This document shows positions 1 to 64,000 of a DNA stretch of 64,000 nucleotides, one piece after another. Source of the stretch: an uncultured Nitrospiraceae bacterium. GTDB lineage: Bacteria > Nitrospirota > Thermodesulfovibrionia > Thermodesulfovibrionales > SM23-35. The position numbers and the translations under genes are program-made. The DNA lies in the NCBI GenBank assembly GCA_963727775.1, contig CAVSHB010000003.1:160001-224000 (forward strand). Direction: 5' to 3'. The first letter of the stretch is position 1. Every line of letters begins with the position of its first letter. A model generated the notes under the pieces. That model made no database searches. It was not told the origin of the DNA and saw nothing but the letters and a program-made list of their open reading frames with translations.

Positions 1-907
1 ACATCACAAGAAGCAAAATGGGTATCCCCATAACAGGATGCATAGTCCATTTGCTTAGGCTCCGGGCCAAAATGCCGGCGCTTTCAACATTGTATTTTTG
101 GACTTTTTCTGTTATATCTTCCGCGAGTTTTATCCTGCTCTGTCCAATCAATGAAGAGATCGGCTCTTTTAATTTTGATTGCGCCTCATCCCTCAGGTCC
201 TCGACCTTCTTAATGTCCCCGGTTTTGAGGTTTGTCATAAGCCATTCCTTCAGGCTCTCGTCACCGGAGAGAATCATTAAGGCCAGCGCCTGTCTTGAAA
301 TGCTTGCCTCAGGCAGAAATCCCGATATTTTTTTTGCGTATTCCTCTATTACGGGGTTATATTTTGCGGCTATAGAAGGAAGGCGAGGGGTCAGGACTGC
401 TTCTTTCAATCTTTGTATCCCCTTCCTCTGTGGCGCTACTGTCCCGATAACCTCTACATTGAGCAACGCACTCAAACCTTGATAGTCTATTTCTATCCCC
501 CTCGCCCTGGCCTCGTCTTCCATATTAAGGTCCAGTATGCAGGGTAATCCCATTTCCGCGAGTTGTATGAGGAGCATGAGCGCCCTTTTAAGATTTTTTG
601 CGTCGGCAACGAGGACAACCGCTTCGGGCTTCTCCTTCAGTAGGATGTCCCTGGTGACTTTTTCATCCTCACTCATTGGAGTAAGATTGTTGACGCCGGG
701 CAAATCAACAACGAGAAATTTATTGTTCCCGATAGTAGTATTTCCGGTCGACACTTCAACGGTCGTCCCCGGATAGTTCGAAACGGTCACATACTTCCCG
801 GTGAGAAGACCGAAGATAACGCTCTTGCCGACATTCGGATTTCCTATAAGGATTATTTTTTCATATTTGTGCGTTTTCTTTTGTTCTATTTTTTTCTCCG
901 ATCTCAT
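1..907 (-). CDS. feoB: Ferrous iron transporter FeoB, N-terminal GTPase part (runs off the window edge)
   Basis: Manual translation from ATG at 907 gives MRSEKKIEQKKTHKYEKIILIGNPNVGKS...NYPGTTVE...DLPG (FeoB G1/G2/G3 motifs). ATGA overlap with the fur stop. Absent from the ORF track because it is truncated. Confidence 0.92.
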   Translation of the reverse strand, partial: MRSEKKIEQKKTHKYEKIILIGNPNVGKSVIFGLLTGKYVTVSNYPGTTVEVSTGNTTIGNNKFLVVDLPGVNNLTPMSEDEKVTRDILLKEKPEAVVLVADAKNLKRALMLLIQLAEMGLPCILDLNMEDEARARGIEIDYQGLSALLNVEVIGTVAPQRKGIQRLKEAVLTPRLPSIAAKYNPVIEEYAKKISGFLPEASISRQALALMILSGDESLKEWLMTNLKTGDIKKVEDLRDEAQSKLKEPISSLIGQSRIKLAEDITEKVQKYNVESAGILARSLSKWTMHPVMGIPILLLVM

Positions 908-1335
908 TTTTTTTGTTTCCGGCAATTCCTGCAATATCCCCGTATCTCGAGGGTATGACTTGCTCCTTGAAAGCCCTGCTTTTTACACACGTTCCCCTGA
1001 ATTCTCTCAAGCTCCTGAGAATAAAATTCTATGACGGCCCCGCATTGCGTGCAAAGCATATGGTCGTGGTGTGCGTGGCCGTAAATGCGTTCATAAATAG
1101 CGCCGTGCTCATCCTTCCTGATCTTTTCAATAATACCGCATTCGCACAGGAGGTTCAGCGTCCTGTAAACGGACGCCCTTGACGCCTTCATCCCGGTCTT
1201 CTTTATCTGCAAATAGAGTGACTCAGGATCGAAATGACCGTCACAAGACAAGGTCTTGCGGAGGATAGCGGCCCTTTCCTTTGTCAGCCGGCGACCGTTG
1301 TCCTTCAGGAATTTATTGAAGATTGTCTTTTCCAT
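904..1335 (-). CDS. fur: Fur-family transcriptional regulator
   Basis: RLTKERAAIL, SRASVYRTLNLL, HHDHMLCTQCG and C-terminal CRNC motifs; directly upstream of feoB. Confidence 0.92.
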   Translation of the reverse strand: MEKTIFNKFLKDNGRRLTKERAAILRKTLSCDGHFDPESLYLQIKKTGMKASRASVYRTLNLLCECGIIEKIRKDEHGAIYERIYGHAHHDHMLCTQCGAVIEFYSQELERIQGNVCKKQGFQGASHTLEIRGYCRNCRKQKK

Positions 1336-1339
1336 ATAA

Positions 1340-1392
1340 ATTGAGATTGAGTCTCAATAACAATTTTATGGAATGGCCCATCTTTTTGTCAA
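1340..1392 (-). promoter_or_regulatory. Sigma70 promoter and Fur-box-like operator for fur-feoB
   Basis: Minus-strand TTGACA (1392-1387) - 18 bp - TAAAAT (1368-1363). Palindrome ATTGAGA-N5-TCTCAAT at 1340-1358 covers the expected transcription start. Confidence 0.7.
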
Positions 1393-1507
1393 GGTAGACC
1401 TGCCCAGCGTGTAGTTTTACATTCTTTCATCATTTATGATAACTTCTAAGCTTAAGATAGATCCCGTTTTCTCCGGGATGAGAAAAGAAAATGCAGGAGG
1501 ATTGCAT

Positions 1508-2704
1508 ATGCTGAAAAAAATTGTTCTTGCGTACTCCGGAGGGCTTGATACCTCTGTCGCGATAGAGTGGCTCAGGGAAAAATATAATGCAAAGATAATC
1601 GCATTCTGTGCGGACCTCGGACAGGGAGAAGACCTCGGGGAAGTAAGAAGGAAGGCATTAAAGACCGGCGCTTCAAAGGTTTATGTGGAGGATTTAAGGG
1701 AAGAGTTTGCGCGTGACTACATATTTCCCATGCTCAGGGCGAACGCTGTTTATGAAGGATCGTATCTGCTCGGCACGTCGATTGCGAGACCGCTGATTGC
1801 AAAAAGGCAGATAGCGATTGCCGAGAAGGAGGGCGCGGAAGCGGTTGCCCATGGCGCTACCGGCAAAGGTAACGACCAGGTAAGATTTGAGCTTACTTAT
1901 TATGCGCTGAAGCCTGATATAAGGGTCATAGCCCCGTGGAGAGAGTGGCCCTTTGATTCAAGAAGCAGTCTCATCGGATATTCAAAAAAACACGGTATCC
2001 CCGTGACGGCGACAAAGAAAAAACCTTACAGCATAGACAGGAACCTGTTCCATATCAGTTATGAAGGCGGGATTCTTGAAGACCCGTGGCAGGAGCCGCC
2101 GTCCGATATGTACACGATGATTACGCCGCCTGAGAAAGCTCCCGGCAAGCCGTCGTATATAGAAATCTCTTATAACAAAGGAAATCCGGTCGCCGTCAAT
2201 AATAAAGCGATGTCACCCGCAAAGCTGCTGGAGACGTTGAATGCGATCGCGGGTAAAAGCGGCATAGGGAGAGTTGATATCGTAGAAAACAGGTACGTAG
2301 GGATTAAATCAAGAGGTGTGTACGAAACACCCGGGGGCACGGTGCTTCATGCGGCCCACAGGGCCATGGAATCGATCACTCTTGATAGGGAGATAATGCA
2401 TCTCAGGGACTCTCTCATAACACGATATTCAGAGATGGTGTACTACGGCTACTGGTTTTCTCCCGAGCGGCTCGCCGTCCAGGGCCTTATAGACAATATA
2501 CAGGAAAATGTAACCGGCGTTGTAAGGGTAAAGCTATTTAAGGGCAACTGCTCTATAGTCGGCAGAAAGTCTCCCAATTCGCTGTATAACCCCGAGCTTG
2601 CAACTTTCGAAACGGAACAGGTTTATAATCAGAAAGATGCGGAAGGCTTTATTAAGATCAACGCCCTTAGGTTGAAGCTGGGGGCATTACCTCGGATGAA
2701 ATAA
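1508..2704 (+). CDS. argG: Argininosuccinate synthase
   Basis: [37 protein letters not shown]. Start moved to ATG 1508, which follows an AGGAGG RBS. Confidence 0.97.
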
Positions 2705-2707
2705 ATT

Positions 2708-3792
2708 ATGTCGGATATAAGATACTGGATCGGTTTGTCCATGTTGCCGGAAATAGGCCCCATTGGTGCGAAGAAATTGCTCGCGGTGTTCGGCACGCCT
2801 GAAAAGATTTTCAATGCGGGATCTGATGACCTGCTTTCTATAGGTGGTATCGGTCCGAACAGGTCAAGAAATATAAAAAGGTTTTCAGCATGGAAAGATG
2901 TCGAAAAACAGATTGACATAATGGTAAAAAAGGGCATTGAGGCTATCAGTCTTGAGAACCCTTTATATCCCGGCATGCTCAGAGAAATAGATGATGCTCC
3001 CGTTGTTGTTTATATAAAAGGCGATATCCAGTCTCAGGACAAATACGCAGTCGCAATTGTCGGATCACGGAAGGTGACCCACTACGGCACATCAGTCGCA
3101 GCGAATATTTCAGAAGAACTTGCGTCCATGGGCTTTACTGTTGTGAGCTGCCTAGCGAGAGGCATTGATTCTATTTCGCACAAGGGTGCGATAAAAGCCG
3201 GGGGCAGGACGTTTGCGGTGCTCGGGTCCGGAGTCGATGTCCCTTACCCTCCGGAAAACAAGACCCTAATGGATAAAATCTCAGCCTCCGGGTGTGTAAT
3301 GAGTGAATTCCCTCCGGGGACGGCTCCTGACAGGGAGAATTTCCCCAGGAGGAACAGGCTGATCAGCGGCCTCTCCCTGGGTGTCCTTGTGATAGAAGCT
3401 GCTGCCGACAGCGGCGCTCTCATAACCGCGCGGTTCGCAATCGAGCAGGGCAGAGAGGTCTTCGCTGTGCCCGGGAATGTTTCGTCACTAATTCCAGAGG
3501 CGCCAATGAACTGATTAAACAAGGTGCGGTCCTGACGCGTAAGGCCGATGATATCGTCGCCGAACTCGCCCCCGTTCTAAAGGGTTTCATAAAAGCGAAG
3601 GATAAGGTTAAGATAGAAGTTACCGCAATGGAAAAGGACTTATGCAATCTGCTCTCGGTAGAGCCGAAGCAGATAGACGTTATTTCAAGAGAAAGCGGGT
3701 TGCCAGCATCGCAAGTGCTGGGGACCCTTCTTGGATTAGAGTTAAAAGGTGCGGTCAAACAAATAACAGGAAAGAGGTTTTATTTAACATGA
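2708..3792 (+). pseudogene. dprA: DNA-protecting protein DprA, frameshifted near 3488 (real mutation or sequencing error)
   Basis: VAIVGSRK, LARGID, NFPRRNRLISGLS, SGALITA. The C-terminus NSRGANELIKQGA...LLGLELKGAVKQITGKRFYLT continues in another frame to TGA 3792, overlapping the topA ATG. Confidence 0.88.
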
Positions 3793-6122
3793 TTTCACTT
3801 GTAATTGTTGAGTCGCCTGCAAAGGCAAAGACAATAAATAAGATACTCGGGAAGGAGTTTACCGTAAAGGCGTCTGTCGGCCATATAAAAGACCTTCCCG
3901 CAAAGGAACTCGGGGTCGATGTAGAGAAGAATTTTGAGCCCAGCTATGTTGTCATCCCCGGCAAGGAAAAAATTATCAAGGAGCTTAAGAAGGCCTCAAA
4001 AGAGGTTGATAAGATATTTCTCGCTCCCGACCCTGACAGAGAGGGAGAAGCAATCGCATGGCATATAGCATCTGAAATATCAAATAAAAAATCAAAGGAC
4101 TCGAATGAGAAAATATACAGGATTATTTTCAATGAGATAACCGAGCGGGCTGTGCAGGAGGCCATAAAAAATCCTAAAAAAATCGACATGGACAAGGTTG
4201 ACGCCCAGCAAGCGCGGAGGATACTCGACAGGCTTGTCGGTTACGGACTCAGCCCGCTGCTCTGGCGCAAGGTGCGCAGAGGTCTTAGCGCCGGTAGAGT
4301 ACAGTCTGTTGCCGTAAAACTTGTTGTGGACAGAGAGCGTGAAATAGACGCGTTCAGTCCCGAAGAATACTGGAGTATAAATGCGGAATTCGAAGGATCA
4401 AACCCCCCGGTATTCTGGGCGAGGCTTCATAAGATAGAACAACCTGAGACCGCCGGACAAACACTGTCGGACAATAAATTTCTCATCCCGAACGCAATGA
4501 CATCAAATGCCATAGTTGAGGATTTAAAAGACAAAGAGTTTGTGCTGGGCAAGATAGAGCGGAAACAAAGAAAAAGGATGCCTTATCCACCTTTTATCAC
4601 GAGCACCCTGCAGCAGGAAGCGGTAAGGAAACTGAGGTTCCCGGCAAAAAAGACGATGGTAATAGCACAGCAGCTTTATGAGGGGATAGAACTTGGAGAT
4701 GAAGGCGCTGTAGGACTTATTACCTATATGAGAACAGATTCACACAGGATAGCTCCGGAGGCACAGGAATGGTCAAGGAGACTCATCGAGAAGGTTTACG
4801 GCAAAGACTACATCCCTGAAAAACCTCCTGTTTACAAGAACAAGGCCTCTGCCCAGGAGGCGCATGAGGCAATAAGGCCGACCTATCCCGACAAAAGTCC
4901 GGAATCGATAAAACGGTTTCTTTCGAAGGACCAGTATACACTTTACTCTCTTATATGGAACCGGTTCATTGCAAGCCAGATGTCGCCCGCGCAGCTTGAA
5001 CAGACAACGTTTATCATTAATGGATTAAAAGCCGGACAGTCTGTCAGCGCATATGAACTCAGGGCTTCGGGAACTGTAGTCCGTTTTGACGGATTTATGG
5101 CCCTGTATACAGAAGGTAAAGATGATATGGAAGAAGAGAGCGGCTCGACATTGCCTGCACTGAAAGAGAGCGAGCGGTTAAAGCTTCTCAATTTGCAGCC
5201 GAAGCAGCATTTTACGCAACCTCCGCCCCGTTTTACCGAGGCGACACTCGTGAAGACACTGGAGGAGAAAGGTATCGGCAGACCGAGCACATATGCGGCG
5301 ATACTCTCTACGATCCAGGACAGGAAGTATGTCAATAAGACCGACGGTAAATTCTCTCCGACGGAGCTCGGGACTGTTGTGAATGATTATCTCGTTGAAA
5401 AATTCGGAGACCTGATAGATGTAGGCTTCACAGCAAAAATGGAAGACGAGCTTGACAGTATTGAAGACGGAAAGATTAAATGGGAAAAAGTCGTAAAGGA
5501 TTTCTATAAGCCTTTCAATACAGACCTCACAGAAGCCCTGAAAACTTCCGGTAAGGTAAAACCTAAAGATATCCCGACCGAGGAGGTGTGTGAGAAGTGC
5601 GGCCTTCCCATGGTCATCAGGTGGGGAAGGCACGGCAGGTTTCTGGCGTGCTCAGGTTTCCCTGAATGTAAGAATACGAAACCTTTGCAAACAGAAGGAG
5701 CAGAGCAAAAAGCGAACGGTAATGGGAACGTTGCACAGCAGACGGATGAGAAATGTGAGAAGTGCGGTTCACCTATGGTACTAAAGTCGGGCCGGTACGG
5801 GAAATTTCTTGCATGTTCAAAGTATCCGGAATGCAAAAATACAAAGCCTTTGTCTACAGGAGTGAAATGTCCTAAAGACGGAGGGGATCTTGTTGAGAGG
5901 CGGTCGAAAAAAGGAAAGCCGTTCTGGAGTTGCAGCAATTATCCCCAATGCAAATTCGCCTCATGGTATAAACCTGTCCCGGGGAAATGCCCGAAATGCG
6001 GGGCCGATTTCTTGTTCGAAAAATACGGTAAGAGCGGAGATATTACCTTATTCTGCCATGATAAAGAATGCGGGTACAAAGAAGCTGAAAAAGCACAGGA
6101 AGAAGCAGCAGTAACCGCCTGA
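3789..6122 (+). CDS. topA: DNA topoisomerase I with C-terminal zinc ribbons
   Basis: LVIVESPAKAKTI, DPDREGEAIAWH, SAGRVQS, GLITYMRTDS and repeated CxxC zinc fingers. True start ATG 3789. Confidence 0.97.
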   Translation: MISLVIVESPAKAKTINKILGKEFTVKASVGHIKDLPAKELGVDVEKNFEPSYVVIPGKEKIIKELKKASKEVDKIFLAPDPDREGEAIAWHIASEISNKKSKDSNEKIYRIIFNEITERAVQEAIKNPKKIDMDKVDAQQARRILDRLVGYGLSPLLWRKVRRGLSAGRVQSVAVKLVVDREREIDAFSPEEYWSINAEFEGSNPPVFWARLHKIEQPETAGQTLSDNKFLIPNAMTSNAIVEDLKDKEFVLGKIERKQRKRMPYPPFITSTLQQEAVRKLRFPAKKTMVIAQQLYEGIELGDEGAVGLITYMRTDSHRIAPEAQEWSRRLIEKVYGKDYIPEKPPVYKNKASAQEAHEAIRPTYPDKSPESIKRFLSKDQYTLYSLIWNRFIASQMSPAQLEQTTFIINGLKAGQSVSAYELRASGTVVRFDGFMALYTEGKDDMEEESGSTLPALKESERLKLLNLQPKQHFTQPPPRFTEATLVKTLEEKGIGRPSTYAAILSTIQDRKYVNKTDGKFSPTELGTVVNDYLVEKFGDLIDVGFTAKMEDELDSIEDGKIKWEKVVKDFYKPFNTDLTEALKTSGKVKPKDIPTEEVCEKCGLPMVIRWGRHGRFLACSGFPECKNTKPLQTEGAEQKANGNGNVAQQTDEKCEKCGSPMVLKSGRYGKFLACSKYPECKNTKPLSTGVKCPKDGGDLVERRSKKGKPFWSCSNYPQCKFASWYKPVPGKCPKCGADFLFEKYGKSGDITLFCHDKECGYKEAEKAQEEAAVTA

Positions 6123-6123
6123 G

Positions 6124-6666
6124 ATGAGGCCGGTCATCGTAGGGATCGGCGGCGCATATAGCGGCGCCGGAAAGACCACAATCGCTTCCTTGGTCCTGAA
6201 AAACTTTAAGGGTTGGGGAGCGATAAAATATACAAAGACTTCTCTCTATAGTTCAATAACGGACAATATGGAAATCCTCTCGGAGCCGGGCAAGGATACG
6301 AACAGACTGCTCGATTCCGGCGCCGAGAAAGTGCTATGGGTCCAGGCGCCTTATTCCGAACTGATTGATATCCTTCCCGCGGCGGTGGAGATGCTCGGCC
6401 ATCTCCGGGGCATTGTGGTAGAAGGCAACGGCGCGGTAGAGGTTTTGAAACCCGACATTGTCGTATTCGTATCAGGATCGGCAAAGAAATTCAAATCTGG
6501 AGCGGACAAAATCCTTTCTGCGGCGGATGTTGTTGTCTTTGATAATGGGCCTCCATTGAAAACACCAAAAGCAGCCAAAGTGTTTAGCCTGGATAATATG
6601 GGGGAATGTGTGAAATTTATAAAGGGGCTTATAGAGAAATATGAAGATAACAGAAACAACGAATAG
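6124..6666 (+). CDS. P-loop NTPase, MobB-like
   Basis: GIGGAYSGAGKTT Walker A and DTNRLLDSGA motif; translationally adjacent to topA. Confidence 0.55.
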   Translation: MRPVIVGIGGAYSGAGKTTIASLVLKNFKGWGAIKYTKTSLYSSITDNMEILSEPGKDTNRLLDSGAEKVLWVQAPYSELIDILPAAVEMLGHLRGIVVEGNGAVEVLKPDIVVFVSGSAKKFKSGADKILSAADVVVFDNGPPLKTPKAAKVFSLDNMGECVKFIKGLIEKYEDNRNNE

Positions 6667-6672
6667 AGAGGA

Positions 6673-7140
6673 TTAAAATATTGTGGTAAGCCGTTCCGTC
6701 ACTTCCCGGAGACGAAGTGACAGAATGCGGATGAAACCCTTCAGTATCTTTATGCCTGTATAAGGATATTGCTGAATGAGAGCGCCCAATGATTCGTTTC
6801 TTAGCATAAGTATTGTCGTATTATCGACAGTCTCAACAGTAGCGGAGCGTTGATGCTTATCGAATACAGAGAGCTCTCCGATAAGCGCTCCTATGCCCAA
6901 TAAGGCTATAATTACCTGATTTCCTTTGAACTCCGTTTTTTTCTTAACTTCCAGTTTGCCTGAAAGGACAATGCCGATAAAATCGCCGGGATCTCCTTCT
7001 TTAAAAACAACGGTCTTTGCGGGATAGGTAGTCAATTCAAAGAATGGCGCGATTTTTTCTACCTCATCGTCATCGATTAAAGAGAATATTTTCTCTTTTC
7101 TGAGTTTTTGAAGCTGCTCTTTTATTTTGCTGTTTCCCAT
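6673..7140 (-). CDS. Stand-alone cyclic-nucleotide-binding domain protein
   Basis: VFKEGDPGD, IVLSGKLEV, GELSVFDKHQRSATV; no HTH domain. Confidence 0.85.
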   Translation of the reverse strand: MGNSKIKEQLQKLRKEKIFSLIDDDEVEKIAPFFELTTYPAKTVVFKEGDPGDFIGIVLSGKLEVKKKTEFKGNQVIIALLGIGALIGELSVFDKHQRSATVETVDNTTILMLRNESLGALIQQYPYTGIKILKGFIRILSLRLREVTERLTTIF

Positions 7141-7192
7141 ATTTGGTCTGCCCTGCTTTATTTTACATCACGTTCATTTAATGCCGAAGCAT

Positions 7193-7633
7193 TTATTTCT
7201 TTTCAAAGATATATTTGCTGATTAAGTTCTCGATATCGACCGTTGATTCTGTTTCTGTCATTAAACCGTTGGCCTTTATATATTCTTCTGAACCGCCCGG
7301 CGAAATCTTAATGTACTTATCTCCGATAATGCCCTGTGTTCTTACGCTCGCGATGGAATCCTGCTGAATTTTAACATCCGGATTGATGAGCATCTCAACC
7401 AGTGCCTCATAGTTCTTGAGGTGTATCTTCGAAACCTGACCGACCTTAACACCTGCAATCTCGACTTCAGAGCCTTCCTTGAGTCCGGAAATATTTGAGA
7501 AACGTGCTTTGACGACATATTGTTTGGTCCCGAGCAGATGCACATCGCCCAGTTTTACGGAGAGATAGGCAAGACATATGAGTCCCACAATTAAAAAAAT
7601 TCCAACACCGGTTTCAATATTTATTCTGTTCAT
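7193..7633 (-). CDS. mlaD: MCE-domain lipid asymmetry protein MlaD
   Basis: N-terminal TM segment, FSNISGLKEGSEVEIAGVKVGQV, GIIGDKYIKISPGG. Confidence 0.92.
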   Translation of the reverse strand: MNRINIETGVGIFLIVGLICLAYLSVKLGDVHLLGTKQYVVKARFSNISGLKEGSEVEIAGVKVGQVSKIHLKNYEALVEMLINPDVKIQQDSIASVRTQGIIGDKYIKISPGGSEEYIKANGLMTETESTVDIENLISKYIFEKK

Positions 7634-8418
7634 TTATTCTCCTCCTCCTCCTCCACTAATTCGCTTTTATAAATATGCCCCATCGTCTTTTCCACAAAAT
7701 CTTTGATTATCGGATTGTCGGAGATCTGGAAAGCCTCCGGCGGAAGGCAGTCTTGAATGATCCCGTCGTGCAGCAATGCCACGTAATCGGCGAGTTTGAA
7801 AATCTTCGGCACGTCGTGGCTGACAATAACGGAGGTATATCCTAATTTTGTCTGTGTCCGGAAAAAAATATGGTATATTTCATTGCTCTTTGCAACATCC
7901 AGACCTGTCGTAGGTTCATCGAAGAATATGATTTTAGGGTTCAGCACGATCGCTCTTGCCAGGCCGACTCTTTTTCTCATCCCTCCGCTAAGCTGCGCCG
8001 GATATTTATCATTGCTTCCTTCAAGGTCCATCAGTTTCAATTTCTCATCCACAATTGCCTTTATCTCTTCTTCCGAGGCTTTTGTTCGTTCTCTCAGCGG
8101 GAGCGCTACGTTTTCGAAGACCGTCATTGAGTCGAACAAAGCCGCATTCTGAAAGAGGACGCCGAAATCGGCCCTGATAGTATTCAGCTCTTTCCTGCCG
8201 ATCTCATTGATGTCCCTGTTATATACGAGGACTTTTCCACTGTCGGGTTTTATAAGGCCGAGAATATGTTTAATGATAAGGCTTTTGCCTTGCCCGCTCT
8301 CACCCACAATGACCGTTGTCTTCCCTTCAAATATGGAGAGATTGATCCCTTTCAGCACAAGCTGTGAGCCGAACTTTTTTTTCACGTTTATTAATTGGAT
8401 CATGGGCTTCATGTTCAT
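7630..8418 (-). CDS. mlaF: ABC transporter ATPase MlaF
   Basis: GESGQGKS, LFQNAALFDSMTV, LSGGMRKRVGLARA, FDEPTTGLD; lies between mlaE and mlaD. Confidence 0.9.
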   Translation of the reverse strand: MNMKPMIQLINVKKKFGSQLVLKGINLSIFEGKTTVIVGESGQGKSLIIKHILGLIKPDSGKVLVYNRDINEIGRKELNTIRADFGVLFQNAALFDSMTVFENVALPLRERTKASEEEIKAIVDEKLKLMDLEGSNDKYPAQLSGGMRKRVGLARAIVLNPKIIFFDEPTTGLDVAKSNEIYHIFFRTQTKLGYTSVIVSHDVPKIFKLADYVALLHDGIIQDCLPPEAFQISDNPIIKDFVEKTMGHIYKSELVEEEEENK

Positions 8419-9212
8419 AGAAGTAGGGATGTTATAAAATAATCGACTACAAGAATTGCAACAGAGGATAATACTACGGCACTCGTAGTCGCCCTGCTGA
8501 CCCCCTCTGCGCCAAACCCTCCTTTTCTCTCAAGATGGACAAAAAAACCCTTGGAAGCGCAAATCCATACGACCAGAAGACCGAAACACAAAGACTTTAC
8601 AAAACCCATATAGACATCATTAAATTCCACGGTCTTATACATGCTGTTAAAATAAGCCCCTTCGTTTGTTCCAAGGAGTTTTACGCCTACAATGTAGCCG
8701 CCGAGAATACCGATGACATCGAATATCGCCGTAAGCAGAGGCATCGATAAAACGGTTGCGATAAATTTCGGCGCCATAATGTATTTGTGCGGGTCGATAG
8801 CCATGCATTCCAGCGCATCTATCTGTTCAGAGTTCCTCATAATGCCTATTTCCGCGCATATGGCGGAGCCCGCCCTTCCTGTTACCATAAGCGCCGTCAA
8901 TACAGGACCTAATTCTCTTACGAGGCTCAGTGCAACCGCCGACCCCAGCAACCCTTCAGAACTGAATTTGCGTAGTGTATTATACCCCTGAAGGCCGAGC
9001 ACCATGCCGGTGAAGGCGCCGGTAAAGCCGATGACGAATATCGACAGCGATCCTATGATATATATCTGCTTGGTAATGTGTGAAAGTTTATAGTAAGGTG
9101 GTTTGAGTATATTGATAATGACAAAAACAAGAAATATCACCATCCTTCCCGCATGATTGACATAGTACAAAAACAGATCGCCTAATCTTTCGAAAAATCT
9201 GAGTATGATCAT
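8415..9212 (-). CDS. mlaE: ABC transporter permease MlaE
   Basis: RELGPVLTALMVTGRAGSA, EQIDALECM, GAEGVSRATTSAVV. Confidence 0.93.
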   Translation of the reverse strand: MIILRFFERLGDLFLYYVNHAGRMVIFLVFVIINILKPPYYKLSHITKQIYIIGSLSIFVIGFTGAFTGMVLGLQGYNTLRKFSSEGLLGSAVALSLVRELGPVLTALMVTGRAGSAICAEIGIMRNSEQIDALECMAIDPHKYIMAPKFIATVLSMPLLTAIFDVIGILGGYIVGVKLLGTNEGAYFNSMYKTVEFNDVYMGFVKSLCFGLLVVWICASKGFFVHLERKGGFGAEGVSRATTSAVVLSSVAILVVDYFITSLLL

Positions 9213-9335
9213 AAGATTGATAACCGGACCTTATTTAAAATTTGATTATTGATAATATACAATATACAAAAAATACAAGGTATTGTAAAATTTTGAAGGC
9301 TTGCCGAAATATATTTTGACGTCAAAGGAGAATAA

Positions 9336-10346
9336 ATGCCGAAACTCATTGTGAAATTCCTGACAGGTGAAGAGAAGGCCGGAGACGCCATGATGTTTAA
9401 TTTGAATAAGCCTGCTTTTCATATGCAGGTTGAAACCGGTGAAGGAAAGACAGAGACGCAGAGCGTGCGTCTGGATTCCGTGAAGATGATCCTTTTTCTC
9501 AAGAAGGAAGCATTGCCGGGGTCCCATCTGAGGACGGAAACGATTGACCAGTCAATATACGCCGGCACTTTGGCTTTCAGACTGAGGGTCGAATTCAGGG
9601 ACGGCGAGGTAATCAGCGGGTCTACCCTTAAATATGATCCGAACGATAAAGGTTTCTTTTTGATCCCTTTAAATCCTGCTGACATAAGTGAACGGATTTA
9701 TGTAAACGCCCAGGCGATTGAAAATGCGGATTGTAAGAGACTGCTGGGGAAAATACTGGTTGATCAGCAGAAGATTACCGTTGAACAGTTAACGGTATCC
9801 CTGAGATATCAGCGAGAGCATAGGGAGAAGAGAATAGGGACTATTTTAAAGGAGAAAGCAATAATAAGCGAAAAGCAATTACAGGAATCTTTGCAGAAAC
9901 AGAAAGAAAAGAACAAGCTCCTTGGAGAAATTTTATTGGAGGCCGGATATATATCGCCCGAACAACTGGACTATGCCCTGCACATCCAGAAAAAGAACAG
10001 GGAGAAAAGGCTCGGACAGGTTTTGGTAGAGCTCAAATATATAGCTCCTAATGATATCTGTATTGCATTAGCCACACAGTTTCATATGCCATGGATAGAC
10101 CTTTCCCGGGAGAAGCTCTCCCCGGATATTGTAAAAAGCCTGCCTGAAGAAGTTATAAGGAAATTGGAGGTGATACCTGTCGAGAAAAAAGGGCAGAATA
10201 CCCTTATTGTTGCTGTCTCTCAGCCGCAGGACCCTGAGCTGGGAGCGATAATCAGTAAATTTACTCCTTTAAAAGTGGAGCTTGTAGTTGCGTACGAAGG
10301 ATATATCGGATCGGCTATCCGCTCTTTTTTCCCTGCAAAGGAGTGA
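9336..10346 (+). CDS. DUF6982-like N-terminal domain + four MshEN-type motifs + T2SSE_N-like subdomain, no ATPase
   Basis: Repeats RLLGKILV, KRIGTILK, KLLGEILLEAGYISPEQLDYALHIQ, KRLGQVLVEL; C-terminus resembles the PilB/GspE N-terminal region. Confidence 0.7.
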   Translation: MPKLIVKFLTGEEKAGDAMMFNLNKPAFHMQVETGEGKTETQSVRLDSVKMILFLKKEALPGSHLRTETIDQSIYAGTLAFRLRVEFRDGEVISGSTLKYDPNDKGFFLIPLNPADISERIYVNAQAIENADCKRLLGKILVDQQKITVEQLTVSLRYQREHREKRIGTILKEKAIISEKQLQESLQKQKEKNKLLGEILLEAGYISPEQLDYALHIQKKNREKRLGQVLVELKYIAPNDICIALATQFHMPWIDLSREKLSPDIVKSLPEEVIRKLEVIPVEKKGQNTLIVAVSQPQDPELGAIISKFTPLKVELVVAYEGYIGSAIRSFFPAKE

Positions 10347-10394
10347 ATTGAATTTCATAACAATGCTGCCATATTCCGTTATAAGGAGAAAACT

Positions 10395-11057
10395 ATGGAT
10401 GCCATTGAGTGCATTAAAACCAGGATGAGTATCAGGAAATTCAAGCCTGACCCCGTGCCTATGGAAACGTTAATGAAAGTTATCGATGCGGCGAAATGGA
10501 GTCCTTCATATAAGAACAGCCAGCCGTGGGAAATTGTGATTATTTCGGGAGAGAAGAAAGAGGCCCTGTCAAAACTTATGGTGGAGCTTCTTGAAAACGG
10601 TACTGAACCCAGCCCTGATCTTCCCGCTCCCAAGTCGTGGCCACCTGTGATAGAGGCTAGGATTTCAGCCCTCATGAAAAAAAGGAGCGAGCTGACAGGA
10701 AAGGATTTGAATTCTCCGGAGGTCAGGCAAAGGTCCAAAATCGTAAACTTCGAGTTTTATAAAGCGCCGCACGGCATATTCCTTTCCCAGGATTTATCTC
10801 TCACTGAATGGTCAATTTTTGATATGGGTCTTTTTGCCCAGAGCCTCATGCTCGCTGCGCATGCGTACGGCCTCGGGACAGTCCCGCAGGCATTTCTCAC
10901 TGACTATGCGAGACACGTAAAGGAGTTTCTTGGCATCCCTGAATCTAAAAGGCTTGTTCTCGGCATATCAATCGGTTATCCCGATTTGGAATCGCCGGTC
11001 AACAGCTCCAGGACTGACAGGGCAGGCACTGCAGAGATTGTAAGGATGGTCGAATAG
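10395..11057 (+). CDS. Nitroreductase family protein
   Basis: IKTRMSIRKF, SPSYKNSQPW, LMLAAHAYGLGT, ISIGYPD. Confidence 0.92.
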   Translation: MDAIECIKTRMSIRKFKPDPVPMETLMKVIDAAKWSPSYKNSQPWEIVIISGEKKEALSKLMVELLENGTEPSPDLPAPKSWPPVIEARISALMKKRSELTGKDLNSPEVRQRSKIVNFEFYKAPHGIFLSQDLSLTEWSIFDMGLFAQSLMLAAHAYGLGTVPQAFLTDYARHVKEFLGIPESKRLVLGISIGYPDLESPVNSSRTDRAGTAEIVRMVE

Positions 11058-11084
11058 GCAGAAATCGTCTTTACGTGTTTTGAA

Positions 11085-11108
11085 GTGGGGCGCAGAGGAT
11101 CGCCCCAC
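11085..11108. terminator. Hairpin between convergent genes
   Basis: GTGGGGCG-CAGAGGAT-CGCCCCAC, an 8-bp stem with a weak U-tract. Confidence 0.45.
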
Positions 11109-11118
11109 CATGGATGTC

Positions 11119-11682
11119 TTAATCGGGCTGTATCTTGGTGAACTTCGCGCCCTTAATAGATAGCCCTCCCATCAAACCCTTCTGGTTGAAGACAAAGCCT
11201 GCAATAGGATGCTGGCTCCGCAATGTCTCGACAGAGAGGTTTGCGCCCGCGTCGATGAGAGTAACCTCCGCGTCAACACCGGCCTCCCAGCCCTCACTAC
11301 CGCGGAATTTCTTCAGCATTTCATCAGTCATAAACAGTATGACCATGTCGTATTTCTCGGCGCCGATCTGCCATCCAACCGACCCTTCCGTAAGGCTGTA
11401 ATAACCAACGGTTCTGCCGCCGACCATCAGCGCACCCTGGCCATACTTTCCGCCGATGATGAACCCGGCCTTGGTGATTTTCGGCATGACCAGCACTCCC
11501 TTGGCGCCTTTCAGATATGCAGTGCTTCCCTTAACATGCTTCTTGAAACGGTCCATCGCTGCTTTGACGCTTGCGTTTATTTCGCCTTTCGTTTTCGCAT
11601 AAGATTCTGTGGTGAGCAAAGAAAAGACGATTGCAAAACATAAAATTACAGTAACCCCTCTGCAGACATTGTGAATCTTCAT
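11119..11682 (-). CDS. Exported YSC84/SYLF lipid-binding domain protein
   Basis: Signal peptide, AKGVLVMPKITKAGFIIGGKYGQG, GSVGWQIGA, KGLMGGLSIKGAKF. Confidence 0.85.
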   Translation of the reverse strand: MKIHNVCRGVTVILCFAIVFSLLTTESYAKTKGEINASVKAAMDRFKKHVKGSTAYLKGAKGVLVMPKITKAGFIIGGKYGQGALMVGGRTVGYYSLTEGSVGWQIGAEKYDMVILFMTDEMLKKFRGSEGWEAGVDAEVTLIDAGANLSVETLRSQHPIAGFVFNQKGLMGGLSIKGAKFTKIQPD

Positions 11683-12095
11683 AGCTCCCTGTCCTCCTTT
11701 TTATCGGTGCCTGTTTTTCGACCTATCCTCTGTACACGGTCAAGAAAGACACCCGTTTACAAACAGCAATAAAGTTTTCCGTGATAATAAAATTATCTTT
11801 GCGATTTTAGCGCAGTATAAATATTTTTGCCCTGTGACCTTTATTAATATTATCGCGTTACCGCCCAATCAGATTATAGCAGCACAAGAAGCCCTTTTGA
11901 AGGCGATGGCAGAGGGTAAAGGCCAAATTTTAGCTGCTGGACAATCAATAATATCTTGTCCGGGCATTTTAGCGTATCATAGTAGGATAAAAAAATATTC
12001 CGAGAGTATTCTGGCGAAACTTGGGAAGCTGAAAGGTGAATATCCGATACGCACGGAGGAGCTTAGAAAATATCCGCAGGGAGAAGCGGTAGAAG

Positions 12096-12995
12096 ATGGG
12101 GACTTTGTGGCAGAAGATCCTCCGGACAACAGATTATGCCCTCCGGACTGGGGCCCAACTCCCCATCCCCACGGATTATGAATTCATTGAAGACGGGGAG
12201 GTACGTTTTTTCGTAAGGATTGTGACAAGCCTTCAGCGCAAGGACGAAGAGAGGAAGAAACAGCAGGAGGAGCTTATGTCCGGAACAAAGGTGAATCCCT
12301 TTCTCCCCTATGACGAAAAACTGTTTGTCACTGATATTTCAGAAACCCACATAGCTTTGCTCAATAAGTATAATGTAGTGGACCATCACCTTCTCATCGT
12401 CACACGCCACTTTGAAGACCAGCGGTCCCTGCTTACTCTTCAGGATTTTGAAGCGCTGTGGCTGTGTATGGCGGAATACGAGGGACTCGGATTCTATAAC
12501 GGCGGAGAGACTGCCGGTGCGAGCCAAAGACACAAGCACATCCAGGTTGTACCTCTGCCCCTTGCACCCGAAGGGCCGCAAGTGCCTATAAATCCTCTAC
12601 TCGCCGAAGCGGCATTCGAAAACGGTCTCGGCATTGTTCCGGGTTTTGACTTCCTCCATGTCTTTGCCGGACTTGAAAGCGATCTCGCGGGTTTCCCTCT
12701 CGCTGCGGCTAAAAAAACCTTTGATATATACTCTGCCATGCTCGGAAGGCTGGGAATGGAGATGCCTTCAACTGAAGTTCTGAAGAAGCAGACTTCTCCT
12801 TACTGCCTTCTCGTCACCAGACAATGGATGCTCCTTGTGCCGAGGTCTGTAGAGTTTTGCGACTCCATCTCCATCAATTCGCTCGGCTTTGCCGGCGCCC
12901 TCCTTGTGCGGAACAGGGACCAGATGGACTTCCTGAAAAAACACGGTCCCATGAACGCTCTTAAAGGGGTCGCTTTTCCAGACAAGAATTTTTAA
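12096..12995 (+). CDS. ATP adenylyltransferase / Ap4A phosphorylase (APA2-like, HIT fold)
   Basis: NPFLPYD, LLNKYNVVDHHLLIVT, GFYNGGETAGASQRHKHIQ, INSLGFAGALLV. Confidence 0.9.
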   Translation: MGTLWQKILRTTDYALRTGAQLPIPTDYEFIEDGEVRFFVRIVTSLQRKDEERKKQQEELMSGTKVNPFLPYDEKLFVTDISETHIALLNKYNVVDHHLLIVTRHFEDQRSLLTLQDFEALWLCMAEYEGLGFYNGGETAGASQRHKHIQVVPLPLAPEGPQVPINPLLAEAAFENGLGIVPGFDFLHVFAGLESDLAGFPLAAAKKTFDIYSAMLGRLGMEMPSTEVLKKQTSPYCLLVTRQWMLLVPRSVEFCDSISINSLGFAGALLVRNRDQMDFLKKHGPMNALKGVAFPDKNF

Positions 12996-13044
12996 AAGGC
13001 GGATATCTTTTTATTGGGGTAGTAGAAACAAAATGAAAACAGAG

Positions 13045-13072
13045 GTCTCCTGCGGCTTGTGCCGCAGGAGAC
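13045..13072 (-). terminator. Intrinsic terminator of the small Cys-rich ORF
   Basis: Perfect 12-bp stem GTCTCCTGCGGC-TTGT-GCCGCAGGAGAC with a U-rich run downstream on the minus strand. Confidence 0.7.
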
Positions 13073-13080
13073 GACATTAA

Positions 13081-13239
13081 TTAACCTTCACAACAAACGC
13101 GTCTCATTTTTTTCTTCCCGGATGGGGAAACCGACAGAACTACTTCAACCTTATTCCCGCATAAGCTGCAGCGCTGTACCCTGTTTTTTGATTCAGCCCT
13201 TGCCGAAACGTCGGTCTTTGACTTTCCTTTCTCTGCCAT
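13081..13239 (-). CDS. Small 52-aa basic Cys-rich protein (not in ORF track)
   Basis: MAEKGKSKTDVSARAESKNRVQRCSLCGNKVEVVLSVSPSGKKKMRRVCCEG. Has an AAGGAG RBS, an upstream promoter and a downstream terminator. Confidence 0.7.
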   Translation of the reverse strand: MAEKGKSKTDVSARAESKNRVQRCSLCGNKVEVVLSVSPSGKKKMRRVCCEG

Positions 13240-13398
13240 AATAATTACTCCTTTCGTTTTTTAAATCATTAATCAAAACGTCAAAAGTTTACCTTCTAAC
13301 GTTCGCCGGACACGCAGTTTTCCTTCTTCTTATCCTGTTTTGGATTGGTACATCCAATGCGGGTTAAACGCACATCAGGAAATTCCAGGAAACTAAAT

Positions 13399-13428
13399 AA
13401 TCTAATATAATTAAATGACCCTTGTCAA
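13399..13428 (-). promoter_or_regulatory. Sigma70 promoter for the small ORF
   Basis: Minus-strand TTGACA (13428-13423) - 18 bp - TAGATT (13404-13399). Confidence 0.55.
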
Positions 13429-13505
13429 GAGCCTAGTTTTTCAACAGCGCTGATTTTAGCAATATTTACAGGCATGCAACAACTGTCAGAAGGACGGAAA
13501 TATGT

Positions 13506-14066
13506 TTATTCCTGAGTGAGCCATTTTTTGAGGGTGTCCATTGCTTTTTCACTCAATCCCAAAACAGGCATTTTTCCCTCGCCCGACATTTGCTCCAAGA
13601 CTTTCCACATCTCGGTCTTCACTATCCCATAGGAGTCGGTGAAATTTTGCAGGTTTTGTTCCATTTGCGGCATGACGGTCATCATATCTTTTGACGCCTC
13701 TTCATATCTTTCCAGCCGCGCATAGGATACTCCCCTGGCGAACTTCGCCATAGCATAATCGGTCTTCAGTTCCAAAGCCTTAGTAAAATCCGAAATTGCA
13801 TCCTCAAATTCATTCTTCATCATGTATGCTATGCCGCGAAAGAAATATGCCCTGGGGCTTTTCTTGTTTGCATTTATAGCGTCGCTGAAATCATCGACGG
13901 CCTTATCGACATCCTTCAGTTTCACATAAGCAACTCCCCGGCTTAAATGGACGATATAAGGATCGGCCCCCGCCTCTTTTGCTTTGGTAAAAGCTTCGAT
14001 ACTTTCTTTATCCTTGCCGTCAACGAAAAGCAATTGAGCTTTTCTTATTAGTTCCTGAGTATCCAT
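13506..14066 (-). CDS. Tetratricopeptide repeat protein
   Basis: Repeats HLSRGVAYVKL...AVDDFSDAI and YFFRGIAYMM...AISDFTKAL. Confidence 0.88.
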   Translation of the reverse strand: MDTQELIRKAQLLFVDGKDKESIEAFTKAKEAGADPYIVHLSRGVAYVKLKDVDKAVDDFSDAINANKKSPRAYFFRGIAYMMKNEFEDAISDFTKALELKTDYAMAKFARGVSYARLERYEEASKDMMTVMPQMEQNLQNFTDSYGIVKTEMWKVLEQMSGEGKMPVLGLSEKAMDTLKKWLTQE

Positions 14067-14132
14067 GTAACCTCCATCGTTAGAGTTGTTTAAACTAAGA
14101 ACTATACTATAATTTTCCGAATCATATTTCTT

Positions 14133-15476
14133 TTATCCGATCATCCATTTACCGCGTTTTTTTCTGTGCTCTTCAACCTCTTTTCTTTGGTCCTCAAATC
14201 CCTTCTTCCCCATCATGCCGTATGTAAGATTCTTGCCCTCCTCAACGCCGGGCTGATTAAAGGGATTGATCTTATATAGATAGCCTGTAAAGGCGGTTGA
14301 GAGTTCAAAGAAATGGAACAATTGTCCCAGGTGATACGCATCTATCGCCGGCATTGTAATTGTCATGCTCGGCCTTGCGGCCTTTGCCAGGGCCAGCTCC
14401 GTGGCCTCCTCTTCCGCCTTTATGAGTTCAGACAAAGAATGTCCCGACAGATAACTGATCCCTTCGATCTCCTTAAACACTTTTGGTATTTTTATGTCGG
14501 CTCCGTAATCATCAACCTTAATAAATATCAGGACCTTGTCCTGGGGACCTTCTATCCATAATTGCAACTGCGAGTGCTGGTCGGTTGTTCCCAGAGAAGG
14601 ATAAGGAGTAAGTCCCGTATTGTCTTTCCCGAGACTTTCCGCCCACAGCTGGCAGAACCATTCAGAGAGCGGTTTCAATCTGTCCGCGTAGGGGATCATC
14701 ACGTCGGTACCCCTCTGCTTTTTCTTGTCCATTAAATAAAGCAATGTCCCAAAGATATATGCGGGATTTTTCCAGACGTCGGGGCAGGAGCATTTTTTAT
14801 GTATATCCTTTGCCCCTCTCAACAGTTCATCGGAGTCGATACCTATAACCTCTGCAAGCAAGAGGCCTACAGGGCTCAATACGGAATACCTGCCCCCAAC
14901 GCCTTGCGGTATGGGCAGAGACACCAACCCGTTATCGTTAACGATACTCCTGAGATTTCCTTTTTCAGGGTCTGTAGTAATTATGAATTGTCTTGATATT
15001 TTTTCCCCAAGCGCCTTCTTCATCTTGCTCCATAAAATCATGAAAGATGCCGCGGTTTCAGCGGTGCTTCCGGATTTTGATATGACATTCACGGAGGTCG
15101 CTTTCAGGTCAATAATTTCAAGTATGTTTTTCAATGTCCCCGGATCAACATTGTCGTATATGAATACACGGGGTTTCTTCTTTAAGTTATGAAAAGGGCT
15201 TAATGCCTCAAGTATTGCTTTGGGCCCCAGCGCAGAGCCTCCAATACCGAGCAATAAGAAATTCTCTGATGTTTTTCTTATCTGCCTTGCGGTTCTCTTT
15301 ATCTCCGATGTATCCTGAGACAGGAGGTTTATAAAAGAGAGTACGGGACCGAGTTTCTCCTTTAATCGTATGTGGGCTTCTCCTGTTCTGCCGCTGAGAT
15401 TTTTTATTGTGTTTTCTGAAAGCCCATTGGCTCCGATTATCTTTGCCATCATATTAGAAAAATTCAGCTGTATCAT
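14133..15476 (-). CDS. pgi: Glucose-6-phosphate isomerase
   Basis: LGIGGSALG, ISKSGSTAET, VGGRYSVLS, QLWAESLGK, DQHS, NPFNQPGVEEGK. Confidence 0.96.
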   Translation of the reverse strand: MIQLNFSNMMAKIIGANGLSENTIKNLSGRTGEAHIRLKEKLGPVLSFINLLSQDTSEIKRTARQIRKTSENFLLLGIGGSALGPKAILEALSPFHNLKKKPRVFIYDNVDPGTLKNILEIIDLKATSVNVISKSGSTAETAASFMILWSKMKKALGEKISRQFIITTDPEKGNLRSIVNDNGLVSLPIPQGVGGRYSVLSPVGLLLAEVIGIDSDELLRGAKDIHKKCSCPDVWKNPAYIFGTLLYLMDKKKQRGTDVMIPYADRLKPLSEWFCQLWAESLGKDNTGLTPYPSLGTTDQHSQLQLWIEGPQDKVLIFIKVDDYGADIKIPKVFKEIEGISYLSGHSLSELIKAEEEATELALAKAARPSMTITMPAIDAYHLGQLFHFFELSTAFTGYLYKINPFNQPGVEEGKNLTYGMMGKKGFEDQRKEVEEHRKKRGKWMIG

Positions 15477-15519
15477 TTCCTCCCCTTGCGTATACGCCTG
15501 TGATCAATTCCATTTTGAG

Positions 15520-15903
15520 TTAAGGTTTTGAGTCGTCTGTGTAATTTTGCCCGGAGGACTCTTTTGCGAACCTTAACCCCTCTTTTATTACCAAAATAAA
15601 TACAACGGTGAAACCGACGAGAACACCCACAAAGTTTATCAGCTTGAGTAAACCGAGAACGACAAGTATAAAAGCAATCATAAAAAACCTGAAAAGACTG
15701 AGGAAGACAACCTTTCCGCTCGGTCTTGATGAAGCGGCAAAATCCCTTAACCCCCAAGCAAGACCTTTAATGTTTGCAAGTCCGAGTGCTCCGCCAACGA
15801 GAATGCTTAAAGGGAGTTTTTTCCACTCATAGAATGCTGAAACAGCTGCGAGAACAATTAGAATGATTGTCCCCTGCCTATGGATTCTTTTTATCAGACT
15901 CAT
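15520..15903 (-). CDS. atpI: ATP synthase subunit I-like membrane protein
   Basis: 127 aa with four TM segments and a GGALGLAN motif; directly downstream of an AtpZ-like gene. Confidence 0.65.
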   Translation of the reverse strand: MSLIKRIHRQGTIILIVLAAVSAFYEWKKLPLSILVGGALGLANIKGLAWGLRDFAASSRPSGKVVFLSLFRFFMIAFILVVLGLLKLINFVGVLVGFTVVFILVIKEGLRFAKESSGQNYTDDSKP

Positions 15904-16126
15904 CCCCGGATTTCTTTGCCATCATAAAAAGGTCCTTAAAGCCTGCTATAATGCCGAATATCGTGAAAATAAAGAGAAGCCACGGCGCCGTATGGACATG
16001 GAACCATTTATCCATAGCATAATCAAGCCCATACCCCATCAAACCCCCGATAACAGTGGAGATTACAAGATTAAGTCCGACTGTGCTCGCTTCGAGAAGC
16101 TGTTTGAATACTGATTTTTCCGGCAT
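15878..16126 (-). CDS. AtpZ/AtpI family protein (ATPase gene 1)
   Basis: STVGLNLVISTVIGGLMGYGLD...TAPWLLFIFTIFGIIAGF. Confidence 0.85.
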   Translation of the reverse strand: MPEKSVFKQLLEASTVGLNLVISTVIGGLMGYGLDYAMDKWFHVHTAPWLLFIFTIFGIIAGFKDLFMMAKKSGDESDKKNP

Positions 16127-16219
16127 ATATTTTCCCTAACCATATAGATTTTAGCATAGAACAAGCTCAAATAATGAGGAGATAAATTTATAGCATTTGA
16201 GATTGGTTTTTTTGATCGG

Positions 16220-17506
16220 TTATTTGACTTCCAGTAGAGACCTGTAAGCTGCCGAAACAGTTTTTTCTATGTCCTTTTCCGAATGCGCGAGGGATATAAA
16301 CCCGGCCTCGAACTGCGAAGGAGCAATATATATTCCCCTTTTGAGCATCCCTGAAAAGAACCGGGAGAATTTTACTGTATCAGAAGTCTTCGCCGTCTTA
16401 TAATCAATGACATCGGCATTAGTAAAATAACTGCAGAACATCGTTCCCGCCCTGTAAAATTTTGTATTTACCCCTGCTTTTTTTGCCGCGTCTCTAAGTC
16501 CCCTTTCCAACAGAGAGGCCGTATCTTCGAGTCTTTTATATGTGCTTTTTTGCGCGAGTATCTTAAGGGTCTCTATCCCGGCCGTCATTGCAATAGGATT
16601 GCCCGATAACGTGCCTGCCTGGTAAACAGGGCCTTCCGGCGATACCATCGACATGATTTCCTTTTTCCCGCCATAGGCGCCGACCGGTAACCCTCCGCCG
16701 ATAACCTTACCGAGACAGGTCATGTCGGGTGTAACGCCGTAGTACGCCTGTGCGCCGCCAAAAGCCACTCTGAATCCTGTCATCACTTCATCGAAAATGA
16801 GAACAATCCCGTGGTCGTTTGTCAGCTTTCTCAATGATTCAAGAAATCCCTGCTGAGGTAGGACGCAGCCGATATTCCCCACAACCGGTTCAAGTATTAT
16901 GCACGCAATGGATTTCCATTCATTTTTAATTACCTTTGTTACTGCCTGTATATTATTAAACGGGAGGGTTATTGTATTTCTTGCATAGGATTTAGGTACG
17001 CCGGGACTGTCCGGCAGTCCAAATGTGGTAGCCCCGGAACCGGCTTTAACAAGCAAACCGTCGGCATGTCCATGATAACACCCTTCAAACTTTATAATTT
17101 TATCTTTGCCTGTAAATCCGCGCGCTGCCCTAATGGCGCTCATTGTTGCCTCTGTCCCCGAGTTTACCATCCTCACCTTATCCATCGACGGATAGGCTCT
17201 CAGCACCAACTCCGCAAGCTCGACCTCAAGGGAAGTGGGCGCTCCGTAACTTGTCCCCTTCGCTAATGCCCGCTTGAGCGCATTGATAACTTTCGGATAG
17301 GCGTGTCCGAGAATGAGAGGCCCCCATGAAAGGACATAGTCTATATAGACATTGCCGTCGACATCGTAGATCTTTGATCCTTTTGCCCTGTCAATAAAAA
17401 CCGGATTTCCCCCAACCGCTTTGAATGCCCGCACAGGGCTGTTGACTCCTCCCGGGATAAGCTTGCACGCTCTCTCATATAACTTATGTGATTTTTTAGT
17501 TTCCAT
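16220..17506 (-). CDS. hemL: Glutamate-1-semialdehyde 2,1-aminomutase
   Basis: [54 protein letters not shown]. Confidence 0.97.
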
Positions 17507-17614
17507 TTAAAACTCCTTTAAATTTGCTTAACCAAAATAATAACATTTTTTATGTGCTAAAATAATGTCTCTTATGCTATAAAAGTATAACTTAATATTA
17601 TTTAGGAGGTTTGA

Positions 17615-18562
17615 ATGAGAAGAATTACGATTTCAGTGCTGATTATTTTTTTATTGTTAGCGGTCGCTGCATGCGCCAAGAAGGAGGGTCCGACAGGTCC
17701 TTACCTTGCAAAGGTAGGAAATGCAACGATAACGCAGGCTGATCTTGAGAGAGAGATGAAAAACCTGCCCGAGTTTGCGCAGGCGCTTTTTGCGGGCAGC
17801 GACGGGAAGGAGAAGTTTCTTAATGAACTTGTAAAGAAGGAAATCCTCTATCAGGAGGCAGTGAAGAAGGGACTTGATAAAGACCCTGAATACCTGAAAA
17901 AGGTTGAGGATTTTAAGAAAATTACTCTCATAGGGAGCCTTCTCGAAAAAGAGATTGAGGCCAAGTCAAAGGTCACGGAAAAAGATGTAAAAGACTATTA
18001 TGATAAACACAAGGAAGAAATTTCTTCAGTCAGCCAGATTAAGGCGAGCCATATCCTTGTAAAAACGGAAGATGAAGCCAATAAAATATACGAAAGCCTC
18101 AAGAAGGGCGCGAACTTCGCTGAGTTGGCAAAGAAGAATTCCATCGATCCCGGTTCTGCAAAGAACGGCGGAGACCTCGGCTTTTTCTCTAAGGGCCAGA
18201 TGGTCCCCGAGTTTGAAGCAGCTGCGGCCAAACTAAAGGTAGGGGAAATAAGTCAGCCTGTAAAGACAAAATATGGATATCATATTATAAAAGTTACCGA
18301 CAAGAAGTTAGGCAAGCCCATCGAATTTGATAAAGTAAAAGGGTTGCTTTCCCAGCGTGTTGCCGCCGAGAAGCAGAAAGAAGCTTTTGATTCGTATCTT
18401 GAAAACCTGAAGAAAAGTTACAAGGTGGAGATCAACAAAGATGCGGTTTCCAAGCTCTCTGTTGGAGGAGAGAAGAAAGAAATACTACAGGGAAAACCTG
18501 AACAAGCAGGAGAACCCAAAGAACCCCCTAAACCGGAAACAAAAGAAAAATCAGGGAAATAA
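17615..18562 (+). CDS. Parvulin-type peptidylprolyl isomerase lipoprotein (PrsA/PpiC-like)
   Basis: Lipobox VAAC, ASHILV, GGDLGFF, MVPEFE, YGYHIIKV. Confidence 0.9.
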   Translation: MRRITISVLIIFLLLAVAACAKKEGPTGPYLAKVGNATITQADLEREMKNLPEFAQALFAGSDGKEKFLNELVKKEILYQEAVKKGLDKDPEYLKKVEDFKKITLIGSLLEKEIEAKSKVTEKDVKDYYDKHKEEISSVSQIKASHILVKTEDEANKIYESLKKGANFAELAKKNSIDPGSAKNGGDLGFFSKGQMVPEFEAAAAKLKVGEISQPVKTKYGYHIIKVTDKKLGKPIEFDKVKGLLSQRVAAEKQKEAFDSYLENLKKSYKVEINKDAVSKLSVGGEKKEILQGKPEQAGEPKEPPKPETKEKSGK

Positions 18563-18593
18563 ATTTATAATAAAGCCTCCTAATTACGGGATC

Positions 18594-18619
18594 GCAGTCC
18601 CTACAACTTTAGGGACTGC
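18594..18619 (+). terminator. Intergenic hairpin (terminator or processing site)
   Basis: GCAGTCCCTA-CAACTT-TAGGGACTGC, a 10-bp stem just before the archease start. Confidence 0.45.
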
Positions 18620-18628
18620 GGTTTATCG

Positions 18629-19045
18629 ATGAAGACCTTTGAAGTAATTGACATATCCGGAGACGTTGGCCTCAAGTCTTACGGCAAAAGTTTAAAGGAA
18701 GCCTTTCTCAATGCCGCTTTAGGGATGACCAGCCTTATTACCGATCTCGATGCAATAGAGGGAAAAAAAACTATAACTGTTTCGGTTGAAAGTCATTCGC
18801 GTGACGGACTTTTGGTTGCATGGCTGAATGAACTGATTTTTCATTTTGACGCATATGGCTTTATAGGGAAAAAGGCGGACATCGAACAGTTTTCCGGCAA
18901 TAAAATAACAGCCACTATTACCGGCGAGGAATTTGATCCCGAACGTCATGAAGGGAAACTTCTTATTAAGGCTGCTACTTACCATAATCTCAGGGTAGAA
19001 AAAAAAGATGATATATGGGAAATTGAGGTAATATTTGATATATGA
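18629..19045 (+). CDS. Archease (RtcB cofactor)
   Basis: LLVAWLNELIF, GEEFDPERH, IKAATYH, C-terminal VIFDI; ATGA overlap with rtcB. Confidence 0.92.
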   Translation: MKTFEVIDISGDVGLKSYGKSLKEAFLNAALGMTSLITDLDAIEGKKTITVSVESHSRDGLLVAWLNELIFHFDAYGFIGKKADIEQFSGNKITATITGEEFDPERHEGKLLIKAATYHNLRVEKKDDIWEIEVIFDI

Positions 19046-20487
19046 CAGTAGGGAAACTTAGAAGGATTGATGAAACAAAGATAGAGATTCCTGTTGATTA
19101 TAAACAGGGAATGAGGGTCAGGGGAATTATCTACGTTGACGAGGGATTGGAGAAGGAGCTCGAAACTCAATCAATCGATCAGGTAGCGAATGTAGCGACA
19201 TTGCCTGGAATCGTTCAAGCGGCGATGGCCATGCCTGATGTTCATACCGGATACGGCTTTGCAATAGGAGGGGTGGCGGCTTTTGATCTGAAGGAAGGGA
19301 TTGTCTCGCCGGGCGGCGTTGGTTACGATATAAACTGCGGGGTCCGCCTGCTCGGAAGCGACCTCCTGAGAGAAGATGTCCAGCCGAGGATGAAAGACCT
19401 CGTCAGTGTTTTATACAGTGAGGTCCCCTCGGGTGTCGGATCAAAGGGCAAGATACGGCTTGGACCCGATGATGAAAAAAGGATACTGTTGAAAGGCGCG
19501 CGCTGGGCGGTTGAGCAGGGTTTTGGAGATGCCGGCGATCTCGAAAAGACAGAATCAGGCGGATGCATGGACGGCGCTGAGCCTTTACTGATAAGCAATA
19601 AAGCTTATGAACGGGGCAGGTCACAGCAGGGCACGCTGGGTTCGGGCAACCATTTTTTGGAAGTTCAGTACATTGACGAGATATATGATGAAAAAGCGGC
19701 AAACAGCCTCGGGCTTTTTAAGGACCATGTTACCGTTATGATACATACTGGTTCCCGTGGATTCGGGCACCAGGTCTGCACAGATTTCCTTGAAGTCATG
19801 GAGAGAGCAGCAAATAAATATAAAATAGTGTTGCCCGATAAAGAGCTTGCATGCGCGCCTTTCGAAACGCCTGAAGCAAAAGATTATCTTGCAGCAATGA
19901 AGGCTGCAGCAAACTATGCATGGGCAAACAGGCAGTGTATCATGCACTGGGCGAGAGAAGCCTTTTATAAGGTGTTTGCATTATCGCCGGGAGAACTTGG
20001 GATGAAACTCATATACGATGTTGCGCACAATATTGCAAAGATCGAAGAACATATGGTTAACGGCAGGAAGATGAAACTTATTGTCCACCGAAAGGGGGCC
20101 ACAAGAGCATTTCCGCCGGGCCATCCCGAATTGCCCCTTATATACAGAACGATTGGACAACCTGTTTTAATCCCCGGAGATATGGGAAGGGCATCATATG
20201 TACTCCTTGGAACTGAAAAAGCCATGACAGAAACTTTCGGTTCAACCTGCCATGGTGCCGGTAGAATAATGTCAAGACATCAGGCGATAAAAAGGGCAAA
20301 GGGCCGAGCGATATGGAGAGAGATGGAGGCTAAAGGCATTATCGTCAGGTCCGCAGGCCGGGAGACCCTTGCTGAAGAGATGTCCGAAGCATATAAGGAC
20401 ATATCGAATGTCGTAGATGTAGTTCACAGAGCCGGGATATCAAAAAAGGTCGCGAGGCTAAGGCCGATGGGAGTAATTAAAGGATGA
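19042..20487 (+). CDS. rtcB: RNA ligase RtcB (archaeal/eukaryote-like clade)
   Basis: MPDVHTGYGFAIGG, GYDINCG, GTLGSGNHFLE, HTGSRG, HRKGATRA, STCHGAGR. Confidence 0.96.
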   Translation: MTVGKLRRIDETKIEIPVDYKQGMRVRGIIYVDEGLEKELETQSIDQVANVATLPGIVQAAMAMPDVHTGYGFAIGGVAAFDLKEGIVSPGGVGYDINCGVRLLGSDLLREDVQPRMKDLVSVLYSEVPSGVGSKGKIRLGPDDEKRILLKGARWAVEQGFGDAGDLEKTESGGCMDGAEPLLISNKAYERGRSQQGTLGSGNHFLEVQYIDEIYDEKAANSLGLFKDHVTVMIHTGSRGFGHQVCTDFLEVMERAANKYKIVLPDKELACAPFETPEAKDYLAAMKAAANYAWANRQCIMHWAREAFYKVFALSPGELGMKLIYDVAHNIAKIEEHMVNGRKMKLIVHRKGATRAFPPGHPELPLIYRTIGQPVLIPGDMGRASYVLLGTEKAMTETFGSTCHGAGRIMSRHQAIKRAKGRAIWREMEAKGIIVRSAGRETLAEEMSEAYKDISNVVDVVHRAGISKKVARLRPMGVIKG

Positions 20488-20498
20488 AGGTCGCTTGT

Positions 20499-21686
20499 CT
20501 ATTTTAATATCAGATATTCCACTACCGCTCCGCAAAAAATTACAATACACGCCGGGATCATCATCTTGTAAATCCCCCACATATCAGCTTTAAAATATTC
20601 TTTGGTCAGGATTAGGCATATATGTACAGGGGACAGAAGGACGCCGAGGAAGCCTGAGGCAAACGCGAAGGATATCGCGCCCATGGATGCGCTGCCTGCA
20701 ATACTTATGATTAAGGGGAACGTGCTGCCGACAAAACCCACAGTTATCCCGGTAAGCAACCCTGTTATAAACGGGAGAAGGAAAAGGATTGGGGACGCTG
20801 GAATCCCCTTGTGTATAAAAAACAGGCTCAGATTCGTAACGGCGCCTGAATTCTCCATTGCCTCTTTGAAAAACATAACACCGAGAATCAGTATAATCAC
20901 ATCAAACGCAAAACCGGCTTTCAGTATAGTGAATACAGATTTCAGCTTGTACCTGTAGAATAAAAACAGGAACGCAACCACAGCCATCAATGCGTAATGA
21001 AGTTCCAGATGGAGTATGACAACGAGGAGAAGCACGGCAAGTATAGGGGTGAAACTCCACAGTCCTCTTTTTGAAAGTTGTTCTGTCTTGATTGTACCCT
21101 TAAGACCGTGCATGGCAAAGATAAAGCCTGTTATCAACATAAAAACGGCATATGTGAGGTTTAGAGTAATGAGATGATAGATCTCTATCTTTGAAATGGC
21201 GGATGCAAGGAGGACCCCCGGATATAACGGCAATATATATTCCCACGGATGTCTGAACCAGTAGTTAATGAAACTTTTTTCTTCAGGGCTCATCTCTATG
21301 TCATGGGTCGTTTCGGCCACCATTGGAGCGGAAAAATAAGCGCCCCCAACCGACGGCATGAGACCTATCAGGAGGGGCATCGATATTGTAATAATCTTGC
21401 GGTTTTTAAATATCGTCTTTACAGCGGTCATCATTTCCGAAAGGACTGCGTGTTCCCTCAATATCATTTCAAAGATCTTAATCAAAGATAAAGCAAGGAT
21501 TAGCTTGATGGTAACATCGTTAACGACAGCGCCTTTACACGTCTTCAGTATTGAGGCAAACGGCATGCGGTAGAACACAAATAGTGCAAATGAGGCTATC
21601 AGCATTACAAGGCCGATATTTAGTTTCTTCCTAAGTAAGAATAATATGAGAGCGAAGACAAGCGAGATCTTTAATATATCCGCCAT
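20499..21686 (-). CDS. DUF401-like integral membrane protein / putative transporter
   Basis: GLMPSVGGAYFSAP, NYWFRHPWEY, LLSPVHICLILTKEYF; start likely MADILK. Confidence 0.75.
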   Translation of the reverse strand: MADILKISLVFALILFLLRKKLNIGLVMLIASFALFVFYRMPFASILKTCKGAVVNDVTIKLILALSLIKIFEMILREHAVLSEMMTAVKTIFKNRKIITISMPLLIGLMPSVGGAYFSAPMVAETTHDIEMSPEEKSFINYWFRHPWEYILPLYPGVLLASAISKIEIYHLITLNLTYAVFMLITGFIFAMHGLKGTIKTEQLSKRGLWSFTPILAVLLLVVILHLELHYALMAVVAFLFLFYRYKLKSVFTILKAGFAFDVIILILGVMFFKEAMENSGAVTNLSLFFIHKGIPASPILFLLPFITGLLTGITVGFVGSTFPLIISIAGSASMGAISFAFASGFLGVLLSPVHICLILTKEYFKADMWGIYKMMIPACIVIFCGAVVEYLILK

Positions 21687-22199
21687 TGAACATTGTAGCA
21701 CATTTGTTTCCTGCAGAAAGAAAATGCCGGGGACCGCCTTGGCACATTTAATCTACACCCTGTTGTAAAAATTATACATTTATCGGTAGAAAGCAGGTTG
21801 CACCAAAATCTCAATAAGATTACTCCGATGAATTTTTCATAATGATTTCAATATGTTTTAGGCTTCTTAGTCCTGAAGTTGACCTGTTATTGAAAACCTG
21901 GCCTTGTTTTTGCTTTTTGAAAGTGGGAGTTTGACAATTTTGTAAGATAGCGTATATATTTCTTGACAAAATTGCCTGAGTAATGATATAAATGGGACAA
22001 TATTTTTATTTGAAAACAAAAGCTTAATTCTTATATATTGTTTTGGATGACTAAAGGCTCTCATTGAGAGTCAATAACCTTTGAAGGGGAGGTGATAAAA
22101 GGAAGATTAAAGAGATTACATGATACATAGTAGCAGAGCCGCCTTTGGCGGTATGGAAAGAGTATGGTGACTCTGAAATATTAAAAGGAGGGTTAGCAA

Positions 22200-23720
22200 G
22201 TGAAGAAATTTCTGGTAATAGTTTTAAGTGTGCTTTTTATACTAAGTTTTACAGTCACAGCCTTTGCTATCCATGAAGAGATGCCGCCCGACGAGGCAGT
22301 AGTAGCAAAGGGTCCGGCAAAGATAGTACTGGGGGGCAAGATAATAGAAAGAGGTTGGTATTTCGACGGTGTCGATGCAAACGCGATGCCGGCAATGCCT
22401 AATGGAACAGCTGTAGCTGATGGTGGCACTGGAACCGGTAGTCATTCCGAAGCACTGTATACAACAAATGCATACTTTACAGTGAACGCAAAGATCAGCG
22501 ACAACATCCAGGGCTTCATGGAGCTCGAAACATCAAACGCCGGCTCGGACAACAGCGGCGTAGCATACTGGGGTCAGTATGATTCAAAACCGAATTCCGA
22601 CCTTCGCTTCCGCCAGTTATGGATGCAGTATACCGGCTCGGGCCTTCTTGGAATTCCCGCGGGTATTAAGGCCGGTCATATGCCGATAACACTCGGTGAA
22701 AAGCAGTTCCTGAATAATGAGAGATTCGGCGATGACGCTATCCTTTTATGGATTGACCCGACAAAAGAAATGCACCTGGTTGCCGGAACAACAAAGCTCG
22801 TTGAGAGCTCTGCTCTCTCTATCGGCAACATAGACCATGCCCAAGATCTCGACGGGTATGTATTAGTTTTTACTTATATGCTCGACAAAGACAACACCAT
22901 CGGCGCCAACTGGACCTGGGCGCATAGCGATTCCAATATCCCGTCTTTAGCAGAAACTGCAGCAGGACTTGGGGTCGCTACCGTCGATACAGTTAATTTC
23001 CACAATATCGGTGTGCACGGACACGGGAACGTATCAGGACTCAGTTACGCTGCTGAGGCTGATTTTCAGTTCGGTACAGCAAAAGAGCTCCTGGGCGGTG
23101 ACGATGTAAAATTCGGCGGCTGGGGAGTGTTCGCAAAATTAGGTTACATGATCGATCCCGTAAACCTGAGGGCAGCATTTGCAATGGGTAGCGGTGACAA
23201 CGGGGATGACTCCAGCAAAATCAAGGAATTCCAGACCCTTCAGGGTACAGATGCAACCGGCGCTATCGCAAGGTTACCGCATTACACCCTTATTTATGAG
23301 CGCCTCGTAAGGACAGCTGCTGCAGAGGCATTGCTTACAACTTTCTCTGGCGGTAATATCAGGACGACCGGTATCGCCAATACCACTTATTACAACCTCG
23401 GCTTTGATGTGAACCCGATGAAAGAGCTCGCTTTATCTCTTGATGGCTACTACCTAAGGGCAACAAAGACCGGAATGTTCGGTGACGATGTATCAAAGAA
23501 CCTTGGATGGGAAGTTGACGGAAAGCTGAACTATAAGATCGCGAAGAACCTTTCCTATTTCGTGGAAGCCGGCATGTTCTTCCCCGGCAAGTTCTATAGC
23601 GACGGTACCTTCTATTCGACATCTCAAATAGCGGGTGTAATTAATGGTGATAGCCCGCTCGATCCTATCCAGAAAAAGACTGTTACCATGGCAGTCCACG
23701 GGTTGTTACTCGAATTCTAA
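22200..23720 (+). CDS. Outer-membrane beta-barrel porin (alginate-export-like)
   Basis: Signal peptide, alternating beta-strand pattern, LGWEVDGKLNYKI, terminal Phe; strong RBS and own terminator. Confidence 0.8.
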   Translation: MKKFLVIVLSVLFILSFTVTAFAIHEEMPPDEAVVAKGPAKIVLGGKIIERGWYFDGVDANAMPAMPNGTAVADGGTGTGSHSEALYTTNAYFTVNAKISDNIQGFMELETSNAGSDNSGVAYWGQYDSKPNSDLRFRQLWMQYTGSGLLGIPAGIKAGHMPITLGEKQFLNNERFGDDAILLWIDPTKEMHLVAGTTKLVESSALSIGNIDHAQDLDGYVLVFTYMLDKDNTIGANWTWAHSDSNIPSLAETAAGLGVATVDTVNFHNIGVHGHGNVSGLSYAAEADFQFGTAKELLGGDDVKFGGWGVFAKLGYMIDPVNLRAAFAMGSGDNGDDSSKIKEFQTLQGTDATGAIARLPHYTLIYERLVRTAAAEALLTTFSGGNIRTTGIANTTYYNLGFDVNPMKELALSLDGYYLRATKTGMFGDDVSKNLGWEVDGKLNYKIAKNLSYFVEAGMFFPGKFYSDGTFYSTSQIAGVINGDSPLDPIQKKTVTMAVHGLLLEF

Positions 23721-23740
23721 ATCAGTAAGAATATGATTTT

Positions 23741-23768
23741 AAAAAGGCGGCCTTCGGGCCGCCTTTTT
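23741..23768 (+). terminator. Rho-independent terminator
   Basis: AAAAAGGCGGCC-TTCG-GGCCGCCTTTTT. Confidence 0.92.
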
Positions 23769-23847
23769 ATTTGGCATTCAGCCCCTATTTTTGTTACACT
23801 TAATTAGTCTACTTTTTAGAAATTCATTCTGAGTATTATTTATTTCT

Positions 23848-24846
23848 ATGACTTACAGAAAAATCCTGGGCGAATTCAAGAAAAAGAAGATACTCGTTGT
23901 CGGAGATTTGATACTTGACCGCTATATCTGGGGCAGGGTAAGCAGGATATCTCCGGAAGCGCCTGTGCCCATTGTTGAGGTAACAGACGAGAATTATCTC
24001 CTGGGCGGCGCCTCAAATGTGGCGAACAATATAGTCGCGCTTGGCGGACACGCGACAATAGTCGGGATTGCCGGAAACGACAGGGGCGGTGAAATCCTCG
24101 GGAAGATGCTTGAGGAAAAAGGCATACAATGTGAAGGTGTTTTTTGGAGTTCAAGGCCGACAACAGTAAAGACGCGGGTGATCGCCCATAGCCAGCAGGT
24201 CGTAAGGTTCGACAGGGAGAGCAGGGACAAGGTTGATGGGAAAGTTCTTGCCGGGCTCCTGAATTTTATACGCAGCAGGATACCGGAGCATGACGCCGTC
24301 ATCATCTCCGATTATAAGAAGGGAATAGTTTCCTCGGAACTTATAAGAACGGTACTGAAACAGACAAGGCCGAGGAAAATATTTACTGCCGTTGATCCGA
24401 AAGTAAGCCATTTCCACTGCTATAAAAATGTCTCGCTTATTACCCCAAATACTTTGGAGGCGTCATTGGCCTCGGGGATAGACATTAAAGATGAGAACTC
24501 TTTGTTGAATGCCGGAAAAGTCCTCTTAAGGAAGTTGTCATGTGATGCGGTGCTTATTACCCGCGGTGAGCACGGCATGGCCCTCTTCAGTAGGGACAAG
24601 GCTGTGCACATTCCCACTGCAGCAAAAAATGTTTATGATGTCACAGGGGCAGGGGACACTGTAATCGCTGCTTTTACGGTTGCATATGCCGCAGGAGCTG
24701 AGATGACAAAGTCGGCGATTATTGCAAATCATGCGGCAGGCATAGTTGTCGGTGAAGTCGGCACCGCAAGCGTAACTCAAGACCAATTGCTCAAATCGCT
24801 CAATACGGAAAGCGGATTAAAAATAAGAGAATCCCTTTTTACCTGA
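23848..24846 (+). CDS. rfaE1: D-glycero-beta-D-manno-heptose-7-phosphate kinase (HldA/RfaE1)
   Basis: GDLILDRY, RISPEAPVP, SDYKKG, LITPN, YDVTGAGDTV. Confidence 0.93.
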   Translation: MTYRKILGEFKKKKILVVGDLILDRYIWGRVSRISPEAPVPIVEVTDENYLLGGASNVANNIVALGGHATIVGIAGNDRGGEILGKMLEEKGIQCEGVFWSSRPTTVKTRVIAHSQQVVRFDRESRDKVDGKVLAGLLNFIRSRIPEHDAVIISDYKKGIVSSELIRTVLKQTRPRKIFTAVDPKVSHFHCYKNVSLITPNTLEASLASGIDIKDENSLLNAGKVLLRKLSCDAVLITRGEHGMALFSRDKAVHIPTAAKNVYDVTGAGDTVIAAFTVAYAAGAEMTKSAIIANHAAGIVVGEVGTASVTQDQLLKSLNTESGLKIRESLFT

Positions 24847-24862
24847 GCATATCCATTCTGCT

Positions 24863-25894
24863 ATGACCAAAGCTATCGCATTATTTTCAGGTGGACTTGA
24901 CAGTTCGCTTGCAATTCTGACCGTCCTCAAACAGGGAATCGTTGTTAAAGCAATAAAATTCGGGACGCCCTTTGATTGTGACATGACCGGCAAATCGTCT
25001 GTTTTGAAAAATCAGATTTTTTCTTTGCAGGGGCGCTGTTTTGAGTCGGAATTTTATGACCTTGGCGAGGAGTTTCTTACCATTGTGAAAAATCCAAAAC
25101 ATGGTCATGGGAAAAACATGAACCCATGTATTGACTGCAGAATACTGATGCTTAAGAAAGCAAAAGAGTTTATGAACAGTAATGAAGCAGCCTTCATCTT
25201 AACGGGCGAGGTGCTCGGCCAGAGGCCGATGAGCCAGAAAAAGGATATGCTTTATCATATCGACAAAGAAGCCGGGGTTACGGATTATGTTTTGAGGCCC
25301 CTAAGCGCTAAGTTCCTGCGTTTTACTGTTCCCGAAGCGAAGGGGCATATCCGAAGGGAGCTGCTTTACGGCTTTAGCGGGCGTTCACGGAAGCCGCAGA
25401 TGGCATTGGCACTGGATTTCGGATTAACGGATTATCCTTCGCCGGCAGGAGGATGTCTTCTTACAGAACCGACTTATGCGCACAGGCTTAAAGACCTGCT
25501 GACTTTTGATTCTGATCCATCTATGAGGGATATTGATCTATTGAGGGTAGGAAGACACTTCAGATTTTCTCCTTTGTGCAAGATCATCATAGGGAGGGAT
25601 GAGTCTGAAAATGAGATCATCGAATCCTTAGTCGCAGACAAAGATTGCCTCTTAAGGGTCGAGGGATACGGAAGCCCGGTAACACTGGTAACAGGTGAAA
25701 TCAACGATGAAGCGATAAAACTCGCAGCCTCTCTATGTGCGCGCTATTCGGATGCAAAAAATACTTTTGAAGTCGAAGCCGTAGTTATGCGCAGTGGACC
25801 TGCATTAAAACTAAAGGTCTCGCCTGCCGACAATGAAGTGATTGGAGCCTTAAGGATAGAGCGAAGAAAAGCTGAAAAGATTCCTACAGCCTGA
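24863..25894 (+). CDS. PP-loop tRNA thiolase-like protein (ThiI/MnmA-like)
   Basis: SGGLDS PP-loop, [27 protein letters not shown]. Confidence 0.75.
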
Positions 25895-26723
25895 TAGGAA
25901 TGCCTTTTTCTCTCAGATATTGTTTTGCTTCTTTAACTGTGTACTCCCTGTAATGGAATATCGATGCCGCGAGAGCAGCGTCTGCCTTTCCCTCTGATAA
26001 TGCTTCATAAAGATGTTCGAGTGTTCCCGCCCCTCCGGAAGCAATAACCGGGATAGTAACAGCCTCGGATATGGTACGCGTCAATTCAATATCGTAGCCG
26101 TCTTTTGTTCCGTCCTTATCCATGCTGGTCAGCATAATCTCACCAGCCCCGAATTCTTCCATTTTTTTTGCCCACCGGACGGCGTCTATAAGCTTCATCT
26201 GTCTGCCGCCATGACTGGATATGGCCCAGCTCAATGTATTAGCAGGTACTTGAAGACACACATCCTTCAACAAACGGTCATCAAACCAGCCTTCATCGGT
26301 CGCACCGGACATATCTACGGGAACTCTTTTAGCGTCGATTGCGATAACGATGCACTGGCTGCCGAATCTTTCGGCGGCCCTACTGATAAAATAGGGATCT
26401 TTTACAGCGGTAGTATTGATCGAAACCTTGTCACATCCGGCGTTCAGAAGGTCTCGTATATCCTCAAGGGACTTAATCCCCCCCCCGACCGTAAGTGGCA
26501 TAAATACGTCTTCTGCTGTTCTCATAACAACATCCAGGATTATCTTTCTTTTTTCGTGGGAAGCAGTGATATCAAGGAATATAAGCTCGTCGGCGCCCTG
26601 GTCATCATAGAACCTTGCGTTTTCAACAGGATCACCCGCATCCCGCAGGTTTACAAAGCTCACTCCCTTGACAACCCGGCCGTCTTTGACATCAAGGCAA
26701 GGTATTATTCGTTTGGATAACAT
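25884..26723 (-). CDS. hisF: Imidazole glycerol phosphate synthase cyclase subunit
   Basis: [39 protein letters not shown]. Confidence 0.97.
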
Positions 26724-27445
26724 CTTTCTCCCGCTGCAATTTTCAGTGCTTCTTTAAGATCAAGCACTCCTGAATAAATCGCCTTCCCCGTTATTACTCC
26801 CCAGAGATTCTTTATCTTCATAAGATTCTTTATGTCCTCTATGCCCGAGACCCCTCCGGAGGCAATTACAGGTATGTGAACGCTTTCAACCATTTCACGT
26901 GTTGCCTCAACATTCGGGCCTGAAAGCATGCCGTCCCTGTTTATATCGGTATAAATGATACCAGCCGTACCCATAATCTCTAAACGGCGGGCCAATTCCT
27001 TTGCATTGATTGATGTAACCTTTGCCCAGCCCCTGATAGCGACCATTCCTTCTTTGGCATCGATGCCGATTAAAACTTTCCCGGGATATTTTCTGCATGA
27101 AGACGTTAAAAATTCAGGGTCCTCTATTGCAGCGGTCCCTATAATAATTCTGTCAATGCCTGCAGAGAGCAGGTTCATAATGTTACCTATGCTCCGTATG
27201 CCGCCCCCCACCTGCAAAGCAATCTTTACGGACTGTCTGATCTTTATTATCGCATTAAGATTTTTCTGGCTGCCGGTAAACGCGCCGTCGAGATCAACGA
27301 TATGAAGGAGTTTTGCCCCGTAGGATTCCCATTGTTTGGCTGCATTCGCAGGGTTATTCGAATAAACTGTTACAGCGTCTTTTTTCCCCTGAACGAGTCT
27401 CACACAATTGCCGTCTTTTAAATCTATCGCTGGAATAACGATCAT
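26705..27445 (-). CDS. hisA: ProFAR isomerase HisA
   Basis: [44 protein letters not shown]. Confidence 0.96.
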
Positions 27446-27472
27446 AAATTAATATAACATAAAGAAAAGCGG

Positions 27473-28318
27473 ATGCGGATGAAACGCAGCAAAAATATAA
27501 GAACAATCTTCCTTAACACCTATCCCTTTAGTGAAGGGTGGCATCCGGAGAAATGCGGTTGTCAAATTGTAAAAATCTCCCATTTATGGATAAACATATG
27601 CCTCATCCTATGTTTCTTCCTGGCGGCTTTACCGGAAGCCCTTGCTGAGCCTTTTAAAATACCTGAAAAATTTGTTTATGATCTCACCTGGACGGGGATT
27701 AAGGCAGGAACGGCATCACTCGAACTCATAAATGACGGGAATGCGGTTAAAATTATTTCAACAGCAAGATCGGCAAAATGGGTCTCTTTTTTTTATACCG
27801 TTGATGATAGAGTGGAAAGTGTCCTTTCGACAAACTCTTCTTTGTCGCAGCTTGGCAGGCCGGTAAAATACAGGCTTAGGGTGAGAGAGGGCAGGCACAG
27901 GAAGGACAAAGAGGTTGCCTTTGACCGTAATAACAATAAGGCAAAATATGTGGATTATCTCAGCAACGAAAAAAGAGAGTTTGATGTTCCCGTTTCCGTT
28001 CTCGACCCGATATCAAGTTTTTACTATCTAAGATTAATGAAGCTCGTTGTCGGTGAATCCGTTTATGTAACCATTTTCGACAGCAAAAAAGTCTGGAATG
28101 TCGAGGTGCAGGTATTAAAAAAAGAAAAAGTCACACTCCCCATAGGTACATTCAATACGATCGTGGTCAAACCGCTAATGAAATCAGAAGGCATATTTTC
28201 GAGGAAAGGTGAAATCTGCATCTGGCTCACCGATGATTTGAAACATGTCCCTGTCAAGCTGCAGACAAAGGTAGCGGTCGGCTCTGTCACCGCGACACTC
28301 GTCCAGGCCGTTTATTAA
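27473..28318 (+). CDS. DUF3108-like exported protein
   Basis: EKFVYDLTWTGIKAG, LDPISSFYYLR, IWLTDDLKHVPVK; start uncertain. Confidence 0.75.
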   Translation: MRMKRSKNIRTIFLNTYPFSEGWHPEKCGCQIVKISHLWINICLILCFFLAALPEALAEPFKIPEKFVYDLTWTGIKAGTASLELINDGNAVKIISTARSAKWVSFFYTVDDRVESVLSTNSSLSQLGRPVKYRLRVREGRHRKDKEVAFDRNNNKAKYVDYLSNEKREFDVPVSVLDPISSFYYLRLMKLVVGESVYVTIFDSKKVWNVEVQVLKKEKVTLPIGTFNTIVVKPLMKSEGIFSRKGEICIWLTDDLKHVPVKLQTKVAVGSVTATLVQAVY

Positions 28319-28378
28319 GCTATCGCGCAGCCCGGTTCACTTTTTTATAATCAATACAATCGTTTATACTATTAAACT

Positions 28379-30088
28379 ATGCATGTTCTGAAGAAGCTCA
28401 AAGAACTTACAAAGCCATATTGGCAGAGGATTTTCGGCGGAATCATTTTGAGCCTCATAGTTTCCGGATTGACCGCCGCTATTGCCTGGTCCATAAAACC
28501 GGCAATCGATGAGATAATAGTCGGCAAAAAATACGAATTCTTTCCGCTTCTCGCGATTGGTGTTTTCCTGCTCTTTTCGATAAAAGGCGGTGTAACTTTC
28601 TTCCAGATATATCTTATGAGGTCAGCCGGGATGAAGCTGGTGCGGGATATGAGAAATGAGTTGCACAGCCATATCCTTTCTCTGCCGGTCGGATATTTTA
28701 ACAGAGAGTCGTCCGGAGTGATCGTATCAAGGGTCATGCTGGACGCGGATGCGCTGAATGTGCTCGTTTCCGATGTCTTCAAAACTTTTATAGTTGAAGC
28801 GCCGACTGTTATTTTCTTACTCGGTGTCGCTTTTTACAGGAAATGGGACCTGACGTTAGTGAGTCTTATTTTATTGCCTTTAATTGCTTACAGCACAAGA
28901 AGATTCGGTAAAGGAATAAAAAGCAAGAGGAAAGAGGCCCAGAGAAAACTGTCTTTTCTTACACATAGAATTAACGAAAGTATTTTCGGAGCGCGCATAA
29001 TTAAAGTCTTCAATCGTGAAGCAACAATGGAAGAAAAATTTAAAGAAGAAAACCATAGATATTATAGGGAGTTCTTGCGGGTAATAAGATTGAGGGAATT
29101 TACCAAACTTGCCATCGATTTGGTTACGGGATCCGGGCTTGCTGCGGTTTTAGCATACGGAGGTTTTATGATCAAAAGCGGAACGATAACCACTGGCGAT
29201 TTTGGATCGATGATCGCAGCTATTTATTTTATGTTTTCTCCCATTAAAAAACTTGGGGAGGCTTATAGTATCTTGCAGGAATCGAGGGCATCAATTGAAA
29301 GAATAGAGACGTTGCAGAATGCGGAGCCGGAAACAAAAGGCCGGATTCCGTTAAATAGATTCAGCAAAGCCATAAAATTCGAAAATGTCTCTTTCGGTTT
29401 CCCCGGGAACAATGTGCCGGTACTGACGGATGTGAATCTGGAGATAAAAAGCGGTGAAGTCATTGCCATAGTGGGACGGAGTGGGGTAGGAAAATCGACC
29501 CTTGTTGATATGATCCCGAAATTCCATGTCCCTTCGAGCGGTACTTTGACCATAGACGGGATCGATATTCGTGAAATTGAACTGCATTCTCTCAGACAGC
29601 ATATAGGCATTGTAAGTCAGGACATCATTCTTTTTAACGACACGGTAAAGGAAAATATAGCCTTCGGTAAAGAAGGGGCTTCGGAAGCTGAGATTATCGA
29701 GGCAGCCGGGATGGCGTATGCCGATGAATTTATTCGACAACTGCCCGAAAAATACGACACCGTTATCGGAGACAGGGGACTGAAACTGTCAGGCGGGCAG
29801 CGTCAGCGGATAGCTATTGCGCGCGCAATCCTGAAAAACCCGCCCATATTGATCCTTGATGAGGCGACCTCATCTCTTGATTCCGTTTCGGAAGCTCTAG
29901 TTCAGAATGCGCTCGATGTATTGATGAAAGGAAGGACAACGATCGTAATCGCACACAGGCTTTCGACCATTAAGTATGCCGACAGGATACTGATAATCGA
30001 AAAAGGAAAGATAGAAGATGTGGGCAAGCACGAAGAACTTATTTCCAGGAATTTGACATACAGAGAACTCTATAATGTCTTACTGTAG
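28379..30088 (+). CDS. msbA: Lipid A export ABC transporter (MsbA-like)
   Basis: Fused TMD-NBD, GRSGVGKST, LSGGQRQRIAIARA; LPS gene context. Confidence 0.82.
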   Translation: MHVLKKLKELTKPYWQRIFGGIILSLIVSGLTAAIAWSIKPAIDEIIVGKKYEFFPLLAIGVFLLFSIKGGVTFFQIYLMRSAGMKLVRDMRNELHSHILSLPVGYFNRESSGVIVSRVMLDADALNVLVSDVFKTFIVEAPTVIFLLGVAFYRKWDLTLVSLILLPLIAYSTRRFGKGIKSKRKEAQRKLSFLTHRINESIFGARIIKVFNREATMEEKFKEENHRYYREFLRVIRLREFTKLAIDLVTGSGLAAVLAYGGFMIKSGTITTGDFGSMIAAIYFMFSPIKKLGEAYSILQESRASIERIETLQNAEPETKGRIPLNRFSKAIKFENVSFGFPGNNVPVLTDVNLEIKSGEVIAIVGRSGVGKSTLVDMIPKFHVPSSGTLTIDGIDIREIELHSLRQHIGIVSQDIILFNDTVKENIAFGKEGASEAEIIEAAGMAYADEFIRQLPEKYDTVIGDRGLKLSGGQRQRIAIARAILKNPPILILDEATSSLDSVSEALVQNALDVLMKGRTTIVIAHRLSTIKYADRILIIEKGKIEDVGKHEELISRNLTYRELYNVLL

Positions 30089-30121
30089 CTTGTTCGGGTT
30101 ATTTCTGAACGGAGGCGATTT

Positions 30122-30880
30122 TTGGACAGGGAAAAAATATCGGTTACCATTATAACGCATAATGAGGAAGACAATATAAGGGACTGTCTTGACAGCGTAA
30201 AATGGGCCGATGAAATAGTCGTGGTTGATTCAGGGAGTACAGACGGGACCACTGAGATTTGCCGTGAATATACGGATAAGGTTTTTTTTAATTCCTGGAC
30301 CGGAATGAAGGAACAAAAGCAATGTGCCGTCGATAAGGCTTCCCATCTTTGGATATTCAGCATAGATGCCGATGAAAGGGCCACGGAGGAGATCAAACAA
30401 TTTATTATTCGGGAATTGGAAAATCCATCCCATGACGGATACCGCTTTCCAAGGCAAAATTACTTTCTCGGCAAATGGCTCAAATACGGAGGGTGGTATC
30501 CCGACCATGTTTTGAGGTTTTTCAGAAGAGATAAGGGGCACTTTGGCGGAATAAACCCTCATGACAAGGTGGTCATCACGAACGGCAAGGTTAATACGGT
30601 AAAATTTCCGATTATCCATCACACCTATAAATCCATATCACAATATTTAACAAAGCAGAACATGTATTCAGGCATATCAGCGAAGGAGTTATTTTATTCC
30701 GGGAAGAAGATTCCTCCGTATATCATCCCGATAAAAGCATCATGGAAATTTATAGAAACTTACTTCATAAAAAAGGGTTTTATGGATGGATTTCACGGAT
30801 TTATTGCGGCTATGGGCGCGACATATTCGATGTTCTGGAAATATATTCACTTATGGGAATTGTCCCGGAAAAATAAATGA
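30122..30880 (+). CDS. GT2 glycosyltransferase (WaaE/KdtX-like)
   Basis: ISVTIITHNEE, VVDSGSTDGT, IDADE, GGWYPD. Confidence 0.9.
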   Translation: MDREKISVTIITHNEEDNIRDCLDSVKWADEIVVVDSGSTDGTTEICREYTDKVFFNSWTGMKEQKQCAVDKASHLWIFSIDADERATEEIKQFIIRELENPSHDGYRFPRQNYFLGKWLKYGGWYPDHVLRFFRRDKGHFGGINPHDKVVITNGKVNTVKFPIIHHTYKSISQYLTKQNMYSGISAKELFYSGKKIPPYIIPIKASWKFIETYFIKKGFMDGFHGFIAAMGATYSMFWKYIHLWELSRKNK

Positions 30881-30885
30881 GATAT

Positions 30886-31875
30886 CTATCTATTTTTAAA
30901 ATGCCACCTGTATGCCGTTTCCACAATAGTATCAATATCCGCATATTGCGGTGTCCAGCCTAATACTTCTATCGCCTTTTTGTAGTTGCTGATCAAAACC
31001 GGCGGGTCTCCTTCACGTCTCCCTGATTCAGTAACCCTGAAATTATTCTTGCTTATTCGTTTCACCGCAATAATAATTTCTCTCACCGAGTGACCGACCC
31101 CGTTACCTAAATTAAATGAATTGCTTGTGTCCTTATCCATTAAATATTGAAGCGCTTTGACATGGGCATCCGATAAATCGGTAACATGGATGTAATCCCT
31201 GATACACGTGCCGTCTTTCGTGGGATAATCGGTCCCGAATATTTTGATATCATCGTTAATACCTAAAGCGGCGTAAACCGCCAATGGAATAAGATGGGTT
31301 TCCGGGTCATGCCTTTCGCCTATTTCACCTTCCGGGTCCGCCCCCGCAGCATTGAAATATCTTAAATTAACATGTCTTATCCCATATGCCTTGTCGTAGT
31401 CCTCCAGGATTTGTTCTATCATCAGCTTGCTTCTGCCGTAAGGGTTTACAGGCTTCTGTGGATGGTCTTCAATTATGGGGATCTCGCGGGGAATGCCATA
31501 TGTAGCACACGTGGAAGAAAAAATAAAATATCGCGTATTCGATTCCCTCATAACCTCCAGCAGATTGAGGGTATTCGACACATTATTCAGATAATACCTG
31601 GCCGGATCGACAACCGATTCACCCACATACGCAAAGGCGCTGAAATGCATTACGGCATCGATCTGATATTTCTTAAAGCAGAGTCTTATTTGGTCTTTGT
31701 CGGCAAGATCTCCCAGAATGAACTCTCCCCACTTGACAAAATCCCGGTTGCCATAGACAAGATTATCAAAGACAACGGTTTTGAAACCGTTCTTGTTTAA
31801 AAATTTGTTAACGTGAGAACCTATATAACCGGCGCCCCCAACGATAAGTATCATTTTCATTTTTCTCCTCTTCAT
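30886..31875 (-). CDS. galE: UDP-glucose 4-epimerase
   Basis: GGAGYIGSH, FSSTCATYG, YGRSK, LRYFNAAGA, DGTCIRDYIHV. Confidence 0.95.
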   Translation of the reverse strand: MKRRKMKMILIVGGAGYIGSHVNKFLNKNGFKTVVFDNLVYGNRDFVKWGEFILGDLADKDQIRLCFKKYQIDAVMHFSAFAYVGESVVDPARYYLNNVSNTLNLLEVMRESNTRYFIFSSTCATYGIPREIPIIEDHPQKPVNPYGRSKLMIEQILEDYDKAYGIRHVNLRYFNAAGADPEGEIGERHDPETHLIPLAVYAALGINDDIKIFGTDYPTKDGTCIRDYIHVTDLSDAHVKALQYLMDKDTSNSFNLGNGVGHSVREIIIAVKRISKNNFRVTESGRREGDPPVLISNYKKAIEVLGWTPQYADIDTIVETAYRWHFKNR

Positions 31876-33008
31876 CTATTATCCGTATCTGCGATGCATA
31901 AATCCACGATCTTTCTTAGCTGTGTTTCAAAATCGAGATATCTTATTGTCTCTCTAATCTCTCGTTTTGAAAGATGATCACTTAAGGCCGTCCCCATTGC
32001 TTCAGCTACGGAACCGATCTCTCTCAAATCCCTGATGACCGAACCGGCGCCGTCCTCGATCACTTCTGCACAGCCGTTTGCATCACTCGTAACCGTATAT
32101 AAACCCATTGCCAGCGCTTCAATGGAGGCACCCGCACAGGGGTCATAGAGTGTAGGCAATACAGAAGCATCGGAAACCTGGAGAAAAGGAATGACCTCCT
32201 TTTGGGGCCCGAAAAAATGGACTCTTCCTGCAAGTCCGGATTTTTCACAAAACGCTTTATATCGCTTTTCATGCTTGTCTTTGCCGACCACTATTAATTC
32301 GGCATATTCGGGAAGCAACGGAAGCGCCATAATAGCTTTTATGAGCCCTTTCCTTTCATAGCCGCTACCTAAAAACAGGTAGTAAAATTTGTCAGGTGCC
32401 AGACTTAGCTTTTTTAGTATATTATTCCTTTCTATAAGTCCTTCTTCAAATGTTTCTGAAAATTCATGCCATTCAGCGCTATTATGAACAACAGTTATCT
32501 TTTTTTCTATTTGGGGATAAAAGTGCAATATCTCATTTTTAACAAGGTTCGAATTGCAGAAAATTCTTTTGAGGGCATTGGAAAAAAGCGCCCGGCGCTC
32601 TATTTCTACCGTGGCCCTGTGAAAGGGATTAATTTTAAAACTAAAACATTTTAATTGAGAACACTCTTTGCATCTCCTCTGGATCCAAGCCCTATGGCAG
32701 CCGCCTCCTAACCATAAATGCGTCTGATTCTCTGTACGATCCATCCCCAGGATACAGTCATAACGCTCATTTTTTAGATGCCGGTTGACCGAGGAATTGA
32801 ATGTTAAGAGTCTCAGGAGATTATTGTACCGGAATTGTCTCAGTGCCACCGGCTTGACACCCTGGGGAAAACCATCCCATCTGCCATGCTCTGAAGTAAG
32901 CACATCCACTTCGACATTGTTTTCAACAAATGCATTTATCAGCCGGGTTGTATATTTTTCGGCGCCTCCGTAAAATGAATAATTGCTCTTAATTATTGCG
33001 GTACGCAT
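31872..33008 (-). CDS. GT4 glycosyltransferase (WaaG/RfaG-like)
   Basis: GGAEKY, FLGSGYERKG, LPTLYDP, EALAMG; start moved to MRTAIIK at 33008. Confidence 0.88.
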   Translation of the reverse strand: MRTAIIKSNYSFYGGAEKYTTRLINAFVENNVEVDVLTSEHGRWDGFPQGVKPVALRQFRYNNLLRLLTFNSSVNRHLKNERYDCILGMDRTENQTHLWLGGGCHRAWIQRRCKECSQLKCFSFKINPFHRATVEIERRALFSNALKRIFCNSNLVKNEILHFYPQIEKKITVVHNSAEWHEFSETFEEGLIERNNILKKLSLAPDKFYYLFLGSGYERKGLIKAIMALPLLPEYAELIVVGKDKHEKRYKAFCEKSGLAGRVHFFGPQKEVIPFLQVSDASVLPTLYDPCAGASIEALAMGLYTVTSDANGCAEVIEDGAGSVIRDLREIGSVAEAMGTALSDHLSKREIRETIRYLDFETQLRKIVDLCIADTDNR

Positions 33009-33009
33009 G

Positions 33010-34425
33010 TCAGCGGGTTTCCCCGAGCAGTTGCAACAGCTTCCGCTTTTGCCCGGTGTATGAGGGGTCATTACTGAGCTCCTGTGTCTCATATAAATCC
33101 CTGTTGAGGTCGTATATCTCTGCGTGGCCGTCAGCGCGTTTGATGATTTTAATCATCTCGTCTGTAATTAAAGACGTCTGCGGCTGCATGAAGTCTTGCA
33201 GGACGAATGAAGGGCTCTCCCTCCGGAATTTATTAAGCGTGTGATCACAACTGGGCAGTTGCGAATATGCGATTTTTCTCGGAGTTGAAGACAGCAGTGA
33301 ATGTGAACTGTCCGGTATCGGCAAAGGAGAACCGGTCACATCCGTAATGGTGGAAAATATGTCATGAAGCTGAACTAGTGTATCCTTATGGCCTCTCAAC
33401 GCAAAATCCTTAGGAAATTTAATGAGTAAAGGTATATGCAACAGTTCGTTGTAGAGCGTGAAAATATGATTAACCTGACCGTGCTCTCCCAGGAGCTCTC
33501 CGTGGTCACTCGTTATAATGAGAAGGGTATTGTCGAGTATCTTTTTGTCCTTTAAGAAAGAATAGAAATCCCACAGGATAGAATCGAGAAACAGAACTTC
33601 CCGGTCGTAGAGGACGTTCAGTGTCTCGAAGGTGTCCGCAGAGAAAGGAGAGCGGGCATAATGATGCCACTCATATTTCTTGAGCGCAGCATCCCTTGTT
33701 TTTGGACTGATTTTCCCGAAAGCGGTAATTTCGTGAGGCGGATTGTATTGGTTATGAGTTTCCATAATGTTCATAAATAGAAAAAACGGAACCTGAACAT
33801 TTCTTGAATTTATAATTTTTTTTGCTGTTTTAATTGTTCTCTGGGTGGCATGGACCGATTTCTTGATGATCGCATAAATTTTTTTATAGGTACTATCGAT
33901 TAATTTTTTCAAAGGGAACGTATAGGCTCGTTGAGACGAAACTAATCGCAATAACATAAGGAATCTTCCCAACTCGCATTTAACATCCTTCTTGGACCTG
34001 CTGAAGACCTGCTCTATCTTCAAGAAATCACCTGAATTGAAGAAATGCCACATCTCAAAGAATTCATCAAACCCTTTGTGAAAATTAAGTAAGTGGGATA
34101 CAAGACCATTGCTTGTCACCCCGAATGTTTCATACTCCAGGTATTTTAGGATTTCGGTAAGACAGTATATGTTGTCAGGCAGGCAGACTTGGTCGTCACC
34201 GACTCCATGCTCGTTTGGGTAAAGTCCTGTAAAAAAAGATACATGCGATGGTATAGTCCATGAAGCAGGGGAGAAACATCTGTTATATACCATAAAAACG
34301 TCATCTTCCACCATTCTCTCAAGGTAGGGGGTCGTCCGTCTCTCATATCCGTGAAGGGACATATGTTTTGCTCCAAGTGTGTCACATACCACCAGGATTA
34401 TATTCGGCAGGCGATGATGGCCCAT
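33010..34425 (-). CDS. Sulfatase-like hydrolase/transferase (alkaline phosphatase superfamily)
   Basis: NIILVVCDTL, SPASWTIPSHVSFFTG, METH, ITSDHGE, LHIPLLI. Confidence 0.85.
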   Translation of the reverse strand: MGHHRLPNIILVVCDTLGAKHMSLHGYERRTTPYLERMVEDDVFMVYNRCFSPASWTIPSHVSFFTGLYPNEHGVGDDQVCLPDNIYCLTEILKYLEYETFGVTSNGLVSHLLNFHKGFDEFFEMWHFFNSGDFLKIEQVFSRSKKDVKCELGRFLMLLRLVSSQRAYTFPLKKLIDSTYKKIYAIIKKSVHATQRTIKTAKKIINSRNVQVPFFLFMNIMETHNQYNPPHEITAFGKISPKTRDAALKKYEWHHYARSPFSADTFETLNVLYDREVLFLDSILWDFYSFLKDKKILDNTLLIITSDHGELLGEHGQVNHIFTLYNELLHIPLLIKFPKDFALRGHKDTLVQLHDIFSTITDVTGSPLPIPDSSHSLLSSTPRKIAYSQLPSCDHTLNKFRRESPSFVLQDFMQPQTSLITDEMIKIIKRADGHAEIYDLNRDLYETQELSNDPSYTGQKRKLLQLLGETR

Positions 34426-34434
34426 AATGATATG

Positions 34435-35121
34435 TTAAAAGTATCCGGTTTCTCTTAGCCGTTCCATGACTTTCTCTTTGTCCGGATCCCTTCCCCCGCG
34501 TTCCATGCCGGTCCTGCCGAAGGGATTTGTGCAGGGTTCGCAATCGATCGAGCGATAGCCTTTTTTGTATAACTCACAATAGGGGATAGAATATTTTTTG
34601 ATATATGACCAGATATCAAGTTCTTTGAAGTGAAGGACAGGTTGCACTCTGACATGAGGCGGCTTTTCTTTGGGCATAAAAAATTGTTCATTGACCCTTG
34701 CCGACTGCTCATCCCATCGCACGGCCGTCATAAGGGCTTTCAGATTGTGATCAACGATAGCCGTGTTTAGAGGGACTACCTTACGCGTATAACAGCATTC
34801 GACCTTATCCACGGGAGGTGTGGTCATGTCCGGAATATCATTGTTTCGGAGAACTGTGAGATCGAATCCCCATTCCTCTGACAGTTTTCCCATGAATTCC
34901 TTTATTTCCTTAAATTCAGCGCCTGTATCCAGAGTAAAAACCTTCCACGGTATTTTGCCGTCGAAGGCGGCCCGTACAAGATGAAGTAAGGTGGTAGAGT
35001 CTTTCCCGCCGCTGAAAGCAACAGCAACGCGGCTTCCGAAATTCTTATATGTCTCTAGTATAATTTCCCTGCTATATTTCTCTTTTTCTTCCAAGGTCAT
35101 CTCAACAAGTTTCTTCTCCAC
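34435..35121 (-). CDS. PAPS-reductase/CysD family PP-loop protein
   Basis: AFSGGKDST, ECC, RWDE, GYRSIDCEPCT, C-terminal ERLRETGYF. Confidence 0.85.
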   Translation of the reverse strand: MEKKLVEMTLEEKEKYSREIILETYKNFGSRVAVAFSGGKDSTTLLHLVRAAFDGKIPWKVFTLDTGAEFKEIKEFMGKLSEEWGFDLTVLRNNDIPDMTTPPVDKVECCYTRKVVPLNTAIVDHNLKALMTAVRWDEQSARVNEQFFMPKEKPPHVRVQPVLHFKELDIWSYIKKYSIPYCELYKKGYRSIDCEPCTNPFGRTGMERGGRDPDKEKVMERLRETGYF

Positions 35122-35385
35122 TGTAATCCTCCTTTTAGATCACTTAGAAGCTTTGTTCCCGGAATCTGTAACGCTATATTGCTAAATCCTCTAAAAAACT
35201 TGACGGAACAGGGAACAGCAAGCAGATAGACGCTCAGATGGTAACGTTTTAACGAGATACTCTATTATAAGCATAGTGAATCGTCAAAATCAAAAATACC
35301 AAGAAATTATTATTTATGGACAGAAACATTTAGCATACCGCAAAAATGGATACCGCTTGTTAAATTGGGATGCTGATTCATTTAT

Positions 35386-36651
35386 TTAATCCGGCTCATT
35401 TTTCTTTAATATATGACTGCGTATACAGAGGCCTGATATAAGCATAAAGGAACAGATGAGCACATGAATATTAAAGAGCGACTCGGTCAGACCTGCTATT
35501 ATGAAGTGCACCGATACGGTCAGGGACAGAAATCCGAAGAGTCCTTCTTTATTGCGAAGAAGTCTGCCTGTATGCTGTAAAGTCCTGTAAAAGATAAACA
35601 GCAGCGCGAACAATCCCGTCAGGCCGGTGGTTGCAAGTGCAAAGAGATACATATTGTGCGGCTGATTATATTTCAGTATAAAATCGGGTATTCTGCCTGA
35701 TGCTACGAGTCCGACAAGAGCAATTCTGTAATCGCCGATCCCTACTCCGAAGATCGGATGTGAGAGGAAAATTTCAGAGGCGGCTTTCCACATAAAAAAG
35801 CGATCACCGAGTGAGGTCGGGGCAACGCCGGCAGAGTATTGGGCAATATCACGAAAAGCCATATCAATTCTGCTGTGCACAAGATCATTAAATAAATATA
35901 TCAGAACGCAAACGATTATTATGGAAGGTACGACTATCAGGTAAGTCCGCTTGTTTCTAAGTAGAAAATATATGCTGATTATAATTGTGAATATCATTCC
36001 AACCCATGCTGTCCTCGCCAGCGAAAGTAATACGGTGAGTGTGCCGAGCAGAATAAAGGACCAGAGCAATATTGTCATTGATAATCGTTTGAAACGCGCG
36101 GAGAAAACAAGGAGCGAAATAGCTGCATATAACCCGACCGCATTGAGATTCCCGACCCAGATATGATGCATATTCAACGGACTCAAGGGAAGAGAAAATT
36201 TTTTGTTTCCTATAAGACCAAGGTAAGTCAGAAGTCCGAGCAGGTCAAGAACAAAAACTCCGGCGACAAAAGATAACAACAGATATTCGGCATTGCGGAT
36301 TCCGGTTGTTTTATTCTGATCTGAATCAATAAGCACGGATACCATGAGATAAACCAATATGAGGTTCGAGAGCTGCAAAAGATTGTTTAAGCCTTCCATC
36401 CGGTTTTGGGAATAAAGCAGACTGAACAAAACCGTTGAAAGATAAATTCCTATTGGAAGATTTAATGGCTGCTTAACGGCCTGCATAAGCGTTTCCCTGA
36501 AATATTTGTTACAGGAAGCAGCGAAGATGCAATAAGCGTAAACAAGCCCCATCAGTATACTGCTTATGCTCTTTGATACCGGTAATGTCACCCCAAACAA
36601 TATCAGACCGGTGATGAGTATTCTGGAATGAAATGAATTATCCTTGGTCAT
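35386..36651 (-). CDS. waaL: O-antigen ligase family protein
   Basis: Multi-TM protein, SLARTAW, SLGDRFFMW, PIFGVG, PHNMYL. Confidence 0.85.
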   Translation of the reverse strand: MTKDNSFHSRILITGLILFGVTLPVSKSISSILMGLVYAYCIFAASCNKYFRETLMQAVKQPLNLPIGIYLSTVLFSLLYSQNRMEGLNNLLQLSNLILVYLMVSVLIDSDQNKTTGIRNAEYLLLSFVAGVFVLDLLGLLTYLGLIGNKKFSLPLSPLNMHHIWVGNLNAVGLYAAISLLVFSARFKRLSMTILLWSFILLGTLTVLLSLARTAWVGMIFTIIISIYFLLRNKRTYLIVVPSIIIVCVLIYLFNDLVHSRIDMAFRDIAQYSAGVAPTSLGDRFFMWKAASEIFLSHPIFGVGIGDYRIALVGLVASGRIPDFILKYNQPHNMYLFALATTGLTGLFALLFIFYRTLQHTGRLLRNKEGLFGFLSLTVSVHFIIAGLTESLFNIHVLICSFMLISGLCIRSHILKKNEPD

Positions 36652-36768
36652 GTCTCTGTAAGTTGCTTATTATTTTTGATGATATAGTATACTTTAAAAA
36701 ACGGATAAGAATGTTACGCTGACTTTTCCCCTGAAAAGGGGAAAGTTTTTTTCATAACAGGAGGGTTT

Positions 36769-38070
36769 ATGCACATTGGAATTATCGGCACGGGTTATGT
36801 GGGGCTTGTGACCGGCGCCTGTTTTGCCGAATTCGGTCTGTCTGTAACGTGCGTCGACAAAGACGAAAAAAAGATAAGTTTTCTCAAGAAAGGGTTAATC
36901 CCTTTCTATGAACCCGGACTTGACGAGCTTGTCAAGAGAAATATGAAACAGGGCAGGCTCAGATTTACGACAAAGACCGGAAAGGCGGTGGAGTCGTCCC
37001 TCGTTATTTTTATAGCGGTCGGAACGCCGAGGAGGGGGGATGGCTCTGCTGATCTGAAGTATGTCGAGGAAGTCGCGGGTGAGATCGCAAAACATATGGA
37101 TGGATACAAAGTGATCGTTACAAAGAGCACCGTTCCCGTAGGGACAGGTGAGAAAATAAGGGAGATCATCGCAAAGAACCTTAAAGGGCAGACCGACTTT
37201 GACATAGTTTCAAACCCGGAGTTTTTGCGGGAAGGCTCTGCTATAGAGGATTTTATGAGGCCCAATAGGGTAGTTGTAGGCGCCAATAAGCCCCAGTCGA
37301 TTGCGATCATGAAAGACCTTTATAAACCCCTGTACCTTATCGAGGCGCCCTTTGTGATAACGAATATCGAGACAGCGGAATTAATCAAATACGCTTCAAA
37401 CTCTTTTCTCGCGACAAAGATCTCCTTTATCAATGAAATGGCCAACCTCTGTGATAGGGTCGGAGCGGACATACACATGGTGGCAAAAGGTATGGGGCTT
37501 GATCAGAGGATCGGCCCGAAATTTCTCCATCCGGGGCCCGGATACGGCGGTTCCTGTCTTCCAAAGGACACGAACGCGCTTCTCAAAATAGCGGAAGATC
37601 ATGGCGTTGAACTCGGCATTATCGGCGCAGCGGTTAGGGCGAATGAACGGCAGCGGGGATTGATGGTACGGAAGATAAAGGACGCCATGGGTGATTTAAA
37701 AGGCAGAACGGTCTCGGTCCTCGGCCTTTCTTTCAAGCCGAACACCGACGATACGAGGGACGCCCCTTCTTTGTATATTATTAATGAACTCATGAGAGAG
37801 GGAGTAAATATCAGGGCATACGATCCTATCTGTACTAAGGAAGAAAACAGGATTTTACCTAAAGTAAAGTATTGCAAGGACCCCTACGATGCTGTAAAAG
37901 GCGCCCATGCGCTTGTCATCGTGACCGAATGGAACGAATTCAGGAACCTCCAACTCGATAAGATCAAGAAACTTCTCAAGGAGCCCTATTTCTTCGACAT
38001 GAGAAATATTTACGATCCACAAAGGATGAAAGAGGCAGGGTTCCAGTACTATTGTGTAGGCAGGCCGTAG
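36769..38070 (+). CDS. ugd: UDP-glucose 6-dehydrogenase
   Basis: GTGYVGL, KSTVPVGT, SNPEFLREG, GYGGSCLPKD, FKPNTDDTR. Confidence 0.93.
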   Translation: MHIGIIGTGYVGLVTGACFAEFGLSVTCVDKDEKKISFLKKGLIPFYEPGLDELVKRNMKQGRLRFTTKTGKAVESSLVIFIAVGTPRRGDGSADLKYVEEVAGEIAKHMDGYKVIVTKSTVPVGTGEKIREIIAKNLKGQTDFDIVSNPEFLREGSAIEDFMRPNRVVVGANKPQSIAIMKDLYKPLYLIEAPFVITNIETAELIKYASNSFLATKISFINEMANLCDRVGADIHMVAKGMGLDQRIGPKFLHPGPGYGGSCLPKDTNALLKIAEDHGVELGIIGAAVRANERQRGLMVRKIKDAMGDLKGRTVSVLGLSFKPNTDDTRDAPSLYIINELMREGVNIRAYDPICTKEENRILPKVKYCKDPYDAVKGAHALVIVTEWNEFRNLQLDKIKKLLKEPYFFDMRNIYDPQRMKEAGFQYYCVGRP

Positions 38071-38088
38071 AAATGGTAAAATATATAT

Positions 38089-38532
38089 GTGAAGGTTGTA
38101 TGTCAGAACAGAAAGGCATACCACGATTATCATATTGAGGAGACGATAGAGTCGGGTATTTCCTTATTGGGAACAGAGGTGAAGTCGCTGAGAGAAGGTA
38201 AGGCTAATCTTAAAGACAGCTATGTCCTTATGAAGGACAAAGAGGCCTTCCTTCTGAACTGTCATATTAATCCTTACAGTCACGGAAATATTTTAAACCA
38301 TGACCCTCTGAGGACAAGAAAACTCCTCATGCATAGGGAAGAAATTGATAAGCTGAGCGAGAAAGCCGCTACAAAGGGATATACGCTGATACCGCTTAAG
38401 ATTTATTTTAAAGATTCTTTTGCTAAGGTTGAAGTTGGAGTTGCGAAGGGGAAAAAGCTCTTTGAAAAAAGGGAAACAATAAAAGAAAGAGAGGCCAAAA
38501 GAGAGATCGAAAGGGCCATGAAATCCAGATGA
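38089..38532 (+). CDS. smpB: SsrA-binding protein
   Basis: NRKAYHDY, GTEVKSLR, RTRKLLMH, KGKKLFEKR; adjacent to tmRNA. Confidence 0.97.
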   Translation: MKVVCQNRKAYHDYHIEETIESGISLLGTEVKSLREGKANLKDSYVLMKDKEAFLLNCHINPYSHGNILNHDPLRTRKLLMHREEIDKLSEKAATKGYTLIPLKIYFKDSFAKVEVGVAKGKKLFEKRETIKEREAKREIERAMKSR

Positions 38533-38616
38533 CAGGATTTCAGATAGGGCTGCAAACAGAGATAAATTTGAATATGTTGCTCTCTGTTTATCTGTCTCTA
38601 TCTGATTTCTGTTCCC

Positions 38617-38966
38617 GGGGGCGAAAGGGCTCGACGGGGGTTACGAGGATCAGGTCGCATGTCGTGGCTCCATCACCACGTAAAAAGGTGGAAACAAACA
38701 TAAACGCCAATAACGAACTGGCACTCGCTGCTTAATTAACTAAGCAGCCGCTGCCCTGAAATTGCCTGTGTTTCAGGTCACAGCGTCATTAAGCAGGCTG
38801 GCTCCGGGGAGTTTCCCCTGACTCCGGAGTAAGACAAAGGGGGATGGGGTTTCAGGACGCCCGCCTGCCGGCAGCCTGGGATTCGAGAATCAATAAGCAG
38901 GATAAACATGTAGAAGCCTGAGAGTAGTACTTTCGGACGCGGGTTCAATTCCCGCCGCCTCCACCA
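38617..38966 (+). ncRNA. ssrA: tmRNA, tag peptide (A)ANNELALAA
   Basis: 5' GGGGGCGAAAGGGCTCGACGGGG; 3' GACGCGGGTTCAATTCCCGCCGCCTCCACCA; tag frame 38706-38735; follows smpB. Confidence 0.97.
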
Positions 38967-38969
38967 TTA

Positions 38970-39044
38970 ATATACTTATAATTCAATGAGTTATAAGTAT
39001 ATATTTTACATAATCACTATCCCTGGACTATCCCTGGAATCCCT
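38970..39044. repeat. att-like region: AT-rich palindrome and tandem 11-mers
   Basis: ATATACTTATAA-N9-TTATAAGTATAT (38970-39002); CTATCCCTGGA x2 (39017-39038) plus a partial third copy. Confidence 0.7.
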
Positions 39045-39909
39045 TTGAGAAATGACTCTTTACAGTTCCCCGTCTTGACAGTGAACTGTCGTTCACCTAT
39101 AATGTAACCGTGTTGCAAAGCATAGGCCAGAGCGAAGAAATGAAAAAAGATTTCAGTGCTACGCAAGCGGCAATCCGTGCAAGGTTACCACTTTGTAAAA
39201 TAACTGCGAATTTCGTTTCCGAATTGCTGCCAAAATCGAGTGAAATCCGCAAAAATCTAATAAAATCTGCTATATTTATGGGAGGGGTAGAGCTATGAAC
39301 CTAAATTGCTTAAAATTTGACGACAAAAGGAGCGTTCAACAGTGAGCATAGGTACGAAAAACGAGACTGCAGAGAAGAAAGAAAGCCAATCCTTTATTTG
39401 TCCTAAATGCAACAAGCCTACCGAAGTATTCTACAAGAAAAGAGGTTTTTGGAAGGTTTATGATCCAGAGATAATTTGTAGTTCCTGCAAGGCCGACATC
39501 ACGAAAGAATTTTTCCTCACTGTAGCAACTCCCAAAAAGAAGGAAAACATAACCAGAGCTGCTAAAAAGGCAATCCGAGAACAAAAAATCAAGAAAGCGA
39601 TATTTGTCGATGGGAAATCGAAGACTGAAGCCTGTCGTTTGGCAGGTTATGCTGAGACAACAGCAAGGTCAAAATCGGCAGAGATCGTGAGCGATATTGT
39701 TGAGAAAAGTGGTGGAATTGAGCAAATTCTGAATGATTTGGGAGTTTCTAAGGAAAGATTAGTTCGAAAGGTCGACGAAGGTCTCGATGCGACGAAAGTC
39801 ATCTCCGCTAATGTGATTATCGGCAGCGAAGGCGATCCTGCGGACGAAAGAGATGGTATGAAAGAGGCCGATGGCATGACTAAGGATTTCATTGATGTCC
39901 CTGATTTTA

Positions 39910-40483
39910 TAATTGATACACCCTGCGGTCTCTGCCGCAGGATCCGATGTATGTAGAGTAAATGGAGGGAAAGACCTGTAGACTGATAGAATAAAGAGAC
40001 GATGGTAATTCTTGACGACGATATATGGCGATGGTATCACAATATATCGGAGTGTTACTATCACATTCAAATAACGGTGAAATACCGCAAGTCACTTTTG
40101 AGTAAAGAAGTAGAAGGGGCTATAGTTGGAGCGCTGAAAGGATTGAAAGAAAGGTATGCGATAGAGATCAATACAGTTGGATTTGATCGAAACCATGTGC
40201 ATATTCTGTGTCGATATTTATCGAAGTATTCTGGGGGGCAGGTGATCAAGATAATAAAGAGGATAAGTGGGAAAAGAGTATTTGAAGAGGCCCCCGAGGT
40301 AAAAAAAGAACTTTGGGGTGGTGAGTTCTGGACAGATGGGTACTACATAGCAACGATCAGCGGTAAAGGGAATAAAGGAGTGATTGAGAAATACATAAAG
40401 AACCAAGGCAGAGAGAAGGATGTTGGGCAGTTGAGGTTGTTTGACTTCTGACGCCCTGCGGTCTCTGCCGCAGGGTTCTTCAC
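39910..40483 (+). mobile_element. IS200-group element (tnpA only)
   Basis: Identical 21-bp subterminal hairpins CCCTGCGGTCTCTGCCGCAGG at 39921-39941 and 40454-40474; right end TTCA(C); no target duplication; ends uncertain by 1 bp. Confidence 0.9.
40002..40451 (+). CDS. tnpA: IS200/IS605 Y1 HUH transposase
   Basis: YHIQITVKYRK, NHVHIL (HUH), LWGGEFWTDGYY, KYIKNQ. Confidence 0.95.
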   Translation: MVILDDDIWRWYHNISECYYHIQITVKYRKSLLSKEVEGAIVGALKGLKERYAIEINTVGFDRNHVHILCRYLSKYSGGQVIKIIKRISGKRVFEEAPEVKKELWGGEFWTDGYYIATISGKGNKGVIEKYIKNQGREKDVGQLRLFDF

Positions 40484-41029
40484 GGCTCGGCATAAATATG
40501 TCGAGACTGGGCTGAAACTTCATGGACTTTTGCAAACAAACGTTAAGGTTGATGGAAATCTAACAGTAGAGACCTATGAACAGCGTAGAAAGCGTTTGGG
40601 CCTCGACGATATGCCACCCCGGGAAGCGCATGCGAAATTTCGAAGGGAACATCCGGAATTGGAGGAAGTGAATAGGAAGTTATTGGAGGAGGGGAAGTGA
40701 TAGAAATCGAGGTTCTCTTAGTCAGTGTTTTGTCAGACGTGGAGAGATGCGGAAGATAGATACGTAATTGGAAAGGCTGTGCAGTGTACGGTGTTCTGAT
40801 CCTACCTTCCAGGTTGCGGTGATGAGACCTTCTAATAGAAATACGGAGAGTTATGTCCTTCCTGCTATAACGCACCTTAAAGACCCGATATAATATTGCT
40901 GAGTACGACCGTCAATACACGCAACGTAGGAGTGAAGAGTATTTCCGACTGATATGGCTATTCCATATAAATTCCTTCCGATTGACATTTCTGAGGGATT
41001 ATCATTATCTATATAATTAGGATTTGTAA

Positions 41030-41806
41030 ATGAAAGACCTAAAATCGCACATTTTATGTACCACGTTGCTCTGCATTCTTTTTATCACAATACCAGAAGG
41101 TCTCATTGCTGGCCAGATGCCGGACGAAGGTCAAAAGATCGCGTCGATAATTAATAAAGTAATAGAAGCCTCTGGAGGTAAGAAGATTATTGAAATCATG
41201 CGTTCTCTTTACGCAAAAGGAGAAATTGAAGCTTTCATGCTTCATGATCAAGGTACATACGAGTTTTATTTCAAACAGAGAAGGAAGCTACGCGTTGAAA
41301 CCAGATATAAACATACCTCGGAACTTAGGATATTAAATGGGGAAAAAGGATACAGAAGCAATGACGGCCTTCCCTTTGAAGAAGTGCATGGCCCGCGATA
41401 TTTTGCAATGGTATACCAATATAAGCACATAGATATACTTCGCGGTCTCGCAAATAGTATTTATACTATAAGCCATGAAGGAGTATCTTCGGTAAACGGT
41501 CATGATGTTGACGTTCTCAAACTGAATGATAAAGAGGGTACTGTCATGGATATATATATTGGAAAGCATAATTCTCTCATTCTAAAAGTGACCGGTTATT
41601 TTAGCGAGGGAAGTAAAAAGATGAACCTTTCTTCTGAATTTTCGGATTTCAGGAAGATCCATGGGTTGGTATTGCCCTTCAAAATAACCAATTATGCGGA
41701 AGGACTAAAAATAGGTCAGACAATGATCAATAAATATATTCTGAATCCGGATATAGCAGACTCCTTGTTTGAACCATCAATCATGCAATCTCTCTTAACA
41801 AAATAA
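41030..41806 (+). CDS. Exported hypothetical protein (LolA-like lipoprotein-sorting fold suspected)
   Basis: Signal peptide, IEASGG, FSDFRKIHGLVLPF, C-terminal NPDIADSLF pattern. Confidence 0.55.
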   Translation: MKDLKSHILCTTLLCILFITIPEGLIAGQMPDEGQKIASIINKVIEASGGKKIIEIMRSLYAKGEIEAFMLHDQGTYEFYFKQRRKLRVETRYKHTSELRILNGEKGYRSNDGLPFEEVHGPRYFAMVYQYKHIDILRGLANSIYTISHEGVSSVNGHDVDVLKLNDKEGTVMDIYIGKHNSLILKVTGYFSEGSKKMNLSSEFSDFRKIHGLVLPFKITNYAEGLKIGQTMINKYILNPDIADSLFEPSIMQSLLTK

Positions 41807-41884
41807 AGATAGCCTTCCTGTACTTCTTCCTCTTCTAAGGAAGAAGTCAAGTTTTTTTCTTGCCTTTCTCTGTTAAAGCTGAAA

Positions 41885-42060
41885 TGGTTGTGGTGTTACT
41901 TCAACCTTTTACCTTTTCACCTAACCTCTTTTGTTCTACGAGCCTTATAGCTCAACTTACCTTATTCAGGTCGAAAGGATGGTGGAAGTTGACCAAGCTG
42001 AATCCTACAAGCCTTCTTTTTAGCTTACGAAGAAGCACGGTCCTTCTTCCACCACAACCA
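41885..42060 (-). ncRNA. Putative bridge/seek RNA of IS110 element 1
   Basis: Closed by the 11-bp stem TGGTTGTGGTG/CACCACAACCA; internal loop with a central hairpin; located downstream of the recombinase. Confidence 0.6.
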
Positions 42061-42077
42061 CTGTTTACTCCCATATA

Positions 42078-43355
42078 CTAAGCAGCAATTGTTACCGTAT
42101 CCTGAAATCTCCGTTTGTCTCTTAAGAGTGCAAAGATTAGCTTGATCAGCTTTATTGCTACTGCGCACAGGATCTCTTTCTTCCTCGGCAGTTGACCAAA
42201 CCGGTTCTTTGTCTGCAATTTTCGTTGATAATATTCTTGAAAATAGTTGGTGAGGACTACCACCCTCATGCTCATAAAGAAAAGACACTTCCTTAAGAGC
42301 CAGCGTCCCTTTTTGGATATGAACTTGCGGCTTATCCTATAACCGGAATCGCTCTCCTGTGGATCATATCCTGCATATTTGACGATCTGACGGGCGTTTT
42401 GAAAATACGCCAGGTCTCCTAACTCTCCTAAGAAGATAGCGGCTGAAAGGGGGCCTATACCTGGGATGCTCAATAAATACTCCGAATAGGGGATCTCCTT
42501 TAGTGTGCTTTTCATCTGTCGGTCAATATCCTTGAGCATCAGTACGGTCCGTTTCACTTCTTCCAGACATATCTTTACCCTGTAGCGATCCGTACTGCCG
42601 ATTCGTTTTACTCCAATGCTCTTTATTGCTGCCTGCTGGAGAGCTTTTGCTTTTTCGGCTGCTCCCGCCTTCTTCCTTGAGCTGTGGGCGATCAGTTCCT
42701 TGATAACTGCGTGTTTCATCGATACCACATCCTCGGGAAACGGACACAAATCAAGGATTGCCCATAAACTCCGGGAATTCATTGACCAAAATATCTCATG
42801 CAGCTCAGGGAAATAGTCATCCAGTGCAGCATGAAGCGCATTTTTCGCTCCCACGCTATATCTCAAGAGTCTCTCCCTTACTTTCGACAATGTCCTTAGC
42901 TGTCTTACCACCCCGTCTTCAATTACGGTATCGATATATTTACCCTCTCTGGTGATATTCGCTATGGTCAATGCATCTCTTTTATCGCTCTTTGCAGAGG
43001 AACTCTCGTCAAGTTCCCGATGATGCTTCAGGGCCGTAGTCCGTACAAACCGAACTTCATAACCCTTCTCTTTTCCAAAGTAGGCAAGCTTCCTCCAGTA
43101 GTGCCCTGTCGGTTCCATCCCAATGAGCACGCTGTTCATGCCATACTTTGCTTTAAAACCCTCTGTCATCTTTACAAACTGCTCAAATCCTTCACGGTTG
43201 TTGTACAGTTTGGCGCAACTCCCCAACACGTTGCCCTCTTTGTTCATGAACCCCACCGCATTCCATGCATTCCCTACGTCCACTCCTATGACCAGGGTCT
43301 CCCTACTAATCCTTTCACGCTTTGCTACCTGCTTGTTATAATCTTTCTCAGACAT
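42078..43355 (-). CDS. IS110-family DEDD recombinase/transposase
   Basis: IGVDVG, GMEPTGHYW, KSDKRDA, LLSIPGIG, YAGYDPQESDSG, ISKKG. Confidence 0.95.
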   Translation of the reverse strand: MSEKDYNKQVAKRERISRETLVIGVDVGNAWNAVGFMNKEGNVLGSCAKLYNNREGFEQFVKMTEGFKAKYGMNSVLIGMEPTGHYWRKLAYFGKEKGYEVRFVRTTALKHHRELDESSSAKSDKRDALTIANITREGKYIDTVIEDGVVRQLRTLSKVRERLLRYSVGAKNALHAALDDYFPELHEIFWSMNSRSLWAILDLCPFPEDVVSMKHAVIKELIAHSSRKKAGAAEKAKALQQAAIKSIGVKRIGSTDRYRVKICLEEVKRTVLMLKDIDRQMKSTLKEIPYSEYLLSIPGIGPLSAAIFLGELGDLAYFQNARQIVKYAGYDPQESDSGYRISRKFISKKGRWLLRKCLFFMSMRVVVLTNYFQEYYQRKLQTKNRFGQLPRKKEILCAVAIKLIKLIFALLRDKRRFQDTVTIAA

Positions 43356-43544
43356 GGTGATCTCTCCTTTCTGTTATGTTGTTTGGATATTCAACTTTAA
43401 CAGTTCGAGATTGCCATGTCTTTCCCTCTTCCTTATAGTAAGCTGTATTAAACACCATCAGAGTCTGCTATAATTCCGTTTAGTACAAAGGGTATTAGAA
43501 AAACTATCTAATCCCTGGTTAAGCAAAAAAGATAAAGTGCACAC

Positions 43545-44087
43545 ATGAAACAATTGAAAATCAGCAAAGCCTTCATGTTGATGGAATCGGGGCCGGTTGT
43601 CCTTATTACAACGAATGACGGAAAGAAGGACAACATCATGACGATTTCATGGACAATGGTTTTGGATTTCACACCAGTCTTTGCCATAACCACTGGAGAA
43701 TGGAATTATTCTTTTACGGCTCTTCGGAAAACAAAGGAGTGCGTTATTTCAATCCCCACGGTTGACATGCTTGATAAAGTCGTTGGAATAGGAACATGCT
43801 CCGGTGCCGATACAGACAAATTTACCAAATTCAAGCTCACTCCCGTAAAAGGTAGAATAGTAAAAGCGCCATTGATAAAAGAATGCCTCGCTAATATTGA
43901 GTGTAAAGTCGCCGACATCGTCAAAAAACACAACGTTGTCGTTCTCGAAGGCGTTGCGGCATACTTTGACACCTCGCGCAAAGAGAAACGAACTGTTCAC
44001 GCTGTCGGTGACGGTACATTTATCATGGATGGGCGCAAACTATCCCGAAAAAAAATGATGGCATCCAAAATTCCAAATGGGATCTAA
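43545..44087 (+). CDS. Flavin reductase family protein (DIM6/NTAB)
   Basis: GPVVLITT, NIMTISW, IGTCSGADTDKF, APLIKECLANIEC. Confidence 0.88.
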   Translation: MKQLKISKAFMLMESGPVVLITTNDGKKDNIMTISWTMVLDFTPVFAITTGEWNYSFTALRKTKECVISIPTVDMLDKVVGIGTCSGADTDKFTKFKLTPVKGRIVKAPLIKECLANIECKVADIVKKHNVVVLEGVAAYFDTSRKEKRTVHAVGDGTFIMDGRKLSRKKMMASKIPNGI

Positions 44088-44217
44088 CCCAGACAGGCCA
44101 GAAAAACAATAATGTCTTCCTCCTACCTCACATATCAGCCGTGATATAATTGTGAGTATACAACCAGAAATGAACAAAACCGACTGGGACAATAAAGACA
44201 TCTACGACGGAGGACGC

Positions 44218-44529
44218 ATGCACTGGTATCACTACATTGCCTACTTCTTTGGTGGGGCGTTCCTTGCGAACGCGGTGCCCCACTTCGTAAGCGGAGTGTC
44301 TGGGCATTCGTTCCCCAGCCCGTTCGCGCATCCACCCGGGGAAGGGCAGTCGCCCGCGCTGGTGAACGTGCTTTGGGGCTTTGCGAACCTCATCATCGGC
44401 TACTTGCTTATCTGCAAGGTGGGAACCTTTGAGCTGCGCCGCTGGCGGCACGTCCTTGTGGCCGGGGCTGGACTCTTGATGGCCGTGATGCTCGCGCGGG
44501 CATTCGGGAAGCTCTACGGCGGGTTGTGA
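44218..44529 (+). CDS. Small membrane hypothetical protein
   Basis: MHWYHYIAYFFGGAFLANAVPHFVSG...; GGAGG RBS before ATG 44218; three TM segments. Confidence 0.7.
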   Translation: MHWYHYIAYFFGGAFLANAVPHFVSGVSGHSFPSPFAHPPGEGQSPALVNVLWGFANLIIGYLLICKVGTFELRRWRHVLVAGAGLLMAVMLARAFGKLYGGL

Positions 44530-44680
44530 TAGGTACCTCTCTCTCGACCCTCCAAATTTGGTGATCCGAAATCAATAATCCTTCCTGTACTAAACGTGCC
44601 TGAACGGGCTTCGCAGAAGGAATACTCCACATAGGAATACGCATTTCGAAAATTACTAACTCCTGTTGATTATGAAGAGA

Positions 44681-44707
44681 AGAACTAAACCGCTGCGCGG
44701 TGGTAAC
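44681..44707 (+). repeat. 27-bp direct repeat, copy 1 (IS91-like end sequence)
   Basis: AGAACTAAACCGCTGCGCGGTGGTAAC, identical to 53039-53065. Confidence 0.9.
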
Positions 44708-44971
44708 CGTGTGCCATCATGAACTGGTTGATACAAGAACAATTCGTTTTCATATTGGGAGTTCTGGATACCCATTCATCCCTCCTGACAGGGAGATTTT
44801 AGAGGGAGCGGCCGACCACACCTTCTCCCTATAACTCGCGTTCGAGTCCACATCCAAAAGTTTAATCAATAGTTTGAATTAAGTGTTGATTACCAGTTAA
44901 AGGACACATAAGAAAGAGACAGGATGTCCCGGGCTATCATAATGAACTCTCCTCAAAAAGGGGCTCACCTA

Positions 44972-46153
44972 TCACGAAGCCAACATCAATCTATTTATCA
45001 TCTCTTCATATTCTGAAGTAATCTTCTCAACGGCGAAATCTTTTACCCTTTCTTTTCCCAATCTGGAAAACCTTTCTCTTAGCACCTTGTCCTTGAGTAA
45101 TTTCAATACTGCCCTTGAGAGGGCATCAATGTCATCAGTAGGAACAAGTACCCCATATTTATCATCCTGTAATATCTCACGAGGCCCTGATTTGCAATCT
45201 GTGGATACAACTGGCGTATCACACGCCATCGCCTCTAGCACAACCATTGGTAACCCCTCGTAACGGGACGAAAGAACAAAGACATCTGCCTTGGATATAA
45301 ACTTGTAAGGATTATTCTGAAATCCTAAAAAAGAAACCTTCTCTGTTATTGCCAGTTCATTAGCAAGCCTGGACAGAGATTCCTTTTCCGGCCCTTCGCC
45401 CAAGATTATTAGTCTCGCATCCATTTCTTTGATAACGTTGCTGAAAGCTTTAAGAAGTATTTCAAAACCTTTCTGGGCGACTAATCTGCCGACAGATAAG
45501 ATAACCGGAACTCCCTCCCTGAAAAAAACATGCGCTACAGGGTTATTGCATAATTCTGAGATACACTTCAGGTCTGTCGGGTTATGAATAACCTCCACAT
45601 TAGGGGGCAGGATATTAAATTCCCCAACGAGATCTGCCTTAACCCCTTCTGACACCGCGATGATTTTGTCTGAAAATCTATAAAATATCTTGACCAGAAG
45701 GGTTGTAGAAAACCATAGCATTCGTCTTCCCGCCTTTGTCTTTGCTGCCTCACTAAGAGTTATGTGCTCGCCGATGATGATTTTTTTCCTGAAGAGTAGT
45801 CCTGCGGAAATAGCCATGATATTACTGTGGGTTAACATGCTCACGATGACATGAGGTTTTTCTCTGAATACTGCCCGAAGAAAACCTGCATACTGTCTCA
45901 GCTTATCAATAGAACTGTCTGATTTCCTTTGAACAACGATCAATTTCAGCCCTCTAGGGATAAAATCTCTGTAAGGTGAATTCTCATATGGGTATAACAG
46001 GACGAGAACAGGTTTGATTCTCTCTCTATTGATATGACTGATAATCTCTACCATGACCCTCTCAGCGCCGCCACCTTCCAGAGAGGGTATAAAAAACAAG
46101 GCTTTCACTTTTTGACCATGAAGGTCTTTTGCGATAGAAGATGAGAATTTCAT
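44972..46153 (-). CDS. GT4 glycosyltransferase (WabH-like)
   Basis: GGGAERV, VGRLVAQKGF, SSRYEGLPMVVLEAMA, DCKSGPREI. Confidence 0.9.
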   Translation of the reverse strand: MKFSSSIAKDLHGQKVKALFFIPSLEGGGAERVMVEIISHINRERIKPVLVLLYPYENSPYRDFIPRGLKLIVVQRKSDSSIDKLRQYAGFLRAVFREKPHVIVSMLTHSNIMAISAGLLFRKKIIIGEHITLSEAAKTKAGRRMLWFSTTLLVKIFYRFSDKIIAVSEGVKADLVGEFNILPPNVEVIHNPTDLKCISELCNNPVAHVFFREGVPVILSVGRLVAQKGFEILLKAFSNVIKEMDARLIILGEGPEKESLSRLANELAITEKVSFLGFQNNPYKFISKADVFVLSSRYEGLPMVVLEAMACDTPVVSTDCKSGPREILQDDKYGVLVPTDDIDALSRAVLKLLKDKVLRERFSRLGKERVKDFAVEKITSEYEEMINRLMLAS

Positions 46154-46166
46154 AGTCTAAGTTTTG

Positions 46167-47285
46167 TCATCGTGCTAAAATAATGCTTTCCCATTGTTCC
46201 ATCGATGTTTCAAGATCAAAGCCCTGCGCCCTCTTGAGAGAAAGGTTTGAGAGGGTGTCTCTGAGTTTGCTATCCGATAAAACTTTTATCAGCGCATCTG
46301 CAATGGCATTAGGGTCTTCTGGCGGGACAAGGAGACCGTATTCACCGTTGTCAACAATCTCTGCAGGGCCCGAAGGGCAATCGGTAACAACCACCGGAGC
46401 CCCTGTTATCATAGCCTCCGGGATAACATTGCCGAAGCCTTCATATCTCGAAGCCAGACAAAAGACTGTTGCCATTTTCATGTATTTATAGGGATTGAGC
46501 TGCGCCCCTAAAAAAATCACGTCTTCTTCAAGTTTCAATGATCTACTGAGATTCATCAGTTCCCCTCTCTTATCTCCGTCACCGATGATCACGAGCTTGC
46601 TCGGCACTGAAGACCTGACTATTCTGAACGCCCTCAGGAGGATGTCCAATCCCTTTTGATGGACAAGCCTGCTCGCAGTGACGATAACAGGGCCATCGAT
46701 GGAGATGCCCGGGTCATCTTTGGACATCTCGGATATCATTGCATGGTTCAAGGGGTTATAAACGACCTCGACCTTTTTATCCTTGAGTCCAAAATTCTCC
46801 AAGAGGTCTTCCTTCTCTCCATTGGATACGACGATCATAGACTCGGCGTCCTGGTAGGCCATTTTTGTAAGCAAGGTCCACAGGGCCTTGAACCTCTCTG
46901 TCCTGAAATTGTCTTCGATATAGGCGGTCATATTTACCGTGTCATGCACGATATGCATAAAGTTGCATAAACTGAGCTTTCTTGCAATATAGCTGATTAT
47001 CGCGGGATACCACATGCAACTGACCACTACATCGGCCTTTAAGTGCTGCAAAGCCTTTTTGTATTTAGGGATGATAGAGGTGATCCTGGTATCGCGTGTC
47101 TCATTCAGGCTAAGCCTCTCGATATTATTTGGAAGCTCATCAAGAAAAAAGCCTCTCTCCTGAAGCAGTAAGAGCTTTGGATTGATCCTGCCCCTTTGCT
47201 TTAAGAAGGGCAAAAAGTTTCTTGCCATCTTGGCCTCTGTGCCGCCAAGGGTTAGGGAGCCGATGAAGAAAACGACATTTTTCAT
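46167..47285 (-). CDS. GT4 glycosyltransferase (WabH-like)
   Basis: GGTE, SRLVHQKG, ASRYEGFGNVIPEAM, DCPSGPAEI. Confidence 0.9.
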   Translation of the reverse strand: MKNVVFFIGSLTLGGTEAKMARNFLPFLKQRGRINPKLLLLQERGFFLDELPNNIERLSLNETRDTRITSIIPKYKKALQHLKADVVVSCMWYPAIISYIARKLSLCNFMHIVHDTVNMTAYIEDNFRTERFKALWTLLTKMAYQDAESMIVVSNGEKEDLLENFGLKDKKVEVVYNPLNHAMISEMSKDDPGISIDGPVIVTASRLVHQKGLDILLRAFRIVRSSVPSKLVIIGDGDKRGELMNLSRSLKLEEDVIFLGAQLNPYKYMKMATVFCLASRYEGFGNVIPEAMITGAPVVVTDCPSGPAEIVDNGEYGLLVPPEDPNAIADALIKVLSDSKLRDTLSNLSLKRAQGFDLETSMEQWESIILAR

Positions 47286-47396
47286 TATTACTCACCTTTT
47301 GAAGACTAAGTCTTGTTCGAGGAGAAATTTTCTGTCTAGTAATGATAACATTTCAATAGACATCTTTTTTTTAATTCTGGGAGAACAGACTTTAGA

Positions 47397-48674
47397 ATGA
47401 ATAATTCCACCTTATTGTTGACCTCGGCTTGGTACGGCGACAGTCCTCTAACACTGACGTTTCCATCTTCTTGGGATGTGGTGTCCATAGGGCTTAAGAA
47501 CGTCGGTACACTGAAGGAAGAAGAAATAGAAGAAGACATCAAGAATCCTTATGGATGCAACCCGTTGTGTAAGACAGTCAAAGGCAAAGAAAGGATCGTT
47601 ATTATCATAGACGATCTACAGAGACCGACCCCTCTTCACATGGTCGTCCCTCTTGTCATCAAAGAGTTAAGAAGTGGGGGTATCGGTCTTGAGAAGATAT
47701 CTCTGGTCATGGCTACGGCGTGCCACCGCCCGGCTAAAACCGAGGATTTCGCCAAGAAAGTCGGGCAAGATATTACGGAAATGGTACGTACCATTTCCCA
47801 CAACTGTAAGGACGACCTCGTTAATCTGGGCAGCTCATCACAGGGCACCCCCATTCATGTCAATCGTTGGGTAGCAGAAGCCGACTTCAGGATCGCCATA
47901 GGCGGCGTCTATCCTCACGAACGAGCCGTGTTCGGCGGAGGTTCCAAGCTTGTACACCCGGGAGTATGCGGCATTGAAACAGCGCGGCACCTTCACAAAC
48001 TTCCGAACGAAAAGTACAACGATTCCACCGGCAATTCCTTTAGAAAGGATATTGAAGAGGTTGCAGAGAAGGTTGGTCTCGATTTTTCGATAAATGTGCT
48101 CTTGAACGAAACGAGGGGCATCGGCCGTATCTTTTCCGGAGACAAACGCGCGGCGCACCTGGAGGCGATTAAGACGGCTGAGGTCCTGTATGCGGAGGAG
48201 CCGGTCTCTGACACAGACATTGTGATCACCAACACGTATCCTTTCGACACCTCTCTTCATTTTATATCAAAAGGCACATGGCCCCTAAACTATGTGCGTG
48301 AAGGAGGTTCGAAAGTTGTCATCGCTTCATGCCCTGAAGGCCTCGGCTTTCACGGACTTTCGCTGATATCGCAGCCGGGCCTCCCGGGTTTTATTCGCAG
48401 GATGAGGGCTTTATCTCGATCGGATATACGTGCTAAAATACACTCGGCATTCGGGAAAAATGACGGGATTCTTTTCCTCTCTCCAAATCTCACAAGAAAC
48501 GATGCGAGGAAGATATATCCAAAGGCACGCGTGTTTCGGGATTGGGAATCACTTTTGAAGAAATTGTGCGATAGACACAAGAGGCAAAGAGTCAGGGTTG
48601 CCGTATATAAATGTGCCCCACTCTTGTTTACGAGCCCTCTTTGCAGGATGCCCCGTGTCTTGACACGGGGATGA
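47397..48674 (+). CDS. Lactate racemase (LarA) superfamily protein
   Basis: IIIDDLQRPTP, ATACHR, GTPIHVNR, YPHERAVFGGGSKLVHPG. Confidence 0.85.
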   Translation: MNNSTLLLTSAWYGDSPLTLTFPSSWDVVSIGLKNVGTLKEEEIEEDIKNPYGCNPLCKTVKGKERIVIIIDDLQRPTPLHMVVPLVIKELRSGGIGLEKISLVMATACHRPAKTEDFAKKVGQDITEMVRTISHNCKDDLVNLGSSSQGTPIHVNRWVAEADFRIAIGGVYPHERAVFGGGSKLVHPGVCGIETARHLHKLPNEKYNDSTGNSFRKDIEEVAEKVGLDFSINVLLNETRGIGRIFSGDKRAAHLEAIKTAEVLYAEEPVSDTDIVITNTYPFDTSLHFISKGTWPLNYVREGGSKVVIASCPEGLGFHGLSLISQPGLPGFIRRMRALSRSDIRAKIHSAFGKNDGILFLSPNLTRNDARKIYPKARVFRDWESLLKKLCDRHKRQRVRVAVYKCAPLLFTSPLCRMPRVLTRG

Positions 48675-48851
48675 ATGCATGCCTTGCGCAGAGGGTTATT
48701 AGGGAAACGCGAAGGCTCCCTAATCCTCTAAGGCCATTGGCTTGTCATGGTCTGCACAGCGTCTTCATGCTGTGCTATAGATGCCCCGCTGCTTGCCGCG
48801 TGGGAGTTTCACTAAGCAATCCGAGCCACGCTTATACCTGAGGCCTTTTCA

Positions 48852-49986
48852 ATGAGCAGCCGATCCCTTGTCAGCATCCTTACTCCCGTATATAATCACA
48901 CCTATATCGAACATACGATACAGAGCGTCCTGAATCAGACCTATGAAGACTGGGAATGGATAATCCTGGATGACGGTTCCGATGACGGGAGCGCGGAAAT
49001 AATCCATAGCTTTAAAGACAGCAGGATTCACTACTCTTACCAAGACCATGTTGGCTTCCCTCATCTGTCCAGCACCTTTAATAAGGCCCTAACCTTGTGC
49101 ACGGCTGACCTGGTGGCCATGCTTGACAGCGATGACTATTGGCCTGCGTATAAGCTTGCCGTCCAGATCCCAACGCTGGACGATCCAGATGTGGTCCTCA
49201 GTTACGGAGAATCCACCCTTGTCAATCCTCAGGGCAAGAAAATAGGCACGATGGGGATTCCCGAGGACCCGAGCATCGCATTAAACGACCCCGTCGGCTC
49301 TGCCCTCAAGATCCTGCTCCTACCATACTGTTTTCTTGCCACTAGCACCATCGCACCATTTTCTCCACATGGGCAGTTTCGTGGAGGCTGAAGGGCTCTT
49401 TCAGGCATATCCCACCTGGACGCGGCTCTCAGTGGAAGGTCGGTTTGCTGCCCTGCCTATCTGCATGGGCTTTTGGCGACGGCACCCCCGCTCAATACTG
49501 CTGAATTTCGATCCGGTTCAGAGATTTATGTCTGCCACCCGTTTTATGAGGACCTTTGTGGCAGAACACGAGGATCGACTCAAGGCTTTAGGAATGCCCC
49601 ATCGCATCGAGGAACTCGAAGACCTATAGGAAGACTACGGCAAAAAGAGTCACCTCGACAATTATTACATCGCCTATAACAAATCACTGATGTTGGCACG
49701 CATGTCATGTTTTCAGGAGTCACAGAGCGAGATGCACCAGTTCTGCCGGGAACATCCGTCGGTCAAAAATCGCCTTATATGTGCCCTTGTGATACTTTCA
49801 CGCCTCATCGGGACCCGACTTGGTCAATCCCCTGGCAGATTCTTTAGCCAAGATCAGGACATTCTTCTCCAAGTAGAGGAACTGACGCTACGTCTGAGGT
49901 ACTACTTAGTGGCTGAAAGAGAGATTTTGATTTCAGACGTGGCGGGGCTTCCTCCCGATAACAGCCTCATCGCACCGTTCACCTGA
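48852..49986 (+). pseudogene. GT2 glycosyltransferase, fragmented
   Basis: LVSILTPVYN, ILDDGSDDG, MLDSDD; continues across frameshifts and stops in ORFs 49336-49629 and 49690-49986. Confidence 0.75.
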
Positions 49987-50338
49987 AAGTCCATATTGAT
50001 CGCTTGACACATTAGGTGAGAATTTCCAAGAGAAACTAAAGCTAAAGTATTATATAGGAGCCTGGCCCTCTTGTACGAACTGCAATAAACAAGCCTGATC
50101 CCATTGCCACGCTCCTGTCATCCCTCCTGCGGTGGTCAAATTGTTCATAATATGCCTGCTTCTGATAGCCTTTTCCCATGAAAGACCTGTCACTGTTGAC
50201 TACAAAGGGGAGGCCCATTGTCGTTAGTCCGTTAAGCCCTTGTAGGAAAATGAGTTGCCGTTTGCCGGTTCTCTTAACGTGAAGCCGGCAAACGGCAATA
50301 TCGCACTGCTTATGGCTCGGGGCTTCCATGAAAAAATT

Positions 50339-52777
50339 TTAATTACCCGCCATATAATCCAAGGTAATGGTTACCGTCCGGTTGAATGCCCGGTTTTCCG
50401 ATGTCGTATTATCATACAAGGGTTCACTGGAACCGACGCCCCTGTGACGGAGACGTTCGCCGGAGTCTTCCCCGTAGGCTGCGGTCAGTAACTTGTACAC
50501 CGCCAGAGCCCTGCGCTCGGACAGCTTCATATTATAGTCGTCCTTGCCGATGTTGTCGGTATGGCCGACGATGTCAACCGTCGCCTGCGGGAGCACTTTA
50601 ATTCGCTCGACGATTGTACTAACAATCGCCTGGTTTCGGGCATCGATAGCATCGCTGTCGAAGTCGAACAGGATCAGTGCGTATTTCTCCTGAACATGGA
50701 AATCCTTCTTCTGCGCCAACAGCTGGCTGGTTTGAATGAAATTGACCTTGACCGGACCGGCCGTCATTGCCAGTGTCTGCCCCTTGCTGTCATGTACTGT
50801 CATACCGATTGTAATGTCGCCGCCAGAGGCCAGTTCATTGAGATTGCCGGTGTTCAACGGTACTTTAATCTCCGCCCCGGGCGTTCCCTCGCCGGCCACT
50901 TCAGCCAGTTTCTGCTTGCCGTTGGAGACATCCACCGTCCATTGCGCAACCCCATGGGCCGCGGTGACGGCCGGATGAAGGTTTAGCGCCGAGGTGTCGA
51001 TCCTTGTCGTGAAATATGTGCTTCTTATCAGGTCGAGGATTGCAGGATCCTCAGAGTAGATCTCGACCCGGCGGTTATCCGCCCTCCCCTCTTCCAACCG
51101 ACTCGTGCTCGGCATTTTCGGCAGGTTGCGAGCTTCGATGCGGATTCGCTCGTCGGCGATCCCCCATGCTGTCTGCAGGTAGTCCCGGACAGCCTCGGCC
51201 CGCTTTGTCGAGAGCTTGAGGTTCCCCTTCTCGACACCGATGTTGTCATTGCATCCCGTCAGAGTAATTGTAGCCTGCGGGTGGTCAATCAGGCGCTTGC
51301 CGATTATGTTCAGCACCTGATAATACTTTTCGAGAGTGTCGCGGAATCGATGTTCATCAAATACCGCTCTTTCTTCCGCCGCTGCGAGGCGTTTATATTG
51401 CGCGGCCAAGTCGCTCTCGCCCTTTGGGAAATATATGTGTCCGAGCATCGGCGAGGCATCTATGGTCTTGATCTCCTCGATGGTCAGACTGGCGGGTACA
51501 ACAGCCAGGCTCCCCGTGGTTCTGAAGTGGTTGACTTTGATCGGCGGAGCGGTCAGAACAACGTTCTGCCCTTTACTGTCCAAAACCTCCATGCTGACGT
51601 TTATGTCGCCCCCCACGGCCAACCGACCAAGGTCGTCCTTTTTGAGTGGAATCACAATTTCCACCGGAGGGTTCCCTTCACCGGCCTTGTCTGCCAGTGT
51701 GCCGCCGGTATTGGCAAGTGTCAATTTCCAGCGCGCGATGCTATAGACCGTGTCCACCACCGGGTGCAGCGTCAACTCGGAAGTATCGATGCGGCTGATG
51801 ACGGAAGCGCCTTTTGCTGCAGCAGTTCCCGCTTGCGGCGGGGCACTAATGGCTTCGATCTCATCAATGTTCAAACTGGCAGGGGCAACCGCCAGTTTCC
51901 CGGTAGTCGGAAACAGGTAGCTGACCACATAGTAGTATTGCATCTTCGAAGCAACGCTCTGGAAGATAGGCACCAGGCTGGTCTCAGACTCCGCCTTCCA
52001 GATCTGTCCGTGATTCCCCTCAGCGAAGGACTTTAGAAACGAGTCTATCGTTGCACCTGGCATGAAGTCGATCGCATAGGCATCGAAACGCGCCAGTCCT
52101 TCCGTGGACCTGATCACGGCATCTCGATTGTAGACGCTGTTGATGTCTTCCCCGTCGGAGAACACCACCATAAACCTGGGCTCGTTTTCCGGCATCGCGC
52201 GGATGAGGTCGAGACCGGCCAGCATCGCCTCGTACAACACGGTCGTTGAGGTTGTGCCGTTACGGTAGACATCCGCGACGAAGCTTTTCAACTCAACGGG
52301 CTGGTTAGACTTGAATATCCGCACATGCAGGCTGCGGCCTCCCATGTTTATCTTCTCCTCCTCAGTAAAAACCACGATCTGCACATGGTCGATCGGCCGT
52401 ACAATCTTCAGCAGTTCGTCTACTCCAGCGAGCAGTGGTTTCACGGCGTAGCGCTCGATCATGGAATATGAGTTGTCCAGAACCATGACGATATTGCGCG
52501 GCACCTCCAAGGTCTGCTCAATTGGTCGCACCGAGGTAATTTTGGCGGTTTTCCCTTTGGTCGTTACAACAAAGTCGCTGCTGGTTAAGCCGAACACTGG
52601 GTTCTTCGCAGCGTCACTTACAGAGAGGAGCACCTTGCCTTCATCGATCACATGCTCCATGGTCACGATAACGCCCGGCTTGCTCACGCTGACCTGCAGC
52701 TCTGCCCCAACGGCCACAGCAGTCTGGCCGACAAACAACAAGCTCAACAACAGAATCAAAATCCATCTCGTTCGCAT
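50339..52777 (-). CDS. Exported VWA-domain protein with two OmpA-like peptidoglycan-binding domains
   Basis: Signal peptide; MIDAS-like VLDNSYSM and FSDGED; NLKLSTKRAEAV...DNRRVEI; GHTDNIG...LSERRA...NRTVTI. Confidence 0.85.
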   Translation of the reverse strand: MRTRWILILLLSLLFVGQTAVAVGAELQVSVSKPGVIVTMEHVIDEGKVLLSVSDAAKNPVFGLTSSDFVVTTKGKTAKITSVRPIEQTLEVPRNIVMVLDNSYSMIERYAVKPLLAGVDELLKIVRPIDHVQIVVFTEEEKINMGGRSLHVRIFKSNQPVELKSFVADVYRNGTTSTTVLYEAMLAGLDLIRAMPENEPRFMVVFSDGEDINSVYNRDAVIRSTEGLARFDAYAIDFMPGATIDSFLKSFAEGNHGQIWKAESETSLVPIFQSVASKMQYYYVVSYLFPTTGKLAVAPASLNIDEIEAISAPPQAGTAAAKGASVISRIDTSELTLHPVVDTVYSIARWKLTLANTGGTLADKAGEGNPPVEIVIPLKKDDLGRLAVGGDINVSMEVLDSKGQNVVLTAPPIKVNHFRTTGSLAVVPASLTIEEIKTIDASPMLGHIYFPKGESDLAAQYKRLAAAEERAVFDEHRFRDTLEKYYQVLNIIGKRLIDHPQATITLTGCNDNIGVEKGNLKLSTKRAEAVRDYLQTAWGIADERIRIEARNLPKMPSTSRLEEGRADNRRVEIYSEDPAILDLIRSTYFTTRIDTSALNLHPAVTAAHGVAQWTVDVSNGKQKLAEVAGEGTPGAEIKVPLNTGNLNELASGGDITIGMTVHDSKGQTLAMTAGPVKVNFIQTSQLLAQKKDFHVQEKYALILFDFDSDAIDARNQAIVSTIVERIKVLPQATVDIVGHTDNIGKDDYNMKLSERRALAVYKLLTAAYGEDSGERLRHRGVGSSEPLYDNTTSENRAFNRTVTITLDYMAGN

Positions 52778-53038
52778 TCCATCCTCCTTACAAATTCGGT
52801 CACTATTCCTATCGCTATCGTGATAATTATATCAAAAGAGGAAACGTAATATAGGATATATGTCTGCTTTCTTCAAAATTAGTCAATTGAACCTGGAATA
52901 ATGTCATCCTTATAGGGTGCGGGCAACGGGGTCTTTCTTCTTACGGTCAAAGCTGGAGGTTGAGTCTGCCATCACAACAGTTTCCGCTTGTACTCCAGAG
53001 ATTAGGCAGAATATTCAGAAGTCTCAGTTTCTATGCGT

Positions 53039-53065
53039 AGAACTAAACCGCTGCGCGGTGGTAAC
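53039..53065 (+). repeat. 27-bp direct repeat, copy 2
   Basis: Identical to 44681-44707. Confidence 0.9.
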
Positions 53066-53223
53066 GAGGCGTCGATCTTTTCTGGATAAAGATAGACCTT
53101 TTTCTGAGTTGTAGAAGTTAGCCCGTTATCTCCCCCCTTGTTGAAGAGTCGAAGTCTTTTTACAATCTCCTTTGTTTCCCCGTCGGCCTTCGTCGGCGCA
53201 TATCGATTCAAAGGAGATGTAAT

Positions 53224-54066
53224 ATGAGCACGTGGAGAGAACAGATGTTGACAGACCTTTAGTTGAAAGGCATCACCCCCAGGACCCAGAATAAATATCT
53301 CAGAGAGGTTAACATGAAGGCGGATTATTTTGATAAACCGCTTGAGGAACTTAGGGAGAAAGAAGTAAAGGATTATCTGGTTCATATGCTGGATACCAGG
53401 AAGTTATCAAGAGGTACGTACAGAGGCTATGTGGCAGGAATCAAGTTTTTGTATAAGACAACCTTAAATCGTGAAGAGGTGGTAGAGAAGATCCAATATC
53501 CGAAGGCCAAAAAAACGCTGCCCGTAGTGCTGGATCTTGCTGAAATCAAGACTTTGCTTTCCGTCATGGAGAATCTTAAGCACAGGGCGCTGCTGACGAT
53601 TACCTATTCCGCAGGACTGAGAGTCAGCGAAGCAGCAAAGCTGAAGGTGACCGATATAGACAGCAAGCGGATGATGGTACGTGTGCAACAGGGCAAGGGT
53701 AGGAAGGACCGCTATAGCATCCTGTCGCAAACCGCCCTCGAGTTATTGAGGCAATACTGGCGGCAGTATCGTCCAAAGGAATGGTTATTCGAGGGACAGA
53801 AAGAAGGTACCCACATATGCTATACGGCGATACGGCAGATATTTGTTGAAGCCATGAAGAGGGCTGGCATTACAAAACCGGCGAGCCCTCATACCCTAAG
53901 GCACAGTTTTGCCACTCATCTGATAGAGGCGGGGACCAGCCTGCACCATGTCCAGTTGCTCCTGGGCCACAGGTCTCCCACAACCACAACCGTTTATCTT
54001 CATGTCAGCAAGATGAACCTCGCACAGGTCACCAGTCCCCTCGATAGTATACCCGAAGAGCTTTAA
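53224..54066 (+). pseudogene. Tyrosine recombinase (IS91-associated) with early in-frame TAG
   Basis: AAGGAG RBS and ATG 53224 give MSTWREQMLTDL*LKGITPRTQ; catalytic motifs YSAGLRVSE, HTLRHSFATH, LLGH, TTVY are intact. Confidence 0.85.
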
Positions 54067-55158
54067 AGCTTTTAACGGTATCATCGATGCGGACGTCTCA
54101 GGGCGTCGAGGTGGCCGATATCTTCCGTCAGTACGGTCAAGATCCCACCGGATGCCTATTAATCATCTGCGTGCTATGCACGCCATTGAGGTGTGCAGGA
54201 CTGCAATTCTTGGCGGACATAGGTATAAGTACACTTGCGGCCATGTAGACACATCTTACAACTCTTGCCGGAACAGGCACTGTCCCAAGTGTCAGACACT
54301 GCAGAAGGAAAAGTGGATAGAGGCCAGGTGTGAGAAGACCTATTGCCCATTCAATACTTCCAATGTGGGCTTCACCATACCATCAGAGTTAAATCCCCTG
54401 GTCATTATGAACCAGAGGGTCATGTACAACATATTATTCTGCTCGGTATCCGAGACACTTATGGAGCTCTCCAATAATCCGAAACACCTCGGCGCACATA
54501 CAGGCTTTATCGGCATCCTTCACACCTGGGGACAAAACCTTATGGATCATCCCCATATTCACTGTGTCGTACCCGGCGGCGGATTGTCACCTGATGGAAA
54601 ACATTGGGTATCGTGCAGGAAAGGTTTTTTCATGCCTGTAAGGGTTATGTCCTCATTGTTCAGGGGCAAGTTCCTGGACCATCTCAAAAACAGGTTTGAA
54701 TCAGGTGATCTTATCTTCCCTGGCGGTATCCGTCATCTTAAAGACCCCGGAACCTTTGAGGTGTTCAGAGGACAGTTCTACCATAAGAAGTGGGTTGTAT
54801 ATTGCAAGCCGCCTTTTGACGGCGCCGAGGGTGTCTTTAAGTATCTGGGCAGATATACCCACAGGATTGCTATCAGTAATAATCGTGTCCTAAACGTTGA
54901 AGACGGCAATGTTTCCTTCCGCTGGCGGGACTATGCCGATGGTGATAAACAAAAGATCATGACTCTTAAGGCCGATGAGTTCATAAGAAGGTTCCTTCTT
55001 CATGTGCTTCCGCATCGATTTGTGCGCATAAGATTATGTGTTTAAGCACATAACCTGATTTATGTTATATATTCACTTATGTTGCGTCGTTTGTGAAAGG
55101 CCTTGTTATTGCACAATGTCATCGTTAACGACACAACATAAGTAAATCCCTCTTCGGG

Positions 55159-56154
55159 TTAAAGTGCTTTTAAGAATGCCATCAACCCCGGCTGATCTTT
55201 CCACCGTCTTGATTGCTCTGAAGTAAATATCTCACAGTGGGCAAGTGCCTTTGCCTTCATTTCGAGATCGACCTCAGCATAGACATTTGTGGTATCTAGC
55301 GACACATGCCCCAGCCATGCACGGATTGTATTAATATCCACACCTGCGCGAAGAAGGTGAACTGCGCAGGTATGACGAATTATATGTGCACTGACTCTTT
55401 TCGTTCTCATTGAGGGGACTTTGTTGCTTGCTTTGATAACATAACGCCTAACGAGGGCATGAATGCCGAAGCGAGTGATTGTCTGCCCCCGACAGTTGAG
55501 GAAAACCTGTTCGCTATCCTGGCGATCGGCAATGAGAGTGCGTAAAGTATTGGCTGTTAAAGACCATAAAGGACAGATTCGTGTCTTGCCTCCCTTGCCT
55601 TTAATCTTGACTGAAAGCGAATAATCCAGGTCGAGATCGTCTACAGTCATATTCGCAGCTTCATGGGCGCGGGCGCCAGTATTGTAAAGAAAAAGAAGTA
55701 CGGCATAATCTCTAAAGCCTTGTTTGGTGGAAGTAACGGGAGCATTAAGCAGGGCATCCATTTCTTGTTTGTCGAGATAAGACATCGCAGCCTTTGCAGT
55801 TTTTTTGAAAGGGATAGCTCTGATCTGTCCACACCAGATGATGTGTTCCGGACATCGTTCGCCGATAAAACCGGCGAGGGCGTGAATTGCGGCAAGGCGC
55901 TGGTTGCGAGTGGCTATAGAACAGGATCGATGCTCCTCTATATAAAGCAGAAAAAGACGAATTACCTCAGGGGATATATGCTCTACAAGCAGCTTGTCTA
56001 TAGGTTTTCTGACCTTCTCAGCGATGAAAGGGAGCATCAAGGCCAGAGCATCGCGATAACTGGATTGTGTATTTAGCGACAGATTACGCTCTTCCACCAA
56101 GTATTCCATAAGGAAGCGTCGCACCCAATATCCGATAGAAGTTACGTTAGACAT
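55159..56154 (-). CDS. RitC-type tyrosine recombinase
   Basis: TRNQRLAAIH, LYNTGAR, HIIRHTCA, WLGHVSLDTTNVY. Confidence 0.9.
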   Translation of the reverse strand: MSNVTSIGYWVRRFLMEYLVEERNLSLNTQSSYRDALALMLPFIAEKVRKPIDKLLVEHISPEVIRLFLLYIEEHRSCSIATRNQRLAAIHALAGFIGERCPEHIIWCGQIRAIPFKKTAKAAMSYLDKQEMDALLNAPVTSTKQGFRDYAVLLFLYNTGARAHEAANMTVDDLDLDYSLSVKIKGKGGKTRICPLWSLTANTLRTLIADRQDSEQVFLNCRGQTITRFGIHALVRRYVIKASNKVPSMRTKRVSAHIIRHTCAVHLLRAGVDINTIRAWLGHVSLDTTNVYAEVDLEMKAKALAHCEIFTSEQSRRWKDQPGLMAFLKAL

Positions 56155-57091
56155 GATTCACGTCCGATAGAACATAATGTTCAAAACGCAAATTTGCTTC
56201 CCGCAAAAGATCAGGAGTCATGCTCAAATAGCATTGGGTCTCCGCCACATCAGTATGGCCCAAATAGGTTGATAATTGAGGCAGCAAGCGCTGGACATCA
56301 GCGCCTTCCCGGTACCAGGCTTCAAGACGGTGAACTGAAAAAGTGTGACGAAGGTCGTGAATCCTGGGATAGTATCGAGTGCCGTCCCGGCGAGGCATCC
56401 CGGATAGGTTTCGCAAACGACTGAAAGTTTTTTGCATGCGGCCATAGGATAAAGCGTGGCCAGTGCGTGTGGCAAAAAAGGCGGAATCTTCCTTAAGTCG
56501 GCAGGGCAACAGTCGCCTTTTTCCCAGATAGGAGTCAAGGTGGTCAGTTAACCGAGGGCCGATGGGTACGAGACGTGTCTTATAGAATTTGGTATTGCGC
56601 ACTGTGATAAGGCTATCCGAAACGTTAACATCAGCAATCGTTAGAGAAAGCGCTTCGCTGATACGAAGGCCTGTTCCATAAAGGGTAAGCAAAATGGTTC
56701 GGAAGGTGGTTGCCTGAAGAGGACTTATTGGGGATTTAAGCGAGTTGGTAGCGGAAAGGAGGCGGTGCAGTTCCTCGGTGGTGTAAATATATGGTTCCAG
56801 AGTCGCCGGACGTTTAGGTACCATCTTTGGAAGCGGAGACTTGTCGATATGACCATGGGTCAGAGCAAAGCGATAGAAACCACAGAGGACTTCATACTTC
56901 CGGTGCCAGAAGGTAGTGATCGGACCTTCACCTGCAAGGAATGCTGCTGCAGTATCGGGATTAACTTCTTCGATCTCTATATCGCCCATAGCTTTGCAAA
57001 AAGATCTGAGTACCACAGCATCAGACCGGTAACACATACCAATGGACTGTTTTAGCGACACATACTCGGTAACAAGTTCTGAGAGTTTCAT
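56147..57091 (-). CDS. RitB-type tyrosine recombinase
   Basis: YGTGLRISEA, TKFYKTRLVP, PRIHDLRHTF, LSTYLGH. Confidence 0.9.
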   Translation of the reverse strand: MKLSELVTEYVSLKQSIGMCYRSDAVVLRSFCKAMGDIEIEEVNPDTAAAFLAGEGPITTFWHRKYEVLCGFYRFALTHGHIDKSPLPKMVPKRPATLEPYIYTTEELHRLLSATNSLKSPISPLQATTFRTILLTLYGTGLRISEALSLTIADVNVSDSLITVRNTKFYKTRLVPIGPRLTDHLDSYLGKRRLLPCRLKEDSAFFATRTGHALSYGRMQKTFSRLRNLSGMPRRDGTRYYPRIHDLRHTFSVHRLEAWYREGADVQRLLPQLSTYLGHTDVAETQCYLSMTPDLLREANLRFEHYVLSDVNHV

Positions 57092-58328
57092 TCCAGCCCT
57101 CCCATATCAAACTTAGCTACCTCGCGAAGACCTGACAGATTCACCTTGGCATAGATCCTCGTGGAGAGAGAACTTCGATGCCCTAGGTGATCGCCGACCT
57201 CCTTGAGGGAGAAGCCCTCGGCAACCAGGTGGGCGGCGCACGCATGCCGCAATGAGTGGGGCCCATGATGGTGAGTGCGTATCCCGAGCTTCACCATTCT
57301 GTTACTGACCACAGGATAAAGTGCTCCTAATGAAAAAGGACGATATGGGGGCAAGAGAGTGAGAAATATCTCTCGATATGAAGAGTGGGGACGCACTTCC
57401 TGTAAATAGCGGATTATCGCGTTGCCTACTATTGGGATCAATGGGTATGTTTGTCTTCCTCTCAGCTTAACTCGGGGTACCGACATAAGTCTCTGTTCCC
57501 AGTCGATATCGTCAAGCCTGAGAGTTGCTACCTCAGTTGATCTCAACCCATAGATCGCAAAAAGCATCACGATGGGTTTGTCTCGTATGTCACTGGCTTG
57601 ATCTGTCTCCATGCTCTCTATCAAGAGTCTCACGTTTCCCCAAGATGGTCCCGACGGCAATTGTTCTTGGGCAAAGATACGAGGGCCACGTATATCGGGG
57701 GCAATTGAAGACGAACACCACCCCCGTGAAGCCGCGTACTTGAAAAAGGCCTTCAGCGCGGTCGCCATGTGTTTAACCGATATGCGACAATTGCCCTTGT
57801 CACCGTAATGGGTAAGAAACGCGTCAATATCTTTGAGGCAAACGGCTGAGATATCACAACTCCGAGTGCCATACCAGCGTAGAAACCGTTCAACGTAAGA
57901 GCAGTTCCCTCGGATAGTCTGAGAAGTGAACCCTCGTTCGTTCTTCATCCATGTCCTGAAATCTTCAAGCAAATGACCAAACGGAATGGAAGTATCTTCT
58001 CTCCAACAGCCCAAAAAACGTAGCCACGATCTTGCTGCATTGACAAAGCGACTGCGAGTACAGTGCGGATTAAGCGCTTTTCCCCAATATCGTTCCCGTT
58101 CTGTCCATCCTCGGGCAACAGCTCGACCTGATTCAGGGTTACTCCGTTTTCAAAAGAAATACGTAGCTTCTTTGCGACCCATAAAAGTTCTCGCGCAATG
58201 TTCTGTAAAGTCGAGAGAGAATATCCTTCTTGCTCGCAGTGCTTAAGATAACGCTCCCTCTCCTCTTTGTACGGGGCCTTCTTGTGACGGGATAGAATTG
58301 AGAGTTTTGTGTAAAGCTTTTCAAACAT
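57088..58328 (-). pseudogene. RitA-type tyrosine recombinase, 1-bp frameshift near 58120
   Basis: N-terminus MFEKLY...ERERYLKH (GGAGG RBS) joins AVARGW...SWLRFLGCW in another frame; YGLRSTEV, HSLRHACA, LGHRS, TRIYAK. Confidence 0.85.
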
Positions 58329-59106
58329 GACCGGACCTCCTCTAATAGAGACTTTCCAGCCATATAACGGCAATTACTTATGTGTTGTCAAATCAAAAAT
58401 AATCATTGCAAATTAAGAAAATTGACTGACTTCACAACATAAGTGAATACATAACATAAATCAGGCACTTCGGACTCCTCGCAAACAGAAAGCGTAAAGA
58501 CAACATCGCGCTATGCCGTAAGCTCATCGGCAGTTGTAAAACCGAAACAAAAGAAGAAGAAGAAGAAAAATCAGAGACCTGGCAGGATCAGTTGCTCAGA
58601 ATCTACGGTATCGATATCAATACCTGCCCGGTTTGCAAGAAGGGCACAATGGTCACGATTGAGTATTTGCTCCCTTCCAGGTGCAATAGCCCTCCGGATC
58701 GATACTGATGCACACCGGCGATAGCTCAAAAATCATAGCTCTATCAACCTGCGAAAACAGCATCCTGTTTCGCTATGCTCCCCTATTGTCTGAAATCAGA
58801 CCTTGGGATACTATCCAGCTGCAATGGTCGCAATCTCAGCCTCAATTTTCGTATCAGGATGATCTCATGCAGATCAAAATAAGACAGATGCTCCATAAAC
58901 CATATCCTCTTCGATAGAAAAAGTTCCGGGAGAATTAATCGAATCCCCATATCCGGCGCACCGGCTTAGTTATATATAGAAATGGCATAAGATCAAACTT
59001 CCCCATTCAATCATAAGGGAGACTAATTTTATAGCTATTAAAAAATAGAAACCTCCTGTAAGAATAAGTTTATGGAGAAACAAAATTCTTTTGACAGGAG
59101 GTTTCT

Positions 59107-60399
59107 ATGGAACAAGTAGATGGTATCAGACTTAGGGAGTTTCGACAAGTCAAGAAAGAGATACGTGGCTCCGATCAGTATTTGATCATCGGCATCGACG
59201 TGGCTAAAGAGAAGCACAATGCCTTTTTCGGCACGGCTAACGGCAAAACGCTGCACAAGGGAGTGATCTTTGACAACACGATTGAAGGATTCGAGAAACT
59301 GCTGACGCTGACAGAAGCGCTTAAGGTCCAGCATGACCTTACAAAGGTGGTCTTTGGTCTTGAGCCCACAGCCAATTACCATAAGCCTCTGGGAGAGCAT
59401 CTTATTAAGTGTGGGCATATGGTTGTTTTGGTAGCGGGGACGGCAGTAAAAAACAACCGCACGCTTCTGGATGGCAGATGGGATAAGCACGACACCAAGG
59501 ATTCCTCTAACGTAGCCGACCTCATTTCCCAAGGGAAATTCCTATTCTATGAATATCCGGATCCGAAGATGCGGGATCTGAGGAATCTCCTTTCCTTAAA
59601 GAGACGACTCAAGAAAGAGGAACATGGCCTCCGGGTTCGCATCCGCAATCAGCTTCTGGCCCAGTATTTCCCTGAAATGGACCGCCACTTCGGCCCAGCG
59701 GTGAGCATGGCTGTAGTCGGACGCTGTCTTAATCCCTCGGTGATCGCCGGGATGGAATTCGATGAATTCCGCAGGCACGTTGCCCTCAGCAGAATGAATA
59801 TTGCCCAACAAAAGCTGCTGCAGGCGATCTGGCAGATAGCCCCTGATTCCATTGGATGTTATGTAGGAGACGCAGTGCCGTTCGAGGCGAAGGTGATGGT
59901 ATCCATGCTTAATCAGGTGCGAGAGACGATCAAAGAGGTGGAAGATAAAATAGAGGATATGTGCCTACAGTTTCCGGAATACCCATGCCTTTTGAGTATC
60001 CCTGGCTTTGGGCCGGATGTCTCATCAAAGGTTCTCGGGGCGATAGGTAATCCCTTTCGCTTTACGAGCGACAAGCAGGTCCTGAAGATGGCTGGTTTCG
60101 ACCTTTGCGCGGAGCGAAGCGGAAAGACTTCAAACAGCGTAACGCCGGTAATCTCCAAACAAGGGAAAGCCGATCTTCGCTACGCCTTATATCAGGCTGC
60201 TCTAATCGCTTCCTTTCATAACAAAGATTTTACGATTTATTACACCAATAAGCTCAGAGGTCGGCAGAGGGAAAAGGGAATTAGTACGAAGATGCGTGTA
60301 AAGATAGCCGCAAAGCTTTTGGTTATCGCATGGACCTTGATGAAAAAGAAGGAGCTATTCGATCCAAAATATCTCAATAAGGGGGATATCCAAATATAG
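59107..60399 (+). CDS. IS110-family DEDD recombinase/transposase
   Basis: IGIDVAK, GLEPTANYH, KHDTKDS, LLSIPGFG, AERSGK, ISKQG. Confidence 0.95.
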   Translation: MEQVDGIRLREFRQVKKEIRGSDQYLIIGIDVAKEKHNAFFGTANGKTLHKGVIFDNTIEGFEKLLTLTEALKVQHDLTKVVFGLEPTANYHKPLGEHLIKCGHMVVLVAGTAVKNNRTLLDGRWDKHDTKDSSNVADLISQGKFLFYEYPDPKMRDLRNLLSLKRRLKKEEHGLRVRIRNQLLAQYFPEMDRHFGPAVSMAVVGRCLNPSVIAGMEFDEFRRHVALSRMNIAQQKLLQAIWQIAPDSIGCYVGDAVPFEAKVMVSMLNQVRETIKEVEDKIEDMCLQFPEYPCLLSIPGFGPDVSSKVLGAIGNPFRFTSDKQVLKMAGFDLCAERSGKTSNSVTPVISKQGKADLRYALYQAALIASFHNKDFTIYYTNKLRGRQREKGISTKMRVKIAAKLLVIAWTLMKKKELFDPKYLNKGDIQI

Positions 60400-60464
60400 G
60401 CCACATCAAAAGAACTTAACTGAGGGCTTCCTGTGAAGCCGTTTCTGTTCTGGAGGCCCCAAAA

Positions 60465-60650
60465 ACAAGACGCAGAGAGCCCGAGCTTGGCTTAGTTGAG
60501 GCGAAAGACCTCGTGGAGAACAATATAGGGCCTATCACTGAACTTGAGAGTCTGGATAAGGGATGATGGGCGGTACGCTCAATGCGGAACACGTCGGATA
60601 AACGTAACTATCAGAGATCAAGTTCGATTGTAGTGAGAGAGTGCGTCGAG
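60465..60650 (+). ncRNA. Putative bridge RNA of IS110 element 2
   Basis: GGCTTAGTT-[GAGG CGAAAGA CCTC]-GTGGAGAAC loop matches the insertion site; outer pairing GACGCA/TGCGTC; boundaries approximate. Confidence 0.8.
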
Positions 60651-61037
60651 AAAAAATACTATCGTCCAGATGGACGTACGGCAGACTATTGTTCTTGCAA
60701 GATCTCGGATAACGATCATTGATATTTAAGTAAATTTCCCAGATGTTTTTTGTCTTGACAGGAGGCACTATAGGATGTTCTCCACACGTTATTCCGCAAC
60801 TTCGCAGCGGAATAACGCTTATTCGTAATCAATAAAACCCGCCTTTTTTTGTGAAAAACATCCCCGTGTATTACGTAAAAACAGAACGAGAATCCGCAGC
60901 CCCAAACAGCCGTTATCTTTTTCAGGCGTACATCCATAGGTATCGCCTACAGCCTTTGTATGGCGGTAATTTTTACTTGCAAAAGAAAGTGGCCTTTGCT
61001 AATAATAACTCACCTTAGTTTTTAAAGGAGACCTTAT

Positions 61038-61635
61038 ATGCATGTAAAGATGAGCAGCCTGATCAAGACGTTTGGTATGGTAGCGGGGTTGATAGTGGTC
61101 TTCGCTTTGTGGGCGTCTGTTGCCATCGCTGGTCTTTATTGCCTGTTCAAACACACAAGCCATAGAACTTACACTCAATAATACCCCTGCCCAAGTCTAT
61201 TTCAGCCCCAGTGGTGGTGCTACGGATGCGGTTGTAAAGGAAATAGGGAAGGCTAAGTCTGAGATTTTAGTCCAAGCATACTCTTTCACAGGCAAGGAAA
61301 TCGCAAAGGCTCTTGTGGCTGCCCATAAAAGAGGAGTTCATGCAGAAATTATTCTCGATAAAAGCAACAGGTCTCAAAGATATTCCGCTGCTGATTTTAC
61401 TCGCAATATGGGTATCCCTACTTACATTGATGCTGAACACGCCATTGCCCATAACAAAATCATGATAATAGACAAGGAGACTATCATTACAGGCAGTTTC
61501 AATTTTACAAAGGCTGCTGAGGAAAAGAATGCCGAGAACTTATTAATTTTGAAAAACAGGGAACTTGCCAAACAGTATATTGATAATTGGAATAAGCATA
61601 GAAAGCATTCTGAGGAATATAAAGGCAGGGATTAA
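61038..61635 (+). CDS. Phospholipase D-family endonuclease (Nuc-like), apparent frameshift in the leader
   Basis: VYFSPSGG, VQAYSFT, AHNKIMIID (single HKD), TGSFNFT, NAENLL. The RBS-bearing ATG at 61038 is out of frame with the catalytic ORF 61120-61635. Confidence 0.85.
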
Positions 61636-61656
61636 ATTTACCACTCGGAGGAAACC

Positions 61657-62142
61657 ATGAAAAAAATAACATATGAACCAATCGGCATAATCCACACTCC
61701 CTTTAAGGACACAAAAGAAATGCCGATACAAGCTAAAGGGGGAAAGGGCATCAAAGGAACTATAAAAATTAAACCCGCATTTGCTGAAGGACTAAAAGAT
61801 ATCGAGGGGTTCTCACACATTATATTGATTTATAATTTCCATCGGTCGAAAGGGTATTCTCTTGTGGTTAAGCCATTTTTAGATGATAAGTTGCGTGGAG
61901 TATTTGCAACAAGAGCACCCAAGCGTCCGAATTCCATAGGGATGTCGGTTGTCAGGCTCAAGAAAGTGGAAGGTAAAATCCTTTATATTGAAGATGTTGA
62001 TATCGTGGACGGGACTCCATTATTGGATATAAAGCCATATATACCTGCTGTTGATGTATTTAAAGCAACAAGTGTCGGGTGGCTTTCCAAGAAGACGAGG
62101 GGGTTCAGAAAGGCTAAGGCGGATGCGAGGTTTAAAGCATAG
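61657..62142 (+). CDS. tsaA: tRNA m6t6A37 methyltransferase TrmO/TsaA family
   Basis: PIGIIHTPF, GVFATRAPKRPNSIG, DGTPLLDIKPY. Confidence 0.9.
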   Translation: MKKITYEPIGIIHTPFKDTKEMPIQAKGGKGIKGTIKIKPAFAEGLKDIEGFSHIILIYNFHRSKGYSLVVKPFLDDKLRGVFATRAPKRPNSIGMSVVRLKKVEGKILYIEDVDIVDGTPLLDIKPYIPAVDVFKATSVGWLSKKTRGFRKAKADARFKA

Positions 62143-62187
62143 ACTATCCTTTTAGAAATTTTACTAATTCTATTTGCGGAGGACTAT

Positions 62188-62604
62188 ATGGTATCAACAG
62201 GCAGAATATCTTTAAGCACAAAAGGCTTTAGCGATGTTCTTGATATTACCGATAAAGTTGCAAGAATGGTTGAAGATTCAGGCATTCAGAATGGCTTGGT
62301 AAATGTTTTCTGTTCTGGTTCTACAGGTGGTATTACCACAATCGAATTTGAGTCAGGTGTCATTAACGACTTAAAGAAAGCCATAGAAAAGATTGTTCCG
62401 TCAAATATCCCTTATGAACATGACAAAAGATGGGGTGACGGTAATGGATTTTCTCATGTGAGGGCAGCTCTTATGAAACCTTCCCTTACAGTCCCTATTG
62501 TCAAAGGAAAACTAACGCTGGGTACATGGCAGCAGATAGTCTTTATGGATTTTGATAATCGGGGAAGGGATAGGAAGGTTGTTGTGCAGGTTGTGGGGGA
62601 GTAA
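62188..62604 (+). CDS. yjbQ: YjbQ/UPF0047 family protein
   Basis: DITDKV, YEHDKRWGDGNGFSHVRAAL, LGTWQQI. Confidence 0.9.
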   Translation: MVSTGRISLSTKGFSDVLDITDKVARMVEDSGIQNGLVNVFCSGSTGGITTIEFESGVINDLKKAIEKIVPSNIPYEHDKRWGDGNGFSHVRAALMKPSLTVPIVKGKLTLGTWQQIVFMDFDNRGRDRKVVVQVVGE

Positions 62605-62918
62605 GCAGGTTGTTTGGTACACATAATAATTATCACATACTGCTGTGTAGCCTGATAATTCTATTTATTTCTCCAGGAAACCTATTGAACAATGAAAATT
62701 TGACTCTATTCGCATTTATTCTCTTCGCGGGATGATTACAAGAGATTACTCGTAGACGGGTTACGGCCAAGGAAAATCAAGGAAGAGGAGTCCGAAACCT
62801 GTTGCCTTGATTTGTCTTAATTTTCATGATAACTTATAACTAAATAAGGATAGGGCAATCTGATGAATGCGTCCATGCAGCCTACATTTAAAAACCACAG
62901 AAACAGAAGAGACTTGTA

Positions 62919-63068
62919 ATGTCTGTAATAGAATACTCAGATATAAAAATAAGTCTGGATGATGAAGGATATCTCGAAAATTTGGATGACTGGAAGAGAA
63001 AAGTGTCGTGAGCATTGGCAGAGAAAGAGAGTGTCGAAGAATTCACCAAAGACAGAAAGGAGGTGTAG
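62919..63068 (+). pseudogene. DsrC/TusE-like N-terminal remnant
   Basis: MSVIEYSDIKISLDDEGYLENLDDWKRKVS*ALAEKESVEEFTKDR; internal stop and truncated. Confidence 0.6.
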
Positions 63069-63136
63069 TATAAAATATTAAATATTAGCTCATAGAAAAA
63101 AGGTTGTGATTTCAAAAAAAAGAAGGAGGTATAGAC

Positions 63137-63313
63137 ATGAACTTAGAACTAACGGACAAAGAAAAAAATGCGCTTTTAGAAGTACTTAATGACTATATTC
63201 CAGAACTCAGAGGTGAGATTGCTTCGGGCGGTAAACACGATTTTAAAGAGGGACTGAAGGCTGAAGAGTCGGTATTAAAAACAATACTCGAGAAATTGAA
63301 GGCGCTGAAATAA
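63137..63313 (+). CDS. Small 58-aa helical hypothetical protein (not in ORF track)
   Basis: AAGGAGGT RBS; MNLELTDKEKNALLEVLNDYIPELRGEIASGGKHDFKEGLKAEESVLKTILEKLKALK. Confidence 0.7.
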   Translation: MNLELTDKEKNALLEVLNDYIPELRGEIASGGKHDFKEGLKAEESVLKTILEKLKALK

Positions 63314-64000
63314 GTATCCTATACGACGAAGCTGAATATGTAGTCTTTTTGTATCATGGAGGTGTATGCACTTCACAGCACCTGTCCCAAGGGGGGGCTT
63401 TTTAGGTGATGGTAACTCTGTGCCTATACTATCTATGTTGCCCGATCTATCAAGAGCATACACCCCTCTGTGATACAACACCTTGAAGATGACCCAGTAA
63501 ATACGAAGTATTCCTTTGCTACCAATGAAATCAAGGGCTTAGAGGTTTTTTCTAAGCCCTTTTTGTTGTCCATTCCTACCATTTACGATTCCCAATAGAG
63601 CAAAACTTTCAATATTCGCATACGACACATTTATGCTTCGCCCCACGTTCAAAGTTGAAGCCTGTGATCAGTTGCATCTTTGTAACGAAAAGTCTCGTCT
63701 TTGATCTGCTCCCATTTTGTTTAGTACAAGAGAAAAGTGGCATTCTGATAGCTTCAGGTTCTGTGCATATTTGATGAAGGATTTAACGCATTCATCGTCT
63801 TCTTGGGAACGCGGTAGAGGTGATACTCGGTACCCTTCAGATTCAGCCTATAAAAATCGAGCCACTCTTTCATATTTCAACTAAAAATAGTCTATCGTCT
63901 GTTTGTTTGCGAAACAAAGAAACACCGGCCTCCAGATAACGGTTATTCATATCGGCTTGAAAGACTCCCTGTGCCTCGATTCCCGAGCGTTTAGTATGAA

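Follow-up and report, generated by a model that had tools for sequence, protein, structure and literature searches.

In an island of an uncultured Nitrospiraceae genome, homology between gene blocks breaks inside CAGGAAG, a fixed seven-letter junction at which one-gene blocks change neighbours. Our preferred reading, to which we assign a probability of roughly 0.55, is that the blocks are swapped at a ~55-bp site within this junction, likely by a trans-acting and probably tyrosine-type recombinase, that the guides of one insertion sequence, IS110a, match the junction, and that other copies of a nine-letter motif in the island are unrelated ends of an IS91-family element, one of them hit by a second insertion sequence, IS110b. 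The window, that is, the whole stretch of 64,000 nucleotides analysed, had earlier been read differently: the original prediction treated the motif, GYTTARTWC, as one recurrent site of an integrase and HUH gene-capture platform and as the shared target of both IS110s. All nine strings that it listed lie where it placed them, but they fall into four groups of unrelated sequences. Of the six exact copies in the island (43444, 43478, 44586, 44681, 53039, 63719), the first three are arms of the ~55-bp site and the next two are terIS ends of the integrase-bearing IS91-family element; a seventh, restored once IS110b is removed (58964/60780), lies ~45 bp inside the ori end of that element, and 63719, together with a one-mismatch copy at 63989, fits no assigned feature.

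Table. Features of the window, with positions counted from its first letter.
Feature	Position	Strand	Remarks
tmRNA gene	38617..38966	+	island starts after it
Cassette site 1	40856..40916	-	core CT 40862-40863; PWM 31.7 bits, nhmmer 27.3 bits
258-aa ORF	41030..41806	+	cargo between site 1 and split site 2; no Pfam match
IS110a	41830..43444	-	recombinase 42078-43355; 5 genomic copies
Predicted IS110a bridge RNA	41884..42061	-	in long right end; RNA predicted from sequence
Cassette site 2	43443..43496	-	split by IS110a from its GAAG half (41826-41829)
Flavin reductase-like gene	43545..44087	+	cargo of site 2; PF01613
Cassette site 3	44116..44172	-	core CT 44120-44121; TGATATAAT 44142-44150; nhmmer 18.1 bits
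125-aa ORF	44152..44529	+	cargo of site 3
Cassette site 4	44581..44640	-	core CT 44585-44586; variant without -10 block; holds motif copy 44586
Solo terIS-type end	44681..44707	+	GAAC plus ACCGC-nnn-GCGG hairpin; identical to 53039-53065
IS91-family element with upstream tyrosine recombinase	53040..60824	+	terIS 53040, ori end 60824
Integrase of IS91-family element	53224-54066	+	in-frame stop at 53260; below TIGR02249 cut-off
Y2 transposase	about 54087-55053 plus 58466-58711	+	frameshift near start; split by RIT
RIT element	55054..58465	-	three tyrosine recombinases, 44-nt terminal inverted repeats; inside Y2 gene
IS110b	58970..60779	+	recombinase 59107-60399; core TT 58970-58971, 60778-60779
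Predicted IS110b target guides	60489..60521	+	GGCTTAGTT 60489-60497; GGAGAAC 60515-60521
Motif match	63719..63728	+	PWM -17 at best; no two-box match, homologous flank or homology break
One-mismatch motif	63989..63998	+	PWM -44 at best

The cassette site is a family of about 80–100 copies in the genome: the PWM finds 80 matches above 14 bits as against 1 in the reversed genome, and nhmmer finds 99 as against 0 in the control. None lies in window positions 1–38600. The site is present in 17 of 24 genomes of the same family and in 2 of 16 others, and two viral matches fell short of scoring as sites. Its conserved boxes run from -53 to -39 (box A) and from -12 to +6, with a poorly conserved spacer leading to the 7-bp edge and a weakly conserved right arm; an extended -10 box usually lies within the site and forms its most conserved centre. 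The sites head one- or two-gene blocks: on the promoter side, a gene begins no more than 400 bp away at 52 of 72 sites, and on the other side 51 of 68 face a gene end. Neighbouring sites share an orientation in 30 of 33 pairs. Their cargo is diverse, amounting to 388 ORFs in 294 clusters across 122 metagenome and viral loci.

Four of these sites lie in the window, two of which (sites 1 and 3) the first reading had missed; an Rfam scan returned the tmRNA as its sole match. Homology of the upstream block (39146–40867) to its copy on C1 ends at site 1. Site 2, whose arms are the copies at 43444 and 43478, contains a -10-like box (43466–43474) and scores 36.3 by PWM as found and 48.5 in its empty form, and its flavin reductase-like cargo has a 91% copy in locus L232 with an intact site at its head and a different neighbour. 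Site 3 starts a 95% block common to C1:475624–476104, where the block of the 125-aa ORF recurs entire among other neighbours. At site 4, homology to C1 stops at the core; its two-box score of 20.0 is supplied nearly entirely by the right box, and a like variant arm occurs in L170 and at C1:795235. What looked like an inverted pair of motifs bracketing the flavin reductase comes from two same-facing sites, one contributing its left arm (43478) and the other its right arm (44586). Motif copies had also been placed at cargo boundaries, and homology does break at 43444, 43478 and 44586, but the break is at the adjoining 7-bp junction and not at the nine letters.

In the genome itself, a repeat end falls within 12 bp of 13 of 82 cores (10 of the 82 were entered manually, and IS110a ends account for 3 of the 13), as against 1.7 expected and a maximum of 7 in 1000 shifts. 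Across relatives and metagenomes, breaks fall at 67 of 211 cores (9.6 expected, maximum 20), in loci that were picked by the site motif and are not independent of one another. In 21 pairs the segment from -21 to -3 goes with the upstream block, at a mean identity of 0.84 and with 12 pairs identical; in 6 pairs it is unlinked to the downstream block (identity 0.47, compared with 0.46 for unrelated pairs). The crossover at the cassette site is confined to about 7 bp. Contigs from four runs have loose ends at 43445 and 44667–44701 and show no circle, excision or joint that skips IS110a or a cassette, the cover being too patchy for this to count for or against excision.

Could the site simply be a promoter module that has spread, its blocks being shuffled by homologous or microhomology recombination with no dedicated enzyme, as PeSL cassettes are in T4-type phages? 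We consider this unlikely, although several observations speak for it: the conservation centred on the extended -10 box, the differences in the -21 to -3 segment in 9 of the 21 same-block pairs, the empty search for a recombinase described below, and a further group of breaks that falls within the promoter block (-30 to -11, seen also between L232 and the window) and is explained by homologous exchange. The largest class of breaks, however, is at the 7-bp edge, past the poorly conserved spacer; among 31 junctions with no site scored on the far side (some rows being duplicates), 16 keep WCAG/GAAG and 14 keep box A without the promoter block; and the stem-loop of the PeSL type is absent.

No recombinase lies consistently beside the cassette sites in the genome itself, in 20 regions of relatives or in 122 metagenome and viral loci. 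Several candidates were set aside. A tandem pair of tyrosine recombinases beside the C2 array, which recurs in 3 of the 122 metagenome loci, proved to be an independent element bounded by inverted ends of its own; genomes G006 and G009 lack small serine resolvases; phage-type integrases are located at tRNA ends; and the 204-aa ORF upstream of site 1 occurs in just 3 of 24 family genomes. A weak PF00589 match common to site-rich genomes is ModE-like in G006, which has nine site-motif matches and in which PF00589 otherwise matches only XerC, XerD and one phage-type integrase. A dif-like scan gave no link to the cassette site. That the cassette recombinase is of the tyrosine type is our guess, its sole basis being the 7-bp overlap; core sites of tyrosine recombinases have an overlap of 6–8 bp between inverted binding arms.

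In the mechanism that we propose, a block would consist, on the gene strand, of CT, the site, its promoter, one or more genes and CTTC, and would be excised as a circle that may re-insert at another CTTCCTG junction. The two conserved boxes (-53 to -39, -12 to +6) would be bound by a protein in their double-stranded form, each block would be self-expressing by virtue of its -10 box, and the junction would offer IS110a a harmless and abundant landing site, much as integron cassettes offer one to IS1111-attC elements.

IS110a inserts at AG/GAAG of the cassette junction, three bases off the position originally claimed. Its duplicated core, within GTTTAATAC[AG], is CT on the plus strand at 41830–41831 and 43443–43444 (AG on the minus strand). 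All five copies have AG at both ends and sit at WCAG/GAAG, and the upstream site blocks are present in four. The original prediction was to fall if other IS110 insertions were unrelated to the nine-letter motif, and the flank survey found it in just one of the five IS110a insertion sites; we thus rejected the motif as a functional unit for this element. The recombinases of IS110a and IS110b, both above cut-off for PF01548, PF02371 and NF033542 (DEDD plus Transposase_20), are 27% identical, and both elements have a long right end. In IS110a, the region 41826–42077 folds with a z of -4.5, and a consensus fold of 16 relatives contains two-sided changes in 8 of 43 pairs. Predicted target guides lie at 42029–42034 (pairing with GAAGAA) and 41998–42006 (AGGATTCAG), and predicted donor guides at 41956–41960 and 41934–41938. 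In 10 of 12 relatives the right guide fits flank bases one to four, a switch from GAAG to GAGG occurring in guide and flank together, and the last three bases of the left guide match in all 12. Box A lies 53 bp upstream of the insertion in 9 of 16 relatives; because 31 of 59 intergenic TWCAGGAAG already bear box A, the preference of IS110a for the full site is inseparable from guide matching plus survival between genes. Records titled Nitrospirota and Syntrophales contain the clade at the cassette junction, other IS110s too are at the junction core, and a sister clade, which differs by one guide base, inserts at Shine-Dalgarno-like GAGG just before start codons. The targeting of the cassette junction by the IS110a clade in those records, and of GAGG by its sister, is new here.

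Since the breaks fall where the core of IS110a lies, a bridge recombinase of this clade might itself move the blocks, through half-matched or target–target reactions at AG/GAAG. In 5 of 142 sites the end reads AGAAGAG, which resembles the IS110a donor, and half-match partial circles have been reported for IS110 (10.64898/2026.08.14.744561). We nevertheless find this improbable: box A, 39–53 bp from the core, is beyond the reach of the guides; IS110a DNA is present in 3 of the 24 family genomes, many of them fragmented assemblies, as against 17 with sites; this footprint is seen in 0 of 163 metagenome sites; and other IS110s share the core, as parasites would.

The remaining assigned motif copies belong to the IS91-family element, whose ends are set by copies in genome G023 and other genomes and whose copy in the window is broken in three places. 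Its Y2 HUH transposase matches PF04986, PF14319 and NF033538 at 363.7 bits. Of seven exact terIS matches with 1.5 kb downstream, six are followed by the integrase. To the left of GAAC at terIS the flanks diverge; the ori palindrome and end are fixed, with 11 ori flanks reading GTAA (four), GAAC (two), GAAG, GAAT, GGAC, GTTA and GCTA. The 8358-bp block between the two terIS copies has no second copy in the genome, and the solo end scores below -40 by the cassette-site PWM. At 44682 and 53040, GAAC (GTTC) stands beside the terIS hairpin and these are thus predicted Y2 nick sites, where the proposed GTTC-type HUH nicking may apply; the integrase and HUH element is not the enzyme behind all of the copies. 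IS110b has inserted into an inverted terIS motif that lies subterminally, with core TT at both ends in four of four copies. Its first predicted guide (GGCTTAGTT) is a copy of the motif. In the genome the guides come in three variants, two of which fit their own flanks; the three guides fall on three separate parts of a single IS91-like element. The 380-nt end of IS110b shows no more folding than shuffled sequences do (z -0.8). The two IS110s, said to use the same dinucleotide position of a shared target, have different guides and different cores (AG in IS110a, TT in IS110b). What survives of the idea that bridge recombinases are programmed to parasitise such sites is that each IS110 has guides that match part of another mobile unit, an end in one case and a junction in the other, the two units being different.

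It is very unlikely, in our estimate, that an IS91-type Y2 enzyme, with its integrase, takes the long site as ori end and CTTC as terminator and captures genes by rolling circle. One long and one short end do reproduce the IS91 topology, CTTC is one base off GTTC/CTTG and occurs in 1 of 277 IS91 insertions (PMC13181058), GAAG is 1 of the 11 ori flanks, and integrase–Y2 elements occur in 3 of 14 site-bearing G023 regions and beside a site in L018. Yet the ter and ori ends of the element share only the nine letters with the cassette site, which has no hairpin, and Y2 was not found in G006 (10 contigs) or in G022 (14 matches), whereas G028 has Y2 and no match. Finally, the idea that the nine letters have a function of their own and are what both IS110s target can be dismissed almost entirely, for their excess in the island (6 versus 0.95 expected; Poisson P=5e-4, for a motif picked post hoc) gives way genome-wide to near background (148 versus 121–131 expected), 4 of 72 own cassette sites and 0 of 211 others carry them in the right arm, and IS110 cores and guides differ as above. 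Outside both the long site and the position after terIS-type hairpins lie 133 of the 148; 2 of 135 genome tiles of 25 kb hold at least six; the core, said to be free of the motif, has an exact copy at 22022, its expectation being only 1.4–1.5; and the copy at 63719 is probably chance or a decayed site.

If blocks are indeed swapped by a recombinase at the junction, a broader and more tentative picture suggests itself, namely a second, non-attC cassette platform in Nitrospirota and Syntrophales, in which a dedicated trans-acting recombinase would stack self-expressing cassettes at a double-stranded ~55-bp site, and whose old, abundant junction would be targeted by several bridge-RNA clades, one of which a single guide change would have redirected to ribosome-binding sites. 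Programs that look for attC would overlook such promoter-bearing chromosomal cassettes, which would give sediment and peat bacteria a further means of gene capture. As the IS110a clade marks cassette junctions in other taxa, bridge-RNA guides may be usable for finding them, and the guide series (GAAG junction versus GAGG; three guides on the IS91-like element) points to RNA-guided elements switching targets in nature. A literature search, with large IS110 target-catalogue supplements and most subscription papers outside its scope, found no description of the cassette site.

To our knowledge, integrons are the sole well-described general cassette-stacking system of bacteria. Like integron cassettes, the blocks described here are arrayed in one orientation, hold one or two genes each, carry diverse cargo and have a fixed crossover at one edge of the site. 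The cassette site nonetheless differs from attC, and we rejected that identity: it lies at the 5′ end of genes, with a -10 box, lacks GTT/AAC boxes, has no integrase beside its arrays, and forms no attC-like single-strand hairpin with compensatory changes (94 sites, fold z 0.04 and 0.11; in two dyad registers no pair beats shuffles, lowest P 0.07). PeSL cassettes (PMC2839356) likewise have repeated promoter modules bounding small shuffled genes; they combine a sigma70-like promoter with a terminator stem-loop, and mini-circles form between adjacent modules. The cassette site, by contrast, is chromosomal, has a -10 box but no terminator stem-loop, breaks mainly within 7 bp at its edge, and has promoterless variants that still serve as junctions. 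An IS91 subgroup with an integron-like tyrosine recombinase is known, and the element at 53040–60824 agrees with its description (PMC13181058, 10.1101/542381) in its Y2 and zinc domains, terIS palindrome by GTTC, ori-end palindrome, lack of target duplication and upstream tyrosine recombinase; it departs from it in its loose ori-side target (GAAC in 2 of 11), its subterminal inverted ter copy inside the ori end and its three breaks. RNA-guided insertion into the repeated site of another mobile system, in turn, has precedents in the IS1111-attC group and in REP-targeting IS110/IS1111 elements (ISKpn4, ISPst6, ISPa11, IS621; PMC11187229, PMC11208160). IS110a resembles these in its repeated-site target and its guide region downstream of the recombinase, IS621 in its two-base core (CT on one strand) and IS1111 in its reversed guide order, whereas its target is a promoter-bearing cassette junction rather than attC or REP, and its sister clade, with one changed guide base, inserts at GAGG before start codons.

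The 9-mer GYTTARTWC, originally predicted to be a recombination site that punctuates the island (the window beyond its ~39-kb core), is a chance overlap between two longer signals. All nine strings listed for it are present, and its enrichment holds locally, with six exact copies in the last 25 kb of the window against 0.95 expected (P about 5e-4, for a motif picked after the fact), but not genome-wide, where 148 copies compare with 121-131 expected; the core, in which none had been noticed, carries an exact copy at 22022. Eight of the 148 lie within a ~55-bp repeat that heads one- or two-gene blocks (the long site), seven follow a terIS-type hairpin, and 133 do neither, which makes the 9-mer a chance overlap. 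The motif finding as written is unsupported; it nonetheless touches a real family of cassette junctions and, independently of each other, two probable instances of RNA-guided parasitism.

Features in the window
Feature	Position	Remark
Island start	after tmRNA 38617-38966	
Long site	core 40862	
IS110a core	CT at 41830-41831 and 43443-43444	+ strand
Long site	core 43443	split by IS110a
Long site	core 44120	
Long site	core 44585	variant without -10 block
Solo terIS	44682	direct orientation, 8358 bp upstream of IS91-like element
IS91-like element	53040-60824	ends set by copies in G023 and other genomes
IS110b core	TT at 58970-58971 and 60778-60779	

The long site was found by aligning empty targets of IS110a, one of two bridge-RNA (IS110-type) elements in the window. 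Its approximate sequence, read on the strand that does not encode the downstream gene, is ATTWCCRGTTGTACTnnRCACAATTATATCARGTTT-n4-RGTGY-n4-TWC[AG]GAAG, the bracketed AG being its core. An iterated PWM gives 80 matches above 14 bits in the source genome (G000) against one in the reversed genome, and nhmmer 99 above 10 bits against none; the window holds four, with none in 1-38600. The motif copies at 43444 and 43478 are real, but they are two arms of a single long site rather than separate sites. Of 24 same-family genomes, 17 contain a 23-letter part of the site, as do 2 of 16 from outside the family. On the side of the TGnTATAAT box a gene starts within 400 bp at 52 of 72 sites, a gene end faces the opposite side at 51 of 68, and neighbouring sites (≤4 kb apart) share one orientation in 30 of 33 pairs. 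Head-to-head pairs with cores 28-30 bp apart start divergent arrays on contig C1 (375968/375996) and in loci L094 (9637/9665) and L107 (8830/8860).

As predicted, the homology of cargo blocks breaks near motif copies, though at the cores. The stretch 44112-44586 is repeated at 95% on C1 with different neighbours, homology stopping at the core on both sides, and the flavin reductase block is found again in another locus (L232), headed by an intact site. Of 82 cores, 13 have a repeat end no more than 12 bp away (control mean 1.7, maximum 7); in this set ten cores were added by hand, the 44120 core was entered as 44112, and three of the 13 matches are IS110a ends. Among relatives and metagenomes the count is 67 of 211 (control mean 9.6, maximum 20), left-side ends being partly forced by the common site, and at 29 sites homology begins at the core and extends away from the site. 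Because the -21..-3 segment tracks the block upstream of it (mean 0.84 over 21 pairs, 12 of them identical) and not the downstream one (six pairs, 0.47 versus 0.46 for unrelated pairs), and common sequence usually stops 3-6 bases past the core, the main crossover lies within CAGGAAG and not in the 9-mer; a second cluster of breaks inside the promoter block counts against a single mechanism. The cargo is varied, 388 ORFs forming 294 clusters. A block at 39146-40867, whose 204-aa ORF belongs to no known family and which is interrupted in the window by an IS200-type element (39905-40483), ends at the long site with core 40862; it occurs five times in the genome, and four of these copies adjoin tRNA or tmRNA genes. 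The PLD nuclease, TrmO and UPF0047 genes (61120-62604) are grouped again at two other C1 places.

A hairpin is among the features of attC sites; the long site is not attC, because 94 sites yield no hairpin behaviour (0 covarying pairs, fold z about 0). Nor does it pass the PeSL cassette tests, as far as the accessible portion of PMC2839356 gives them. We found no description of the long site in the literature, where supplementary catalogues of IS110 targets may list a 9-10-base target. No enzyme adjoins long sites in the source genome, 20 regions of relatives and 122 further loci; the 7-bp overlap suggests a tyrosine recombinase acting in trans. XerC queries from relatives find at best XerD (about 38%) in the source genome, XerC being seemingly absent from the assembly. 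The Y2 transposase was detected in 9 of 41 genomes, and two genomes rich in sites (G006, G022) gave no Y2 match, the opposite holding for G028, comparisons that incomplete assemblies limit.

The two IS110 recombinases are 27% identical, and the proposed shared target position fails, the IS110a core lying three bases past the assumed TA. All five IS110a copies have left junctions WC[AG] and right junctions [AG]GAAG; the 9-mer forms part of the target in the window copy alone. The right end has a strong predicted fold (z -4.5), and across 16 relatives a two-loop consensus emerges in which 8 of 43 pairs show two-sided changes. Predicted loop one holds TTCTTC (pairing GAAGAA) and AGGATTCAG; predicted loop two holds GTAAG and TAGAA, which match the ends of IS110a itself. 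Among relatives, the right guide matches the opening four bases of the flank in 10 of 12, the left guide's final three match in 12 of 12, and right guide and flank switch jointly from GAAG to GAGG. Box A, conserved far upstream of the core, lies 53 bp upstream at 9 of 16 of their insertion sites, some of these in records with the titles Syntrophales, Smithellaceae and Deltaproteobacteria, and seven further hits with both conserved boxes occur in 85 kb around GAAG-guide elements versus none in 35 kb around GAGG-guide ones. In the source genome, upstream site blocks accompany four of five IS110a insertions versus 34 of 237 TWCAGGAAG overall; since 31 of 59 intergenic occurrences have them too, this does not demonstrate targeting beyond the guide. 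The sister clade with a GAGG-pairing guide inserts at AG/GAGG, with an ATG 6-13 bases past the core in all eight loci (L020, L025, L084, L318, L321, L325, L329, L331; two with short frames only), and so apparently targets Shine-Dalgarno sequences; in genome G030 the GAGG guide matches four of five flanks and the left guide three.

Several further observations concern these junctions. AGAAGAG, the IS110a donor end, closes 5 of 142 sites (C2:280124, C1:475633, C1:140175 and C1:795235 in the source genome; L108:8525), possibly as IS110a footprints. At 41818-41830, abutting the IS110a right end, the junction is repeated in tandem over 12 bp (a second ACAG/GAAG). Other IS110 elements, one reversed, occupy the long-site core at C2:272833 and C1:1077764 and in loci L110 (10185), L220 and L265.

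The second case involves the IS91-like element (integrase plus Y2 transposase), whose left end (W-GAAC with an ACCGC-nnn-GCGG hairpin) fits the terIS, and whose right end (a long palindrome finishing in GCTTATTC) would fit the oriIS, of the IS91 family described in PMC13181058; tyrosine recombinases linked to IS91 are noted in 10.1101/542381. Three lesions disrupt the window copy: its integrase has a stop, and its Y2 gene has a frameshift and a RIT (tyrosine-recombinase trio) insertion. Between two identical direct-orientation terIS ends, 44682-53039 carries glycosyltransferase, Lar_N and OmpA/VWA genes, a possible one-ended capture unit. Free-standing REP-like oriIS-end palindromes without transposase occur at C3:224022-224074 (just past the window, which spans C3:160001-224000), C1:630584-630628 and C3:359671. 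IS110b has a TT core in all four copies, three inside the same host element. Its predicted guides, GGCTTAGTT and GGAGAAC, match the sequence at 58964/60780, an inverted ter-motif copy roughly 45 bp in from the ori end. The predicted guides of one paralogue match the ori palindrome hosting it, and those of another, fragmentary one match the terIS junction itself; these two paralogues, whose guides thus differ within one IS91-like family, lie at C1:293114-293500 and C2:588188-588580.

Targeting of attC and REP sequences by elements of the IS1111 group has already been described (PMC11187229, PMC11208160). IS110a and IS110b follow this habit but with new targets, and by this analysis are probably new members of it.

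Follow-up and report, generated by a model that had tools for sequence, protein, structure and literature searches.

A candidate bridge-RNA-guided IS110-type insertion sequence near the end of an integrase-IS91 element in Nitrospirota

The closest described systems to the element studied here are IS621 and ISCro4, the only PDB sequence matches of its recombinase (E 1e-15 and 6e-14). In the parts of the reports available to us (PMC11208160, PMC11208158), these elements have DEDD and serine domains, a 2-nt core, a target loop in which the left guide precedes the right, a separate donor loop, a handshake base and a short ATA...TAT inverted repeat (the last from PMC11208160). The element analyzed in this study lies in a window of 64,000 nucleotides from an uncultured Nitrospiraceae bacterium (contig CAVSHB010000003.1, positions 160,001 to 224,000) and, as far as its sequence can be read, shares all of these features. 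It differs from the published descriptions in that its RNA would be encoded in the right end instead of the left, its core is GT instead of CT, its protein is 430 aa as opposed to 328-341 aa, and its target is the end of a mobile element as opposed to a REP. Our results suggest that the element is a real and intact-looking bridge-recombinase system, unusually well supported by natural covariation. The original prediction presented it as a complete candidate system readable from sequence, which is the published norm for the IS110 family.

The element and its recombinase gene

We read the insertion as a 1,806-bp IS110-family insertion sequence lying between two GT cores, and consider it very likely that the bridge-RNA interpretation of the whole is correct. 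The core copies are found at 58969..58970 and 60777..60778 (both + strand), and every full copy and most homologues have GT at each junction. A core of GTT had been predicted; we reject the third base, since the nucleotide after GT varies at the right junctions of homologues (C 44, A 10, T 6, G 1; n = 61), making the additional T shared by the window junctions a coincidence. At left junctions a T after GT was demanded by the parser, and its presence in 55/55 there carries no evidence.

The left non-coding end (136 bp; 58971..59106, + strand) holds a short inverted-repeat arm, TATAG (58975-58979), a Shine-Dalgarno sequence, GGAGG (59097-59101), and an AT-rich, -10-like start that may act as a promoter. 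It is followed by the recombinase gene (59107..60399, + strand), which runs uninterrupted for 430 aa, as predicted, and matches PF01548, PF02371 and NF033542 (168.8 bits for the last, with a cut-off of 140). The protein is predicted to combine a DEDD RuvC domain with a C-terminal domain bearing the catalytic serine; D31, E86, D129, D132 and S338 are intact and invariant across 11 aligned proteins, and the closest homologues come from Nitrospirota bins. The right end, at 377 bp, is longer than the left, placing the long non-coding region downstream of the gene. Its tip (60755..60776, + strand) includes the left donor half GGAT, a TTGACA box (60755-60760) and the second inverted-repeat arm, CTATA (60768-60772). 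This repeat is 5 bp in the window element and ATA/TAT across the family.

By analogy with IS621 and ISEc21, the element would be expressed, its RNA and protein would assemble into a ribonucleoprotein, and the DEDD/serine recombinase would use the same chemistry to join the element ends into a circle. Joining the ends sets TTGACA 18 nt upstream of TATATA, which may form a junction promoter whose -10 box scores only 4/6; no promoter-like site was found in the linear element. The circle junction was not found in the genome assembly, nor was any joint found among the contigs of four sequencing runs, where the RNA runs yielded contigs from relatives alone.

A second IS110 type, 28% identical, is located in the window at 42081-43355 (minus strand). 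It is present as four full copies, its right end is long and AAG is repeated at its junctions; elsewhere the genome carries a third type.

Predicted bridge RNA and guide covariation

The right end is predicted to encode a two-loop bridge RNA (about 60475-60626, + strand), in agreement with the original placement of the RNA 3′ of the gene. An Rfam search of the window returned tmRNA only and no bridge-RNA family. The target-binding loop (60475..60536, + strand), identified from its fold and from guide/flank covariation, consists of a basal stem (60475-60482/60528-60536), the left guide followed by GT (60488-60494 + GT), a 15-nt hairpin (60498-60512), the right guide followed by AC (60513-60519 + AC) and a handshake A (60522). 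The matches that drew attention to the locus were confirmed: the left flank at 58963-58971 equals 60489-60497, the right flank at 60777-60785 recurs as its reverse complement at 60513-60521, and the hairpin separates the two guide matches. Neither 9-mer has any further occurrence in the window. An exact guide match had been claimed, and this holds for the 7-bp right target half (60779..60785, + strand), which is 7/7 complementary to the right guide. The 7-bp left half (58962..58968, + strand) is identical to the left guide at 6/7 positions, with the seventh a U:G wobble, and other sites often match in part, especially on the right.

Such matches could be due to chance or to a duplication made by insertion, with no guiding role. 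The 9-mers are short, and when the 377-nt right end was shuffled 20,000 times with dinucleotides preserved, the left 8-mer (lacking its final T) appeared 83 times and the right 9-mer 67 times, or in 0.3-0.4% of shuffles each. However, both appeared together only once, the matches hold a fixed position within a conserved fold, and covariation spans dozens of different guides, which already contradicts this explanation and leaves it a vanishingly small probability.

To measure the covariation 89 loci were gathered, of which 15 without a parsable target loop and four duplicates were removed to leave 70, and junction positions were set from conserved end motifs, independently of the guides. Left guides matched their own flank at 5.46/7 positions compared to 3.01 when shuffled (52 loci), or 5.38 compared to 3.09 with one locus per distinct guide (34 guides). 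Right guides matched at 4.51/7 positions compared to 2.81 (59 loci), or 4.42 compared to 2.62 (26 guides). With the commonest guide type removed, the values were 5.43 versus 2.76 on the left (n = 21) and 4.83 versus 2.38 on the right (n = 12). The observed value was reached in 0/20,000 shuffles in each test, counts that overstate the significance because the loci are kin. Homologues with differing guides sit at other, matching sites, the covariation that the original prediction had proposed as a check, and its target loop pairing with both strands is thereby supported.

Match rates were highest beside the core (0.97 on the left; 0.96, 0.96 and 0.88 on the right), far right-guide positions matched in only 27-46% of guides, and a few loci fitted poorly on the left (L039 at 2/7, L038 and L057 at 3/7) or on the right (L029 at 1/7, L006 at 3/7). 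Newer work, in the portions available, favours copy-out excision and half-match recombination, which could explain the partial sites. The left guides of L015, L029 and L068 have AT where the GT core is expected, and at L015 and L029 the left junction lacks a normal GT while the right junction retains it. One genome carries six homologue copies (L074-L079) at six different sites with a single guide pair, matching at 4-7 of 7 positions on the left and 5-6 of 7 on the right, a natural mismatch-tolerance series. On the single contig L129 (93-140, minus strand), an IS91-like end motif in palindromic form is joined at the left guide to the hairpin of the target loop and replaces the 5′ part of the RNA; either the guide gene recombined with target-like DNA or the contig is mis-assembled.

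A donor loop had been guessed at about 60550-60610 and was found at 60560-60609, inside a donor-binding loop (60539..60626, + strand) with an outer and an inner stem, in which helices 3-5 carry compensatory changes. [quoted passage not shown] It could be argued that the target loop works alone, as a seekRNA, with the ends recognized by protein and the second loop being structural, given that the donor pairing is short (5 + 4 nt in the window copy) and that short seekRNAs suffice for ISEc11 and ISEc21 in the available text of PMC11187229. What speaks against this is that one right-tip donor position tracks the donor guide through four states in 57/57 parsed loci (G 41, T 14, C 1, A 1), though this is one column with few independent changes, 14/16 non-G rows sharing one state. 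Handshake pairing also covaries with the target, as the base after TAAC is able to pair with the last left-target base in 46/48 distinct guide sets, resembling the pattern described in the part of PMC11208158 available to us. A target loop acting alone is very unlikely in our estimation. With both loops at work, as we prefer, the left guide would pair with the bottom strand and the right guide with the top strand of the 7+GT+7 target, the donor loop would pair with the joined element ends (GGAT-GT-TA), and the recombinase would then insert the circle into the target by recombination.

For a 28-pair, five-helix structure, pairing across 42 aligned RNAs is 96.7% compared to 31-48% when slid, a result favoured by deriving the structure from the same alignment that scores it. 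Both sides have changed in 11 of the 28 pairs across the 42 sequences, with zero doubly changed pairs in the target-loop basal stem, and the window RNA alone folds no better than shuffles (z -1.2 and -1.4). Position 60534 is A in the window and C in three sister copies and in a sequencing-run DNA contig; this A disrupts one base pair in the basal stem of the target loop and is either a recent mutation or a sequencing error.

The landing site within an integrase-IS91 element

The interrupted host element (53041..58968, + strand) begins at an inverted end motif (53041-53057), its other end, and carries a tyrosine integrase (53263-54066) and an IS91 (Y2) transposase (54152-55045, with a tail near 58440-58710) that is itself interrupted by three tyrosine-recombinase genes (about 55054-58465). 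We take this three-gene block to be RIT-like. It has 31-bp inverted ends, and in a further copy (C1:340-344 kb) it is inverted and found with a different integrase. The left target half belongs to the conserved sub-terminal motif of the host element, and on the right the remaining 47 bp of the IS91-like 3′ end (60779..60825, + strand) include a hairpin and terminate in GCTTATTCG. This 3′ end is presumably a rolling-circle origin. The 47 bp are identical in three copies, with the flanks diverging beyond. For rolling-circle IS91 ends, the part of PMC5714925 available to us gives a general model only.

Matches to this end were found in 33/390 genomes of the class. Among 36 fetched stretches, 28 had an uninterrupted end of the form CGGC(T/A)T(A/C/G)-GT-(C/T)CTTC.. 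followed by the hairpin, and the 8 unparsed stretches include a variant missed by the pattern (L091), an IS110-interrupted end (L095) and truncated stretches. The distance to the end is 47-48 bp in 24/28 and 82-87 bp in 4/28, and the 28 ends continue into 27 different flanks. Since the conserved end extends 47-48 bp past the motif, the IS91-like element includes both halves of the target, which lie 47 bp inside its end; the 15-bp target had been predicted to be the terminus of a mobile element and is instead sub-terminal. Assigning the right target half to host DNA or a REP was rejected, given its conservation at IS91-like ends in the same 28/36 stretches. CGGCTTA is present in 14/28 uninterrupted ends; the right half in the window, TCTCCAC, is in 0/28, yet matches the guide of the window copy exactly. 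The assembly has no unoccupied copy of the exact 15-bp target, and its best empty sites (9 sites) have 3 mismatches of 14.

The genome contains four full copies of the IS110-type element (99.8% identity), one paralogue and one 95% partial copy. Three full copies have both flanks in common, extending 47 bp to the right before diverging. As all three composites stop precisely at the IS91-like terminus and the flanks beyond it differ, the composite may have been copied with its host element. The fourth (C3:109 kb) occupies a different, chromosomal site matching the guides at 6/7 + 4/7. Other copies had been named as a test of the original prediction, and the sister copies share their ends and are flanked by sequences that fit the guides. 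The paralogue (about 89-90% identical) has a split reading frame and different guides, and it sits at a different site that matches those guides at 7/7 and 5/7, a palindrome built from the hairpin of the same IS91-like end.

Lone palindromes of the IS91-like terminal hairpin are found at C1:630 kb, C3:359 kb and C1:291 kb, one of them being the paralogue's landing site, and are possibly non-autonomous derivatives. Another lies just past the window end (C3:224025-224083, minus strand), 3.2 kb from 60777-60825. The paralogue's left target makes up its first 9 nt, and its other 49 nt are the right flank of the window element, inverted; it may be a hybrid recombination product.

We tentatively propose, as a possibility still short of probable, that a Nitrospirota IS110-type lineage with a 3′ bridge RNA has specialized on integrase-IS91 elements and hitch-hikes on them, inserting 47 bp inside the 3′ end, keeping the terminal hairpin, being copied with the host, and having its guides re-tuned to motif variants or to a second site. 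The guides appear to be directed at a motif that is conserved at each end of integrase-IS91 elements, with lower-fidelity spill-over to look-alike chromosomal sites. When metagenome loci were selected by guide only, 5 loci were obtained, and all 3 with both junctions lie within the IS91-like end motif. A gapped pattern search of 390 genomes matched 9, two of which (L140, L141) are chance-like; the pattern is too narrow and misses the window's own copy.

It is also conceivable that the RNA guides the element and that the IS91-like end is an incidental match, with no specialization. Most homologues carry other guides, and at 2/7 sites carrying this guide type, those of the C3:109 kb copy and of the C2:588 kb partial copy, neither an integrase nor an IS91 transposase was matched within about 5 kb. 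In a tree built from 21 chosen proteins, the end-targeting elements and the paralogue group together with support of 93/91, below the tool's threshold. On the other hand, 5/7 sites are in the motif (the window site, with its three copies taken once, and L001, L128, L130 and L132), and L001 is upstream of an integrase. In another genus a truncated relative occupies the same position as the window element, relatives have right guides identical to the most frequent variants of the uninterrupted end, and the paralogue targets the palindrome of the same end's hairpin. We regard an incidental match as unlikely. The landing site extends the list of mobile elements targeted by RNA-guided insertion sequences to integrase-IS91 ends.

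Comparison with other IS110-family elements

Targets within other mobile elements have already been published for IS110-type elements in the available text of PMC11187229. In the literature accessible to us, nothing relevant was found on IS110 or IS1111 elements inserting in IS91 ends, and subscription papers, ISfinder and supplements may list the clade or target. This branch of the family and the landing site it prefers seem not to have been described before, while the mechanism is a known one and is unchanged by our findings. With all four guides and also the handshake base located through natural variation, direct testing and reprogramming of the system are possible.

The same available text (PMC11187229) allows a comparison with ISEc21, in which, as in the window element, the bottom-strand match precedes the top-strand match, and whose target is inside another IS family (IS3), as the window target is inside an IS91-like element. 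Natural reprogramming among relatives is likewise common to ISEc21/IS110-type elements and the window family. ISEc21 differs in having an upstream RNA, a 358-aa protein and a target in a transposase gene. The IS1111 group (ISEc11, ISPa11, ISKpn4), in the sources available, shares with the window element an RNA downstream of the gene, and the group, including IS4321/IS5075, also targets the ends of other mobile elements (Tn21 inverted repeats, attC). The original prediction had assigned the element broadly to IS110/IS1111; the IS110 part stands and IS1111 membership was rejected on three features, namely sub-terminal inverted repeats of 7-17 bp (usually 11-13) in that group as opposed to 5 bp here, a transposase of 330-350 aa as opposed to 430 aa, and guides that place the top-strand complement first as opposed to the bottom-strand match.

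As in the IS110 group in the narrow sense, the bottom-strand match comes first, the inverted repeat is short and the protein is within the limit of 455 aa, but the RNA is downstream instead of in the usual upstream position. In the part of PMC11187229 available, 430 aa falls in a 395-455 aa IS110-type subgroup, and a downstream non-coding region in some IS110-type elements is a published exception. The best named plasmid match is an ISRel25-family IS110 transposase (NC_007762; 92% of the protein, 29.6% identical), and all 861 plasmid records with a match are <60% identical. On its predicted features, the element is IS110-type in protein length (430 aa), guide order and short inverted repeat, with an IS1111-like RNA position, and it would add to the bridge recombinases a clade with a native GT core and a 430-aa protein, distant from the two members with solved structures.
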